Assembly: GCA_052327205.1 (NCBI GenBank) | Contig: JBMRGM010000043.1 | Span: forward strand, 31,248,001-31,312,000 | Length of the DNA: 64,000 nt | Source of the DNA: Somniosus microcephalus | Taxonomy: Eukaryota | Direction of reading: 5' to 3' | Shown: one piece after another, positions 1 through 64,000 of the stretch | Numbering within the stretch: the first letter of the stretch is position 1 | Layout of the letters: the number at the start of each line of letters is the position of its first letter | Notes under the pieces: model-generated | What the model saw: the letters and a program-made list of their open reading frames with translations, nothing else | Databases searched by the model: none | Told to the model about the DNA's origin: nothing | Made by a program: the position numbers and the translations under genes

Positions 1-568
1 CTCCTGAAAATTCAGTGGTGGGTCCGCTGATGGACTGTGTGGAAGGACACAATAAGCAGTGTGCTCCTCTCCCCTCTCTTTTGCCCTTTCCACTTACCTG
101 TTTGGCATAAGCTTAATCACAGGCTCCTAATAAAATCTGTACACTAATGCCATTGGATGCCCTTATCATCGCAACGGGTGAGTTATATCATCACTGATCC
201 ATCACCCTGGCCGGGAGAATCGGGAGTCTTTTTAATTTCAGATGGTGACAGCTGAGCTGGGGGCTGGCTAGGGACAGAGCAATGTAGCTGTGGATATTGG
301 TGGAGCTCACCCTGGTCATACTAGATGGTGAAGACGCAGCAGAGAATGGCTAAAAGAGAAAAGATCTAAGGGAGGATATTCCTGCTGATAATTAAGCCTT
401 GCCCAGTATGGAATTCCGGTTTCAGCAGAATAAATTAAGCAGGTTAAGTTCTCCGCAAACAAAGCAGCGAGAGGAAATCCATAAAAACATAATAATGCTT
501 CCTGCTCTAGTGATCCACAATACAGCTGCTGGTTACCATTAAGTATAGGCGCCCATCGTGGCTATTCT

Positions 569-1664
569 CTAGATGTAATCTCTCCAAATTTGCAGACAAC
601 ACAAAGCTTGCTGGGCGTGTGTGCTATGAGGAGGATGCCAAGAAACTCCAGGCTGATTTGGAGAGATTGGGTGATTGGGCAAAAGCGTGGCAGATGCAAT
701 ATAACGTGGATAAATGTGAGGTTATCCACTTTGGTGGCAAAAACAGGAAGGCAGATTATTATCTGAATCGCAATAGATTGGGAGAAGGGGAAGTGCAACG
801 AGACCTGTTTTTCCTTGTGCACCAGTCGCTGAAGGTAAGCATGCAGGTGCAGCAGGTGGTTAAGAAGGGAATTGGCATGTTGGCCTTCGTAGCGAGATGG
901 TTTGAGTACAGGAACAAGGATGTCTTGCTGCAGTTATACAGGGCCGTGGTGAGACCACACCTTGAGTATTGTGTGCAGTTTTGGTCAGCTTATCTGAGGA
1001 AGGATCACAGATCACAGAAACCCCACAGTGCAGATAGAGGCCATTTCGGCACATATCCCACCCAATCCCCGTAACCCCTACACCAAAACATATCCCCATT
1101 TAATCCCCCTAACACTAAGGGTCAATTTATCATAGCCAATCAACCTAACCCGCCATGGAAGGAGTTCAGCGAAGATTCACCAGGCTGATACCTGGGATGG
1201 CAGGAATGACGTATGAGGAGAGATTGGGTCGATTGGGCTTGTCCTTGCTGGAGTTTAGAAGAATGAGAGGGGATCTCATTGAAACTTATAAAATTCTGAC
1301 GGGACTGGACAGACTAGATGCAGGAAGAATGTTCCCGATGGTCGGGCAGTCCAGAACCAGGGGTCACATTCTAAGGATAAGGGGTAAGCCATTTAGGACA
1401 GCAATGAGGAGGAATTTCTTCACCCAGAGAGTGGTGAACCTGTGGAATTCTCTGCCACAGAAGGCAGTAGAGGCCAATACATTAAATATATTCAAGAAGG
1501 AGTTGTATATATTTCTTAAGGCTAAAGGGATCAAGGGGTATGGGGATAAAGCAGTGACCAGGTACTGAATTTGGTTGATCGGCCATGATCGCATTGAATG
1601 GCGGAGAAGGCTCGTGGGGCCGAATGCCAACTCCTGCTCCTATCTTCTATGTTTCTATGTTTCT
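569..1664 (+). mobile_element. 5'-truncated CR1-clade LINE (ORF2 C-terminal part + 3'UTR)
   Basis: ORFs 619..1074 and 1155..1568 carry CR1 motifs (WQMQYNVDKCEVIHFG, VRPHLEYCVQFW, RRMRGDLIETYKI, FFTQRVVNLWNSLP). The element ends in (CTATGTTT)n. The paralogous empty site is at ~30843. Confidence 0.92.
1005..1153 (-). mobile_element. SINE 3' fragment (HE1/V-SINE-like) nested in the CR1
   Basis: Interrupts the CR1 reading frame after LRKD. Contains 'ggtcaatttatcatagccaatcaacctaacc', which I recognise as the antisense shark SINE body. Family assignment is from memory. Confidence 0.55.
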
Positions 1665-1756
1665 CGGTATTGGCTTGCTCTTATTATCAATCTCTGCTAT
1701 TTGTTTAACACAGTGATAGGAACTGTTACCTATCAATCCATATTCTGTTTTCACAG

Positions 1757-2035
1757 AACTCTTCACCAAACCTAAACTGAGGTCTGAGCCTGCAGTTGAA
1801 ATACTTGAGGGAGACCAGTTAAAATTCATCTGTTTTATTGAAAATATACCGTCAAATATTTGCTTAAAATATTCATTTTACAAAAATGGCACAGCTCTGA
1901 TCTTGACCCCATACTACAAATATATTCTCACTGAGGCAGCTTCGTTGAAGGACTCAGGGACTTACCAGTGCGTAGCAAATGCTTTCGACTTTGGTGTGAA
2001 AAAGAAAAGTGATGAGGTTTACATTTCGGTAACAG
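1757..2035 (+). CDS. Gene 1 Ig-domain exon (FcR/FCRL D3-like C2-set)
   Basis: tcacAG|...aacag|GTatg, 279 bp, phase 1-1. Translates ELFTKPKLRSEPAVEILEGDQLKFIC...YSFYKNG...DSGTYQC...VYISVT. Not in the ORF track. Confidence 0.88.
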
Positions 2036-2589
2036 GTATGGACATCCAGCTTTAATTATTGTTCATCTTTCATTTAAAGAATTCTTCAGGGCATTATAGT
2101 TAAGTAACCATACCGGAGGGATCCGGTCTGGTAAAGGGTTAACCCTCAAGTTTATCGGACATAAATCAATTTGAATGCAGTCTTTTCAAATCTTATCACC
2201 ACGTGGCTCTTATACAATCCTCACATTTGCTGAAAACCGCATTTGTAGGAGCTACAAAGTTTGAAGTCCAGTGCCCAATCTCAGTGGGTAACATTAGCTT
2301 CCTTCAGTAGTGTGGAAATGGGCGATTATGAAATTGCCTCCCATTATTTGTCCCGCCCGTTTTTGCTTCCCATCATCTTCAGCAGACAGGAAAATCGTGC
2401 GTGGTGTACAATTGGCGCAAGTTTCGATATTGGAAATTTTACCCCATGGCTCCAAGGTAAAGATACTTGCTCTGTTTCTGTCTGGCTGAATGAGAAACCA
2501 GCAGAACCTGGTCAGGAATAGCAGGGTGTTTAATCAGACAAAGCCTTAGCACTTACTAGTCCCGGAAATCTTTGATAGTTGAATACTCG

Positions 2590-2722
2590 GGGGTAAAATT
2601 TAACTTTGAGAGCGCAGTAGCGGATCAGCAGACAATGGAATTGAAATTTGCCTGTGTTTATAACGGGAGGCCAATCTGCGACCACCGGTTTTGCACCCCA
2701 TCGAAATTTGAAATTTCACCCC
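2590..2722. mobile_element. Short MITE-like element with GGGG(T/G)xAAATTT terminal inverted repeats
   Basis: Left end ggggtaaaattt, right end aaatttcacccc. A paralog lies near 31773-31907; similar ends occur near 7048-7213 and 36411-36579. Confidence 0.4.
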
Positions 2723-3223
2723 GTCCAATTTCAGTAGAGGTGGAAGAGGATGAGGAAAAATGCCCGAGGTCACTAAAGTGTGAGCCTTTGATGCCCAGGA
2801 ATTCCGTTTCCACTCCGTTAGATCCGGTCAATCATAACGCTATCTTTGCATTTTCTATGGAGCAGGCAATCTGATGACAAGGTGGGAGTTATCGATCCTG
2901 TGTTGGGAGTGGATTTCCAAAGAATGGCATTGTCAGTTGCTGAGCTTCTAGCATGAATGTCGCAAAGTTTGCAGGCGCTGCAACAATGACGAAGGAGACT
3001 TCAGTATTTAAGGCCTGGGCGCAAAGCATCATCTCGGCAGAGAGCTGAGTTAAAATTCTGGATCAGGGGCGCGTTCTGGTGTTGTGGGCTAATCTCACAG
3101 GACCCGCAGGATGTGTCTTCCACTCAATGTTCCAAAGATTAACATTTGCTGCACAAATCCGAAATTGTAATGTCTGTGATAGTTGTGGAATCTGTCAAAT
3201 CCATAATTCGTTCTATTTTATAG

Positions 3224-3502
3224 AGCTCTTCTCCGAACCTGCTTTGCGGGCTGATTCTGGAGCTCAATTATTTGAGGGCCAACAGATAAAACTCGCCTGT
3301 TTGGTAGAAATATTTCGATCCAATTCTTCCTTGAGACTCGTATTTTACAAAGATGGACAACCTCTCAATTCAGCGGCAGACCACAGCTATTACATCAGGG
3401 AAGCATCTCGGCCGGAAGATTCGGGGATTTACCGGTGTGAAGCAACTACTTTGAACCGTGAGGTGAAGAAACTGAGTAATCAGGTTTCAGTTTCAGTCAG
3501 AC
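3224..3502 (+). CDS. Gene 1 Ig-domain exon (second FCRL D3-like domain)
   Basis: tttatAG|agctcttc...tcagac|GTgagt, 279 bp, phase 1-1. Translates ELFSEPALRADSGAQLFEGQQIKLAC...FYKDG...EDSGIYRCEA...VSVSVR. Confidence 0.9.
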
Positions 3503-4196
3503 GTGAGTACAATTTAAGATAATTGTTTATCACTTTTAAAGAGGACAGGAAAATCATAGAGAACGAGTAACGCTGATTCAACAGATGATGCCAGGGAATG
3601 GAAATTTTATTCAACAGGATAGACTTGAGCCACTGGGACTAACACTACCGGGTTTGCCATGCCTAAGAGTTATTTCATCAGTGCTTAGTACATGCCAATT
3701 GCGAGATAGGGCGATTAGGGAAAGCTATTCCCTCTGTTTGCGAAGACAGGAAGGAGGATCAGTAAAGTATAATTATCACTAAAAGCGAGAGGGTAGCGCT
3801 TACGTGAACATTTTATGTGTAGCTGACTGCTGGAAAGTAGAATTATTTGTCAGGTGGAACGGTGAAGTTAGATACCACTGCATTTAGGTAGAGTAATGTT
3901 TATGGTATTGGAATAGTGCAGAGTTCCTGCTTTTCACTAGCAGAGTCAGGAGGAATAAGGACCAGGCCAAAGTAGTAGGGTGGCCATAAGTGGATGGCAG
4001 TAGGAATCATTGTCGTTCCAGGATCAGGCTTTCCTCTATTAATTCCACCTACTGCTAAAGTAGGAGAGGGAGACGGGCGCCCAATATTGGTGTGGTAACC
4101 TATATGTCGAGCCTTCTTTATTATGATGAGAACCCTATTTCATTTTGAAAGTAATGCTACAAATTCTACAAAAGCAATGTAATTAACAATTTGCAG

Positions 4197-4484
4197 GAAT
4201 CCCAGTGTCAAAACCGGAACTGGCAATCAGCCCTGGTAAAGAGTTAATAGAAGGAGACACAGCGTCGTTAACCTGCTCAGTGTTCAACGGTTCTACCCCG
4301 ATTACTTACATTTTCTACAAAGACCCGGATAAAGAACTCTTCCGTGAGGAGTCCAACCTAACCGAAATTAATTACCAAATCAGTGAAATCAACCAAAGCA
4401 CCCAAGGGGATTATAGTTGCGGTGTTTCAAACAAAGCGACAGGACGTCCTCTGCAAAGCGATGTTGTTACAGTTTCAGTGATAG
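4197..4484 (+). CDS. Gene 1 membrane-proximal Ig exon (FCRL D4/D5-like)
   Basis: ttgcAG|gaatccca...gtgatag|GTgggt, 288 bp. Translates RIPVSKPELAISPGKELIEGDTASLTCSVFNGSTPITYIFYK...GDYSCGVSN...VTVSVI. Confidence 0.9.
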
Positions 4485-4879
4485 GTGGGTTATTATAAGT
4501 ACCCCTGAGGCAGAACGAAACAAGTGGCTCAAAGTCAGATGAGCCCGGTAATCACTGCTTGTGCCATCAGCTTGGATGGTGTAACATTTTCTTTGACATT
4601 CCTCTATGTGAAGTGAGGCACTGCACCATTTACATTAAACAGGTGAATTACTAAAAAGAACTAGAATGTCATCTGATCCCATCAAGTATTGGTCTATAAA
4701 CTGCAACAGTTATTTGTAGGTTTAAAAAGGCCGATCAGTATGTTTAATTGACAAATTGAGGGAAGTAATACGGATAATTTAAGGACTCAAAACTTAATAC
4801 CATAGGTAGTAGTTTCTGGGCTATATGTTTTAGACCACCATTTCTCGACAGTTGTTGCTAATATATTTGTATTCGTTTA

Positions 4880-5465
4880 TGTGATGTGGGTATCTCTGGC
4901 AATGCCAGAATTTATTGCCTATCCCTAATTGCCCTTGAGAAGGTAGTGCTGAGTGGCCTTCTTGAACCGTTGCTGTCCGTGTGTTGATGGTACTCCCGTA
5001 GTGCTGTGAGGGAGGGAGTTCCAGGAATTTGACGCAGTGACGATGAAGGATCGGCGATAAACTTCTAAATCAGGATGGTAGATGATTTGTAAAGGATCTT
5101 ACAGGTGCGGTGTCCCCATGCCTCTTCTGCCCTTGTCCTTCTAAGTGGAAGAAGTAGCGGGTTTGGGAGGTGCTGCCGGAGAAGTCTTGGCATGTTGCTG
5201 CAGTGCATCTTGTAGATGGTGCACACTGCAGCCATGATACGCTGGTGGTGGAGGGAGTGAATTTGTTACTTGTTGGATGATGTGCCAATCAAGGAGGCTG
5301 CTTTGTACTGGCTGGTGTCGAGCTTCTTGAGTGTTGTTGGAGCTGCACTTATCCAGGCAAGTGGAGAGTATTCCGTCACACGACTTACTTGTGCCTTGTA
5401 GATGGTTGAAAGGCTTTGGGGAGTCAGGAGGTGAGACACACGCCGCGGATTACCCAGCCTCTGCC
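4880..5465 (-). mobile_element. 3' fragment of a second CR1/L2-group LINE family
   Basis: The minus strand encodes TIYKAQVSRVTEYSPLAWISAAPTTLKKLD-like LINE C-terminal sequence plus a 3'UTR. The same tail recurs at ~8133-8460 (+), ~16320-16560 (+) and ~34395-34495 (-). Confidence 0.7.
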
Positions 5466-6337
5466 CTATATCGATATCATGGTACCAGGTAGAAGTTTCA
5501 TAAAGCTTGATCTGATTTCATGAAATACTTTTCTTTCGACAACGCAAAAAGTATATTGATTTCGTATGATTTATACGTCATAAAGGACACATCACACCTC
5601 AGGTGAACATTTATAAGTCTAGTTTCTGATTAAGAAATTGATCGTAACTAGATGGAAATAGACCTGAAATAAACTAGCAGAATTTCCCACAAGCGCTTTA
5701 GAATTTGAAATTGATAAGGTCAAAAGCAGAGCCATGGTTATAAAGCGAGAGAGAGGGAGAGATTGGAAGGGGTGAGCAAAAAACTGGCTGCAAATATGGG
5801 TCTTGTAGGAAGTTTGAAGCAGGCTGTAGTAGAGATGTAAATGCGATTAATGAGATGGTTTAAGAGAGCAGAATCAAATTACTTTCACTAATGGTGTGAC
5901 AAAGGAAGCGTATATGCCCAATCGGCCACAAATCAATTGACTAAACTGTGTAAAGACAGAGATAAAATTGGAGGAGATTTGTCAGAGATATAGTGAACAG
6001 GAGGACCAGGAGTTTAAGTTTATTACATTGGAGGACAGGGAGCTAGATGAAAACAATGGCGAGTAAGAATTAACGTGGGACAGGGACGTTTGGATTAGTT
6101 GGAATTAGTGGACAGCGGGGTCAGGAGCCCAGAAAGGAAGTCATTGTAATAATCGAGGCTAGAGCTTGCAAATCCACGGATCAGTGTTTCAGCGTGCAGG
6201 GGTTGAGGTGGGTAGAAAGGGAATCAATTTAGTGCAGATTAAAAAATAAAAATTAATTCTGCGTATGGTGCGAGGTTGAATTTGTTATGATTGGAACGGT
6301 TTTATATGATTCATGGAATAATTTTGTTTGATTCCAG

Positions 6338-6439
6338 CACAAAGTCACACAACCGCGATCACAGCAGCCGTTCTTCCACTTTTTCTGATCGCTACCCTGA
6401 TTGCACTGGTTTCCTTCAAACTTCGGAAAAAGAAACAAG
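6338..6439 (+). CDS. Gene 1 transmembrane exon (uncharged TM)
   Basis: attccAG|cac...aaacaag|GTgagc, 102 bp. Translates AQSHTTAITAAVLPLFLIATLIALVSFKLRKKKQ: a hydrophobic helix followed by a basic stop-transfer stretch. Confidence 0.9.
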
Positions 6440-6966
6440 GTGAGCAGTGTCTTACGGGCAGCTGAGTGGCTTGACAGTTACGTGAGGGGATTCAATCCCC
6501 TCCATATTCAGATGCAGCATTCGAAATGTAACAGAATGATTTGAGAGGGAGACCAATAGTGTGGGCTGGAGAACGAAGACTTAATTACCAGGATAAGTTC
6601 GGATCATGAAGTCAGCTTACTGGTTTGAGGGTATTTTTCCACCTTCTTCCATTTTGAAAAGGTCTGCATCTTGGCGAGGGACAGACAAATAACTGGCAGG
6701 TGGTTAGTAAGAGAATGTGAAATCTGATAGCGGATGTCTAATGCCTGGTAACATCTTAAAGTTTCCCAGACGCTCTTTGTGCATTCGTCCTCTGTTTTAG
6801 TTAGTGATTCATTTAAATGCACGTTTGCAACAGTTTCTGATTAATAATCAACGAAAAAGTTTACTGTTTGGAGATTACTTAAGGTAACTCAAGCCAGCTC
6901 TAGCCAGGAAGAGCGCAATATTTACTGCACAACTTGCTGAAATATGTCTCTTCCTATTTTATCCAG

Positions 6967-6997
6967 ACAATTCCTCAAGTGTTTCACAGCCGCAGGG
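6967..6997 (+). CDS. Gene 1 cytoplasmic exon 1
   Basis: tttatccAG|...caggg|GTaagt, 31 bp, phase 1-2, DNSSSVSQPQG. Conserved paralog at 35983-36013. Confidence 0.8.
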
Positions 6998-7344
6998 GTA
7001 AGTCTGCAAAATATTTGTATTTGTCAGTCATAACTATATCCATGATTATACTGAAAGGGTGAAAATCGTCTTTGGCATGGTTGCAAATCAGGCGGTATTG
7101 CATCTACCACCATTTATACGCCCCTGAATTGAACTGAATATTGGATGGACATTGATGGGCGGTAGGGGCACTTCAGTCAGTTATTCCTCCACGCCCAATT
7201 CGAATTTCTCCCCGTAGTATCTGATATAGCTCCGCTGAAGACAGTTACAATTTTTAAGAGCTAAATATTACCTTATTTTTGTTTTTGCTTTTTAGTTTAT
7301 CAACAGGCCAGTCAGCCTAACATAGTTATTTGAAACCATTATTA

Positions 7345-8920
7345 CGGAAAAAATAAACTTTTATTTGGAAATCACGGTTTAATCAAGGAGATCCAACAGG
7401 GATTTGTTGAAGGCAAATCGTGTCTGACAAACTCGATTGAATTCTTTGATGAGGTAACAGAAACTTTTGATCAAGGTAGTGTAGTAAATGTTGTGTATAT
7501 ATAGACTTTCGGAAGGCAGTCGACCGAGGCTTGTTAAAAAATATGTAAACTCATGGGATTAAGGGAACGTGGCGGTATGGATAGGGAATTGGCTCGGTGA
7601 CAGGATGCAGAGTGTGGTGGTGGATGGATGTTTCTCAGACTGGGAGGTGGTTTTGCAGTTCTGTTCCCCAAGGGTCAGTTTGGGGTCCATAACTCTTTGC
7701 AATTGCAATGAGCGACCGAGATTAAGGTGTAGGGGGCAACATTGTAAACTTGCAGATGACACATAACTTGGCCAGGTAGTAGATAGTGATGAGGATACTT
7801 GTAGTCTTCAGGGTAACATAGACAGGAATGGTTAAATGGGCAGAAGCATGGCAGTTGGAGTTCAACCCTGAGAACTGCGAAGTGATGTACTTCTGGAGAA
7901 CTAATCTGGAAAGACAATATACAATAAAGGATTCGATTTTGAAAATGGTGGATGAGCAGAGATGACTTGATGTGCTTATAAACAAATTCTTAAATATGGC
8001 AGGACAAGTTGCTAAGTTGGTTAAAGCAGCATAGGGAACACTTGTATTTTTTAAATATCGGCTTAGAATATAAAAGCAAAGAGAACATGCTAGAACTTTT
8101 GAAATCAGTAGTTAGACCTCAGCTGGCCAATTCTAGGCAGCAACTTGCCAAGGCTCCTTCGACAGCACCTCCGAAACCCGCTATCTCTTCCACCTAGAAG
8201 GACAAGGCGCATCAGAACACCACCTCCGAGTTCCCCTCCAAGTCAAACACCATTCTGCCTTAGAAGTATATCGCCGCTCCTTAATCGTCGCTTGGGCCAA
8301 TGTCCTGGAACTCCCTCCCTAACAGCACTGTGGGAGTACCTTCACCGCACGGACTGCAGCGGTTCAAGAAGGCGGCTAACCACCACCTTCTCAAGGGCAA
8401 TTAGCGATGGGGAGTATATGCTGGCATTGTCAGCGACGCCCACATCCCAAATACAAATAAAATCACACTTCAGGAAACATGCAAGAGGCAAAGAAAGCAT
8501 ACAGAGGATGTTTACAGGATATTACCAGGGATGAGGGACTTTATTTACGAGGAGTGGTTGGATAATTAGGAGGTGGAAGAGAGAAGGTTAAGGGGTGAGT
8601 CAATAGTGATTTTCAAGAGGACGAGAGGTTTTGTTAGAGTAGATAGAGAAACAATATTCCCTCTTGATCAATAACTAGAGTTCATAGATTTAACATCATT
8701 GTAAAAAGATCTTGAGGGGAGATGTGGAGAACTATTTTTCATTCAGAGAGTTGTCGGTATCTAGAACACTCCAACTGAAAATTTGGTGGAAGCGATTTCC
8801 ATCAATAACTTTAGCAGTTAATTGGACGGATCTTTGAGGATGAGGACCTTACAGGGCTGCAGACAAAAGCCAGGGATATGGGACTAAGCAAGATTGCTCC
8901 TTCACGGAGTTCGATGTTCT
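7345..8920 (+). mobile_element. Old degenerate CR1 LINE (RT to 3' end) with a nested LINE tail at ~8133-8460
   Basis: Frameshifted remnants of GKSCLTNL, WIGNWL, KLADDT and GLEYKSKE motifs. Confidence 0.75.
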
Positions 8921-9028
8921 CTGTAGCTACTGCTGAATGTTTCTATGATGCTGTAACATTTCGTTGAAAGTGAACTTTGAGTTGTTGATGCATGAATCCT
9001 TAATATCTAAGAATATTTTCGTGCAAAG

Positions 9029-9120
9029 GGTGACAACTGAAAATAGATCTGTACCTCCGAGTGAAGAAACATCTGCGAGCAATTTCGAGTATGCAGTTGG
9101 GGGATCAGCCCCAAATACTG
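9029..9120 (+). CDS. Gene 1 cytoplasmic exon 2
   Basis: caaAG|g...aatactg|GTaagc, 92 bp, phase 2-1, which matches the flanking exons. Translates VTTENRSVPPSEETSASNFEYAVGGSAPNT. Paralog at 39349-39434. Confidence 0.78.
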
Positions 9121-10101
9121 GTAAGCATGAACTGACACTTGAAAAATATGGTAGATTGTTCACGGTAACATTTGTTCTGCTGGTAACCCACTGTCACATC
9201 AGTGGAAGTTCAGTGAAAACTTTAGGGAGACGGCCGTTTCACATGACTTGCACCAATATTCCGCCGACATTGCGACGGGACATGGTGGAAATCGACCATG
9301 GACATTGGAGATCTTCATCTGCAAGCATTCAGCATACTCTAGTTAGATTTATAACTTACTGCCTGGACAGGTAGCATCGCATGGGTTGAGCATACGAAGG
9401 GAAATAGTTTGGGGTCGTTGGCACGGTCCATTTGAACCATGTTGATAGAAAGAAATGCAGGTGGTTCAGTAAAGGATGTGCCTGTTGCCCCAGCAGACTG
9501 AGCTGTCTGCGTTCTTTGCAGATGATGCTAACTGCTCCGACGCCAAGACAAAAAGCTACCCCTTATTCCCTTTTCCTTTTGAATTAATTATTTCCTCTAC
9601 TTCTCATTCTTCTTTTTCTGAAGTTAGTGGGTCCCAATCGGCCGGGATTGATAGGAAGGCATCTGGGTGCTAGTCCATATGTGTTAATCTCAGAAACTGA
9701 TAATCAGACATAATGAGCAATATCTTGAGTACTCAATTGACATTGGGACCTGTCTCCTCACAACCACTACAAATCAAATTTCCAAGCAAAGAATGATGGA
9801 ACTGGACCTCTCACCGCTATCTGGGTGAAAGGAATGGAGAGAATGAGAGAATGTGCTGCTCACCGCCACCCTGTTTATAAGCAAGTGACTCAGCCCAGCC
9901 CCATGGCTTGGGACCAAGACACTTCATGACTTTGCTCACGGGACTTTGGATCAGCTTGTATTGATCAGGGTAAATAGTTGCTAGCTTTTAAAACCAGTGA
10001 ACACAGCTGTAAATTTCCAATCATGAATTGTAGGATGGGTCTGGTATCTAAGTGCTTCCTTGATTATCATTGATCGCAGTTTCCTCTTTCTCTCTCTACA
10101 G

Positions 10102-10158
10102 CTTCTAGTTCTGATCAGGTAACCTACAGTTTAGTAGAAGGCACGAAGCCCATGGAAG
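10102..10158 (+). CDS. Gene 1 cytoplasmic exon 3, ITIM VTYSLV
   Basis: Polypyrimidine tract + tacAG|...ggaag|GTaagg, 57 bp, ASSSDQVTYSLVEGTKPME. Confidence 0.82.
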
Positions 10159-10719
10159 GTAAGGAATCGCTGTGTTACTTTGCTAGAGGGCTTGTTAACT
10201 ACTGTAAGTGTAGCGTCTGTCTTCAGTTTGTGAGACGTCATCTGGGAAGAGCCTGAATCGATTGATGCATTATAGGACTGACACCACAGTACCAGTATTT
10301 GTAAAAGAAAAAATCACTATAGGCTCTTTGTAAGTTCCATCTCTCGGGATTAGTATCCTTAGAACCTGCACACAAACTCCCCTGTTCTGGTTTTTTGATA
10401 ACATCATAACTGGCCGGACTATTAATGTTGCCATAAACTGCAATGACGATAACAAATGCTTAATATAAGTCGATCGATACATTTGAAGGCAAATAATGTG
10501 TACTTTTGGTGGCAAACATCATCCATTCTTGGACATTTAAATCAATGCTATTCAATTAATGGTTATATATCATCCTTATTAAACTGATGGAAAAGACATG
10601 ATCTATTCCCATGCACTATATTCATATTATGGATACTAATACGGTTGTCTCAATTCATTATCGCTATCAATTAATTTATATCAAGCAATCAATCAGTCTA
10701 CCTTTGTAAATGGCTATCC

Positions 10720-10862
10720 ATTTATCCATCAATATGTTTCTATCTATGTATCTATCTATCTTTATATCTATTTTCCAAATATCTATATCTTTCTATCTAT
10801 CTCCCCGTGTCTTCCTCCCTATTTCTCTATATATATCTATCGTCTCTCTATCATCTATATAT
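10720..10862. repeat. Degenerate (TCTA/TATC)n microsatellite
   Basis: Visible tatc/tcta runs just upstream of an exon acceptor. Confidence 0.7.
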
Positions 10863-10907
10863 TAATCCCTCGTTTTTGACTTGTTTTCTCTTTTTGTTTC
10901 TGTTTAG

Positions 10908-10973
10908 ATATTACCGGAAATGCTGCCAATTTAGTGTATTCGGAGGTCACTATCAGAAAGTCACGAGACTGTG
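10908..10973 (+). CDS. Gene 1 cytoplasmic exon 4, ITIM LVYSEV
   Basis: Long pyrimidine tract + tttAG|...gactgtg|GTaaat, 66 bp, DITGNAANLVYSEVTIRKSRDC. Confidence 0.82.
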
Positions 10974-10999
10974 GTAAATTCTGTGAATTGTTCGCTGCT

Positions 11000-13900
11000 G
11001 TTGCTAAGGGAGATGATAATTACAGTTCTAGATAATGTTGGGATATTCCTGTGCTTGGTATAGTGGGAATGAGGCACATGGACTGTAAACTAAATAGTGG
11101 GGGTTGGGAATCAGGTGAAGGGGAACTTCGAAAGTCAAAGAGAAGGTAGAAGGTAATAGTGCAAGGTAGCGATAGGGTTAATGATAACTAGAGAGTGACA
11201 GGAGGAGATAGAGCATACAAACATAAACGTGCAACTACACATAGATTCAGAGTCGGTAAAAATGGTATAAAATAAATAAAAGTTATTTATCTGAATGCAC
11301 ACAGCATTCGTAACAAGATAGATGAGTTGGCGGCATGAAGAGAAATAAATGTGTGTGATCTGAAAGCCATTACAGAGACGGGGTTGCAAGGTGACCAAGG
11401 CTGGGAACTGAATATTCAGGGGTATTTGACATTTCGGAAGAATAGGCAGAAAGCAAAAGGAGTTGGGTAGCTCTTTTAATAAAGGATGATATCAGTGCAG
11501 TGACGAGAAATGATATTGCCTCAGGAAATCAAGATGTAGATATAGTTTAAACGGAGAGAAGAAATAATAAGTGAAATAAGTCACTAGAGGGAGCAATCTA
11601 TAGGCCTCGTAAAAGTACCTACACTGTAGGACAGAGTATAAATCTTGAAATAATATTGGCTTGTAAGAAATATACTGTGATAATCATGGGCAATTTTAAT
11701 CTTTATATAGATTGAACAAATCGAATTGACAAGGTTAGCCTTGAGGACGAGTTCATAGAATGGATTCAGGATGTTTTGCTAGAACAATACGCTGTGGAAT
11801 CAACCAGGGAGAAGGCTATTTTAGACCTGGCAATATGTAATGAGGCAGGATTAATTCATGATCTCATGGTAAAGGATTCTCTAGGGAACAGTGATCATAG
11901 CATGATGAATTTCTAATTCAGTTTGAGGGTGAGAAACTTGGGTCTGAAACTAGTGTCCTAAACTTAAATAAAGGCAGTTACAAAGGTATGAAGGCAGAGT
12001 TGGCTAACGTAGACTGGGAAAATAGATTAATGAGTAAGACGGTAGAAAATCAGTGACAGGTATTTAAGGATATTTTTCGTAACTCTCAGCAAAGATTTAT
12101 TCCAGCGTCAAAGGCAGACTCTACGAGAAGGATGAACATCTGTGGCTAACTAAAGAAGTTAAAGACGGTATCAAATTGAAAGAAAAGGCAGATAATGTTG
12201 CAAAAATTAGTGGTAGGTCAGAGGATTGGGAGATTTTTCGAATTCGGCACAGGATGAATAAAAAACTAATAAAGAGGAAGAAATAGATTATGAAAGGAAA
12301 CTAGCACAAAATATAAAGAAACAGACAGTAAGAGCTTCTACATGTATATAAATGGGAAGAGAATAGCTAAAGTAAACGTTGGTCACTTAGAGGATGGGAC
12401 TGGGGAATTAATAATGGGAAACAGGGAAATGGCAGAGACTTTGAATACACTAAAAGCATCACAATAATAATTGGTAATCAAGGGCTATGTTCACAATATA
12501 TATCAGTAATTTAGGTGAGGGTACCAAATGTAATATTTCCAAGTTTGCTGACGTCACGAAACCAGGTGGGATTGTGAGTTGTGAGGAGGATGCAAAGAGG
12601 CTTCAAGGTGATTTGGAGAAGTTGAGTGAATGGGCAAATACATGGCAGATGCAGTATAACGTGGATAAATGTGAAGTTATCCATTTCGGTACAAAAAACA
12701 GAACGGCTGAATATTATTTAAATGTTGATAGATTGGGAAATGCTGAATTACAGAAGGACCTGGCCGTCCCTGTACACCAGTCACTGAAAGCAAACATGGA
12801 GGTGCAGCAAGCAGTTAGGATGGCAAATTATATGTTGGCCTCCATTGCAAGATGACTTAAGTAGAGGGAAAATGAAACCTTACTACATTATACGTGGCCT
12901 TGGTGAGACCTTGTGCATTTTTGGTCTCCTCACCTAAGAAAGGATAAACTTGCCACAGAGGGAGTGCAGCGAATGTTCACCAGTCTGATTCCTGGGAAGG
13001 CAGGACTGTCGGATGAGCAGAGATTTGGTCGACTAGGCCTGTATTCACTAGAGTTTAGAAGAATGAGAGGGGATCTCATTGAAACGTATAAAATTCTGAC
13101 AGTGCTAGACAGACGGGATGCAGGGAGGATGTTTCCCTGGCTGGGCGGGTGGGGTCTAGAACGATGGGTCACAGTCTCAGGATGCGGGGTAGGACATTTA
13201 GGACTGAGATGAGGAGAAATTTCTTCACTCAGAGGGTGGTGAACCTATGTAATTCTCTACCACAGATGGCTGTCGAGGCCAAATAACTGAATATATTTTT
13301 AGAAGGAGATAGCTAGATTTCCAGACACAAAAGGCATCAAGGGGTATGAGTAGAGAGCGCGAATATGATATTGAAATAGATAATCAGCCATGATCACATT
13401 GAATGGCGAGCAGGCTCAAAGGGATGAATGGCCTACTCCTGCTACTAATTTTCAATTCACTATGTTTTCTAAATCAATGACTATCACTAGAGAAAAACTG
13501 CGAGGCAAATTAATGAGACTAAAGACTGACAATTGCCCTGGACCTGATGGCCTACTTTCAAGGGTCTTAAAAGAAGAGGCTCCAGAGATACTGGATGCGT
13601 TGTTTGTAATCGACCAAAATTCCATGGATTCTGGCGAGCTCCCAGTGCCTTGGAGAACCGCAAATGTAGCACTTCTATTAAAGAAAGGAGGGAGGCAAAA
13701 AGCAGGAAACTATAGGCCAGTTAGCCTAACATCTGTCATTGGGAAAATGCGGGAATCCATTATTAAGGAAGTCATAGCAGGACATTTAGAAAATCCTAAT
13801 GCAAACAAGCAGAGTGAACATGGTTTTATGGAAGGGAAATTGTGCTTGACAAATTTACCAGAGTTCTTTGAGGATGTAACGAGCAGGGTGGATAAAGGGG

Positions 13901-15062
13901 AACCATTAGATGTGGTGTATTTGAATTTCCAGAAGGCATTCGATAAGGTGCCACATAAAAGGTTACTGCACAAGATAAGAGCTCATGGGGTTGGGAGTAA
14001 TATATTAGCATGGATAGTGGATAGGATAACTAACAGAAAAATGAAAAGCCGGGATAAATGGGTCATTTTCCAGTTGGCAAACTTTAACTTGTGGGGTGCC
14101 ACAAGAATCAGTGCTGGGGCCTCAACTATTTACACTCTATAGTAATGACCGGGCCAAATTTGCTGATGATACAAAGATAGGTGGGAAACAAATTGTGAGG
14201 AGTACACAATTAGTTTGCAAATATAGATATGTTAAGTAAGTGGGCAAAAATATCGCAGATGAAGATTAATGTGGGAAAATGTGAGATTATCAACTTTGGT
14301 AAGAAAATTAAAACAACAAATTATTATTTAAATGGAGGGAGACTATTTAATCCTGCCATACAGAGGGATCTGGGTGTCCTCGTATTTGAAACACAAAAGG
14401 TTAGCATTCAGGTACAGAAAGTAATTAGGAAGGCAAATGGAATGTTGTCCTTTATTGCCAGGGGGTGGAGCATTAAAGTAGGGAAATCTTGCTACAACTG
14501 GAGTACTGCATGCAGTTTTGGTCTCCTTATTTCAGGCGGGATATACCTGCATTGGAGATAGTTCAGAGAGGGTTCACTAGGCTAATTCCTGAGATGAAGC
14601 GATTGTCTTCTGAAGAAACGTTGAGCAGGATGGGCCCATACACATTGGAGTTTAGAAGAATGAGAGGTGATCCTATTGAAACATATAAGATTCTGAGGGA
14701 GCCTGACAGGGTAGATTTAGGGAGGATGTTTCCCCTCGTGGGGTAATCTAGAAGTAGGGGGCACAGTCTCAGGATAAGGGATCGCCCATTTAAAATGGCG
14801 ATGAGGAGTAATTTCTTCTCTGAGGTTCGTGAATCTTTGGAATTCTCTACCCCAGTGAGCTGTGGAGGCGGAGTCATTGATTGTATTCAAGGCGGAGATA
14901 GACATATATGTGAGCTACAGGGGAGCGAAGGGTTTTGAGGAGCGGATGGGAAAGTGGCGTTGAGGGCAATATCAGATGAGAAATGATCTTATTGAATGGT
15001 GGTGCTGGTTCGAGGGACCGAATGGCCTACTCTTGCTCCTATTGCTTATGTTTCTTATGAAA
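11000..15062 (+). mobile_element. Near full-ORF2 degenerate CR1 LINE (APE endonuclease + RT), split by a nested CR1
   Basis: Endonuclease remnants (YLNAHSIRNK ~11290, MGNFN, GNSDH). RT region in ORF 13390..14142 (PGPDG, GNYRPVSLTSVIGK, YLNFQKAFDKVPH). 3' tail 'tatgtttcttatg' near 15050. Confidence 0.9.
12487..13470 (+). mobile_element. 5'-truncated CR1 nested inside the CR1 above
   Basis: Starts abruptly at FTIYI..SKFADVTK and runs to its own 3'UTR/tail at ~13470. The host LINE then resumes upstream of its RT (TITREK..). Confidence 0.85.
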
Positions 15063-15346
15063 TATCACGTAGATGTTATTAGCACATGTAATTTTTACCT
15101 TACTCAGCCTGGCCGAAAATGGACAGGGTCTGGTGAAATGCGGTTCTCAATCGCACCCATTTTTACCCTCCTACTACAATGGAGAGAAAATCCACTGGGG
15201 ATAAACCCAGAAATTGTCCCGATCCCTTCAGTTTACCGGCAGGGTAGGTGAGATTAAAATGACCCCGGATTAGGCTGGATTCATCTAATTCTGTTCATCA
15301 ACTTCCCCAGATTGTTTCATTTATAATGCGTCTCCTTTATTTACAG

Positions 15347-15378
15347 GTAATGATGGTGGCGCCTCAGGAAGGAAACAG
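15347..15378 (+). CDS. Gene 1 cytoplasmic exon 5
   Basis: tttacAG|gtaatgat...aaacag|GTaagt, 32 bp, phase 1-0, GNDGGASGRKQ. Supplies exactly the phase change needed for the last exon. Confidence 0.75.
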
Positions 15379-15967
15379 GTAAGTTATCTTTATAGGGGAA
15401 AGATGCTGCTGATAAATACCACGACCAATGCGGGTAGATTTCTAACTTACCTTCGCAAAGTAAAGTGTCAGCCATCAGTTATAGCAATGGCCCGATTGAT
15501 ACACACACCCTTATTGAAAAGATAGTCGTTTGGACTGTGAACCGAGCAGCACATTCGCTGTCACCCGTTATGGTCCCACACTGCCCAAAAGCAATTTTAA
15601 ACCTGATGTCTATTATTCTCTATCATTGGGGCAGATATTCTGCTTGCTTCTTGGGCTTAATAGAGGCAATCAGGATCTTTCACGCAGAATAGAAAACGCA
15701 CACATTTAATTTGCATTGATTTGAATTAAAAGTAGAATCCGGCGGTTCCGATCACTGCAAGTTTTAAGCCTTGACCCAATTTCTAATATCCACATCATTC
15801 TGTCTGCAAAGGTCATCACTAAACTGAATATATTGTCTCCACCCCACTCAAGTAGCCAGTGAATAGTAATTTAATTCCCGACGATTATTTTAAAAATTCA
15901 GTTACCAGTTGTTTACAAAATGGTAAAGACAATTGTAGATTCATTCCCCCGAAAGTTCATTGCAATC

Positions 15968-16310
15968 ATGGGTGCAGTAGCTTAGTGGTGACATAACTGG
16001 ACTAATAATCCAGAGGCTTCGACTAATGATCCGAAGAAATGAATTCAAATCCCACCACCGGCAGCTGGGGAATGTAAACTCAGTTAAATAAATAAATCTG
16101 GGATAAAAAGCTGATAACAGTAAAGGCGACCACGACACTCTCAGGTTGTTGTAAAACCCAACTAATGTCCTCCAGGAAGGAAATTGGCTGTCCTTACCTG
16201 GTCTACCCTATATGTGACTCCAGACCCACTGCCAATGTGGTTGACAGTTAACTGCCCCTGAAATGGCCGAGCAAGTGGCGCAATTGCAACAAACCATTAC
16301 GAAAAGATGT
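15968..16310 (+). mobile_element. tRNA-derived SINE, followed by a LINE tail to ~16560
   Basis: A-box-like 'tagcttagtgg' and B-box-like 'gaattcaaatccc' at the 5' end. Confidence 0.6.
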
Positions 16311-16861
16311 TACCCCTATGGTAACACCTTCCCCTCCAAGTCACACACCATCCTGACTTGGAAGTACATTGCCATTCCTTCATCGTCGCTGGGTCAAACT
16401 CCTGGAACTCCCTGTCTAACAGCACTGTGGGATAACCTTCACCACACAGATGCAGCATTCCAAGAAGGCGGCTCACCACCACCTTCTCCAAGGCAATTAG
16501 GGAGGAGCAATAAATGCGGGCCTTGCCAGTGATGCCCACATCCTGTGAATGAATAAAAAATTATCATCCCTTGTTTAAATTTAGTCGTTGGTTTATTCAT
16601 TGCTCGTTTCATTCCAACCATTTTCTTTAATTTTTTTGCTATAAAATAAATTCAGAGAGGAATCATAAGTGTATTTTTGTGTGACCTCAGCCAGTTAATT
16701 GTCAGTAGTTTTGAACACACTGAAAATCGGGCGATATTGAATTGGCCATCCATTATCCATCTCTCCCGACTTCCCTTCCACTGAAATAACTACTGATTCT
16801 ACCTCGCCAGCTGTGCACCACCGCCTGAGACCAATTTCAGCTTCCTGTTCATTAATTCCAG

Positions 16862-16990
16862 GCTAACAAGAATGGTCCCAACGACTATTGTGTCACATAC
16901 GCCATAGTTAACCGTGCAAACACTGAAGCTAGTTTGGAAGGAGGCCCAATGGAAGAAGGCTGTGTCTACGAAAACTTTCCACGGAAATAA
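16862..16990 (+). CDS. Gene 1 terminal coding exon, ITIM VTYAIV and YENF motif
   Basis: attccAG|gct...aaaTAA, phase 0. Translates ANKNGPNDYCVTYAIVNRANTEASLEGGPMEEGCVYENFPRK*. Candidate AATAAA at 17571 and 17667. Confidence 0.82.
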   Translation, partial: ANKNGPNDYCVTYAIVNRANTEASLEGGPMEEGCVYENFPRK

Positions 16991-17974
16991 GAGCAAAGCA
17001 GGATTAACAAGCATAGAAACAACAAAGAAAACAGAATGGAGGCAACGGCAATCAACTTGTGCTCTGCGCAAATTACCTGCCCTCAGGGACTTTAGTCTGA
17101 AGGCAGGTTAGGCCATTGTTCCTTGTGCAAGGCCTTCTAGGCACAGAGTTCGTGCCCGCCAGCCATTCAATTTATACGTATGTTTTACTCTGACAGGACT
17201 TTATATCTCTGCAGCTTATATTTTGCAGAGGGCTCCTACCTCTGGCTTTGGTGGTGCTACCTGCAAGACTATACTGTTTGTAAGACCATTACATCAGAAT
17301 GTATACCCATTTTATCCATGTTAAAATGCAATTAACTAACGGGCGTGTTGGGGCTCTTGCTCTAATATTCTGCCAGTGTTCTTGAATGCTTCCGTAACTG
17401 CAGAGGGAGATCAGTAGATCTTCTGGAGAAATTATGCAAATGGCCGAAGGTGGGAGAAAACCTGTAGCAATTTCCAGGGTCAATTTTTTCTTTAATAATG
17501 TTGTAAAATGAATGCTATCAAATTGACCGCTTGTATAACCCCACGGCCTATTTACTTTTCCATTATTTTGAATAAAGGAAAAGCGGGCATGATGTACAAT
17601 GGGAGCCTTGATTGATATCATACATTTCCCATCCTCGCCCAAATTCCAATCTATCTGACTGCCACAAATAAACTGTGTATAGAGTAACTGGTTACTGCTT
17701 AATCTTCATCACCTTGGGGTTTAGCATTCGAGGGGCAGAGCGCAGGATAATACATCTGGCGGGGAGGATGGCTTGTTACTTGCAAAACCCATCGAATTTT
17801 GCTTTCTTTCAGCCTTTAAACATCAGGCCATTCCGTTACCGGTATCCCTCTTGCCAAATCTTCCATCCACATTCTGGCGGTAAAGTCTGAACTCTACCTC
17901 ACCATATATTAGTGCCAAATGCATAAGACATAGCGTTTTGTATTGCTACATGATATGATGGGATTTTAAAAATT

Positions 17975-19170
17975 ACACAGAATTTAAAGCACAGTAACCG
18001 GCCATTCTGACCAACAGGTCTGTGCTTGTGTTTATGATGCACACGAGACTCTTCTCACCTTCTTTCGTCTAATCCTATCAATATCTCCTTTAATTCCTTT
18101 CCCTCATATGTACTTATCTAGATTACCCTTTAAGATATCTGTGTTGTTAGCCTCCACCACCTAAACCTCTGGAATTTCTATAAGTGGACTCCTCTTCTCT
18201 ATGCCTACCCTATCAAACCCCTTCATAATTTAAAATAACTCTACTCGTTCTCCCCTCAGACCTCTGTTTTCTACAGAAAAGAATCCCGATCTATTAGTTA
18301 TATCTTGAGAGTTAAGACGTTTCATTTCTGGTACAATGCTCCTCAATACGTTTTACCGTCTCTTTTTCCTCTATGCATTTTGTAATATATAACAATAAAG
18401 AACATAAGAAGTAGGAGCAGGAGTAGACCATATGGAGCCTCGAGGCTGCTCTTGCATTCAATAAGATCATGGCTGATCTTCAAACTTAACTGCACTTGTT
18501 TGCACTAGAATCCAAAAATCAATCTTATCTCAGCCTTGAATGTACTGAACGATTCTGCATGCACAGCTAATTGGGAAAGAGAATTCCAAAGAGTAACTAA
18601 CCTCTGAGTGAAGACATTTCTCCTCATCGCTGACCCATATCTTGAGACTATGCCCCCTAGTTATAGACTCTCCAGCCAGGGGATACAGCCTGTCAGCATA
18701 TAACCTGCAAATCCCCCTCTGAATCTTATGTTTCAATGAGCTCACCCCTCATTCTTCTAAAATCCAGTGCTTATGGTCTCAATCTACTCAATCTCTCCTC
18801 ATCGGACAACCCTCTCATCCCGGGAATCAATCTAGTGGAGCTGCATTGAACCGCCTCTAAAATGGAGACCACAAGTGTACACAATACTTTAATGTGGCCC
18901 AACTACGTTTCTATACAAATTTAACATGGCTTCTCTGCTTTTCAATGCATTTCCTCTAGAAATGCACTCCAATACATTGGTAGCATTTTTCGGGCCTTGT
19001 CAAATTGCGTTACTAATTTTAATGATTTGTGAATGTGTACCCCTGGATACCTTTGCTCCTCTGCCACATTTAGATTCTTATTTTGCGAGGATAAAGTGCT
19101 TCCTCATTCCTTCTACCAAAATTCACAAACTAACTATGTTAAAATTCGCTTGCCATGTAGATGCCCATTC
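17975..19170 (-). mobile_element. Old CR1 fragment with a younger CR1 3' end nested at ~18396-18860
   Basis: The antisense CR1 tail 'aagaacataagaagtaggagcaggag' starts at ~18398. The minus ORF 18530..18745 has DRLYPLAGESITRGHSLKI. Confidence 0.7.
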
Positions 19171-19836
19171 ATCATGATTATTACCGTCTTTTTATATTTT
19201 ATCGTGCTTCGACAATAACTTTTTATCGCTGAATAATAAATATAATGTTAAGAAATATTCCCTGTTGTTCACAGATTGAGACATAAGTGTAAGTCTATTC
19301 ACTAGGATTTCAACCAAACCTTCTGCTAATTCAATGCACAAATAAAGTGGCTTTAGTTTGAAACTGGGCAATGACCATGCCTTTCTGCCGGTGTTTCACT
19401 GGAGACTCTCTCCCAATGATTGGGTAGGACAGGGGAGGAAAAATGTATTTCTGGTGTCTTTCACTCATATTCCGGTGCATATTTAAAATATATATATTTA
19501 TTTTAATCAATAAGTATTCTTGAATGCAGCACAATATGAATATGGTAACAATTAATTCTGAAGATGGCTCCAAAATGATTAATTACTTTTTCGGAAAATT
19601 AGAGAATGTAATAACAAAAAATTTGTTAGTTTCTTATGGGCATTCCATATATTTATATAGCGCATTCTCAGTCTGCTTTAATCTACCTATCGAACTAACT
19701 CTCTGTGTTTGACTTACGACCTATCTAAATATCTGTCTGTTTCTTCATCCTCAGTCTAACAAATAATCAAAGGCATGCATCAATAGGACAGTTTTAGTTC
19801 CAATGATAGATTTTATCAGTAGAATCGTACAGGTAC

Positions 19837-20796
19837 TGTGCTGCCTCTCCCTCTAACTTAACCTCACTGTATGTATTTAACTTACTTATATATGTATAAC
19901 CTACCTGTTGGGGCCGTTGCCCCTTTAACTTACCTTTTAGGGCCATTGCCCCTTTAAGACGCGCCTTAGCGTGCTGACGTCACGTCACGTACAACGTAGC
20001 GTGCTGACGTCACGGCACGTACGACGTGACGTGCGTGAGGCGGCTGCCGGCCCGACTCGGCCTTCCAGAAAGGCTGCCGGCACAGCCCGGCCTAGCGTCT
20101 TTGGCCGCATCTACCAGCCGCCGGGAGCGACGCGATCTTCCGCTCCCGCGGCAAGCATCGGCTCAGCCTGGCCTCCAGCTCCCGCTCACGACTTCGGCCT
20201 CCACGGCCAGAAACGCGACCACGCGCATCACGTGACGCCCCAAGCGCGGACAACGCTACCGAGCGTGATGAGGTCATCACGCTCCCCACAGGACTGCTAC
20301 GTAGTCCTCGTGGAGTCCTCGCTGGGACACAGACCTACACCACGGTGCTCCTACAGCAGCACAGGCTCCGGGCAGTTGTATTGTCCCCATGCTTGAGTCT
20401 TGGAAATTGTTTGTCTGTAAGTATTTTAGAATGCTATGGATGATTAATGTGCACTGTATGTTGTAGAAAATGTTTAGTTGTAACTTTTCTCTGCCTAGCT
20501 GATTAACTAGTAGCTGTATTTTCATACACTATGTACAGGGCTAATTTAAAGAGAATGCCTCCCAGTTTACTAAATGTACTGTGTTGCTCAGGCGTACCTA
20601 AATCTGTGTATACATATCAGTTATGCGCCTGTATACTAATGTGTGCTTCCATTTCTGTGTTGTATTTCAGTTTTACAATTAGAATCGTTCAGTAAAGTGT
20701 TACAAGAAAAGTCAAGCCTTGTGATTTTATTGGAAGATATCGAGTTGTTCGCTATCTGTCTAGCTCTGCATAGAATCGCGTTGCGAGGGCAGAACA
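19837..20796 (+). repeat. 5' LTR
   Basis: tgtgctgcctc...ggcagaaca, a direct repeat of 23190-24149 with only three differences noticed by eye. Confidence 0.96.
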
Positions 20797-20851
20797 GTAA
20801 AAAGACAACAGCACAGCGGGCTCAAGCGCAGGAAGATACCACTCAGCTACC

Positions 20852-23095
20852 ATGAGTCTACGCTCAGGAAAACAATATACCCTAGAGGACGTCGACCAGT
20901 CAAGCGAGAAGCATGAGCCTCTCCTAGCAAACGATGCCAAGTCACAGCCCTCTAAAGTATCCCCTAGGTCATCTCGGCGGTCCAGCAGACCGTCGTCATC
21001 GACAGCTTCTGCAGCCGCCAAAGCACGTGCCAAGGCAAAAGCTGCCCAGGCTCAATTGTCCTTCGCTGAAAAAGAAGCTGACCTTATGAAGCAGAGAGCC
21101 GACCTCGAAGCTAGTATGATGAAGCAGAAAGCTGACCTTATGAAGCAGAGAGCCGACCTCGACGCTAGTGTGATGAAGCAGAGAGCTGACCTCGACGCTA
21201 GTGTGATGAAGCAGACAGCACAGTCCTCTAAAGTATCTACTAGATCATCTCGGCAGTCCAGCAGACCGTCGTCATCGACAGCTTCTGCAGCCGCCAAAGC
21301 ACGTGCCAAGGCAAAAGCTGCCCAGGCTCAATTGGCCCTTGCTGAAAAAGAAGCTAGGGTTATGAAGCAGAGAGCTGACCTCGCTGCCAGTCTCCACATT
21401 CTCCAAAGCCAGAGAGCTGCCGCTGTCGCTAAAGCTAAAGCCGCAGCTTATGAAGAAGGTGAGGAGAACGAAGGCGGGGAGCCCAGCCAGGAAACATATG
21501 TTCTGGGACAGCCCCTCAGTCCAGTGCAACGTACAAGTGAGTGTGTCCAACAACACTCCAAATTGTTCTCCAAGGAAACATCCAACTATCTCAACGCAGA
21601 ACCAGCTACTCAACACAGTAGCAAACAGCCTGTTTTTGGAGACACTGAGCTTAAAGGAGAAGAAACAAGCAAGACTTACCTACAGAGACCTCCACAGCAC
21701 TCGGCCAATCCAGCCAAGCAGTCCTCACCCGAGCCACAGGGTACACAGGACCTCGCTGGGTGCCTTATCCGCCGAGAGTTGTTGAGTTCGGGCCTTCTGG
21801 AGTTAGATGGCCGTCCTGAAAGTTGTTGGTCATGGAAAGAGCCCAACCTGAGACTACACAAGGTAGCATCGAACAGTGGACAGGTGATGGAAGCCTTCCC
21901 TGCAGAGGACCGTGCCAAGGATCTGAAGGATTTGCACCTTGGAGTGGATCCTCCCCCCCTTCAACGGAGCCTGGGGCTCTCCTGGAACCTGGAAACAGAC
22001 AGCGTCACATTCCTGGTGTCCCGTGAAGAAAGGCCATTCACACGGAGAGACATCCTGTCCACAGTCAACAGTTTGTACAACCCTTTGGGGTTCGTAGCTC
22101 CCATAACAATGCAAGGAAAAGCATTTGTACGGGAACTCTCATCGGATCAGAGTGAGTGGGATGCTCCACTCCTCCCTGAAAAAGAAGCAAAATGGAACCT
22201 ACAGTTGATCAGAGACAAGATTGACATCGATGTGGGCGCCGTCAAGTTCTTCACGGACAGCAAGATTGTACTTGGTTACATCCACAACTCCACAAGAAGG
22301 TTTTACGTGTATGTTTCCAACTGGGTGACTCGTATCAGACGATCCACTCACCCTGACCAGTGGTGCTATGTCCCCACGGACCTGAACCCTGCAGACCATG
22401 CTACCAGGTCTATACCAGCAGCACACCTACAGCAAAGCAGTTGGTTCTCGGGCCCCTCTTTCCTGTCTAATGTCAACACAGAGGAGACTCCTGAGTCCAA
22501 TCCCTTCACCCTTGTGGAGCCTGAAGCTGATACCGAGATTCGGCCTGAAGTTACGACCCTGGTCACCAAAGCCTCAGAATCTCAGTTGGGCTCACAAAGC
22601 TTCGAGCGATTCTCAAGCTGGAGAACACTCTGCCGAACCACAGCTCGACTCATTCATGTAGCAGCATCCTTCAAGGGGAATTCGGACAACATAGAACGCA
22701 AAGGATGGAAATGTTCTAAAGAAGTATCCAGCACAAGTGAGCCATCACAAGCCAAAGGTGTGATCATTCGCTCTGTCCAGCATGATGTCTTCAAGGAGGA
22801 ATTCAAATGTCTTGAAGAGGGACAGACATTCCCCAAGCAAAGAGGAGAGTATTTGTCCACCCTACAGAGCCGTAGGAAATGGACAGAAGACAAGCCAAAC
22901 GTCAAAGTGAGAGACGTTGTCTTGCTGAAAGACAGCCAAGCACGCAGAAATGAATGGCCAGTGGGCCTGGTTGTCAAAACTCTGCCGACCAGGGACAAGA
23001 GGGTCCGCAAGGTGGAGGTGAAGATTGTCAAGGAGGGGCCTATCAAAGTGTTTCTGAGGCCAGTCTCAGAGATCCTCCTTTCTGAAGTAACCTAG
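20852..23095 (+). CDS. 747-aa deleted BEL/Pao gag-pol polyprotein
   Basis: Gag-like coiled-coil N-terminus, then LRLHKVASN (RT end), RSLGLSW/TRRDILSTVNSLYNPLGFVAP (Pao Peptidase_A17 region), FFTDSKIVL...WCYVPTDLNPADHATR (RNase H C-half), and EYLSTLQSRRKW..DVVLLKD..WPVGLV (Pao C-terminal DUF5641-like). No CCHC knuckle, protease, YVDD or integrase core is visible. Confidence 0.88.
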   Translation: MSLRSGKQYTLEDVDQSSEKHEPLLANDAKSQPSKVSPRSSRRSSRPSSSTASAAAKARAKAKAAQAQLSFAEKEADLMKQRADLEASMMKQKADLMKQRADLDASVMKQRADLDASVMKQTAQSSKVSTRSSRQSSRPSSSTASAAAKARAKAKAAQAQLALAEKEARVMKQRADLAASLHILQSQRAAAVAKAKAAAYEEGEENEGGEPSQETYVLGQPLSPVQRTSECVQQHSKLFSKETSNYLNAEPATQHSSKQPVFGDTELKGEETSKTYLQRPPQHSANPAKQSSPEPQGTQDLAGCLIRRELLSSGLLELDGRPESCWSWKEPNLRLHKVASNSGQVMEAFPAEDRAKDLKDLHLGVDPPPLQRSLGLSWNLETDSVTFLVSREERPFTRRDILSTVNSLYNPLGFVAPITMQGKAFVRELSSDQSEWDAPLLPEKEAKWNLQLIRDKIDIDVGAVKFFTDSKIVLGYIHNSTRRFYVYVSNWVTRIRRSTHPDQWCYVPTDLNPADHATRSIPAAHLQQSSWFSGPSFLSNVNTEETPESNPFTLVEPEADTEIRPEVTTLVTKASESQLGSQSFERFSSWRTLCRTTARLIHVAASFKGNSDNIERKGWKCSKEVSSTSEPSQAKGVIIRSVQHDVFKEEFKCLEEGQTFPKQRGEYLSTLQSRRKWTEDKPNVKVRDVVLLKDSQARRNEWPVGLVVKTLPTRDKRVRKVEVKIVKEGPIKVFLRPVSEILLSEVT

Positions 23096-23189
23096 AGAAC
23101 GAACTCTGAGTATGTTGCAGCCAAAGGACGTTTTCTTCAGGTTTATTTTGTATCTGTAGTGGTACAATGGAATTGTACCAAGCGGGGAG

Positions 23190-24149
23190 TGTGCTGCCTC
23201 TCCCTCTAACTTAACCTCACTGTATGTATTTAACTTACTTATATATGTATAACCTACCTGTTGGGGCCGTTGCCCCTTTAACTTACCTTTTAGGGCCATT
23301 GCCCCTTTAAGACGCGCCTTAGCGTGCTGACGTCACGTCACGTACAACGTAGCGTGCTGACGTCACGGCACGTACGACGTGACGTGCGTGAGGCGGCTGC
23401 CGGCCCGACTCGGCCTTCCAGAAAGGCTGCCGGCACAGCCCGGCCTAGCGTCTTTGGCCGCATCTACCAGCCGCCGGGAGCGACGCGATCTTCCGCTCCC
23501 GCGGCAAGCATCGGCTCAGCCTGGCCTCCAGCTCCCGCTCCCGACTTCGGCCTCCACGGCCAGAAACGCGACCACGCGCATCACGTGACGCCCCAAGCGC
23601 GGACAACGCTACCGAGCGTGATGAGGTCATCACGCTCCCCACAGGACTGCTACGTAGTCCTCGTGGAGTCCTCGCTGGGACACAGACCTACACCACGGTG
23701 CTCCTACAGCAGCACAGGCTCCGGGCAGTTGTATTGTCCCCATGCTTGAGTCTTGGAAATTGTTTGTCTGTAAGTATTTTAGAATGCTATGGATGATTAA
23801 TGTGCACTGTATGTTGTAGAAAATGTTTAGTTGTAACTTTTCTCTGCCTAGCTGATTAACTAGTAGCTGTATTTTCATACACTATGTACAGGGCTAATTT
23901 AAAGAGAATGCCTCCCAGTTTACTAAATGTACTGTGTTGCTCAGGCGTACCTAAATCTGTGTATACATATCAGTTGTGCGCCTGTATACTAATGTGTGCT
24001 TCCATTTCTGTGTTGTATTTCAGTTTTACAATTAGAATCGTTCAGTAAAATGTTACAAGAAAAGTCAAGCCTTGTGATTTTATTGGAAGATATCGAGTTG
24101 TTCGCTATCTGTCTAGCTCTGCATAGAATCGCGTTGCGAGGGCAGAACA
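23190..24149 (+). repeat. 3' LTR
   Basis: Direct repeat of 19837-20796, preceded by the PPT and followed by the TSD. Confidence 0.96.
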
Positions 24150-24446
24150 GGTACCAACCATAGAACTCTTTCAGTCGGCAAGTATATGTAATCAACATAG
24201 GCCTGTACGAGTAGGAGTATAAAGTTTGAAAAATGTTCCTGTAACAAAAGGACAGTATACTCACTAATCAAAGATCCGCAGCACTAGGACAATATAAACA
24301 GTCATTAAAATATCTGAGCCAGTATGACAGTTAAGTTATTAATCAAAGGCCTGTACCAATAGGACAGTATAGATAATGATTAGAGACCTGCAGCAGTCGG
24401 ACATTATAGGCACTAGTCATAGACCTGTAGCAAAAGGACAGATATT

Positions 24447-25141
24447 GGCCCAGAAATTCGGGTCTCCATGGGTGAGTACGCACGGGGTACTCACCAGTAA
24501 GGCCGATGGAAGTGCCGGTTTCCAGCATGCACTGCGCATTCGCGGGAAACCGGCACTTCCTTTCCACTGAAAGCAGGGGTTCAGAGGTCACGTGCGCGGG
24601 GGAGGCTGCGTGTGCGCATCTAACTTACGTTTTTCTTACAGGTTTTTCCGTGAGGGTAAGTCTGCAGAATTTAGAAATACAAAAAGCAGGCGTAAGGTCT
24701 GCTTCTTACAAGGTAAATGGTGAATTAATTAAATTAAAACATTTTTTTCCACAGGTTTATTATTTTTAAATACTTTACAGCTAGGTAAGTTGATTATTAG
24801 TCCCGTTAGAATAAAAAAATATTTTTTTCAAAAATTTCTATTATTGTTTATAAATAGTTATTCCTTGTCATTTATAGTTTGTTTAGTGCTATTTTGGGGC
24901 CGTAGCACTTCCTGTCAAGACTTATGAATGGAGCATTCCCTGCTCCAATTGGCTGCTCATGGCCCACGTAATCCCAGGGGACGCTTCAAACTAACTGTGC
25001 CCCTGGGATACGCAAGCACTGTGCGCCGGCAGTTTGACCAGGACCCGGATCGGAATCTCACGACTCAACCGCTGGCGCGCTAGGTTAGTGCAGATCAGGG
25101 GCTTACACCCGCAGGAAGCAACCGACCTACAATTCTGGGCC
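24447..25141. mobile_element. Non-autonomous DNA transposon/MITE (PIF/Harbinger-like)
   Basis: TIRs ggcccagaaatt / aattctgggcc, with 3-bp flanks att/aat. Absent from the paralog at ~52800. Same family as 59895-60660. Confidence 0.8.
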
Positions 25142-26835
25142 AATGTAATGAGCAATGACCGGCACCTCTAGGGCTATATATGTGCTAATAACGAACGGCA
25201 CGGTTAGTAAATTACAGGTTGCTTATCCAGTAGCTCTGTATCGGTCCCAGTCATAGACCAACACCAATGGAACTGTGCAGATTCTAATTAGAGTTTGCCA
25301 CAATATTATAGATTGGGTATTTATCGGAGATCTGTGCAAAGAGGACAGTATAGCTACTAATAGCTGGCCTGTACTAGAAGTCGTGTCTAAGTACTGATCA
25401 TATACATTCTGCAGTAGGACAGTCGAGGCAGCAATCATAGACCTGCACCAGTAGGTGATACCTACAGTGAGCCCGAGAGAGGAACAATATTGTGTGGCTC
25501 AAGGAGATGCCCCATTTAAGCCTCGTTTTGGGCTTCAGTTATTTGAGAGTCGAATCACCTATTTGCTAAACATTATTGACGGAATTAAGCTCTCGGGACT
25601 TAAATGGTTAATCATGCCAGGGTGTAACACCTCCCTTACCCCTCTACCGTTGTACCAGGCCACATACACAGAGCGGGAGTTGACCACTTCCCTAAGCCCG
25701 TGAAAAAAACAAGCCTTCACCCTGGGGCCACAGACCAGGCCAGTCTCTCTGTTAACGTTATAAACTGCGGTTAGAATAAATCATATTTGAAACAGTTTGA
25801 ACAGATTACTACGGCCTGGATTCCAACTGTTCGCTTCTGATAAGAATTCAGTTTAAAACTGACAGGGCTCAGGTAACTTTTCAGCGTTAGGGTGGATTCG
25901 TCATCGTGTCCGGTTTAATTTCCTCTTGGCTCCAATGTGGTCAGAAGTCACAGTGATCACAGTGTGCAGTCGGCTGGTGCATGGGCAGTGAGCAATACAG
26001 CTGCAGACTGCTCTCGGGGAACTCGCTCCAGCCGCTGTCTCCTCATTCCCCGTAAGTACCGACTCGGGATCTGCGCGTGCGTGCGTTTGGTAATGAAGAA
26101 GTCGAACAGTGTCAGCGGCTGAATGTGATTCTATGATATCAGTTTTCAGGTGAACAGAACTGAAAACAGCTGATCCGAAGCGCGGGTCTTCACAGAGGGA
26201 GGTGGACTGCTTCTCGGATCCCCCGCATTCGAAATGATTCACATCTGTCGCCTTCTGACCTTGTGTAAGTAAATCTCAAATATTTCCAGTGCCTTTGAAA
26301 ATCAACGTCACTCACCCCTGACCGTTAACCAGATTAATAAGACTCATTCAGTGAGAGGGTGCTTCACAGTAAATTAATATTCAGACTTTATTAAGGTCAA
26401 ACATTCAATTATACTGCATTGAAATGTCATTTCCATGCTTCAGTTTTAATCAGAATTTAGTGGAACAACAGAAATAAGTTTGATTAGTCAGGCAAACAGG
26501 ATCTTTCTGCTCATCTAAGGTTGCAGCCGACCTTAGTCACATCTAAACGGTCCAATATTTATTATTTCACCAATTATTTAGCCTCACCTGCAGAAACTGC
26601 TTGCACGTTTCTTATTGTTGTCGTTTTGTTTATTAGAAAAAAATAAATGTTTTATGCGCTTCATCTCAAGTATCAGAGTTGGCTCAGTTGACTCACTCTT
26701 ACAAATTGCTCTTAATACATGCGGTGAGATTTACAGTGCGTGGGTTCTGTGGCTAGATGTTAAACTTGGTCCATGTCATTGCTTGATGATTTCGTGTGCG
26801 GCAGGCACGCTTCTTGTTAACAACTGCCACAGTGC

Positions 26836-26869
<34 letters not shown>

Positions 26870-27003
26870 GGCGGAGCGGGAGAGGGAGTCAGTGCGAAAG
26901 ACAATCAGATAGGGACAGAGAGAGACAGATAGACAGAGATTGTAAGAAAGTAACAATTAAGCTGTCCACGAAGGAGAGTGACAGAGAGAGAGAGAGAGAG
27001 AGG
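26836..27003. repeat. (GA)n microsatellite region
   Basis: Runs of gagaga. Paralog at 54521-54672. Confidence 0.8.
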
Positions 27004-28037
27004 GCAGGAGTTTTTTTTTCAACTCAGTTTTGCAGATTCACGATGAAGGGCTGCTTTTATTTTCTGTTGTGAGGGAGAAAATAGACATTAACGGGACGAC
27101 AACACTTGAGTTAACAAAGCTGAGGAGAACATATTTACTATGATTATACTTGACCTAAACTGACGGCTTAAGGGTGTTTGGCAAGGAAATTTAAAATGCT
27201 GCATCTTTAAAATTAATTTCTGATGCTGTTTATTGGAATTTAGACAGAAATGACTCTTTATGGCCACAGGACATTGAGGCTGCCTTCCTGTGAGATGCTG
27301 ACGTCAGCGCTCTATTGGCTTGTTAACCACTGGATCACAAGCCCAGCAAACAGGAACAAACAACAGGGTTTGCATCTTTAATGTACCACCGACTCTTTCA
27401 CCAGAATCTCATCTATTTTAGTAACTTGACATCAGTTGTGGGACCATGTTGGTCACAGCTACTTCCACAGATTAATGAGGTAGAGCTTAAAATATGTGAA
27501 GTTAACCTCAAGTTGTTCATTCTTGAGCATATAATAGGCCCCATGATTTATTTGTTGCACAGCACATGAAACCCACTTTTTGGAAATATTGGCCTAACTG
27601 AATGCTTGAAACATTCACCCTATTGAATCCTAGCTGGACAAAAGTCCCAGGTTCTACATGTTGAACAATGAAATACAGACACATCTGCATTGACCATTGA
27701 CCCTTTTGCAATTATATTTGCAAGGTTTGCAGCAGCAGGCATTGCCTTAGTAGTCTGATTCCTGTGGCCTGAGGCGCGACAAAAGCTTCCTGCTGCTTTC
27801 TGCTGCTAGCGGCTGGGTCATGTATTGTCTTCACGAGTATCAGTTGCAACCCAGGTAATACTTGTGATTCTGAATCGATTAAAGATGAGTTAACTGATGA
27901 TAGGAACATACCAACAGGAGTAGGCCATTCAGCCCTTCGACGCTGCTCTGTCATTCAATTATATGATGGTTAATCTGTACCTCCACTCCAATTACCCCAC
28001 TTTGCTCAACATCCATTGTTACGCTTACTCAACTCGT

Positions 28038-28425
28038 GTCAGCCGTGGCTCAGTGTATAGCATTCTCGCCTCTGAGTCAGAAGGTTCGTGTGATTCCGGT
28101 CCCACTACAGGGACTTGAGCACAATCAACTAAGCTGATACTCCAGTGCAGTGCTGAGGGAGTGCCGCACTGTCGGATTGGCCGTTTTTTATAATAGACGT
28201 TAAAGTGAGGCCCCTTCCAGGGTGTTTATCCCTGGTGCCCTGGGCAATATTTGTCCCTCAATCAACATGACAAAAACAGATAATCTGGTCATTATCAACA
28301 TCATTGTGTGAACATTGGCTGCCACATTTCCTACACTGACTAAACTTTAAATGTCCTTCATTGGTTTTAAAACGCTTTGGGAAGTTCGGAGGTCTTGAAA
28401 GGCGCTATAGGAATGCAACTATTTC
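28038..28425 (+). mobile_element. Deu-domain SINE (SacSINE1-like)
   Basis: tRNA-like head (tggctcagtg...ggttcg), Deu core 'ctccagtgcagtgctgagggagtgc.gcactgtcgg', tail 'gaaaggcgctatag.aatgcaa'. Co-duplicated at ~50637, ~55708 and ~59250. Confidence 0.7.
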
Positions 28426-28995
28426 TTTCATTTTTTAACGAAGATCTATCGATCTCCGTCTTGGAAGTACCAATTTACCCGCAAAATCCACAGCGGTTTT
28501 TGTAAAGAGCGTTGAAATTTCTCACTACACATTGTGTGAAAAAGTGCTTCCTGATTTCCATCCTAAATGGCCTATAAACAATTTTAATGAAATATTCCCT
28601 TCTCCTTGACAGAACAATCACACTCATTGGCTCTCAGAACAATGATACATTTCAATATTTGTCAGTTTCCTTTCATCCGGCAGCAACTTTTCCATATAGT
28701 CCTCAGACCATGGGGAACTTCCACAAAATAACAATTTATCTTTGTCTGTGAGAGGGACAATTGGCATCATTCGATATATTAATATTTTACATTTACTTCA
28801 ACTGAACTGAATACCTCGTGGCATGTATGGACTGGCAGCAAATGTGTTTCCGCCTGTTTTGTGTCCCTGCCGAAGTCAAATTTCAACCCCTGGGTGTTTC
28901 CTCTATTCAGCTGCCTTACAGCTGAGCAGCTGAGGTCAAACTTGAAGATGGTCTCAGATAATGAAACATATTTTACATTGTCTTCTCTCTTGCAG

Positions 28996-29025
28996 TGCAA
29001 ATTACTCATCAGGCGACCACACAAG
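28996..29025 (+). CDS. Gene 2 candidate split-signal-peptide mini-exon (30 bp)
   Basis: ctcttgcAG|tgcaaattactcatcaggcgaccacacaag|GTatga. Read phase 1-1 it gives xQITHQATTQ. Splice sites are conserved in three copies. Confidence 0.6.
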
Positions 29026-29384
29026 GTATGATGACAATAATGTCCTTTATTGATAATAATCCACTTGTGGAATGAACGCTTCCAATTTATATCTATAGGA
29101 CAACAACAATCCAGCAATGGAGTAATTATCAGCTGTTCGCCCGTGCGTAAAACTGTGGTTCTGGACTCGCCACCTATGAGAAACTTTCGGTCATCATTTT
29201 CATTGATTCGGTGGGAATGTAAAGTGGGCGGTTTCTCTCACGGTCGGCCAATCAGAACCCCAGTTTTAAGCCTCGGCGCCAAGTTTAATGTCTACCACAA
29301 TATATTAAAGAAAAAGCGACCTAGAAATTTGTCTGTGTAACTGCTAGATCATTTAACTGTGGGTTGGCAGCGAGTAATCATAAC

Positions 29385-30615
29385 TGAGTAAATAAATGGA
29401 TGGATAGATAGACAGTTCTTTGTTGAAGTAACAGGGAATGCTAATCAAATTAGTGCAGTTCACTGTCGTGTATATAGACTTTCAAAAAATGCCTAATGAA
29501 GTACCACACAACTGATTTGTTCGCAAAAATCGTATTGTTATCATTGCGATTAAGGGGTACGGACAGCGTGGATAAGAAATTGTCTGAGACAAGGAAGCAG
29601 AGAATAGTTTTCAATTTTCGTTTTCTGTGATTGGAAGGGAATATTCAGTGTTATTCATAGTCATAGAGTTATACAGCACAGAAAGAGGCCCTTCGGCCCA
29701 TCGTGTACACGCCAGCCATCAAGCCCTATCTATTCTAATCCCATTTTCGAGCTCTTGGTCCGTAGCCTTGTATGCTGTTGCGTTTCAAGTGCTCATCTGA
29801 ATGCTTCTTGAATGTTGTGAGGGTTCCTGCATCTACCATTTCATGATGATATGGAAATATATGGAAAGCGTACTTATTCTGTGTCGCTTTTATGCTTTCG
29901 CTAGTAAATCTGATGGGAGAGTGCATGGAGCACACTCCGACCATTCTGTTCTGCAATGACATACGGGGTGGGAGGCGGTGACTAGTGGTGTTTTGCAAGG
30001 ATCAGTGCTTGGGCACCAGCTATTCACAATAAATATCAATGATTTGGATGAGGGAACCAAATATAATATTTCCAAGTTTGCTGATGAAATGACACGAGGT
30101 GGGATCGTGAGTTGTTATTAGGAGGCAAAGTGTCTTCAAGGAGATTTAGACAAGTTGAGTGAGTGGGCAAAACCATTGCAGATGCAGCATAACGTGGATA
30201 AATGTGAAGTTATCCACTTCGGTTGGAAAAACAGAAAGGCAGAGTACTAAATAAATGGTGATAGATTGGGAAATGTTCATGTATAAAGGGACCTGTGTGT
30301 CCTTGTACCCCAAACACTGAAAGCAAATATGCAGGTACAGCAAGCAGTTAGGAAGGCAAGTGGTATGTTGATATTCATTGCAAGAGGATTTGAGTACAGG
30401 AGCAAGGATGTCTTTCTACAGTTATAGAGGGCCTTGGTGAGACAACACCTGGAGTACTGTGTGCAGTTTTGGTCTCCTTACCTAAGAAAGGATGTACTTG
30501 ACATAGAGGGAGTGCAGCGAAAGTTCACCAGACTGGTTGCCGGGATGGCAGGACTGTCGTATGAGGACAGACTGGGTCGACTAGGCCTGTGTTCACTACA
30601 GTTTAGAAGAATGTG
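29385..30615 (+). mobile_element. Composite of CR1 fragments (with an antisense LINE tail at ~29655-29860)
   Basis: QGSVLG, SKFAD, VRQHLEYCVQFWSPYLRKD motifs with stops. Confidence 0.8.
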
Positions 30616-30941
30616 TGGATCTCGAAAATAGCGAAAAGAGCAAAGTTCTATTGAAGGATTCATACTTGAATAAGTCTTGCACAGCGTGGAGTTCCTGTAT
30701 CAGCAGAATATATTAAGCAGATTAAGTTCTCCGCAAACAAAGCAGCGAGTGGAAATCCATAACAATATAGTAATGCTGCCTACTGGAGTGTTCCACAATA
30801 CAGCTGCTGGTTACCATTTAGTACAGTCGCACCTCGTGGTGGTTCTTGGTATATCCTTGCTCTTGTTATCAATAATCTCTGCTATTTGTTTAACTATATG
30901 AGATGAATTCTTACCTCCCAATCCATATTCTGTTTTCACCG

Positions 30942-31218
30942 AACTCTTCTCCAAACCTAAACTGAGGACTGAGCCTGCAGTTAAAATATTTGAGGTAGAC
31001 CAGTTAAAATTCATTTTTTTATTGAAACAATGCTGTTCAATATTAGGCTTCAATACACATTTCACAAAAATGGCAAAGCTCTGCAGTTGAATTCATACAT
31101 CAACTCTAAGCACATGGGGGCAGCTTCTTTGAAGGGCTCGGTGACTTAGCCTTGTTGAGCAAATGCTTTCTACCACCGTGATAACAACAGAGTGATGAGG
31201 TTTCCATTACGGTAGAAG
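30942..31218 (+). pseudogene. Gene 2 dead Ig exon (paralog of 1757-2035)
   Basis: Acceptor CAG>CCG at 30939-30941, a 1-bp deletion removing the first Cys, and TAG/TGA in the DSGTYQC-equivalent segment. Confidence 0.85.
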
Positions 31219-32551
31219 GTAAATAGAACCAGCTGTAATTACTGTTCATCTTTCATTTAAAGAATTCTTCAGGGGATTATAGATAAATAAATATACGGGA
31301 GGGATCCAATGTGGAAAAAGATTTACTCCCAGCTTTATCACATAATAAATCAATTTTGGATGTGATCTGTTTAAATCAAAGCGCCACCTGGTTCTATAAA
31401 AAATCCATACATTTACTGAAACCCACACTTGTAATAGCTGCAACGTTTGAAGACCAGTGTCCACTCCCAGTGGCTAATATTAGCTTCCTGCAATAGTGTC
31501 GAATGGGCGATACTGAATTTGCCTCCCATTATATGTCCCTCCCGTGTTTGCGTCGCATCATTATCATTGGACAGGAACATCGTGCGTGGTGTACAATTGG
31601 TGCAAGATTCGATACCACGCGTTTTACACCATGGATCCAAGGTCAAGTTACCTCCTCTGTTTCTGTCTGACTGAATCAGCAACGAGCAGAACCTGGTCAG
31701 GAACAGCACGGTGTTTAATCAGACAGTGCCTTACCACTTACTAGTCCCGGCAATCGTTGCTAGCTGAAATCTCGGTGCTAAAATTTAACTTGGAGAGTGC
31801 AGTAGATAATTGGCAGACAAGGAAATCGAATTTCACCTGTGTGTAGATAGTATGGCCAATGAGCTACTACCGGTTTTGCACCCCAGACAAACTTGAATTT
31901 CCACCCCTCCAATTTCAGTAGAGGGGGATGACGGGGTGGCAAAACGCCGGAGGCTATTGAAGGCTGAGCCTCTGATGTCCGGCCTCTCGATTGCATTCAG
32001 TTAGAATCTGCCAATCATAACTCTATCTTTACATTTTAAAAGGAGCAGGCAATCAGAACACCAAGTGGGTGTTATCGATCCTGTGTCATCAGTGGATTTT
32101 CAAAGAATTGCATTGTCCATAGCTGAGCGTTTAACATGAATGTCCTAAAATGTGAAGGTGCTGCAACAATGACCAATGAGGTTTCAGTATTTAAGACTTG
32201 GGCATAAAGCATCGCCTGGGCGGAGAGCAGAGTCCAAAATCTGAGTGGGGGGAATGGGGTGGGCTGAAGAGGGATAATCTCACAGGACCCGCAGGATGTT
32301 TCCTCCATTCATTTTAACGGAAGGGTTAACTTCTCCCCAAATCTAGCCACGAGAGTATGTTCAGATGTCGGTGTTCCAAAATGCATCTTCCTATAAACCG
32401 AGTGCAATCAAGGATTATTGAACGGCTCTTTCTTTGAACCGCTGTCAGCATTTCATTGCTCTGATCATTAACTTGTGTTATCCAAACAAATACTTTCATA
32501 AATCTTTGAGAGATGCTTCAGCTGGTAAATCTATTTTTTACTCTTTTATAG

Positions 32552-32830
32552 AGCTCTTCTCCAAACCTACATTGAGGGCTGATTCTGAAGCTCAAATATT
32601 TGAGGGCCAACAGTTAAATCTCGCATGTTCGGCTGAAATATTTCGCTCCAGTTCGTCTTTGAGATATGTATTTTTCAAAGATGAACAAGCTCTCAATTCA
32701 GCGGCAGACCACAACTATTACATCAAGGAGACATCACTGCTGGACGATTCGGGGGTTTACCAGTGTGAAGCAAGTACTTTGAACAGTGAGGTGAAGAAAC
32801 TGAGTAATCAGGTTTCTGTTTCAGTCAGAC
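32552..32830 (+). CDS. Gene 2 Ig exon (paralog of 3224-3502), intact
   Basis: ttatAG|...cagac|GTgagt, 279 bp. Translates ELFSKPTLRADSEAQIFEGQQLNLAC...DDSGVYQCEA...VSVR. Confidence 0.85.
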
Positions 32831-33709
32831 GTGAGTACAATTTACTGTTAGAATTTAGCATCTTTCATCCACAAAATTCCCAGCAGGTTCGCACACGGGG
32901 ATTGATCCGTGAAGTAAGGGCCTTACCTATATGTTCAACATGCACTGAATACATAAATAACTAAATTATTGTCGCATAGACAACAGGGGAAAGGAAATAA
33001 TAGCATGTTTATACAACACATTCGTGAGGCCACAGATACTGTGTCCAATGTCTTGCCTTCCATTTTAAAGAGAACAGTAAAATCACAGAAAACGGGAAGC
33101 GTTGATTCACCAGATGACGCCAGGGATGGAAAACCTTATTCACCAGAATAGACTTGAGCTACTGGCACGAACACTACCGGAGTAGCCATGGCTAAGAGTT
33201 ATTTCATTACTGTTTATTACATGATAAGACCGAGATAGGGTGATAAGGGAATGGTATTTACTCTGATTGCGAAGACAGGAAGGAGGGATCATTGATGTAT
33301 AATTATCAATATAAGCGGGAGGATAGCTTAGAAGAACGTTCTTTATTCGAGGATTGCTGGAACAAAGAATGATTGGCCAAGTGGAGCAGTGGAGTTAGAT
33401 GCAATTGCATTTAGGTAGATAGTGTTTATGGTACTGGAATAGTGCAGAGTTAGTAGGAATCAGTACCAGGCCAGAGATAGTAGGGTGGCCACTAGTGGAT
33501 TGCAATAGGAATCATTGCAGTTCCAGAATCAGTTTTTCCTCTATTAATTCCACTGACTGCTGAAGTAGGAGAGGGGCACGGGCGCCCAAGATTGGAGTGG
33601 TAACCTAAATGACGAGGCTCTTTATTTTGATGAGAGCCCTATTTCACTTTGAAAGTAATACTACAAATTCCACAAAAGCAATGTAATTGACAAATGGTTA
33701 TATTTACAG

Positions 33710-33997
33710 GAATCCCAGTGTCCAAACCGGAACTGGCAATCAGCCCTGGTAAAGAGTTACTGGAAGGTGACACAGCGTCGTTAACCTGCTCAGTGTTCAA
33801 CGGTTCTACCCCGATTACCTACATATTCTACAAAGGCCCAAATAAAGAACTCTTCCGAGAGGAGTCCAACCTAACCGAAATTACTTACCAAATCGGTAAA
33901 GTCAACCAAAGCACCCAAGGGGATTATATTTGTGGTGTTTCAAACGAAGCGACCAGACGTCCTCTACACAGCGATTTTGTTACGGTTGCAGTGCTAG
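33710..33997 (+). CDS. Gene 2 membrane-proximal Ig exon (paralog of 4197-4484), intact
   Basis: ttacAG|...gtgctag|GTgagt, 288 bp. Translates RIPVSKPELAISPGKELLEGDTASLTC...GDYICGVSN...VAVL. Confidence 0.85.
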
Positions 33998-34499
33998 GTG
34001 AGTTATTATAAATACCTCTGAGGCAGAACGAAACAAGTGACTCAGTGAGAACAGTCCGGGAATCACTGCTTTTGCCAATAGCTTGGACGTTGTAACATCT
34101 TCTTTGACATTCTTCTGTGTGAAGTGAGGCACTGCGCCATTTACATTAAACAGGTGAATGCCTAAAAAGAACAAGAATGTCATCTGATTGCATCAAGTAT
34201 TGGTCTACAAACTGCAACTGTTAGTTGTAGATTTAAAACGGCCGATCAGTCTGTTTAATTGACAAATTGAGAGAAGTTATACGGAGAGGTTAATGACGAC
34301 TCAAATCTTAATACCATCGGCAGTAATTTTTGGGCTATAAATTTTAGAACATCATCTCTTAACCGTAGCTGCTAATACTTTTGTATTTGTATATGGGATT
34401 GGGCGTCGCTGGCAACATTTGCTTTAATTGGCCATCCCTAATTGCCCTTGAGAAGGTAGTGGTGAGCCACCTTCTTGAACCGCTGCAGTCCACGTGGTG

Positions 34500-34973
34500 A
34501 TCATCCAAATTCAGTACCCTGTCCCTGCTTTCTACCCACATCCCTTGATCCTGTTAGCCTTAAGCAACATATCTAACTCCTTCTTGAAAATAATTAATGA
34601 ATTGGCCTCAACTTCCTTTTGTGGTAGAGAATTCCACAGGTTCTCCACTCTCTGGGTGAAGAAATTCCTCCTCATCTCTGTTCTAAATGGCTTACCCCTT
34701 ATCCTTAGACTGTGACCCCTGGTTCTGGACTCCCCGACTATCGGGAACATCCTTCCTGCATCTAATCTGTCGAGTCCTTTTAGAATTTTATACGTTTTAT
34801 TGAGATCCCCTCTCATTCTTCAAAACTCCAGTGAATATAAGCCCAATTGACCCAATCACTCCTCATACGGCATTCCTGTCATCCCAGGTATCAGTCCAGT
34901 TAATCAGCGCTGTACTCCCTCCATGGCGAGAACATCCTTCCTCAGATAAGGAGAACATCCTTCCTCAGATAAG
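34500..34973 (-). mobile_element. CR1 3' fragment
   Basis: Minus ORF 34532..34816 (MRGDLNKTYKILKGLDRLDAGRMFP...). A 23-bp tandem duplication sits at its 5' junction (34928-34973). Confidence 0.88.
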
Positions 34974-34975
34974 TT

Positions 34976-35163
34976 ACTTGAGGGCCAACAGTTAAAACTC
35001 GCCTGTTTGGTTGAAATATTTCGCTCCAGTTCAGCGGCAGACCACAACTATTACATTAAGGAAACATCACGGCCTGACGATTCGGGGACTTACCTTGGTA
35101 AAGCAACTACTTTGCACAGCGAGGTGAAGAAACTGAACAATCAGGTTTCAGTTTCAGTCAGAC
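34976..35163 (+). pseudogene. Extra truncated copy of the second Ig exon
   Basis: EGQQLKLACLVEIFRSS joined directly to SAADHNYYIKETSRPDDSGTYLGKA (internal deletion, second Cys lost). No acceptor; the donor GTgagt is retained. Confidence 0.8.
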
Positions 35164-35356
35164 GTGAGTACAATTTACTGCAATTATCTATCATCTTTCA
35201 TCCACTAAATTACCAACACATGCACACAATGGGATTCTTCATTCTGGCACAAGGCTTATCTATATGTTTAAGATGCACTGTATAAATAAATGAATATATC
35301 CGTACATACTTGAAACCGTATTATGTTATTCATGGGATATGTTTATTTTATTCCAG

Positions 35357-35458
35357 TGCAGATTCACACAACCGCGATCAGAGCCTCAGTTTTTACACTT
35401 TTTCTTGTTGCTGCCCTGATTGCACTGGTACTCGTCAATCGTCCCAACAAGAAACAAG
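35357..35458 (+). CDS. Gene 2 transmembrane exon with Arg
   Basis: ttccAG|...aaacaag|GTgagt, 102 bp, VQIHTTAIRASVFTLFLVAALIALVLVNRPNKKQ. Confidence 0.85.
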
Positions 35459-35982
35459 GTGAGTCATGTTTTACAGGCAGGTGATTGGCTCTATAGTCAC
35501 GTGAAGGGCTTCAGTGTATTCTATATTCAGTTGCGACATTCAAAATGCAACCATATTATTTGGGCAAAAGAGGGATAGTCTGGGCTGGAAAAAGAAAAAT
35601 GTTATTTGAAATGACGATCTCAGAACAGACAGGAGCTTAAGACTGGGGCGAATTTGCCCAGTTAAGTGTTTTTATTTCCCTTTGTGCTGTTCAGAATTGA
35701 TATGCATGTGGCCGAGGGGTAGAACAATAAGTGGCAGCATCATTCGTGGTTAGTGTGAGGAGACGATGCATCCTAAAGGATTTGTAACGCGGTATATGGT
35801 AATATCTTACATGTTTCTGTATATCTTTTCTGTATTGATTCTGTATTAATAAGTCATTTAATGCACGTTTGTAAAAGTTTAGATTTAATGTGAATGAATA
35901 CGTTTGCAGTTAAACAAATCCACCTGTACAGCAATATTTATTGTACAACTTGCTGAAGTAGGTCTCTTCCTGTTTTATCCAG

Positions 35983-36013
35983 AAAATTCTTCAAGAATTT
36001 CACAATCGTTTGG
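35983..36013 (+). CDS. Gene 2 cytoplasmic exon 1
   Basis: ttatccAG|...tttgg|GTaagt, 31 bp, ENSSRISQSFG. Confidence 0.78.
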
Positions 36014-36934
36014 GTAAGTCCACGCAATTTTTAGCTGAATAAGCCATAGCTATATCCCTGAATATACTCAGTCTCTGTATAGCTGAACTAAACGCGGTAA
36101 ATGCTTGTGCGGTAGATTTTATCAATTGCATTGAACTTTAATCTGGCATTACGGATCAGCCTCCTGTTATAGAAAACACCATATTTTAATTTAATTTGAG
36201 TTGAATGGGATTGAAAAACATGTGGTTTCTACAACGCGTGTCTGTTCTGCTACACCACTTTTTATTCCGGGCACCGAGTTGGAAAATCTGCCCCATTGAC
36301 GATAAGCCTTTACTGTAGCTCGCACTCAAACGATTACACTCCCTGCAGTCTATAAGGAGTGATCATTTTCTAAGTTATGTCAGTTGTACCTGAACTTCCT
36401 AACTTAAACAGAGTGAAATTCGCCCTGCGTGGCACAGTAAAAGGGGTGATTACAAATCGTTTTACAGTCCGCAGATTAGATTCCAGTGACTTGTAAACAA
36501 ATATTGGGCGGAGTGTAAAAACTGTTGGAGTTTCGTTTAACCCTGCTCTCCACCACCGCCCAAGAAGAAATTATACCCCAAACTCTTCAATCACTCAGTG
36601 AGCTGGACTATTCTTTAATCCTCCAATTTAATCCTCATGTAAATCACAGGGACCTGAAGCATTCTAGGATTTGGTGTGCAGGGCGATTGCGCATGTAGTT
36701 AATTTTAGTAACATTCACACAGTGACTATCTCAGGCAGTGGTCCATTTAACTGAACAAGCTTTTCTGGATACAGTTCTACTATTGATCAGCTTGAACAGT
36801 GTTTGTTGGCTTGGAATATCTAGTCCCCTTGTGAATCCAGTCGCTGTTTATTTTCCGACTCCCCTATGCTGGACATCATTCCACATGTGTTTTAACCTCT
36901 GACTGAATGTTGCTTGAACTTTCGATACGCTTGT

Positions 36935-38335
36935 GTGGCCCTCAATTTGAAACTGTGGCACTCTTCTAGAGCTTCGGTATGGAAGCACATCTCTATACGC
37001 ATTACCCAATCCTGTCATAATCATAAATAATAATTTTTAAAACTTCTCCATCTTCTTTCAAGATTGATTTTTTTTTAAATTACTCCAACTCCTTTCAAGG
37101 CTTTATCTCCCTGGTTTTGTAACTAATCTAGTGACCCAGCCTTTATATTCAACAAGCGTCTAGTATGTTTCTCTTATTAAAAAGATATCAACATTGTATT
37201 CACTGCGCCAGATGTGGGACATCTGCTGGGCAGAGCACAGAAAGGAAGATCTGGTCGGAATGATCTCTTGCTGAAAGCAGAAACGCTTGATTTCTGTTCC
37301 ATTAAGTACCGTGAAAGGAAAATCCTGCATGTTCTGTAAAAGATGTGTTAACCTCTCCACCATATTCTCATCTTTGCATTCCTTCAACATGATTCTTAAC
37401 AAACAAATGGCAGGAAAAATCATTGATACCCCATGAACTTGCATCAATACCAATTATAAATTTACGGTTATCTTTCTTGATTTCTGTGGCCCTCAATTTG
37501 TAACTGTGGCACTCTTCTTGAGCTTCGGTATTAAAACGCATCTCTAAGCACATTCCACCATCCTGTCATAATCATAAATAATATTTCAAAAAACTTCTCA
37601 TTCTTCTTTCAAGACTAATTTTTTCAAAATACTCCAACTCCTTTCATCACTCTGTCCCCTTGGTTTTGGAACTAATCTAATGATCCTGCCTTTACATTCA
37701 TCAAGAGTCTAATATGTTTCTCTTATAAAAATGATATCAACACTGTACTCACTGCGCCAGATGTGGGACATCTGCTGGGCTGACAGCATAACGTATGTTC
37801 AGTTGGAAGGTATCCCTTGCTGAACGCAGAACCGCTTGATATAAACACATATAAAACACATCTGTATGCACATTTCCCAAAAACCTCTTAATCATAAATA
37901 ATTATTGCTAAACTTCGCATTATTCTTTCAAGACTGAATTTTATCACAATACTCCAACTCCTTTCAAGGCTCTATCGCCCTGGTTTTGAATGTAAGCTCG
38001 TGACACGCCCTTTATATTCAACAAAAGAATCAATGTTTATTTTATTAAAATGATACCAGCACTGTACTCCCTGCGCCAGATGTGGGACATCTGCTGGGCA
38101 GAACACAGAAAGGAAGCTTGGTTGGGAAGGAGCTCTTGCCGAAAGCAGAACCACTTGCTCCCTGTTCCATTAAGCTGCGTGCAAGGAAAATCCTGCCTGT
38201 TCTGTAAATGATGTGTGAACCTCTCCACCAGGTTCCTCTTTGATTTCCTCCAACGTGATTTTTAGCACAAAAATCATAGAAAAAATGTTTTTAACAAAGG
38301 ACATGCTCCAATACCAACTATAATTTTAAGGTTAT
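36935..38335. repeat. Three diverged tandem copies of a ~300-550 bp unit
   Basis: The core 'ctgcgccagatgtgggacatctgctgggc' occurs at 37203, 37752 and 38071. 'tactccaactcctttca' also occurs three times. Confidence 0.85.
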
Positions 38336-39348
38336 CTCCCGTGATTTATAAGTTACACGGTGGTGATATATCTCAACATTCTCTACAGTTCCTAATTCAC
38401 TTTCAACACTGCACCCACTTTTTTTTTTAAACTGATACCCAAATATCAATGATACATTCTTCCTTTTATTTGGTATTGAATCCTCCCTTCCATTTAGGAC
38501 ACAATGGGTCAAATTTGCTTTTCCAATGGAGTTGAAAGCAGGTGGTAAGGGATGGCCGGCCAGTTTTACACACAGCCTACTTTCCATTTCCAAAATCGGC
38601 TGGAGTGTAAAACGAGCGGCTGAGCCTTTACCACCCATATTCTGCTGGACGGTAAAAGTGAATATTAACTTCAACTTTCCAACTTGCCGCTCGGGCATAA
38701 ACTGCCATTTCTGGTCAGCCGTCCAATTGAGATTGCGCCCGATTATCCTGTGAAACAATTTCGAAGCTATGAAAATCCGGCGAGTGCTGTTTCTTACTGC
38801 CCAGCAGTAATGTGGATCATATACCCCCCGCCAGGAGACACTCTTACTACGTTACAATCTTCAACCATAATCAGTATAACTTAATTTGGGGCCGCAGCAC
38901 ACAGCGAGCACTAACGAATCTATTGCACATTTTGGACTCGACCGATTTTATTTTCCATAAATTTCAATGGATCAAAAATGATCTAGAGGATTTCTAAATG
39001 GACAGCCGATTCGCTACATTTCGCTTTGCGGTGTCTTCAAGGACCAATTTCTACCAAAGTGAGTCATGATAATGGAAATCTGGAAAATACCTGAGGTAAT
39101 TCAGGATCTGCTGAGAGAATGACGTTAGACCCCTGGGGAGGAAAGTGCCACGGATCGGCAACCTGTCTACCTTGAGCTTCTTCAACTGGTCCAATGGATG
39201 TGGACTTGCAAGTTTAAGGTTATGTCTCTTGTAAACTGCTTGCTTGTTTTTGATATTTATTCTACTATTTCATCTTATTTGAAAGTAAAATTTCCGTTGT
39301 CCACGATTATTGTTAAACTTTAATCTCTGTGAACATTTCCGCACTTAG

Positions 39349-39434
39349 GGAGGCAACTAGAAACAGACCTCCAAGTGAAGAGAATTCTGCAGACAATTCC
39401 GAGTCTGCAGGTGTGCGATCAGCTCAAAGCACCG
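39349..39434 (+). CDS. Gene 2 cytoplasmic exon 2 (Tyr lost)
   Basis: cacttAG|g...agcaccg|GTaagt, 86 bp, phase 2-1. Translates EATRNRPPSEENSADNSESAGVRSAQST. Differs from gene 1 by an in-frame 6-bp indel and TAT>TCT. Confidence 0.75.
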
Positions 39435-39699
39435 GTAAGTTCAACCTGATCAGCATGTGATGAACCGTAGATTGTTTGGGGTAACATTTCCATCGGAAGT
39501 TCTCTCCAATATCGTTATCACTTCGGCAGAAGTTAGGCTACAACTCCAGAGAGATCACCCTTTCTGCAAGTTTTCCACGGAAATTCCACCAACGTTACGA
39601 CGAGACATTGGGAAAAACCACATAGAGTTTCTATTTCCTTCTCTGCGTACACTCAGCACAATCTAGCGTTAGGTTTTCTTCTTCACTGTCTGGATATTG

Positions 39700-40400
39700 A
39701 CCTATTATATCTCTAACATTATCTCAAAGTCTATGTCAATGGCTGGTCTACATCTATATCTGTGTCTATGTCTATGTCTCTCTCTATGTCTATTCCTATC
39801 TCGAACTCTATGTTGATCTCTATGTCCACCTCCATCAATCAGTCTTTACCTATCTCCATATCTATGTCTAGCTCTATCTTTATATCTCTACTTCTTTATC
39901 CACCTCCATCTCTCTATCTCTACGTATATCCCAGTCTCTCGCAATCTATCATCATGCCTCACTATATTTCTTTACATTTATCTTGCTTTCCATCGCTCCA
40001 TCTCTCTCTCTATCTATCTATTTGTATCTATCTCTATTGATCACTCTGTCTTGCTGGTTACAACTCTATCTCTCTCTGTCTATGTCCATTTAGATATCGA
40101 TCTCTAGCTCCCCTATCTCTACGTCTATGCCAGACTCTTTCTATATGTTTATGCACCTCTATTTGTATCAAATAATTTATTAGTATCTCTATCACTGGCT
40201 CTAGTTATTTGTCTACCAGTAACTCCAAATTTATGTCGGTCTCAATCATCTCTCTGTCTCTGTGCCTATCAATATCTATTTCGATTTATATCCCTCTTTC
40301 TCTATATTCTATCTCTATCTTTATCTCTATCACTATCACTATCTCTGTCTCTATCTCTACCTCTGTCTAAAATCTCTACTCCCTATCTCTTTCTCTAAAC
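39700..40400. repeat. Expanded degenerate (TCTA/TCTATC)n low-complexity tract
   Basis: About 700 bp of tc/ta-rich repeats, which produce spurious S/I/L/Y-rich ORFs. Confidence 0.8.
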
Positions 40401-40424
40401 CGTCATTAATCTCTGATATTACAG

Positions 40425-40465
40425 TCATACTCTTATGGACACCTGTTGCTTGCGAAACTGTGTAA
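40425..40465 (+). CDS. Gene 2 candidate terminal exon
   Basis: attacAG|tc ata ctc...gtg TAA in phase 1 gives VILLWTPVACETV*. AATAAA follows at 40497-40502. No paralog support. Confidence 0.45.
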
Positions 40466-41464
40466 ATCCTGAGTGAAATATGATGGCTCTCTACAGAATA
40501 AAATTGTGCCTTATGTAAAGAATCAAAGTTAAGTTATACTAATATTGCAGTTAATTTACTTGGATACTCTTAAGAGCCGAGATGGATTTCCTTCTCCACC
40601 ACTCGGTCGAACGAAATAAAAGTGATCTTACTGTCCTTAGATATCTTTTTCTTAATCTTTATATTCGATCTGATAATTAATTCCTTGTGAAAACATATCA
40701 AACGAGTAACAGAAATGGACTCAAAATGTGCAATACAATAGAGAATTTTGCATTGATAGAATGTTAACTTCCTTTCATGGAAAGTTTGAATCTTCTGACT
40801 GTAACGAGGCCCATGTGACATGAATCATCAGCAACTGGAAGGCAATCGAGAGCCTGAGCACCAAGAAGATAAATACAGATGTTCGGAGTCTACAGGAATC
40901 TACAGAAAATTCTGAAGGCAATAGTTGAAGCAAGCATGTTATTCCTACAAGTAACTAAAGAACGATATTGCTGGGGAGCACCTCAGTTCGTGATGTTCAT
41001 TCAAAGCAAAAACTGTCAATCGTCACGATTCAACCACGATTTGGATTTTTCTTCACAAGAGCCTCTATGTACAGAACCTGATTCATTTCATTGCTGTATA
41101 CAGCTGTTGATGCCTCATCACAGAGAATAAGGGGCCCAAGTTGAATAACTTCAGCATCTGTTTCTGGATGTAGATGCCATGAGGCCAATGATCTAATGAA
41201 ACTTTTGATAAACTAGCTTCCTGACTGTGCCTGAAATATTTTCATTCTGACCTAAATGACTTTCGATCGCTTGGACATTTCGCTTGTATACGCCAGATTA
41301 ATAACTGCTTACCTCCCAGATGTTTCGGGACATCTTCTGATTGATTGATTTCGCCTGGAGTTTCTGTATTGGTACTAATTGTCTGCTTATAAACCTGGAT
41401 GTATCATTTCAGCTACTGAAGAATTGGATTAGGTTCTGGACAGTTTCATGTGTAAGCCTTATTC

Positions 41465-44400
41465 ATAAGAACATAAGAAATAGGAGCAGGAGTAGGCCAA
41501 TCGGCCCCTCGAGCCTGCTCCGCCATTGAATTAGATCATGGTTGATCTGATCCTAACCTCAAATCTACTTCCACTCTCCATCCCACCCGAACCTATGTGA
41601 TCTACAAGGAGAGGAGAAAAACCAGATAAAAAAACCCAATGGCCAATTTGGGAGAAAAAATCTGGGAAATTCCTCTCCGACCTATCTAGGCGATCGAAAC
41701 TCGTCCAGGAGAGCACTCTGTCCATGTCATTCCTACAGTACTTACCTTCTGTAAAAGGTGATCTCCACCCCAGCCAGCAACAGGCCCAATTTACTCTTGA
41801 AGGACACCTAGCTGGCAGCCTGTTCCCGAGGTCTCCACTAATTCCTGTGAATAGAACCATCTCCTGAAATGTAGCACAGAATTAGAACACAAGAAGTAGG
41901 AGCAGGACCAGGCTACACGGTCCCTGGGCCCACTCCGCCACCCACAGAGCCATGACCGATCCGAACCTAGACTCATGTCCAATTTCCTGCCCGCTCCCCG
42001 TAACCCCTAATTCCCTTTACTTCTCGGAAACTGTCATTTCCTGTTTTAAATTTATTTAATGATGTAGCTTCCACAGCTTTCTGGGGCAGCAAGTTCCACA
42101 GACCTACTACCCTCTGTGTGAAGAAGTTTCTCCTCATCTCAGTTTTGAAAGTGCAGTTTCTTATTCTAAGATTATGCCCCCTAGTTCTAGTTTCACCCAT
42201 CATTGGGAACATCCTCACCGCATCCACCCGATCAAGCCCCTTCACAATCTTATATGTTTCAATAAGATCGCCACTCATTCTTCTGAACTCAAATGAGTAG
42301 AGTCCCAATATACTCAACCACTCCTCATATGTCCACCCCCTCATCCCCGGGATTAACCGAGTGAACCTTCTTTGTACTGCCTCGAGAGCAAGTATGTATT
42401 TTCTTAAGTATCGACACCAAAACTGTATGCAGTATTCCAGGTGCGGTCTCACCAATACCGTGCATAACTGCAGCAATACCTCCCTGTTCTTATATTTTAT
42501 CCCCCTAGCAATAAAGGCCAACATTCCATTGGCCACCCATGCCAGACTATTTCCCCAATTCCATGATCACCTGCTGCACCTGCATACTAACATTTGGAGT
42601 TTCATGCACCAGGACCCCCAGTTCCCTTTGTACTGCAGTACTTTCCAGTTTCTTGCCATTAAGATAATAACTTGCTCTATGATTTTTCCTGCCAAAGTGC
42701 ATAACCTCACACTTTCCAATATTGTATTCCATCTGCCAAATCTCTGCCCACTTATTAGCCTGTCTATGTTCCTTTGCAGGTTTTTTATGTCCTCCACACT
42801 CACTACTTTCCCTCCCATCTTTACATCTTCTGCAAACTTTGCTATGTTACACTCGGTCCCCTCCTCCAAATCGTTAATATAGATTGTAAAGAGTTGAGGA
42901 CCCATCTCTGACCCCTGCTGAACACCACTAGTTACTGATTGCCAGTCTGAGAATTAACCATTTATCCCAACTCTCTGCTTTCTGTTAGATAACCAATCCT
43001 CCATCCATGCCAGACTATTACCCCAATTCCATGATTTTTTATCTTGAGCAATAATCTTTTGTGTGGCACCTTGTCAATTGCCTTTTGGAAGTCTAAATAC
43101 ACTACTTCCACTCGATCCCCTTTAATCACCCTGTATGTTACGTCCTCAAAAAACTAAAGCAAATTTGTCAAACATGACTTCCCCTTCATAAAAGCATGCT
43201 GACTTTGTCCTATTAAATTATGTTTATCCAAATGTCCCGTTACTGTCTCCTTATTAATGGACTCCAAAATTTTACCAACCACAGATGTTGGGCTAACTGG
43301 TCTATAGTTTCCAGCCTTCTGCCTACTACCCTTTTTAAATAAGGGTGTTACATTAGCAGTTTTCCAATCTGCCAGGACCTTTGAATACAGGGAGTTTTGG
43401 AAAATTATTACCAATGCATCCACAACCCCTACCGCCACTTCCCTCAAGACCCTAGGATGTAAGCCATCAGGCCCAGGGGATTTATCCGCCTTGAGTCTCA
43501 TCCTCTAAGGGACCAACATTTACTTTAACCACCCTTTAACTTTTTATATAACTATAGAAACTCTTGCTATCTGTTTTTATATTTTATTTAATTTACTTTC
43601 ATAATCTATCTTCCCTTTCTTAATCAATTTTTTAGATATTTTTTACTGTCTTTTGAAGACTTCACAATCTTCTATCCTCCCACTAGATTTGGCTACCTTA
43701 TATGCCCTTGTTTTTAGATGGATACTTTACTTAATTACTTTACTTAGCCACAGATGGCTGTCATTTCTTTTACACCCTTTTTTCCTCAGTGGAATATATA
43801 TTTTTTGAAAGTTGTAAAATAACTCCTTAAATGTACACCACTGCTCATGTACCGTCTTACCCTTTAATCTATTTTCCCAGTCCACTCTAATCAATTCCAC
43901 ACTCATAACTTCATAGTCTCCTTAATTCAAGCTCAGAACGCTTGTTTGAGATCCAACCTTCTCGCCCTCTAATTGAATATGGAATTCAACCATGTTATGG
44001 TCACTCATTACAAGGGGATCCTTTACTAGGACATTTTTAATTAATCCTGACTCATTAAACAGGACCAGATATAAGGTTGCTTGCCCCCTGGTCGGTTCAG
44101 TTGCATACTGCTCAAGAAACCCATCCCTAATGCACTCAATAAACTCTTCCTCAAGGCTGCCCTGCCCAATTTGATTTGTCCAGTTAATATGATAGTTAGA
44201 ATCCCCCATAATTATAGCTGTTCCCTTATTCCAAGCCCCAACTAGTTCCTGATTAATACTCCGTCCAACAGATTTGCAACTTTTAGGAAGCCTATAGACT
44301 ATGCCCACTAGTGTTTTCTTCCCCTTATTATTCCTTATCTCACAATCCTGATCCTTTGACCCAATATCATTTCTCTGTATTAGTGATTCCTTCCTTTATT

Positions 44401-44812
44401 AACATAGCCACCTCACATCCCCTTCCTTCCTGCCTGTCCTTCCTGATTGTTAAATACCCTGGTATGTTTAATTCCCAGTCATGGTCAACCTGCAGCCATG
44501 TTTCTCTAATGGCCACAAGATCATACCCATATGTAGTTATTTGTGCCGTTAACTCGTCCATTGCGTTACGAATGCTACGTGCATTCAGATAAAGAACTTT
44601 CAAATATGTTTTATATACTTAGTCCTTGCTTTTTCCCCTTTTACTACTTTACATTTTACTCCATACCTTCTGTCCCTTCCTGACACGCTCTGATTTTTAA
44701 TTCCCCTACTGTTACCTAGGTCTATGACCTTCTCCGTTGTCATTTTTATTATTTGCTCTCTAGAAACCTCCCCCCCACCACTTATTAGTTTAAAGCCCTC
44801 TCTACAGCCCTG
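41465..44812 (-). mobile_element. Near full-ORF2 degenerate CR1 LINE with extra tail pieces nested at ~41590-41880
   Basis: Minus ORFs: KVLYLNARSIRN/AIRETWL (endonuclease), IMGDSN, SDHNMV, KSPGPDGLHPRVL, GNYRPVS, KFAEDVK, VRPHLEYC. CR1 tails at 41465 and ~41885. Confidence 0.92.
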
Positions 44813-46439
44813 AAGCTATTCTTTCTGAAGCATTCCGAATATTTGTTACCCTAATAATTCTCTGCAGGACAATTTATTTCAGTGCTATGTTTCCTTGAAT
44901 ATAACATATTGACGTTGGAGCACACCGATTGGCCGATTTTAACTTGGCTGTATCATTTCAGCTCCTGATCAGTTAGGTTCGGGCCTCGATATTTTCACGT
45001 AATAGCTGATTGGCTTTATGTAAACTTGGCACTCTATTTTGGCAGCTGAATAAATAATTTTAACTGGAATGATTCTCTGCTGGCTGCCCTCTTTCAGTGA
45101 CGGGATATTCCAACATTTCTCATGGCATTCGGAGAAAACTGATTGGCTGATTGTAAGCACAGTGGGCTCTTCCAATATAAAAATAATCGCAATTACTATT
45201 GCAACACATATGATCAGGAGATGGTAACGTACCCGTCTGAAGTCTGTTCCCCATTACTGAATGAACAACACAGTACTGAGCGCATTCTGCTTTTCAATGG
45301 CAGGTGGAATCAATATCTTAGGAAGGGAATATTCTGACTGATCTGTAACATGAATCGTCTTTCTTATAAGATAACTAATTAGATGAATGATTAACTATTA
45401 GTAAGCCTGAACATGAAATAGCTACGTTGGTTATTGTTGAACAGACTGGGGAAGGGGACGAATCTCTGGTTGAAAGGGTGAAGAAGTGCGAATTTTTGAA
45501 ATAAATCTGAGTGTGGAGATGCCGTGTTGGATAGTTTGAACATGAGCGCCGGGTCTGATACACTTGTTTATTAACCTGACCTGTATCACCCGTGACTTGA
45601 CTCACTGAAAGTGATGGAGGGGTGGAGGGGGGGACTCTTGCATGTTTAACGCTGCTGTGTATGAAAATGTTGCTGCAGTTAGTCCAAGCACAGTATGTGA
45701 CTTAAAGGAAGTCGACAGCGGTACAGGTGATTTACTGATACATTGGGTACAAACACAATTTCAGATGGATGACAGCATAAGTGCAGGCAGCATCATTGAT
45801 TAGTGAGGACAATGATATTGAAGCATATTTAAAAGCTACTCACAGTTTGATGTGGTGTAAATGATTCACAGCATAATAGTTTCGCCACAGACTGAGGCAG
45901 GCAGGATTGGTGCTCGACACATGGCATTTTAGTGCCTTGAAGAAAGACTGGGGAGGATAGTATTTTGTGACTGAATGTCGAGGAGAACTGAAGATTCGCT
46001 GACAGACTGCATTTTACAGACTGGAACAATGGTATTATCCTTTGCAGTTAAAATCCAGACAAAGCGACATGGACAAGATTTAATTGGTTTATAACATATT
46101 AGTAAAAATATAACTTTTTAAATACAGGATAACAAAACTGAGTAAGTGTTATAATCATTACTATTTAGATTGTTGTTAGACAACCGATATTCTGGTAATG
46201 CTTGGGACAGGAGTACAATTATTGATTCACAGCCAGCCTGCTCAGGGACACGAATTATCAAAATAAAATAGAAGCTGATGGTGTGAATGACTTGCAGGCA
46301 GGTTGGGGATGAAAGTTATTATCAACATCCAAAGACTTGGACATCTGAAGTATAATTTGAGAACCAGCAATGGACAGGGTTGATGCCAGTATGAGAGCAG
46401 GAACTAATAGAGATGCAGCGGAGAGGGTCAATATTGGGA

Positions 46440-46945
46440 CTGTACCCAAACTTATAGGGCAATTTAGAGAGGGTGCAGAAGAGATTTATTAGAATGGTTC
46501 CCGGGATCAGGGTTTACAGTTACGTGGATAGACTACAGTAGCTGGGGTTGTTCTCCATAGAGCAGAAAAGGCTAAGAGGAGATTTGATAAAGGTATTTAA
46601 AATCATGAAATGTTTATGTAGATTAAATAATTGAAAATCTTTCCAATGACTGAAGGATCGATAACCAGGGGGGAGAGAATTAAGTTGATTGGCATAAAAA
46701 CAGACGCAACATGAGGAAAAATTATTTTAATGCAACGAGTGGTTATGATATTGAATTCATTGCCCAATAGAGTGGTGGATGCAGATTCAATAGCAGCCTT
46801 CAATAGGGAATTGGATAAATACTGGTAGGAGAAACAAACTTCAGGGATATGGGGCATAAGCGGTGCTGTGGTACCTTGAAAGAGCCGGTGCAGATTCGAT
46901 GGACCGAATGGCCTCCTTCTGTGCTGTACTATCCCATGCTTCTAT
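46440..46945 (+). mobile_element. Old CR1 3' fragment
   Basis: LERVQKRFIRMVPG..RRLRGDLIKVFKIM-like remnant and the tail 'ggaccgaatggcctccttctgtgctgta'. Confidence 0.75.
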
Positions 46946-47099
46946 AAAATTATATACCCATGCCAGTAGGACACTGATATGGTTAATAGATTCATACAAC
47001 ACATACTCAGTAATTAGAATGTTACACCACCACAATAACAACTTGAATGGACACATTTTTTAAACACAGTCAGCACTGAATGTGTAAGATATTCCATTG

Positions 47100-50000
47100 C
47101 CCTGCATGTCTGCAATTAGATGGCTAAACTTATCTAGAGTGCAAAAATTAACGTTAAATTATAATTAGAATATTGGCTCTGTAGAGCCAAGTTAACGGTT
47201 ACCTGGAGTGAGCCGGATGCTGGGACGAGATTGGGCAGCTAAAGCAGATACACCTGATAAGCCTGTGTTTAGGCTTCAGTAATTTGTGAGTTGAATCGCC
47301 TCTTTGTAAAACACCGGGTTAAACTCTCGGGACTTTAATGGTTAATGGTGCCAGTGTGAAACACGTTCAGTGGTCACAGCTCACATTAGTTGCAGCCCTT
47401 CACCTCGGTTCCCTCTCAACCGTTGTGCCAGGCCTCAGACACAGAGCGGGTCTGACCGCTTCCGTAAACCCGTGAAAATAACAAGCCTTCAGCCTGGGGC
47501 CACAGATCAGTCCAGTCTATGTGTTAACGGTACAAGATGCGCTTACAATAAATCATGTTCAAAACAGTTTCCAGAGATGTCTCCGGCCTGTATTCCAACT
47601 GTTCGCTTCTGATAAGAATGTATTTTAAAACTGCCAGGGCTCATTTCACGTTTCAACGTTAGGGTGAACTCGTCATCACGGTTTAAGTTCCCCTTTTCTC
47701 CAATGTGGTCAGAAGTCACACTGATCTCAGTGCGCAGTCGACTGGTGCATGGGCAGTGAGCTCCACAGCTGCAGAGTGCTCCCAGGGAACTCGCTCCAGC
47801 CGCTGTCTCCTCATTCCCCATAAGTACAGACTCGGGATCTGCGCGTGTGGGCGTTTGGTACTGAAGAAGTAGAACAGTGTCAGCGGCTGAATGTGGGCGG
47901 GTACATTTGTCGGGAACAGGAGTGGGAAGCGGAGCAATGCGCTTGGGAATAGATTGTTCTGTGTTTGACGGAATCGATCTGTTCTGGCTCTCAGTGCAAA
48001 TGTTCACCCACACCTGACTAAATAGAGGCTGCATTGAAAAAAAAAAAAATTATGATCCATGAGTTCTTAAAAATTGGCTTGGCTCTCTCGAAGGCGAGTG
48101 ACTGTCTGCAAAGTGGAAAAATGCAATGATTTGGGGAAAGGGCAGGGGAGTGGGATCAGTTAGCAAGTGCTTTCGAAGATCCGGCACAGGCACCAAGGGC
48201 CGAATGGCCTCCTTTTGTGCTGTATGATTCTATGACCTCACTTTTCAGTTAAAATGAACTGAAAACAGCTGAACCGAAGCGAGCGGTTTCACAGATGGAA
48301 TGGAGCTTTTGCTTGGAGCCCCCGCTTTCTAAATGAAGAACATCTGTCGCCTTCTGATCCTCTGTAAGGGAATCTCAAATATCACTAGTGCCTTTGAAAA
48401 TCTGCGTCATTCACCCCGGACCCACAATCAGATTAATAAGGCTCATTCTGTAAAAGGCAGCGACGCACTAAATTGATATTGACAGTTTCTGAAAGTAAGA
48501 CATTTATTTAAAATGCGTTGAAATGTCATTACTATGTTTCAATTTTAATCTGAATTTAGTGCAACAATGCTGAGTTTGATTAGTCAGGGTAACAGGATCT
48601 TTCTGCTCATCTAAAGAGATCCACTTTACTATAACAGGTTGCTTCTAAACAGCATAATATTTTTGCTTTACCAATTAGCCTCACCTGCAGAAACAGCTTT
48701 CAAATGTCTAATTCTTTTAGTTTTGTTTATAAGTAGGAATTAACAGCTTATGCACTTCATATGAAGTGTCGGCATTGTCCCAATTGTTTCACTCTTACTA
48801 AATGCTATTAATAAATGTGGTGAGCTTTGCAGTGCTTGGTTTCTGTGGCTAGCTGTTAATCTTGGTCTAAAGCATTGCTTCATGGTTTTGTGTGGCACAG
48901 GCTGGCTTCTTGTTTAACATCTGCTATAGAGAGACTGGGATAAAGATAGATTTATAGAGAGATAGAGAGGGACAAACTTTCACACAGACACAAACACACA
49001 CACACAAGCAGATAACGAAAAATGCAGAGAGAGACCGAGACAGAGATAGAGTCAAAGAGAGAGAGATGGAGTCAATGAGTCAGAGTGAAAGAGGAAGATT
49101 AACACACGAGAGAGACAGAGTCACAGAGATACCTCAAGTCATGGACACAGATGACTGAGAGAGAGAGACACACAACAAGAGGCAGAGAGAGAGAGAGAAC
49201 ATGAGGGAGAGACAAGGAGGTACAGACACATAGTTAGACACACAGGTATAATGGAACCACATGCAGTGGCACAGATAGCCAATGAGAGAGAGAGAGCGTC
49301 AAATCGACAGAGAGAGAGCAACAGAGAGTGACATGCAGACAGTTACACTGACATATAAGGCAAGTCAAAGAGAGAGTGAGACCGAGAGTTATAGAGGCAA
49401 ACAGATGAAGACCGGGAAAGTGTGACAGAGAAAGATTCAGCAAGGGACAGACAGAGAGAGCCAGAGACAGACAAGCAGAAGGCAAACATTCAGGGAGGCG
49501 GTGGGCTAAAGATTCCGTGAGAGAGAGCGAAAGAGAGAGAGGCAGAGCGAGAGACACACAGATAGGGACAGAGCGAGAGCATTAGTTTTTTTTCACTCAC
49601 CTATGAGCAAACATTATGATTATATTTTTTAAATTACTGGTGTAAGGGAGAGCAACATACCAGGCACCATTTTGAATTTCAGGCTCATTTAATATCTGCT
49701 GCCAAACCTGGAGTTAACAAAGCTGAAGAGATAACAGTTACTTTGATTTAGCTTGAACTAAACTGACGGCTTCAAGGCTTTTGGCAACGAAATTTATAAT
49801 TGTAGATCTTTAATGTTAATGTCTGATGCAATTTACTGGCATTTAGACTGAAGTGATTCCTTACGGTCAAATGTCATTGAGACTGCCTTGCTGTGAGATG
49901 CTGATGTCAGCGCTCTGTTGTCTGGTTAGCCAATGCACCACAAGAGATGAAAACAGGAACAAATAACGGGGTTTGCATCTTTAGTGTACCACAGGCTCTT

Positions 50001-52320
50001 TTAGCAGAACCTCATCTATTTTAATAACATGACATTAGTTGCGGGACCATGTCAGCCACAGCTAGTTCTACAGCTTAATGCGGTAAATCTTAAATGATGA
50101 TAAGTAATTCTTAACTTGTCTGTTCTTGGCCTTATAATCGCCCCCATGTTTTATTTGTTGCACAGCACATAAAATCCACCTTGTGAAAATAATTGGCCAA
50201 ATTAAATACTTGAATCATTCACCTCATTGAACCCTAGCTGGACAAAAGGCCCAGGTTCTACATGCTAAACAATGAAATGCACACACATCTGCATTGATCA
50301 TTGACCTTTTTGCAATTATTTTTGAAAAGGTTGCAGCATTAGGCGTTGCCTTAGTAGTGTGATTCCTCTGGTCTGAGGCGTGATAAAATATTTCTGCAGC
50401 CAGTTGCTTGATCATGCACTGTCTTCACGAGCAACATTTGCCACCCAGTCAAAACTTGTGATGCTGATTAGGCTAAAGATGATTTAAATGATGATAGAAA
50501 CATTTGAAATGGAGTAGCCCATTCAGCCCTTCGAGGCTGCTGATTTTTCATTCAACTATACAATGGGTGATCTGTACCTCAACTCCAATGACCCCCTTTT
50601 ACTCAATATACATTGTTGCCCTCACTCAACTAGTGTCAGCCGTGGCTCAGTGAGCAGCATGCTCGACTCTGAGTCAGAAGGCTCGTGCATTCAAGTCGCA
50701 CTCCAGAGATTTGGGCAAAAAATCTGGGATCAAACTCCAGTGCAGTGCTGTGGGAGTGCAGCATTTTCAGAGGTGCCGTCTTTCGGATGATACGTTAAAG
50801 CGAGGCCCCGTCGGGGAGATTATCCCCGGTGCCCTGGGCAATATTTGTCCTTCAGTCAACATAACATAAACAGATTATCTGGTCATTATCATCATCAGTG
50901 TGTGAAAATTGACTGCTACTCTTCCTACAGTGACTACACTTCAAAAGTACTCCACTGGCTGCAAAGCGCTTTGGGAAGTCCTGAGGTTGTGAATGGCGCT
51001 CTAAAAATGCAAGTCTTTCTTTTTTTAACTAAAATATATCTTGATCGCCGTATTGGCCGTTCCAATTTACCACCAGATTCCACAGCGCTCTTAGCGGAGT
51101 GAGTTGCAATTTCTCAATACACAATGCATGAAAAGGTGCTTCCTGATTTCCATCCTAAATGGACTATCACTAATTTTGAAGAAATGTTCTCTTCTCCATG
51201 ACAGAACAAACACACTCATTGGCTCTCAGAACAATGACTCATTTCAATCTTTGTCAGTTTCCTTTCATCCGGCAGCAACTTTTCCATGTAGTACTCAGAC
51301 CATTAGGATCTTCAACAATAAAAACATCTTATCATTCTTCGTGAGATGGTCAATTGACATAATTCGATGTATTAATATTTTACATTTACATCAACAGAAC
51401 TGAATACCTGGCAGAACGTATAGACTAGCAGCAAATGTGGTACCGCCTGTTTTGTGTCCCTGCCGATGTCGAATTTCTCCTCCTGGGTATTTCCTCTATT
51501 CAGCTGCCTTACAGATGAGCAGCTTTGGTCCAATTTGAAGATGGTCTCAGATAATGAAACACATTTTACATTGTCTTCTCTCTTTCAGTGCAAGTTACTC
51601 ATCAGTCGAACACACAAGGTATGATGACAATAATCTGCATTATTGATAATCCAGTTTGTGGAATGAACGCTTCCAATTTATAGCTATAGGACAGCAGCAA
51701 TCAAGCAATGAAATCATTTTCAGCTTCCGCCCGAGCATGAAACTGCGTTCTGGAATCGCCACCTATAATGGAAAAGCTCGATCATCATTTTCATTGATTC
51801 AGGGTGAATTGAAAGTGGGCGGTTTCTCTAATGGTCGGCCAATCAGAACCCCATTTGTAAGCCTCAACGTAAAGTTTAATGTCTACCACAATATATTAAA
51901 GACAAAGTGACCTATAAATTGGTGTGGGTAACTGTCAGCTCATCAGCTGAGGATTGGAAGCGTGTAATCATAATTGAGTAAATAAATGGATGGATAGATC
52001 GACAGGTCTAAGATGAAATAACAACAAATGTTGATGAAATTAGGGTGTTACTCTTGTGATTAGACTTTGCAAAAGCGCTTAATGAAGTTCCACATAATAG
52101 ACTTGTTTGTGAAATAGAAATCAAAGTATTAAGGACAACATAAGGGGCGTCAGCTTATCATAAGAAGGGACACGTGACCTTCAATTGCCACGATTGTCGC
52201 TATGGCTTTTCGGGTTATAGATCTATTGGTCGTTAATCAAGTGCTTTTAAGGAAATATTCTAAAGGATGTCATACCTGTACTTTAACATATTCCAATATA
52301 TACTTACTTTATATTTCTTC
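47100..52320 (+). pseudogene. Leader module copy B1: abortive gene copy
   Basis: First donor mutated to AT (47820). Mini-exon at 51589-51618. 52130-52320 matches the intron at 63278-63480 but stops just before the Ig exon acceptor; no Ig exons are present. Confidence 0.72.
48925..49580. repeat. GA/CA-rich low-complexity tract
   Basis: Degenerate (GA)n/(GACA)n. Paralog at 57580-58250. Confidence 0.8.
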
Positions 52321-52329
52321 TGAGTAATA

Positions 52330-55300
52330 TACAACATTTTCAGTCTGTTGTTATCTACATATCGATGTATCTCTTTTTGATTGTCTTACCATCTATCTAA
52401 GTATCTGTCTGTTTATTCATCGACAGTATAGCAAATAATCAAAGGCAGGCACCAATAGGACAGATTAGGTTCCAGTCATAAATTGTATCAGTAAAATAGT
52501 CCAGGTACTAACCATAGACCTGTATCATTAGGACAGTGTAATTGATAAACATAGGCCTGTACGAGTAGGAAATAAAGTTTGAAAAATGTGCCGATACCAA
52601 AAGGACAGTATAGTTACAAATCAAAAACCTGCAGCAATAGGACAACAGAAACAGTCATCAAAATACCTCAGCCAGTATGACAGATAAGGTATTAATCATA
52701 GGCCTGCATCAATAGGACGGTATAGATAGATAATGATTAGAGACATGCAGCAGTCGGACACTGCAGGCATTAATCATAGACCTGTATCAGAAGGACTGTG
52801 AATGTACTGAGCATTGACCAGCACCAGTAGGGCTATATATGTTGTAATTACTAACTGCATGAGTAGTAAATTAAAAGTTCCTTATCTAGTGCCTCTGTGT
52901 CGCATCCAGTTCTAGACCAACACCAATAGAACTGTGGAGATTCTAAATAGATTTCACTGCAGTAGTATAGAGTTGGTATTTATCGGCGATCTGGGCAATG
53001 GGGACAGTATAGCTACTAAAAGCTGACCTGTACTAGTGGTGGAGTCAAGTACTGATGACATACATTCTGCAGTGGGAGAGTCGAGGCAGCAATCATAGAC
53101 CTGCACCAGTAGGTGATACCTAGAGAGAGCCCCAGAGAGGAACAGAACTATGCGGCTCAAGGAGTCGCCCCATATAATCCTGGTTTTAGGCTTCATTAAT
53201 TTGAGTCGAATCACCTAGTTGCTAAACATTACTGACTGGATTAAACTCTCGGGACTTAAATGGTTAATTGTGCCAGGGTGCAACAGTTTCAGTGGTCTGA
53301 TGTTTCACTGGTATTAGCACTTCGCCTCCGTTCCCCCTCTACAGATGTACCAGGCCACACACACAGAGCTGGGGTGACCACTTCCCTAAGCCCTTGAAAA
53401 AAACAAGCCTTCAAACTGGGGCCACAGAGCAGGCCAGTCTCTCTTTTAACGTTATAAACTGCGGTTAGAATAAATCATATTTATAACAGATTCAAGCGAT
53501 GACTCCGGCCTGGAATCCAACTGTTCTCTTCTGATAAAAATTAATTTTAAAACTGACAGGGCTCAGTTAACTTTTCAGCGTTAGGTTGGATTCGTCACCG
53601 TGTACGGTTTAATTTCCTCTTGTCTCAAATGTGGTCAGAAGTCAAAGTGATCTCAGTGTGCAGTCGCCTGGTGCATGGACAGTGAGCCCCACAGCTGCAG
53701 ACTGCTGTCGGGGCACTCGCTCCAGCCGCTGTCTCCTCATTCCCCATAAGTACAGACTCGGGATCTGCGTGTGCGGGCGTTTGGTACTGAAGAATTAGCA
53801 GAGAGTCAGCGGCTGAATGTGATTCTATGATCTCACTTTTCAGGTGAACAGAACTGAAAACAGCTGATCCGAAGCTCGCGTCTTCACAGAGGGAGGTGGA
53901 CTGCTGCTCAGGTCCCCCGCATTCGAAATGAAGCACATCTGTCGCCTTCGGATCTTCTGTAGGTGAATCTCAAATATATCCAGTGCCTTTGAAAATCAAC
54001 GCCACTCACCCCTGACCGTTAATCAGGTTAATAAGACTCATCCCGTGAGAGGGATCATCACACTAAATTAATATTCAGAGTTTATTAAGTTCAAACATTC
54101 AATTATACTGCATTGAAATGTCATTTCCATGCTTCAGTTTTAATCAGAATTTAGTGGAACAACAGAAATAAATTTGATTAGTCAGGCTAACAGGATCTTT
54201 CTGCTCATCTAAGGTTGCAGCCGACTTTAGACACATCTAAACGGTCCAATATTTATTATTTTACCAATTATTTAGCCTCACCTGCAGAAACTGCTTGCAC
54301 TTTTCTTATTGTTGTCGTTTTGTTAATTAAAAAAAAAAAATTCATGCGCTTCATATCAAGTTTCAGCGTTGGCTCAGTTGACTCACTCTTACAAATTGCT
54401 ATTAATACATGCGGTGAGATTTACAGTGTGTGGGTTCTGTGGGTAGATGATAAACTTGGTGCATGTCATTGCTTGATGATTTCGAGTGCGGCAGGCACGC
54501 TTCTTGTTAACAACTGCCACAGAGAGAGAGAGAAAGAGAGAGAGGGGGAGAGAGGCGGAGCGGGAGAGGGAGTCAGAGCGAGATACAATCAGATAGGGAC
54601 AGAGAGAGACAGATAGACAGAGATTGTAAGAAAGTAACAATGAAGCTGTCCACGAAGGAGAGTGACAGAGAGGGCAGGAGTTTTTTTTTTCAACTCAGTT
54701 TTGCAGATTCACTATATGAAGGGCTTATTTTATTTTCTGTTGTGAGGGAGAAAATACACATTAACGGGACGACATCCCTTGAGTTAATAAAGCTGAGGAG
54801 AACAAATTTACTATGATTTTACTTGACCTAAACTGACGGCTTAAGGGTGTTTGGCAGGGAATTTTAAAATGCTGGATCTTTAAAATTAATTTCTGATGCT
54901 GTTTACTGGAATTTAGACAGAAGTGACTCTTTATGGTTACAGGACATTGAGGCTGCCTTCCTGTGAGATGCTGACGTCAGCGCTCTATTGGCTTGTTAAC
55001 CACTGGATCACAAGCCCAGCAAACAGGAAAAAACAACAGGGTTTGCATCTTTAATGTACCATCGACTCTTTCGCCAGAATCTCATCTATTTTAACAACTT
55101 GACATTAGTTGTGGGACCATGTTGGTCACAGCTAGTTCCACAGATTAATGAGGTAGAGCTTAAAATATGTGGTTAATCTTAAATTGTTCTTTCTTGAGCT
55201 TATAATAAGCCACATGAGTTATGTGTTGCACTGCACATAAAACCCACTTTTTGGAAAGAATTGTCCTAACTGAATGCTTCAATCATTCACCCTATTGAAT

Positions 55301-56075
55301 CCTAGCTTGACAAGTCCCAGGTTCGACATGTTGAACAATGAAATGCAGACACATCTCATTGACCATTGACCATTTTGCAATTATTTTTGCAAAGTTTGCA
55401 GCAACAGGTATTGCCTTAGTAGTGTGATTCCTGTGGTCTGAGGCCGACAAAAGCTTTCTGCTGCTTTCTGCTTCTAGCTGCTGGGTCATGTACTGTCTTC
55501 ACGAGTATCAGTTGCAACCAAGTCAATACTTGTAATTCTGATTCGGTTAAAGATGAGTTAACTGATAATAGGAACATAACAACAGGAGTAGGTCATTCAG
55601 CCCTTCGAGGCTGCTCTGTCATTCAACTATATCATGGTTAATCTGCACCTCCACTCCAATTACCCCACCTTGCTCAATATCCAATGTTACTCTTCCTCAA
55701 CTAATGACAGCCGTGGCTCAGTGTATAGCATTCTCGCCTCTGAGTCAGAAGGTTCGTCGATTCCGGTCCCACAACAGGGACTTGAGCACAATCAACTAAG
55801 CTGACACTCCAGTGCAGTGCTGAGGGAGTGCTGCAATGTCGGAGGAGACGTTAAAGTGAGGCCCCGTCAGGGGAGTTATCCCAGGTGCCCTGGCCAATAT
55901 TTCACCCTCAATCATCTAACAAAAACAGATAATCCTGTCATTATCAACATCACTGTGTGGAAATTGACAGCTACGTTTCCTGCAGTGACTGCACTTCAAA
56001 GGTACTCCATTGGCTGCAAAGCGCATTGTGAAGCCCTGAGGTTGTGAAAGGCGCTATAGGAATGCAAGGCCTTTT
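52330..56075 (+). pseudogene. Leader module copy A2 (paralog of 19650-28420, lacking the LTR element and MITE), truncated
   Basis: Colinear with A1. Donor mutated to AT (53746). Ends at the SINE tail, before the mini-exon. Confidence 0.72.
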
Positions 56076-59000
56076 TTCGTTGTCTGCAATGAGATGGGTA
56101 AACTTATCTAGAGTCACAAAATTAATGTTAAAATATAATTAGAATATTTGTTCTGGTAGAGCAAAGTTAACGGTTACCTGGAGTGAGTCGGATAGGCGGA
56201 ATAGATTGGGCAGCTCAAGCAGATACACTGGATAAGCCTGTGTTTAGAATTTATTTTAAAATTGCAAGAGCTCATTTCACTTTTCAGCGTTAGGTTGGAA
56301 TCGTCATCACGTTAGGTTTAAGTTCCCCTTTTCTCCAATTTGGTCAGAAGTCATAGTGATCTCTGCGCGCAGTCGCATGGAGAATGGTCAGTGAGCTCCA
56401 CAGCTGCAGACTGATCCTGGGGAACTCACTCCAGCCGCTGTCTCCTCATTCCCCGTAAGTACACCCTCGGGATCTGCGCGTGCGGGCGTTTGGTACTGAA
56501 GAAGTAGAACAGTGTCAGCGGCTTATTGTGGGCGGGTACATTTGTTGGGTGCAGGAGTGGGAAGCGGAGCCATGCGCTTGGGAATAGGTTGCTCTGTGTT
56601 TGATGGATTCGATTTGTTCAGGCTCTCTGTGGAAATGTTAACCCAAATCTGAATAAATAGAGGCTGCATTGAAATAAACAGAATTATGATCCATGAGTTT
56701 TAAAAATTGGCTTGGCTCTCTTAAAGGCGAGCGACTGTCTGCAAAGTGGAAAAATGCAATGTTGGGGAATGGCAGGGGAGTGGGAACAATTAGCAAGTTC
56801 TTTCGAAGAACCGGCACAGGCATCATGGCCGAATGGCCTCCTTCTGTGCTGTATGATTTTTAATTTCACTTTCCAGATAAAAGGAACTGAAAACAGCTGA
56901 TACGAAGGGAGCCTTTTCACAGAGGGAAAGGAGCTTCTGCTTGGAGCCCCCGCTTTCGAAATGAAGCACATCTGTCGCCTTCTGATTTTCTGTAAGTGAT
57001 TCTCAAATATTGCCAGTGCCTTTGAAAATCTGCGTCACTCACCCCGGACCCACAATCAGAATAATAAGGCTCATTCTGTAAAAGTCAGCGACGCACTAAA
57101 TTGATATTGACAGTTTCTGAAAGGAAGACATTCATTTAAAATGCGTTGAAATGTCATTTTCTATGTTTCTGTTTTAATCAGAATTTAGTGCAACAACAGA
57201 CCTAAGTTTGATTATTCAAGGTAACAGGATCTTTCCGCTCATCTAAGAGATCACTTTTGCTATAACAGGTTGCAGCTCAATAGGATTGCTTCTAAACAGC
57301 CTAATATTTTTTAATTTACCAATTATTTAGCCTCACCTGCAGAAACTGCTTTCAAATTTCTAATTCTTGTAGTTTTGTTTATAAGTAGGAATTAACATTT
57401 TTATGCAATTCATACCAAGTGTCAGCGTTGTCCCAGTTGTTTCACTCTTACTAAATGCTATTAATAAATGCGGTGAGCTTTGCTGTGCTTGGTCTCTGTG
57501 GCTAGCTGTTAATCTTGGTCTGTATCATTGCTTCATGATTTTGTGTGGCCCAGGCTGGCTTCTTGTTTAACATCTGCTATAGGGAGACAGGGAGATAGAT
57601 GCATTTAAAGAGAGGGAGAAACTTTCACACATACACACACACACAGCTAACGAAAAATGTGGAGAGAGACCGAGGCAGAGATAGAGTCAAAGAGAGAGAG
57701 AGCAAAAGTGAGAGAAAGAGATGGAGTCAATGTGTCAGAGTGAAAGTGGAAGATTAACACACGAGAGAGACAGAGTCAAAGAGATACAGCAAGTCATAGA
57801 CACACATGACTGGGAGAGACACACAAAAAGAGGCAGAGAGAGAGAAAATGAGGGAGAGACAAGGAGGTGCAGACTCAGAGTGAGAGAGACATAGATTGAA
57901 TGAAACAACATGCAGTGACACTGATAGTCAATGAGAGAGAGAGCGTCAAATTGACAGACAGAGCAACTGAGAGTGACATTCAGAAAGTGAGACTGACATA
58001 AGGTAGGTCAGAGAGAGGGTGAGGCCGAGGGATCTATGGGCAAACAGATGAAGACTGGCAAAGTTTGAAAGAGAGAGATTGAGTCAGCGAGGGAGAGACA
58101 GAGAGAGCGAGAAACAGACAAACAGAAGGCAAACATTCAGAGAGGCGGTGGGCTAAAGTTTTCGTGAGAGAAAGCGAGAGAGAGCGAAAGAGAGATATGC
58201 AGTGCGAGAGACACACAGATAGCGACATAGCGAGACAGAGATAGAGCATTAGTATTTTTTTCAATGCAGCAATATAATTATATTTTTTTAATTCCTGGTG
58301 TAAGGGAGAACAAAATACAGCAATGTGCTAACCGGGCACCATTTTGAATTTCAGGCTCATTTAATATCTGCTGCCTAACCTGGAGTTAACAAAGCTGAAG
58401 AGATAACATTTACTTTGATTTAACTTGACCTAAACTGGCGGCTTCAAGGATTATGGCAGCGAACTTCATAATTGTGGATCTTTAATATTAATGTCTCATG
58501 CAATTTACTTGAATTTAGACAGAAGTGACTGATTATGGTCAAATGCCATTGAAACTGACTTGCTGTGAGATGCTGACGTCAGCACTCTATTGTCTTGTTA
58601 ACCACTGGACCACAAGAGCAGAAAACAGGAACAAACAACAGGGTTTGCATCTTTAGTGTACCACCGACTCTTTCACCATAATCTCAACTATTTTAATAAC
58701 ATGACATTAGTTGTGGGACCATGGTAGCCACAGCTAGTTCCACAGCTTAATGCGCTAATTCTTAAATGATAATTAGTAATTCGTAACCTGTTTGTTCTTG
58801 AGCTTATAATCACCCCCATGTTTCATTTGTTGCACAGCACATAACACCCACCTTGTGAAAATAATTGGCCAAATTGAATACTTGAAACATTCACCCTATT
58901 GAATCCAAACTGGACAGAAGGCCCAGGTTTTACATGTTAAACAATGAAATACAGAGACATCTGAATTGATCATTGAACCAGCATCAGATATTGCCTAATT

Positions 59001-59894
59001 AGTGTGATTCCTCTGGTCTGAGGCGTGAAAAAATCTTCCTGCAGCCAGCTGCTTGATCATGTACTGTCTTCACGAGCAACATTTGCAACCCAGTCATAAC
59101 TTGACATGCTGATTAGGATAAAGATGTTTTAAATTATGATGGAAACATATGAAAACGAGTAGCCCATTCAGCCCTTCGAGGCTGCTCTGTTATTGAATTA
59201 TATCATGGTTGAACTGTACCTCTACTCCAATGACCCCCCTTTGCTCATGTTCGTGGATTCAAGTCGCAGACCAAAGACTTGAGCACAAAAATCTGGGATC
59301 AAATTCCAGTGCAGTGCTGTGGGAGTGCTGCACTTTCGGTGGTGCCGTGTTTCAGATGATACGTTAATGCGAGGCCCCTTCGGGGAGATTATCCCTGGAG
59401 CCCTGGGCAATATTTGTCCTTCAATCAACATAACAAAAACAGATTATCTGGTCATTATTATCAACACTGTGTGAAAATTGACAGCTATGTTTCCTACAGT
59501 GACTACACTTCAAAAGTACACCTTTGGCTGCAAAGCGCTTTGGGAAGTCCTGAGGTTGTGATAGGCGCTATAGAAATGCACGTCTTTATTTTATTAACTA
59601 AAATCAATCTTGATCTCCATAATCAAAGTTCCAATTTATGCGCAGATTGCACAGCGTTCTTAGCGGATTGAGTTGCAATTTCTCACTACGCATTGTGTGA
59701 AAAGGTGCTTCTTCATTTCCATTTTAAATGGCCTATCACAAATTTTAAAGTAAAATTTCCTTCTCCATGACAGAGCAAACACACTCAGTGGCTCTCGGAA
59801 CAATGATTCATTTCAATCTTTGTCAGTTCCCTTTCATCTGGCAGCAACTTTTCCATGTAGTCCTCAGACCATTAGGATCTTCAAAAAAAACCTT

Positions 59895-60660
59895 GGCCCG
59901 TAAATTCAGGTCTCCACGGGTGAGCACGCATGGGGTACTCTCCCGTAAGCCCAATGGAAGTGCCGGTTTAGTGCAAGCACTTTGTATGCGGGGGAAACCG
60001 GCGCTTCTGTTCCCCTGAAAGAAGGGATTCAGAGGTTGACAGCGTGCACGGGAGAAGCTGCGCATGCGCATCCAAGTTACGTTTATTTTGCAGCTTTTCC
60101 CGGGAGGGTATGTCTCCAGAAGTTACACGTTAAAAACCAGGTGTGAGGCCTGCTTTTTACAAGGTAAGTGCGGTGAATTAACTAAAATTAAAAAAAAATT
60201 TCCTCAGGTTTATTATTTTAAAATACTTTAAAGCAAGGTAAGTTTATTTTTAAACCCGTTAGAAAATAAAATTATTTTTTTCAAAAATGTAAATTATTGT
60301 TTAAAATAGTTATTTCATGTAATTTATAGTTTATTCAAAAAACTGTGACGAATTTTTAAAATCATTTGAAGATTTAGTGATGTTTTGGGGCCCGTAGTAT
60401 TGATAAGTTTTGACAGCTCTTCCTGTCAAACTTATGAATGGGCATTCCCTGCTCCGATTGGCCCTCCATGGCGCACGTGATCCGAGGGAATGGATTGAAC
60501 TAACTGCGCCCTTGGGATACGCAAGCACTCTGCGCCGGCAGTTGGAGCATGCCCAGGATCGGAATTCCACGCGGGCCCACAGCTCAACGTCAGGCGCGCA
60601 AAGTAAGTGCAGGTCGGGGGCTTGCACCCGCGGGAAGCCCACGACCCGAATTTCTGGGCC
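59895..60660. mobile_element. Non-autonomous DNA transposon/MITE (PIF/Harbinger-like)
   Basis: TIRs ggcccgtaaattcaggtc / gacccgaatttctgggcc and a 3-bp TSD CTT. The empty site in paralog B1 is at ~51328. Confidence 0.85.
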
Positions 60661-60920
60661 CTTATCTTTGTTCGTGAGAGGGTCAATCGACATAATTCGA
60701 TGTATTATCATTTACATTCACATCAACTGAACTGAATACCTTGCGGCACGTATAGACTGGCGGCAAATGCGGTACCGCCTATTTTATGTCCCTGCCAAAG
60801 TCGAATTTCACCCCCTCGGTGTTCCCTCTAGTCAGCTGCATTACAGCTTAGCAGCTTAGGTCAAACTTGAAGATGGTCTCAGATAATGAAACATATTTTA
60901 CATTGTCTTCTCTCTTTCAG

Positions 60921-60950
60921 TGCAAATTACTCATCAGGCGACCACACAAG
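60921..60950 (+). CDS. Gene 3 candidate signal-peptide mini-exon (30 bp)
   Basis: ctctttcAG|tgcaaattactcatcaggcgaccacacaag|GTatga, identical in sequence to 28996-29025 and in phase with exon 62245. Confidence 0.62.
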
Positions 60951-61309
60951 GTATGATGACAATAATGTCCATTCGGTTTGTGGAATGAACGCTTCCAATT
61001 TATAGCTAAAGGACAGTAACAATCCAACAATTGAGTAATTTTCAGTTGTTCACCCGAGCATAAAACTGACCACCTGGATACGCGAAGTTAAGAGAAACAT
61101 TCGATCATCATTTTCATTGATTCAGTGGGAATGTAAAGTGGGCAGTTTCTCTCACGGTCGGCCAATCAGAACCGCAGTTTTAAGCCTCAGCACCAAATTT
61201 AATGTCGACCACAATATGTTAAAGACAAAGTGACCTATAAATTGGTCTGGGTAACTGCCAGCTCAGTCACCTGAGGATTGGCAGCGAGTAATAATAAATG
61301 AGTAATTAT

Positions 61310-61915
61310 ATGGATTGATAAAAAAAGTTCTTTGATGAAGTAACAGCAAGTGTTGATGAAATTAGTGCGTTAATGTTGTGTATAGGCTTTCAAAAAGCGC
61401 TTAATGAAGTTCCACATAACAGATTTGTTAGCAAAATTGAAATCCATGTGAATAAGGGGAAGTGGCAGTGTGGATAAGAAATGGACTGAGACAAAGAGCA
61501 GAGATTGGTTGTGAAGTGAATATTCAGTGGTGTCTCGCAGAGGTCTGTATTGGGACCTCTGTTCTGTCTGATAATTATATATCACTAGGACTTGGGTATA
61601 CAGGGGTACAATTACAAACCTTGCAGAAGTCATGAAGCTCGGAAATGTAGCTAGCAATGCGAAAGATAGAAACAGACATCAGAAGGATAAAGACAGACTG
61701 GTGAAATGGGCAGACACATGGCTGATGCAAATTAATGCTGGAAATTGCAAAGGACATTTACTAAAAGTGCACCAGGGACACGGGATTTCAGTTGCATGGA
61801 GAAACGAGAGCTGTTCTCCTTTGAGCACAGAAGTTTAAGGTGTGACTTGATAGAGGTGTTCAAAATCATGAAAGGTTTTGATACAGTAAATAAGGAGACA
61901 CTGTTTAAATTTAAG
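61310..61915 (+). mobile_element. Degenerate CR1 fragments
   Basis: FQKALNEVPH, DRLVKWADTWLMQIN, LRCDLIEVFKIMKGFD remnants. Confidence 0.7.
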
Positions 61916-62244
61916 CTAATTGATAGATTTAAAACGCCTACCGCCTGATACAGGGAGGCGATTGTGCCGCCCAAACATTGGTCCTTGTGAAAATGGTAGG
62001 GGGCAGAGTGTCGGCGTTAAATGGATGGTAAGTCTACCGACCCCATGTCGAGGCCATTACCACCCGATTTCAGCAAGTTAATTTCACTTCATGAATAGAA
62101 ATTTCGATCAATAGACACCCGATATGTCTCACCTGGTTGGGACACTGAGTAGAAATTACCCACTGTACTTACTACAGTGTATAGTGCAAAGACTGGAAGT
62201 TTCCAAATTTCTAATCATAAATTCCATTTATTGTCTTTCTGCAG

Positions 62245-62496
62245 CTCCTGGGCCGGAAGTGCTGGTTAGTTTTCCCAGCAGTGGTGTGGTAAAGGAAGGA
62301 GAGGAATTTAAGCTGCAGTGTCGATACAGTGGCAAAGCTATTTACACTAATTGGTTAAAAAATAATATACATTTACATGAACCTCAGAGTGAGTTTTATG
62401 AATCACTAGCAGACAGCAGCAGTGGAGGCTCTTACCAGTGTGATGTATGGTCAAACAAATCGGAGAGGAGTGAGGCTCTGGAAGTGGTCACAATCG
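62245..62496 (+). CDS. Gene 3 N-terminal Ig exon (FcR D1-like)
   Basis: ttctgcAG|ctcct...caatcg|GTaggt, 252 bp, phase 1-1. Translates APGPEVLVSFPSSGVVKEGEEFKLQC...WLKNN...SGGSYQC...SEALEVVTI. Confidence 0.85.
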
Positions 62497-62539
62497 GTAG
62501 GTGAACTTTGACACTTAATAGCATAGAAAATAGACACAA

Positions 62540-62905
62540 GACAGAATAATAAGCATTCATATAGCGTCTATCACGACCTCCGATTGCACTGCACAGACAA
62601 TTAATTACTTTTCAATATATTCACTGATGTAACGTGAGATAAGTGACAGCTAGTTCGGGCAGAGCAAAGCTCCCACAAAGAGCATTGTAATAATGACCAG
62701 ATCATTTTACACTTCTATGCTTGCTCTAATGATTGCTCTTTCAATTATTTTTGTTGGATTTTTGACGTCCATCTAAGTGGGGATATGGGGCCTCAGTATA
62801 ATGTCTCATTGGAAAGGAACCGTTTCCTGCAATAACGACACCGGGAGTCTCTGGTGTGGGATTCGAACCAACGCCTTATTGTCGCAGAGGCGATTGAGCC
62901 ACGCC
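62540..62905 (-). mobile_element. Degenerate tRNA-derived SINE
   Basis: Antisense A/B boxes (tgagccac at ~62895, gggattcgaacc at ~62858) and the antisense tail 'gcattcatatagcgtc'. Confidence 0.5.
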
Positions 62906-63493
62906 TACTGTTGATTATTGGCTGCTGAGTCAAACCGCTGGAAGTGGCCACCATCAGTCGCTGAACTTTGACCCATAGTCAGCTCAGCTCTTGTCACGAA
63001 AATTTACTGTTTTAAAGAGGACTCTCAGTATATATTGTGAGACAGTGTATCAAACATATTACTTACTTGAGCAAAATTGCCAAGTGGACACTGGGATGAA
63101 TGATACCATTCTGCCGCACCTCCCTTCAACCAGCTCTGCTCTAAATAGAACAATCCCAGCTCCTTTAGTCTCACCACACCCAATGAACAAATACCAGTCG
63201 TTCCTTGAAAGAGTGCCGAGTTTGTTGCTGATTTGTAGAATCGGGTTTCGAAGTAAAAGTTATTTGATGAACGTTTGAAGGACAACATACGGGGCATCAG
63301 CTGAACATAAGAAGGGACACGTGACTTTCTAATGCCACATTTGTCACTACAGCTTTTCGGGTTATAGGCCTGTTGTTCTTTACTGAAGTGATTACTATAG
63401 ATGCACTCTAATGGAAATATACTATAGGATGTCATACCTGTAGTTTAACATATTACAATTTGTACTTACTTAATATTTCTTACATATTTTCAG

Positions 63494-63754
63494 CTTCTGA
63501 TATGATTTTAACTCTTGAAGTAAAACCAAGAGCCACGCTGTCAGGTGAAAGAATTATCCTGAATTGTTTGGTGTCTGACCAGAAAGGGAGAGGATACTTC
63601 CTGTGGTATCAGAAAGAAGAGATAATACATGGAAGTTCTCAATCTCAGTACATCATAACTAAAGCAGAAATTGCAGATGGGGCATCTTATCGGTGTGAAT
63701 GCAAAATAGGCTACAGGAAGTGGGTCTCGCAGGAAGTAAACCTCACCGTAACAG
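63494..63754 (+). CDS. Gene 3 second Ig exon (FcR D2-like); gene continues beyond window
   Basis: ttttcAG|cttct...gtaacag|GTtggt, 261 bp. Translates ASDMILTLEVKPRATLSGERIILNC...FLWYQKE...ADGASYRC...SQEVNLTVT. Confidence 0.85.
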
Positions 63755-64000
63755 GTTGGTCGCTGGCTTTGCTGTTTTCCTCCCAAAGTTGCTGCTTGTT
63801 AATTTGCTGAAAGATGGAAAACGATGCGAAGAACATTCTTTGGCTCGACAATTTTTGTTGAAGTTGGTAAATATTTGCAATTACTGGGAAAACATTCCAA
63901 GCTGTGCATTGTAGGCAAGCTTCTGGGTCGCATGTGGCAAAATCAGCCACTGCGTTAACTGTAAGGGCCCCATGAATCCGTAGGAGTGCATGTCTCCTTC

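Follow-up and report, generated by a model that had tools for sequence, protein, structure and literature searches.

Hybrid receptor genes with a probably old arginine-bearing membrane anchor in an FCRL-type cluster of Somniosus microcephalus

The 64,000-nucleotide stretch analysed here (the window) is probably one unit of a cluster of FCRL-type receptor genes, in which an Arg cassette was recombined onto the ectodomains of ITIM genes to give likely activating twins that would work through an adaptor of the FcRgamma/CD3zeta type. Dozens of Fc-receptor-like genes lie on the same contig (C43), on both sides of mammalian LRC marker genes. The initial annotation had seen in two genes of the window a paired inhibitory/activating FcR-like system of a cartilaginous fish. 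Such a source is supported, as all close relatives found are sharks and rays, and so is the anatomy of a paired system, with three inhibitory/Arg pairs and adaptor-like exons in the genome; a partnership of gene 2 with gene 1, however, is not supported.

Gene 1 carries the TM and three ITIMs first ascribed to it, as the exon translation and motif positions bear out. Its TM exon (6338-6439) translates as QSHTTAITAAVLPLFLIATLIALVSFKLRKKKQ, an uncharged anchor, and its tail holds three canonical ITIMs (VTYSLV, LVYSEV and VTYAIV) plus a terminal CVYENF. The leader exons and six more Ig exons lie upstream of the window.

1757..2035, + strand: gene 1 (T1) Ig exon IgA, FCRL D3-like, seventh of nine Ig exons
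3224..3502, + strand: gene 1 Ig exon IgB, FCRL D3-like
4197..4484, + strand: gene 1 Ig exon IgC, membrane-proximal, best PDB match FCRL5
6338..6439, + strand: gene 1 TM exon, uncharged type, ACA (Thr) at 6361-6363
6967..6997, + strand: gene 1 cytoplasmic exon c1
9029..9120, + strand: gene 1 cytoplasmic exon c2, FEYAVG, Tyr codon TAT at 9090-9092
10102..10158, + strand: gene 1 ITIM exon, VTYSLV (motif at 10119)
10908..10973, + strand: gene 1 ITIM exon, LVYSEV (motif at 10931)
15347..15378, + strand: gene 1 cytoplasmic exon c4
16862..16990, + strand: gene 1 last exon, ITIM VTYAIV (16892) and CVYENF (16961), stop
56961..63754, + strand: start of the next gene 1 copy, ~71-kb repeat unit (S1 56961, S2 60921, D0 62245, D1 63494)

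The modelled exons of gene 2 form one open frame of 295 aa, with a TM exon (35357-35458) that translates as QIHTTAIRASVFTLFLVAALIALVLVNRPNKKQ. The proposed junctions 29025>32552, 33997>35357, 36013>39349 and 39434>40425 all have GT-AG sites (4/4) and keep the frame open, but no RNA read confirmed any of them.

24147..34500, + strand: front half of gene 2, a copy of the inhibitory paralog T2 (C43:30,900,446-30,914,305), 99.3-99.4% identical
26234..26264, + strand: gene 2 leader exon S1, 31 nt
28996..29025, + strand: gene 2 leader mini-exon S2, 30 nt
30623..30627, no strand: deletion scar, 3.5 kb with Ig exons D0 and D1 removed, private to the window copy
30942..31218, + strand: broken IgA-type exon (frameshift, stops, no AG acceptor), broken in T2 and all hybrids too
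32552..32830, + strand: gene 2 Ig exon IgB, 1 nt different from the inhibitory copy T2d
33710..33997, + strand: gene 2 Ig exon IgC, 95/95 aa identical to T2
34495..34500, no strand: T2/R1 hybrid junction, intronic, flanked by a short repeat and a LINE fragment, ~3 nt in common
34495..43501, + strand: back half of gene 2, a copy of the Arg-TM gene R1 (C43:30,842,416-30,851,447), 98.9% identical
34929..35163, + strand: broken IgB-type exon remnant, from R1
35357..35458, + strand: gene 2 TM exon, Arg type, AGA at 35380-35382, identical to R1
35983..36013, + strand: gene 2 cytoplasmic exon c1
39349..39434, + strand: gene 2 cytoplasmic exon c2, Ser replaces Tyr at 39404-39406
40425..40502, + strand: gene 2 last exon, stop 40463-40465, AATAAA 40497-40502

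In gene 2 the outer domains of an inhibitory gene were recently joined, at the DNA level, to an old Arg-bearing anchor. The gene 2 IgC matches inhibitory T2 at 95/95 aa but gene 1 at only 81/95, which speaks against a partnership with gene 1, and its IgB matches T2 at 88-91/92 aa. Each of the three differences first reported between the two genes does exist: the Thr codon at 6361-6363 corresponds to the Arg codon at 35380-35382, the Tyr codon TAT at 9090-9092 to the Ser codon TCT at 39404-39406, and a search of the gene 2 region found no homolog of the gene 1 ITIM exons. The claim that these were three concordant changes derived independently in gene 2 did not hold, since the Arg and the short tail entered together, by recombination, as one old cassette. 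A derivation of gene 2 from gene 1 through point or deletion changes is refuted by the T2/R1 hybrid structure and by the Heterodontus Arg clade described below; with a TM exon matching R1 at 100% and gene 1 at 77.5%, and an Arg older than the Heterodontus split, we give it almost no credence.

The cluster holds six T2/R1 hybrids, which arose by tandem duplication of a ~71.9-kb segment reaching from an R1 intron to a T2 intron. Among the exons fetched, all six hybrids have open exons and retain their GT-AG sites; IgB is lost in two, and the loss of D0 and D1 is confined to the window copy. An assembly artefact is an unlikely source of the hybrids because they carry private indels and differ by 0.1-0.6% despite one common junction, although their copy number could be inflated. 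The window copy itself is likely a weakened or ligand-blind member, since D0 and D1, the probable ligand-binding domains, are missing.

We found the Arg in 21/30 fetched TM exons, so it is not private to gene 2. It is fixed in 8/8 distinct Arg-type TM exons and appears in 0/33 non-Arg rows, and Arg, Asn and Pro are present in 10/10 Arg rows versus 0/33 others, a pattern that argues against a chance residue. At about 80% nt identity, the Arg-type TM exon is sister to the uncharged TM exon of its own family. Outside this genome the Arg type was recovered in 1/229 fetched proteins, hence in one other species only: Heterodontus protein P0098, which has it on a family-B ectodomain that is 53-57% identical to the B-act gene. 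Arg-type TM exons and P0098 form one clade (support 100/96; 99/94 without the Arg column), which marks the Arg anchor as old, with an origin before the Heterodontus lineage split off.

Three inhibitory/Arg pairs, differing in age, can be recognised. In this paired system one member bears ITIMs and its counterpart has a short tail and a charged residue in the TM. Ectodomains are near-identical with opposite tails in gene 2 versus T2, and D0 is identical between one inhibitory copy (T2d) and one hybrid copy (c1). The R1 ectodomain resembles that of inhibitory T5, at 88-96% nt identity in each exon. B-act and B-inh form the pair of a second family and agree at 93-95% nt in the two exons compared. 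Sequence comparison thus indicates one Arg cassette grafted onto inhibitory ectodomains three separate times, at different ages.

Alternatively, the hybrids could be by-products of unstable segmental duplication that are open because they are young, with most Arg genes becoming pseudogenes and at most B-act or R1 working. Copies differing by 0.1-0.6% are too young to show decay, the exon losses in the window copy and in two hybrids fit this account, two RNA runs showed no hybrid RNA, and the older Arg genes are mostly damaged: the genes at 31.51, 31.54, 30.56 and 30.78 Mb have a broken donor or frameshifts, no Ig exon was found for the gene at 25.37 Mb, the gene at 21.5 Mb is an orphan, and B-act has a broken c2 acceptor. 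Against it, diagnostic residues of the cassette persist in Heterodontus, the cassette was grafted three times, and D0 variation is concentrated and common to inhibitory and hybrid copies. Variable sites number 12/249 in D0 versus 35/4212 in intron (Fisher p 6e-6, 7 copies), and all 14 variant codons across 9 copies change the amino acid; synonymous changes were 0/12, with p 0.06 taken alone. The ratio pN/pS (0.9 among Arg TM exons versus 1.9 among uncharged ones) is uninformative. We judge the by-product account unlikely, though it deserves to be kept in mind, and favour activating twins.

Such twins would depend on an adaptor. Two TCR_zetazeta exons with a TM Asp were located, one of 104 nt on C14 and one of 92 nt on C40, of CD3zeta-like and FcRgamma-like (C40) types; these lengths match those of CD247 and FCER1G exon 2. 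Adaptor ITAM exons were not located; for the FcRgamma-like gene, none was found within ~90 kb downstream, a region with a 500-N gap. The only DAP10-family hit, on C3, was rejected as a probable chance match. Association with FcRgamma is described for Xenopus FCRL proteins that have a TM Arg on the N-terminal side (PMC2413239).

Arg-type proteins might instead sit adaptor-free at the surface, where they would compete without signalling or serve as dual-function receptors, the Arg only snorkelling at the outer face; we consider this quite improbable. The Arg occupies the third position of the best 21-residue hydrophobic window and lies just outside the best 19-residue window. The Asn at -3 of the NxxR motif, a hallmark of LRC receptors, is missing in 7/8 Arg types and in the Heterodontus protein, occurring only in a damaged gene at 31,540,893. 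Most Arg tails also retain one SxYxxV motif (SEYAAV, SEYAGV, SEYEAV, SEYAVV or SKYTGV). However, homologous uncharged TM exons have Thr at the same position, inside the helix, the Arg is invariant while neighbouring TM positions vary, and the R1-type tail, to which the Tyr>Ser change is confined, has no Tyr at all.

Expression was examined in two RNA runs of the same label and no given tissue, covering 24% and 31% of their reads, which showed repeats and almost no exon reads. Depth was zero over the gene 2 IgC, TM and c1 exons and no gene 2 splice joint was listed, while the IgB bin had about 2x depth in one run. This null is weak evidence, because reads from T2 and R1 would also be expected there and their IgC and TM exons had none either.

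The domains of the cluster are of FCRL type, as both sequence matches and a tree place them among FcR-type C2 domains (D1-D5 types). In a quick domain tree of 88 columns without LILR rows, IgA/IgB grouped with FCRL D3 (SH-aLRT 90), D1/D2 with FCRL second domains (91) and IgE with the FCRL terminal domain (96); D0 was unplaced and IgC fell between FCRL and PECAM1 d6. A full-length homolog matched FCRL5 (198 bits) and FcgammaRI (84 bits) in PDB, and LILR/KIR were absent among the 34 PDB sequences at E<=1e-8. For IgC, the nine-domain FCRL5 scored 130.8 bits, FCRL4 36.4 and LILRB1 30.6. A Heptranchias D0-D1 model (pTM 0.47, hinge unreliable) had LILRB4 as top VIA match (Z 14.8, rmsd 3.1, 166 aligned), FCRLA D2 at Z 12.9 and FcgammaRII as top Foldseek match. 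It is very improbable that the cluster consists of relatives of PECAM1 or Allergin-1 (adhesion/ITIM) and not of FcR-like receptors: several shark homologs are auto-named PECAM-like, PECAM clusters rank first in an Atlas feature search and the IgC position is ambiguous, but PECAM1 proper maps to C21:69.8-69.9 Mb, away from the cluster, FCRL proteins score 295 and 197 bits against at most 150 for PECAM1, and IgA/IgB, D1/D2 and IgE group with FCRL as above.

The receptor clusters (C43 25.27-25.66 and 30.27-31.88 Mb) flank TTYH1-LENG8-LENG9, as in the mammalian LRC. LENG8 lies at C43:26.27 Mb (E 2.5e-33), a LENG9-like CCCH+MJ1316 gene at 26.32 Mb and a third tweety gene at 26.89-27.08 Mb; its best hits disagree, as one exon matches TTYH1 alone and two match TTYH2/3 with low scores, and we named it TTYH1 by elimination and because of its LENG8/LENG9 neighbours. 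PRPF31 is at C43 16.29 Mb, and CNOT3 is on C28, away from the cluster. Ig exons were also seen near CNOT3 on C28. Linkage to human 1q23-type markers was not found for the three searched (PRCC on C41, the FcRgamma-like gene on C40, PIGM on C5).

Teleost LITR, KIR2DS, chicken CHIR and skate MDIR are further paired Ig receptors that turn over by rapid birth and death and whose activating members have a charged residue in the TM; MDIR are V-type CD300/pIgR relatives. Among described systems, Xenopus XFL (PMC2413239) form an expanded cluster with FCRL-type domains shuffled between genes, a two-exon leader and two TM types, one with an N-terminal-side Arg and one uncharged with tyrosine motifs, all as in the shark. 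XFL TM1, for which homology to LILRA-type TMs is described, contains NxxR, whereas the shark Arg exon mostly lacks the Asn; XFL genes adjoin SLAMF8/IGSF9/DUSP23 rather than LENG8/LENG9/TTYH1; the leader is 30/21 nt, the FCRL/FcR rule that only a fraction of XFL genes obey, against 31/30 nt in the shark; and LITR have only D1/D2 in common with XFL. Human LILRB3/LILRA6 (PMC3894450) are alike in near-identical ectodomains, shared amino-acid variants, LRC position, copy-number change of the activating gene and exchange by unequal crossover. They differ in that a shark gene has as many as nine domains, all of FCRL type, that a whole 71-kb inhibitory-plus-hybrid unit is amplified, and that the junction coincides with the edge of a repeat and involves little shared sequence. 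Tetrapod FCRL1-6 and FcgammaRI give the best sequence and local-structure matches and share ITIM tails, but the shark cluster is unlinked to PRCC, the FcRgamma-like gene and PIGM, and its N-terminal D0 has no placed counterpart.

Reviews of 2014, 2017 and 2026 state that FcR-like molecules are missing from cartilaginous fish; two of them extend this to the FcR gamma chain and one to every LRC homolog, and in a spleen atlas of the nurse shark Fc receptor markers were not found. The cluster is at odds with these surveys, and no description of it turned up among the openly available papers searched.

In the favoured reading of activating twins, ITIM genes would recruit SHP-type phosphatases, and joining the old Arg membrane-and-tail cassette to their outer domains would yield partners whose Arg, positioned in the outer portion of the helix, pairs with an adaptor Asp. 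Both twins would share one ligand, and pathogen mimicry of it may drive the D0 changes and explain why activating copies turn over so rapidly. It is possible, though we hold this tentatively, that sharks keep an ancestral FcR/LRC state, with FCRL-type paired receptors and their own Arg module at the LRC site, that LILR/KIR and FCRL/FcR came from one such cluster, and that the genes described here include the long-sought shark Fc or MHC receptors.

Named candidates for the Fc or NK/myeloid receptors of sharks can be drawn from the cluster, and FCRL-type domains at an LRC position bear on the proposal that the FcR and KIR/LILR families share an origin. One genome would also display the making of activating partners, from one old signalling cassette grafted onto different inhibitory ectodomains at three ages and then amplified or lost.

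Both genes of the window (C43:31,248,001-31,312,000 of the 6.45-Gb genome G000, C43 being contig JBMRGM010000043.1) match their first description. In gene 1 (T1), the exon ends are GT-AG, the transmembrane (TM) segment is uncharged, and the ITIM tail carries VTYSLV, LVYSEV and VTYAIV followed by a terminal CVYENF; with the upstream stretch included, there are two leader exons and nine Ig exons, every one open. Gene 2, under the proposed splicing and with the leader exon listed here, has an open frame of 295 aa comprising two Ig domains, an Arg in the TM and a Tyr-free tail.

26234-26264, leader exon of gene 2 (open-frame splicing model)

A Pfam Ig_2 or Ig_3 match above cut-off was obtained for all six Ig exons scanned. 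Gene 2 is among the less complete members of the receptor system, and in two RNA runs it had no RNA support, T2 and R1 (its parental genes, described below) being equally unseen there. Between genes 1 and 2 sits a Pao/BEL-type LTR retrotransposon (19837-24150) with two 961-nt LTRs, 99.7% identical, and an internal deletion; it is missing from the corresponding place near C43:30,900,450. Orphan leader exons without Ig exons at 48333, 51589 and 53928 (types S1, S2 and S1) are remnants of further genes within the repeat unit.

Judged by sequence identity, gene 2 is a hybrid, combining the front of the inhibitory-type gene T2 (30.90-30.93 Mb) with the back of the Arg-TM gene R1 (30.82-30.85 Mb). 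Window positions 24147-34500 are 99.3-99.4% identical to T2, which beyond the matching part continues with an uncharged TM followed by ITIM exons, and positions 34495-43501 are 98.9% identical to R1; the join is intronic, with about three letters common to both parents. The initial annotation had gene 2 arising independently from gene 1, which is not so: its IgC exon is identical to that of T2 at 95/95 aa and to that of gene 1 at 81/95, and its TM exon shows 100% identity with R1 against 77.5% with gene 1. Given the parental order R1-T1-T2, a tandem duplication of 71.9 kb, from the last ectodomain intron of R1 to the IgC intron of T2, yields exactly this join. In the parts fetched, each of the six hybrids examined (30.43, 31.07, 31.14, 31.21, 31.28 and 31.69 Mb) has its exons open and its splice sites undamaged. 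A 3.5-kb deletion has removed D0 and D1 from the window copy and from no other, and IgB is missing in two of the others.

Genome-wide, with 150 of 331 candidates scored, the IgC exon has at least 43 matches; 39 lie on C43, at 25.3-25.6 and 30.3-31.8 Mb. Matches to the TM exon number 40 and those to the last ITIM exon 27. Among 30 TM loci fetched, 21 have Arg with a VN(L/R)PxK juxtamembrane and nine are uncharged with FKLRK, so the Arg is not private to gene 2, a possibility raised at first. Part of C43:30.27-30.66 Mb duplicates the 25.3-Mb cluster (25.27-25.36 Mb), and part repeats the neighbouring genes (30.70-30.90 Mb) in inverted orientation. In a further recombinant type (C43:31,369,293-31,399,682 and 31.59-31.61 Mb), D1/D2 resembling those of the gene T3, along with a broken D0, are joined to what remains of R1's exons and its Arg TM. 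An orphan Arg TM and tail cassette lies 3.7 Mb from the cluster (C43:21.50-21.52 Mb, minus strand; L129-L132), with no Ig exon within ~24 kb upstream.

The Arg cassette is old, and it has been put to use more than once. The seven Ig exons of R1 share 88-96% identity with their counterparts in inhibitory T5 (25.43-25.48 Mb). A second ectodomain family also has both kinds: B-inh (25.60-25.66 Mb), which carries ITIMs and a different TM, and the Arg gene B-act (25.27-25.30 Mb, with a duplicate at 30.27-30.30 Mb); the two exons compared between them are 93-95% identical. The 10 Arg rows of a 43-row TM-plus-c1 tree fall into a single group (support 100/96, or 99/94 with the Arg column dropped); with 50-51 columns only, its other forks are poorly resolved. 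In other chondrichthyans, where a search for the Arg was suggested initially, one protein has it: Heterodontus P0098 (XP_067878457.1), whose ectodomain is B-type (53-57% identity) and whose TM reads VLGIRIAVLTLFLTASLIALVFVNLPNK. No other of the 229 proteins fetched, in searches bounded by a word index and by length windows, is Arg-type; ~50 further homologs from sharks and rays that have a TM belong to the uncharged type, and nearly all of these bear tyrosine motifs. Tyr>Ser, read initially as an activator-type change, is present in gene 2 and, among Arg genes, confined to the R1 tail. Damage affects the majority of older Arg genes. Activating receptors that are short-lived, a trait established for KIR, would be expected to look this way, and so would decaying genes.

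Variation is concentrated in D0, with 12/249 variable sites against 35/4212 intron sites in seven T2/hybrid copies (p 6e-6), although kinship and sequence exchange among the copies make the sites non-independent; taken alone, the absence of synonymous change among those 12 gives p 0.06. In nine copies, 14/14 D0 variant codons change the amino acid, clustering at codons 31-35. D0 is identical between an inhibitory T2 copy (T2d) and one hybrid (c1). The pattern resembles that of LILRB3/LILRA6 (PMC3894450, in part).

By sequence, the receptor domains are FCRL-type. The best matches were FCRL5 (198 bits), FcgammaRI (84) and FCRL4 (79), while neither LILR nor KIR reached E<=1e-8 in the same comparison, and in a protein search FCRL outscored PECAM1. 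The phylogeny proposed initially, run as a quick tree of 129 domains without LILR rows, groups IgA/IgB, D1/D2 and IgE with FCRL domains and places neither D0 nor IgC. A structure predicted for D0-D1 drew matches from FcR and LILR alike and does not decide between the two. The cluster fits neither FCRL proper nor LILR/KIR, lacking a tested feature of each. PECAM1 is on C21, away from the C43 cluster; PECAM1-like exons there form two sets (69.78-69.93 Mb; L143-L146), which suggests a duplicated PECAM1 or a neighbouring relative.

By position, the C43 cluster is leukocyte receptor cluster (LRC)-like, in one genome whose intervening 0.6- and 3.2-Mb gaps were read in small part. Between its two receptor clusters lie LENG8 (26.27 Mb), a LENG9-like gene (26.32 Mb) with the CCCH+MJ1316 domain make-up of LENG9, and a third tweety gene (26.89-27.08 Mb), which is TTYH1 by elimination because C21 holds TTYH2 and C11 TTYH3. 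This tweety gene (L134-L136) is strongly diverged, with a late exon occurring twice (27.02 and 27.08 Mb). PRPF31 is at C43:16.29 Mb. In mammals, Ttyh1-Leng8-Leng9-Cdc42ep5 stands between the LRC receptor clusters (PMC6557307, in part), and the LRC has been placed on a proto-gnathostome microchromosome (PMC8302630, in part). Against this position, CNOT3 is on C28. Two Ig exons ~190 kb from it (C28:42,237,325-42,242,946, minus strand; L171-L173), with weak matches to FCRL5, FCRL4, OSCAR and the HIDE1 Ig family, are possibly another remnant of the LRC region. The 1q23 markers are dispersed: PRCC on C41, an FcRgamma-like gene on C40 and PIGM on C5. A small Maf-type bZIP gene (L157:8563-8988, minus strand; C43:26.288 Mb) lies between LENG8 and the LENG9-like gene, and a retroelement whose gag- and pol-like frames are long and open (L158:5577-8850, L159:2352-3149) adjoins LENG8.

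Reviews describe the FcRgamma chain as absent from cartilaginous fish. The genome has two adaptor-type TM exons with Asp, of 92 nt on C40 and 104 nt on C14; a search for the ITAM exon of an adaptor gene did not locate one. The 92-nt FcRgamma-like exon lies in a locus full of minisatellites (C40:10.52-10.64 Mb; L072, L139-L140, L174-L183). The TM1 type of the Xenopus FcR-like (XFL) receptors, which pairs with an FcRgamma-type dimer (PMC2413239, in part), offers a model by analogy, in which shark Arg genes would pair with an FcRgamma- or zeta-type dimer. The missing ITAM exon weakens the case for such pairing, as does the lack of the NxxR Asn in 7/8 Arg types.

Automatic NCBI names already call the shark homologs "Fc receptor-like", so their existence is on record. 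The portions available of PMC6795676, PMC4536121, PMC8302630 and PMC8455134 do not describe this cluster, and in that of PMC10529500 no Ig Fc receptor stands among the spleen transcripts that define clusters. Full-text searches, which covered freely accessible papers without their supplements, showed no paper that treats either the Arg clade or an LRC position of the cluster.

The paired inhibitory/activating system proposed initially for genes 1 and 2 is a real paired-type receptor system, richer than first read and with a different history. Its ITIM genes would inhibit through SHP phosphatases, inhibitory and Arg-bearing twins may have ligands in common, and pathogen pressure may drive the change in D0.
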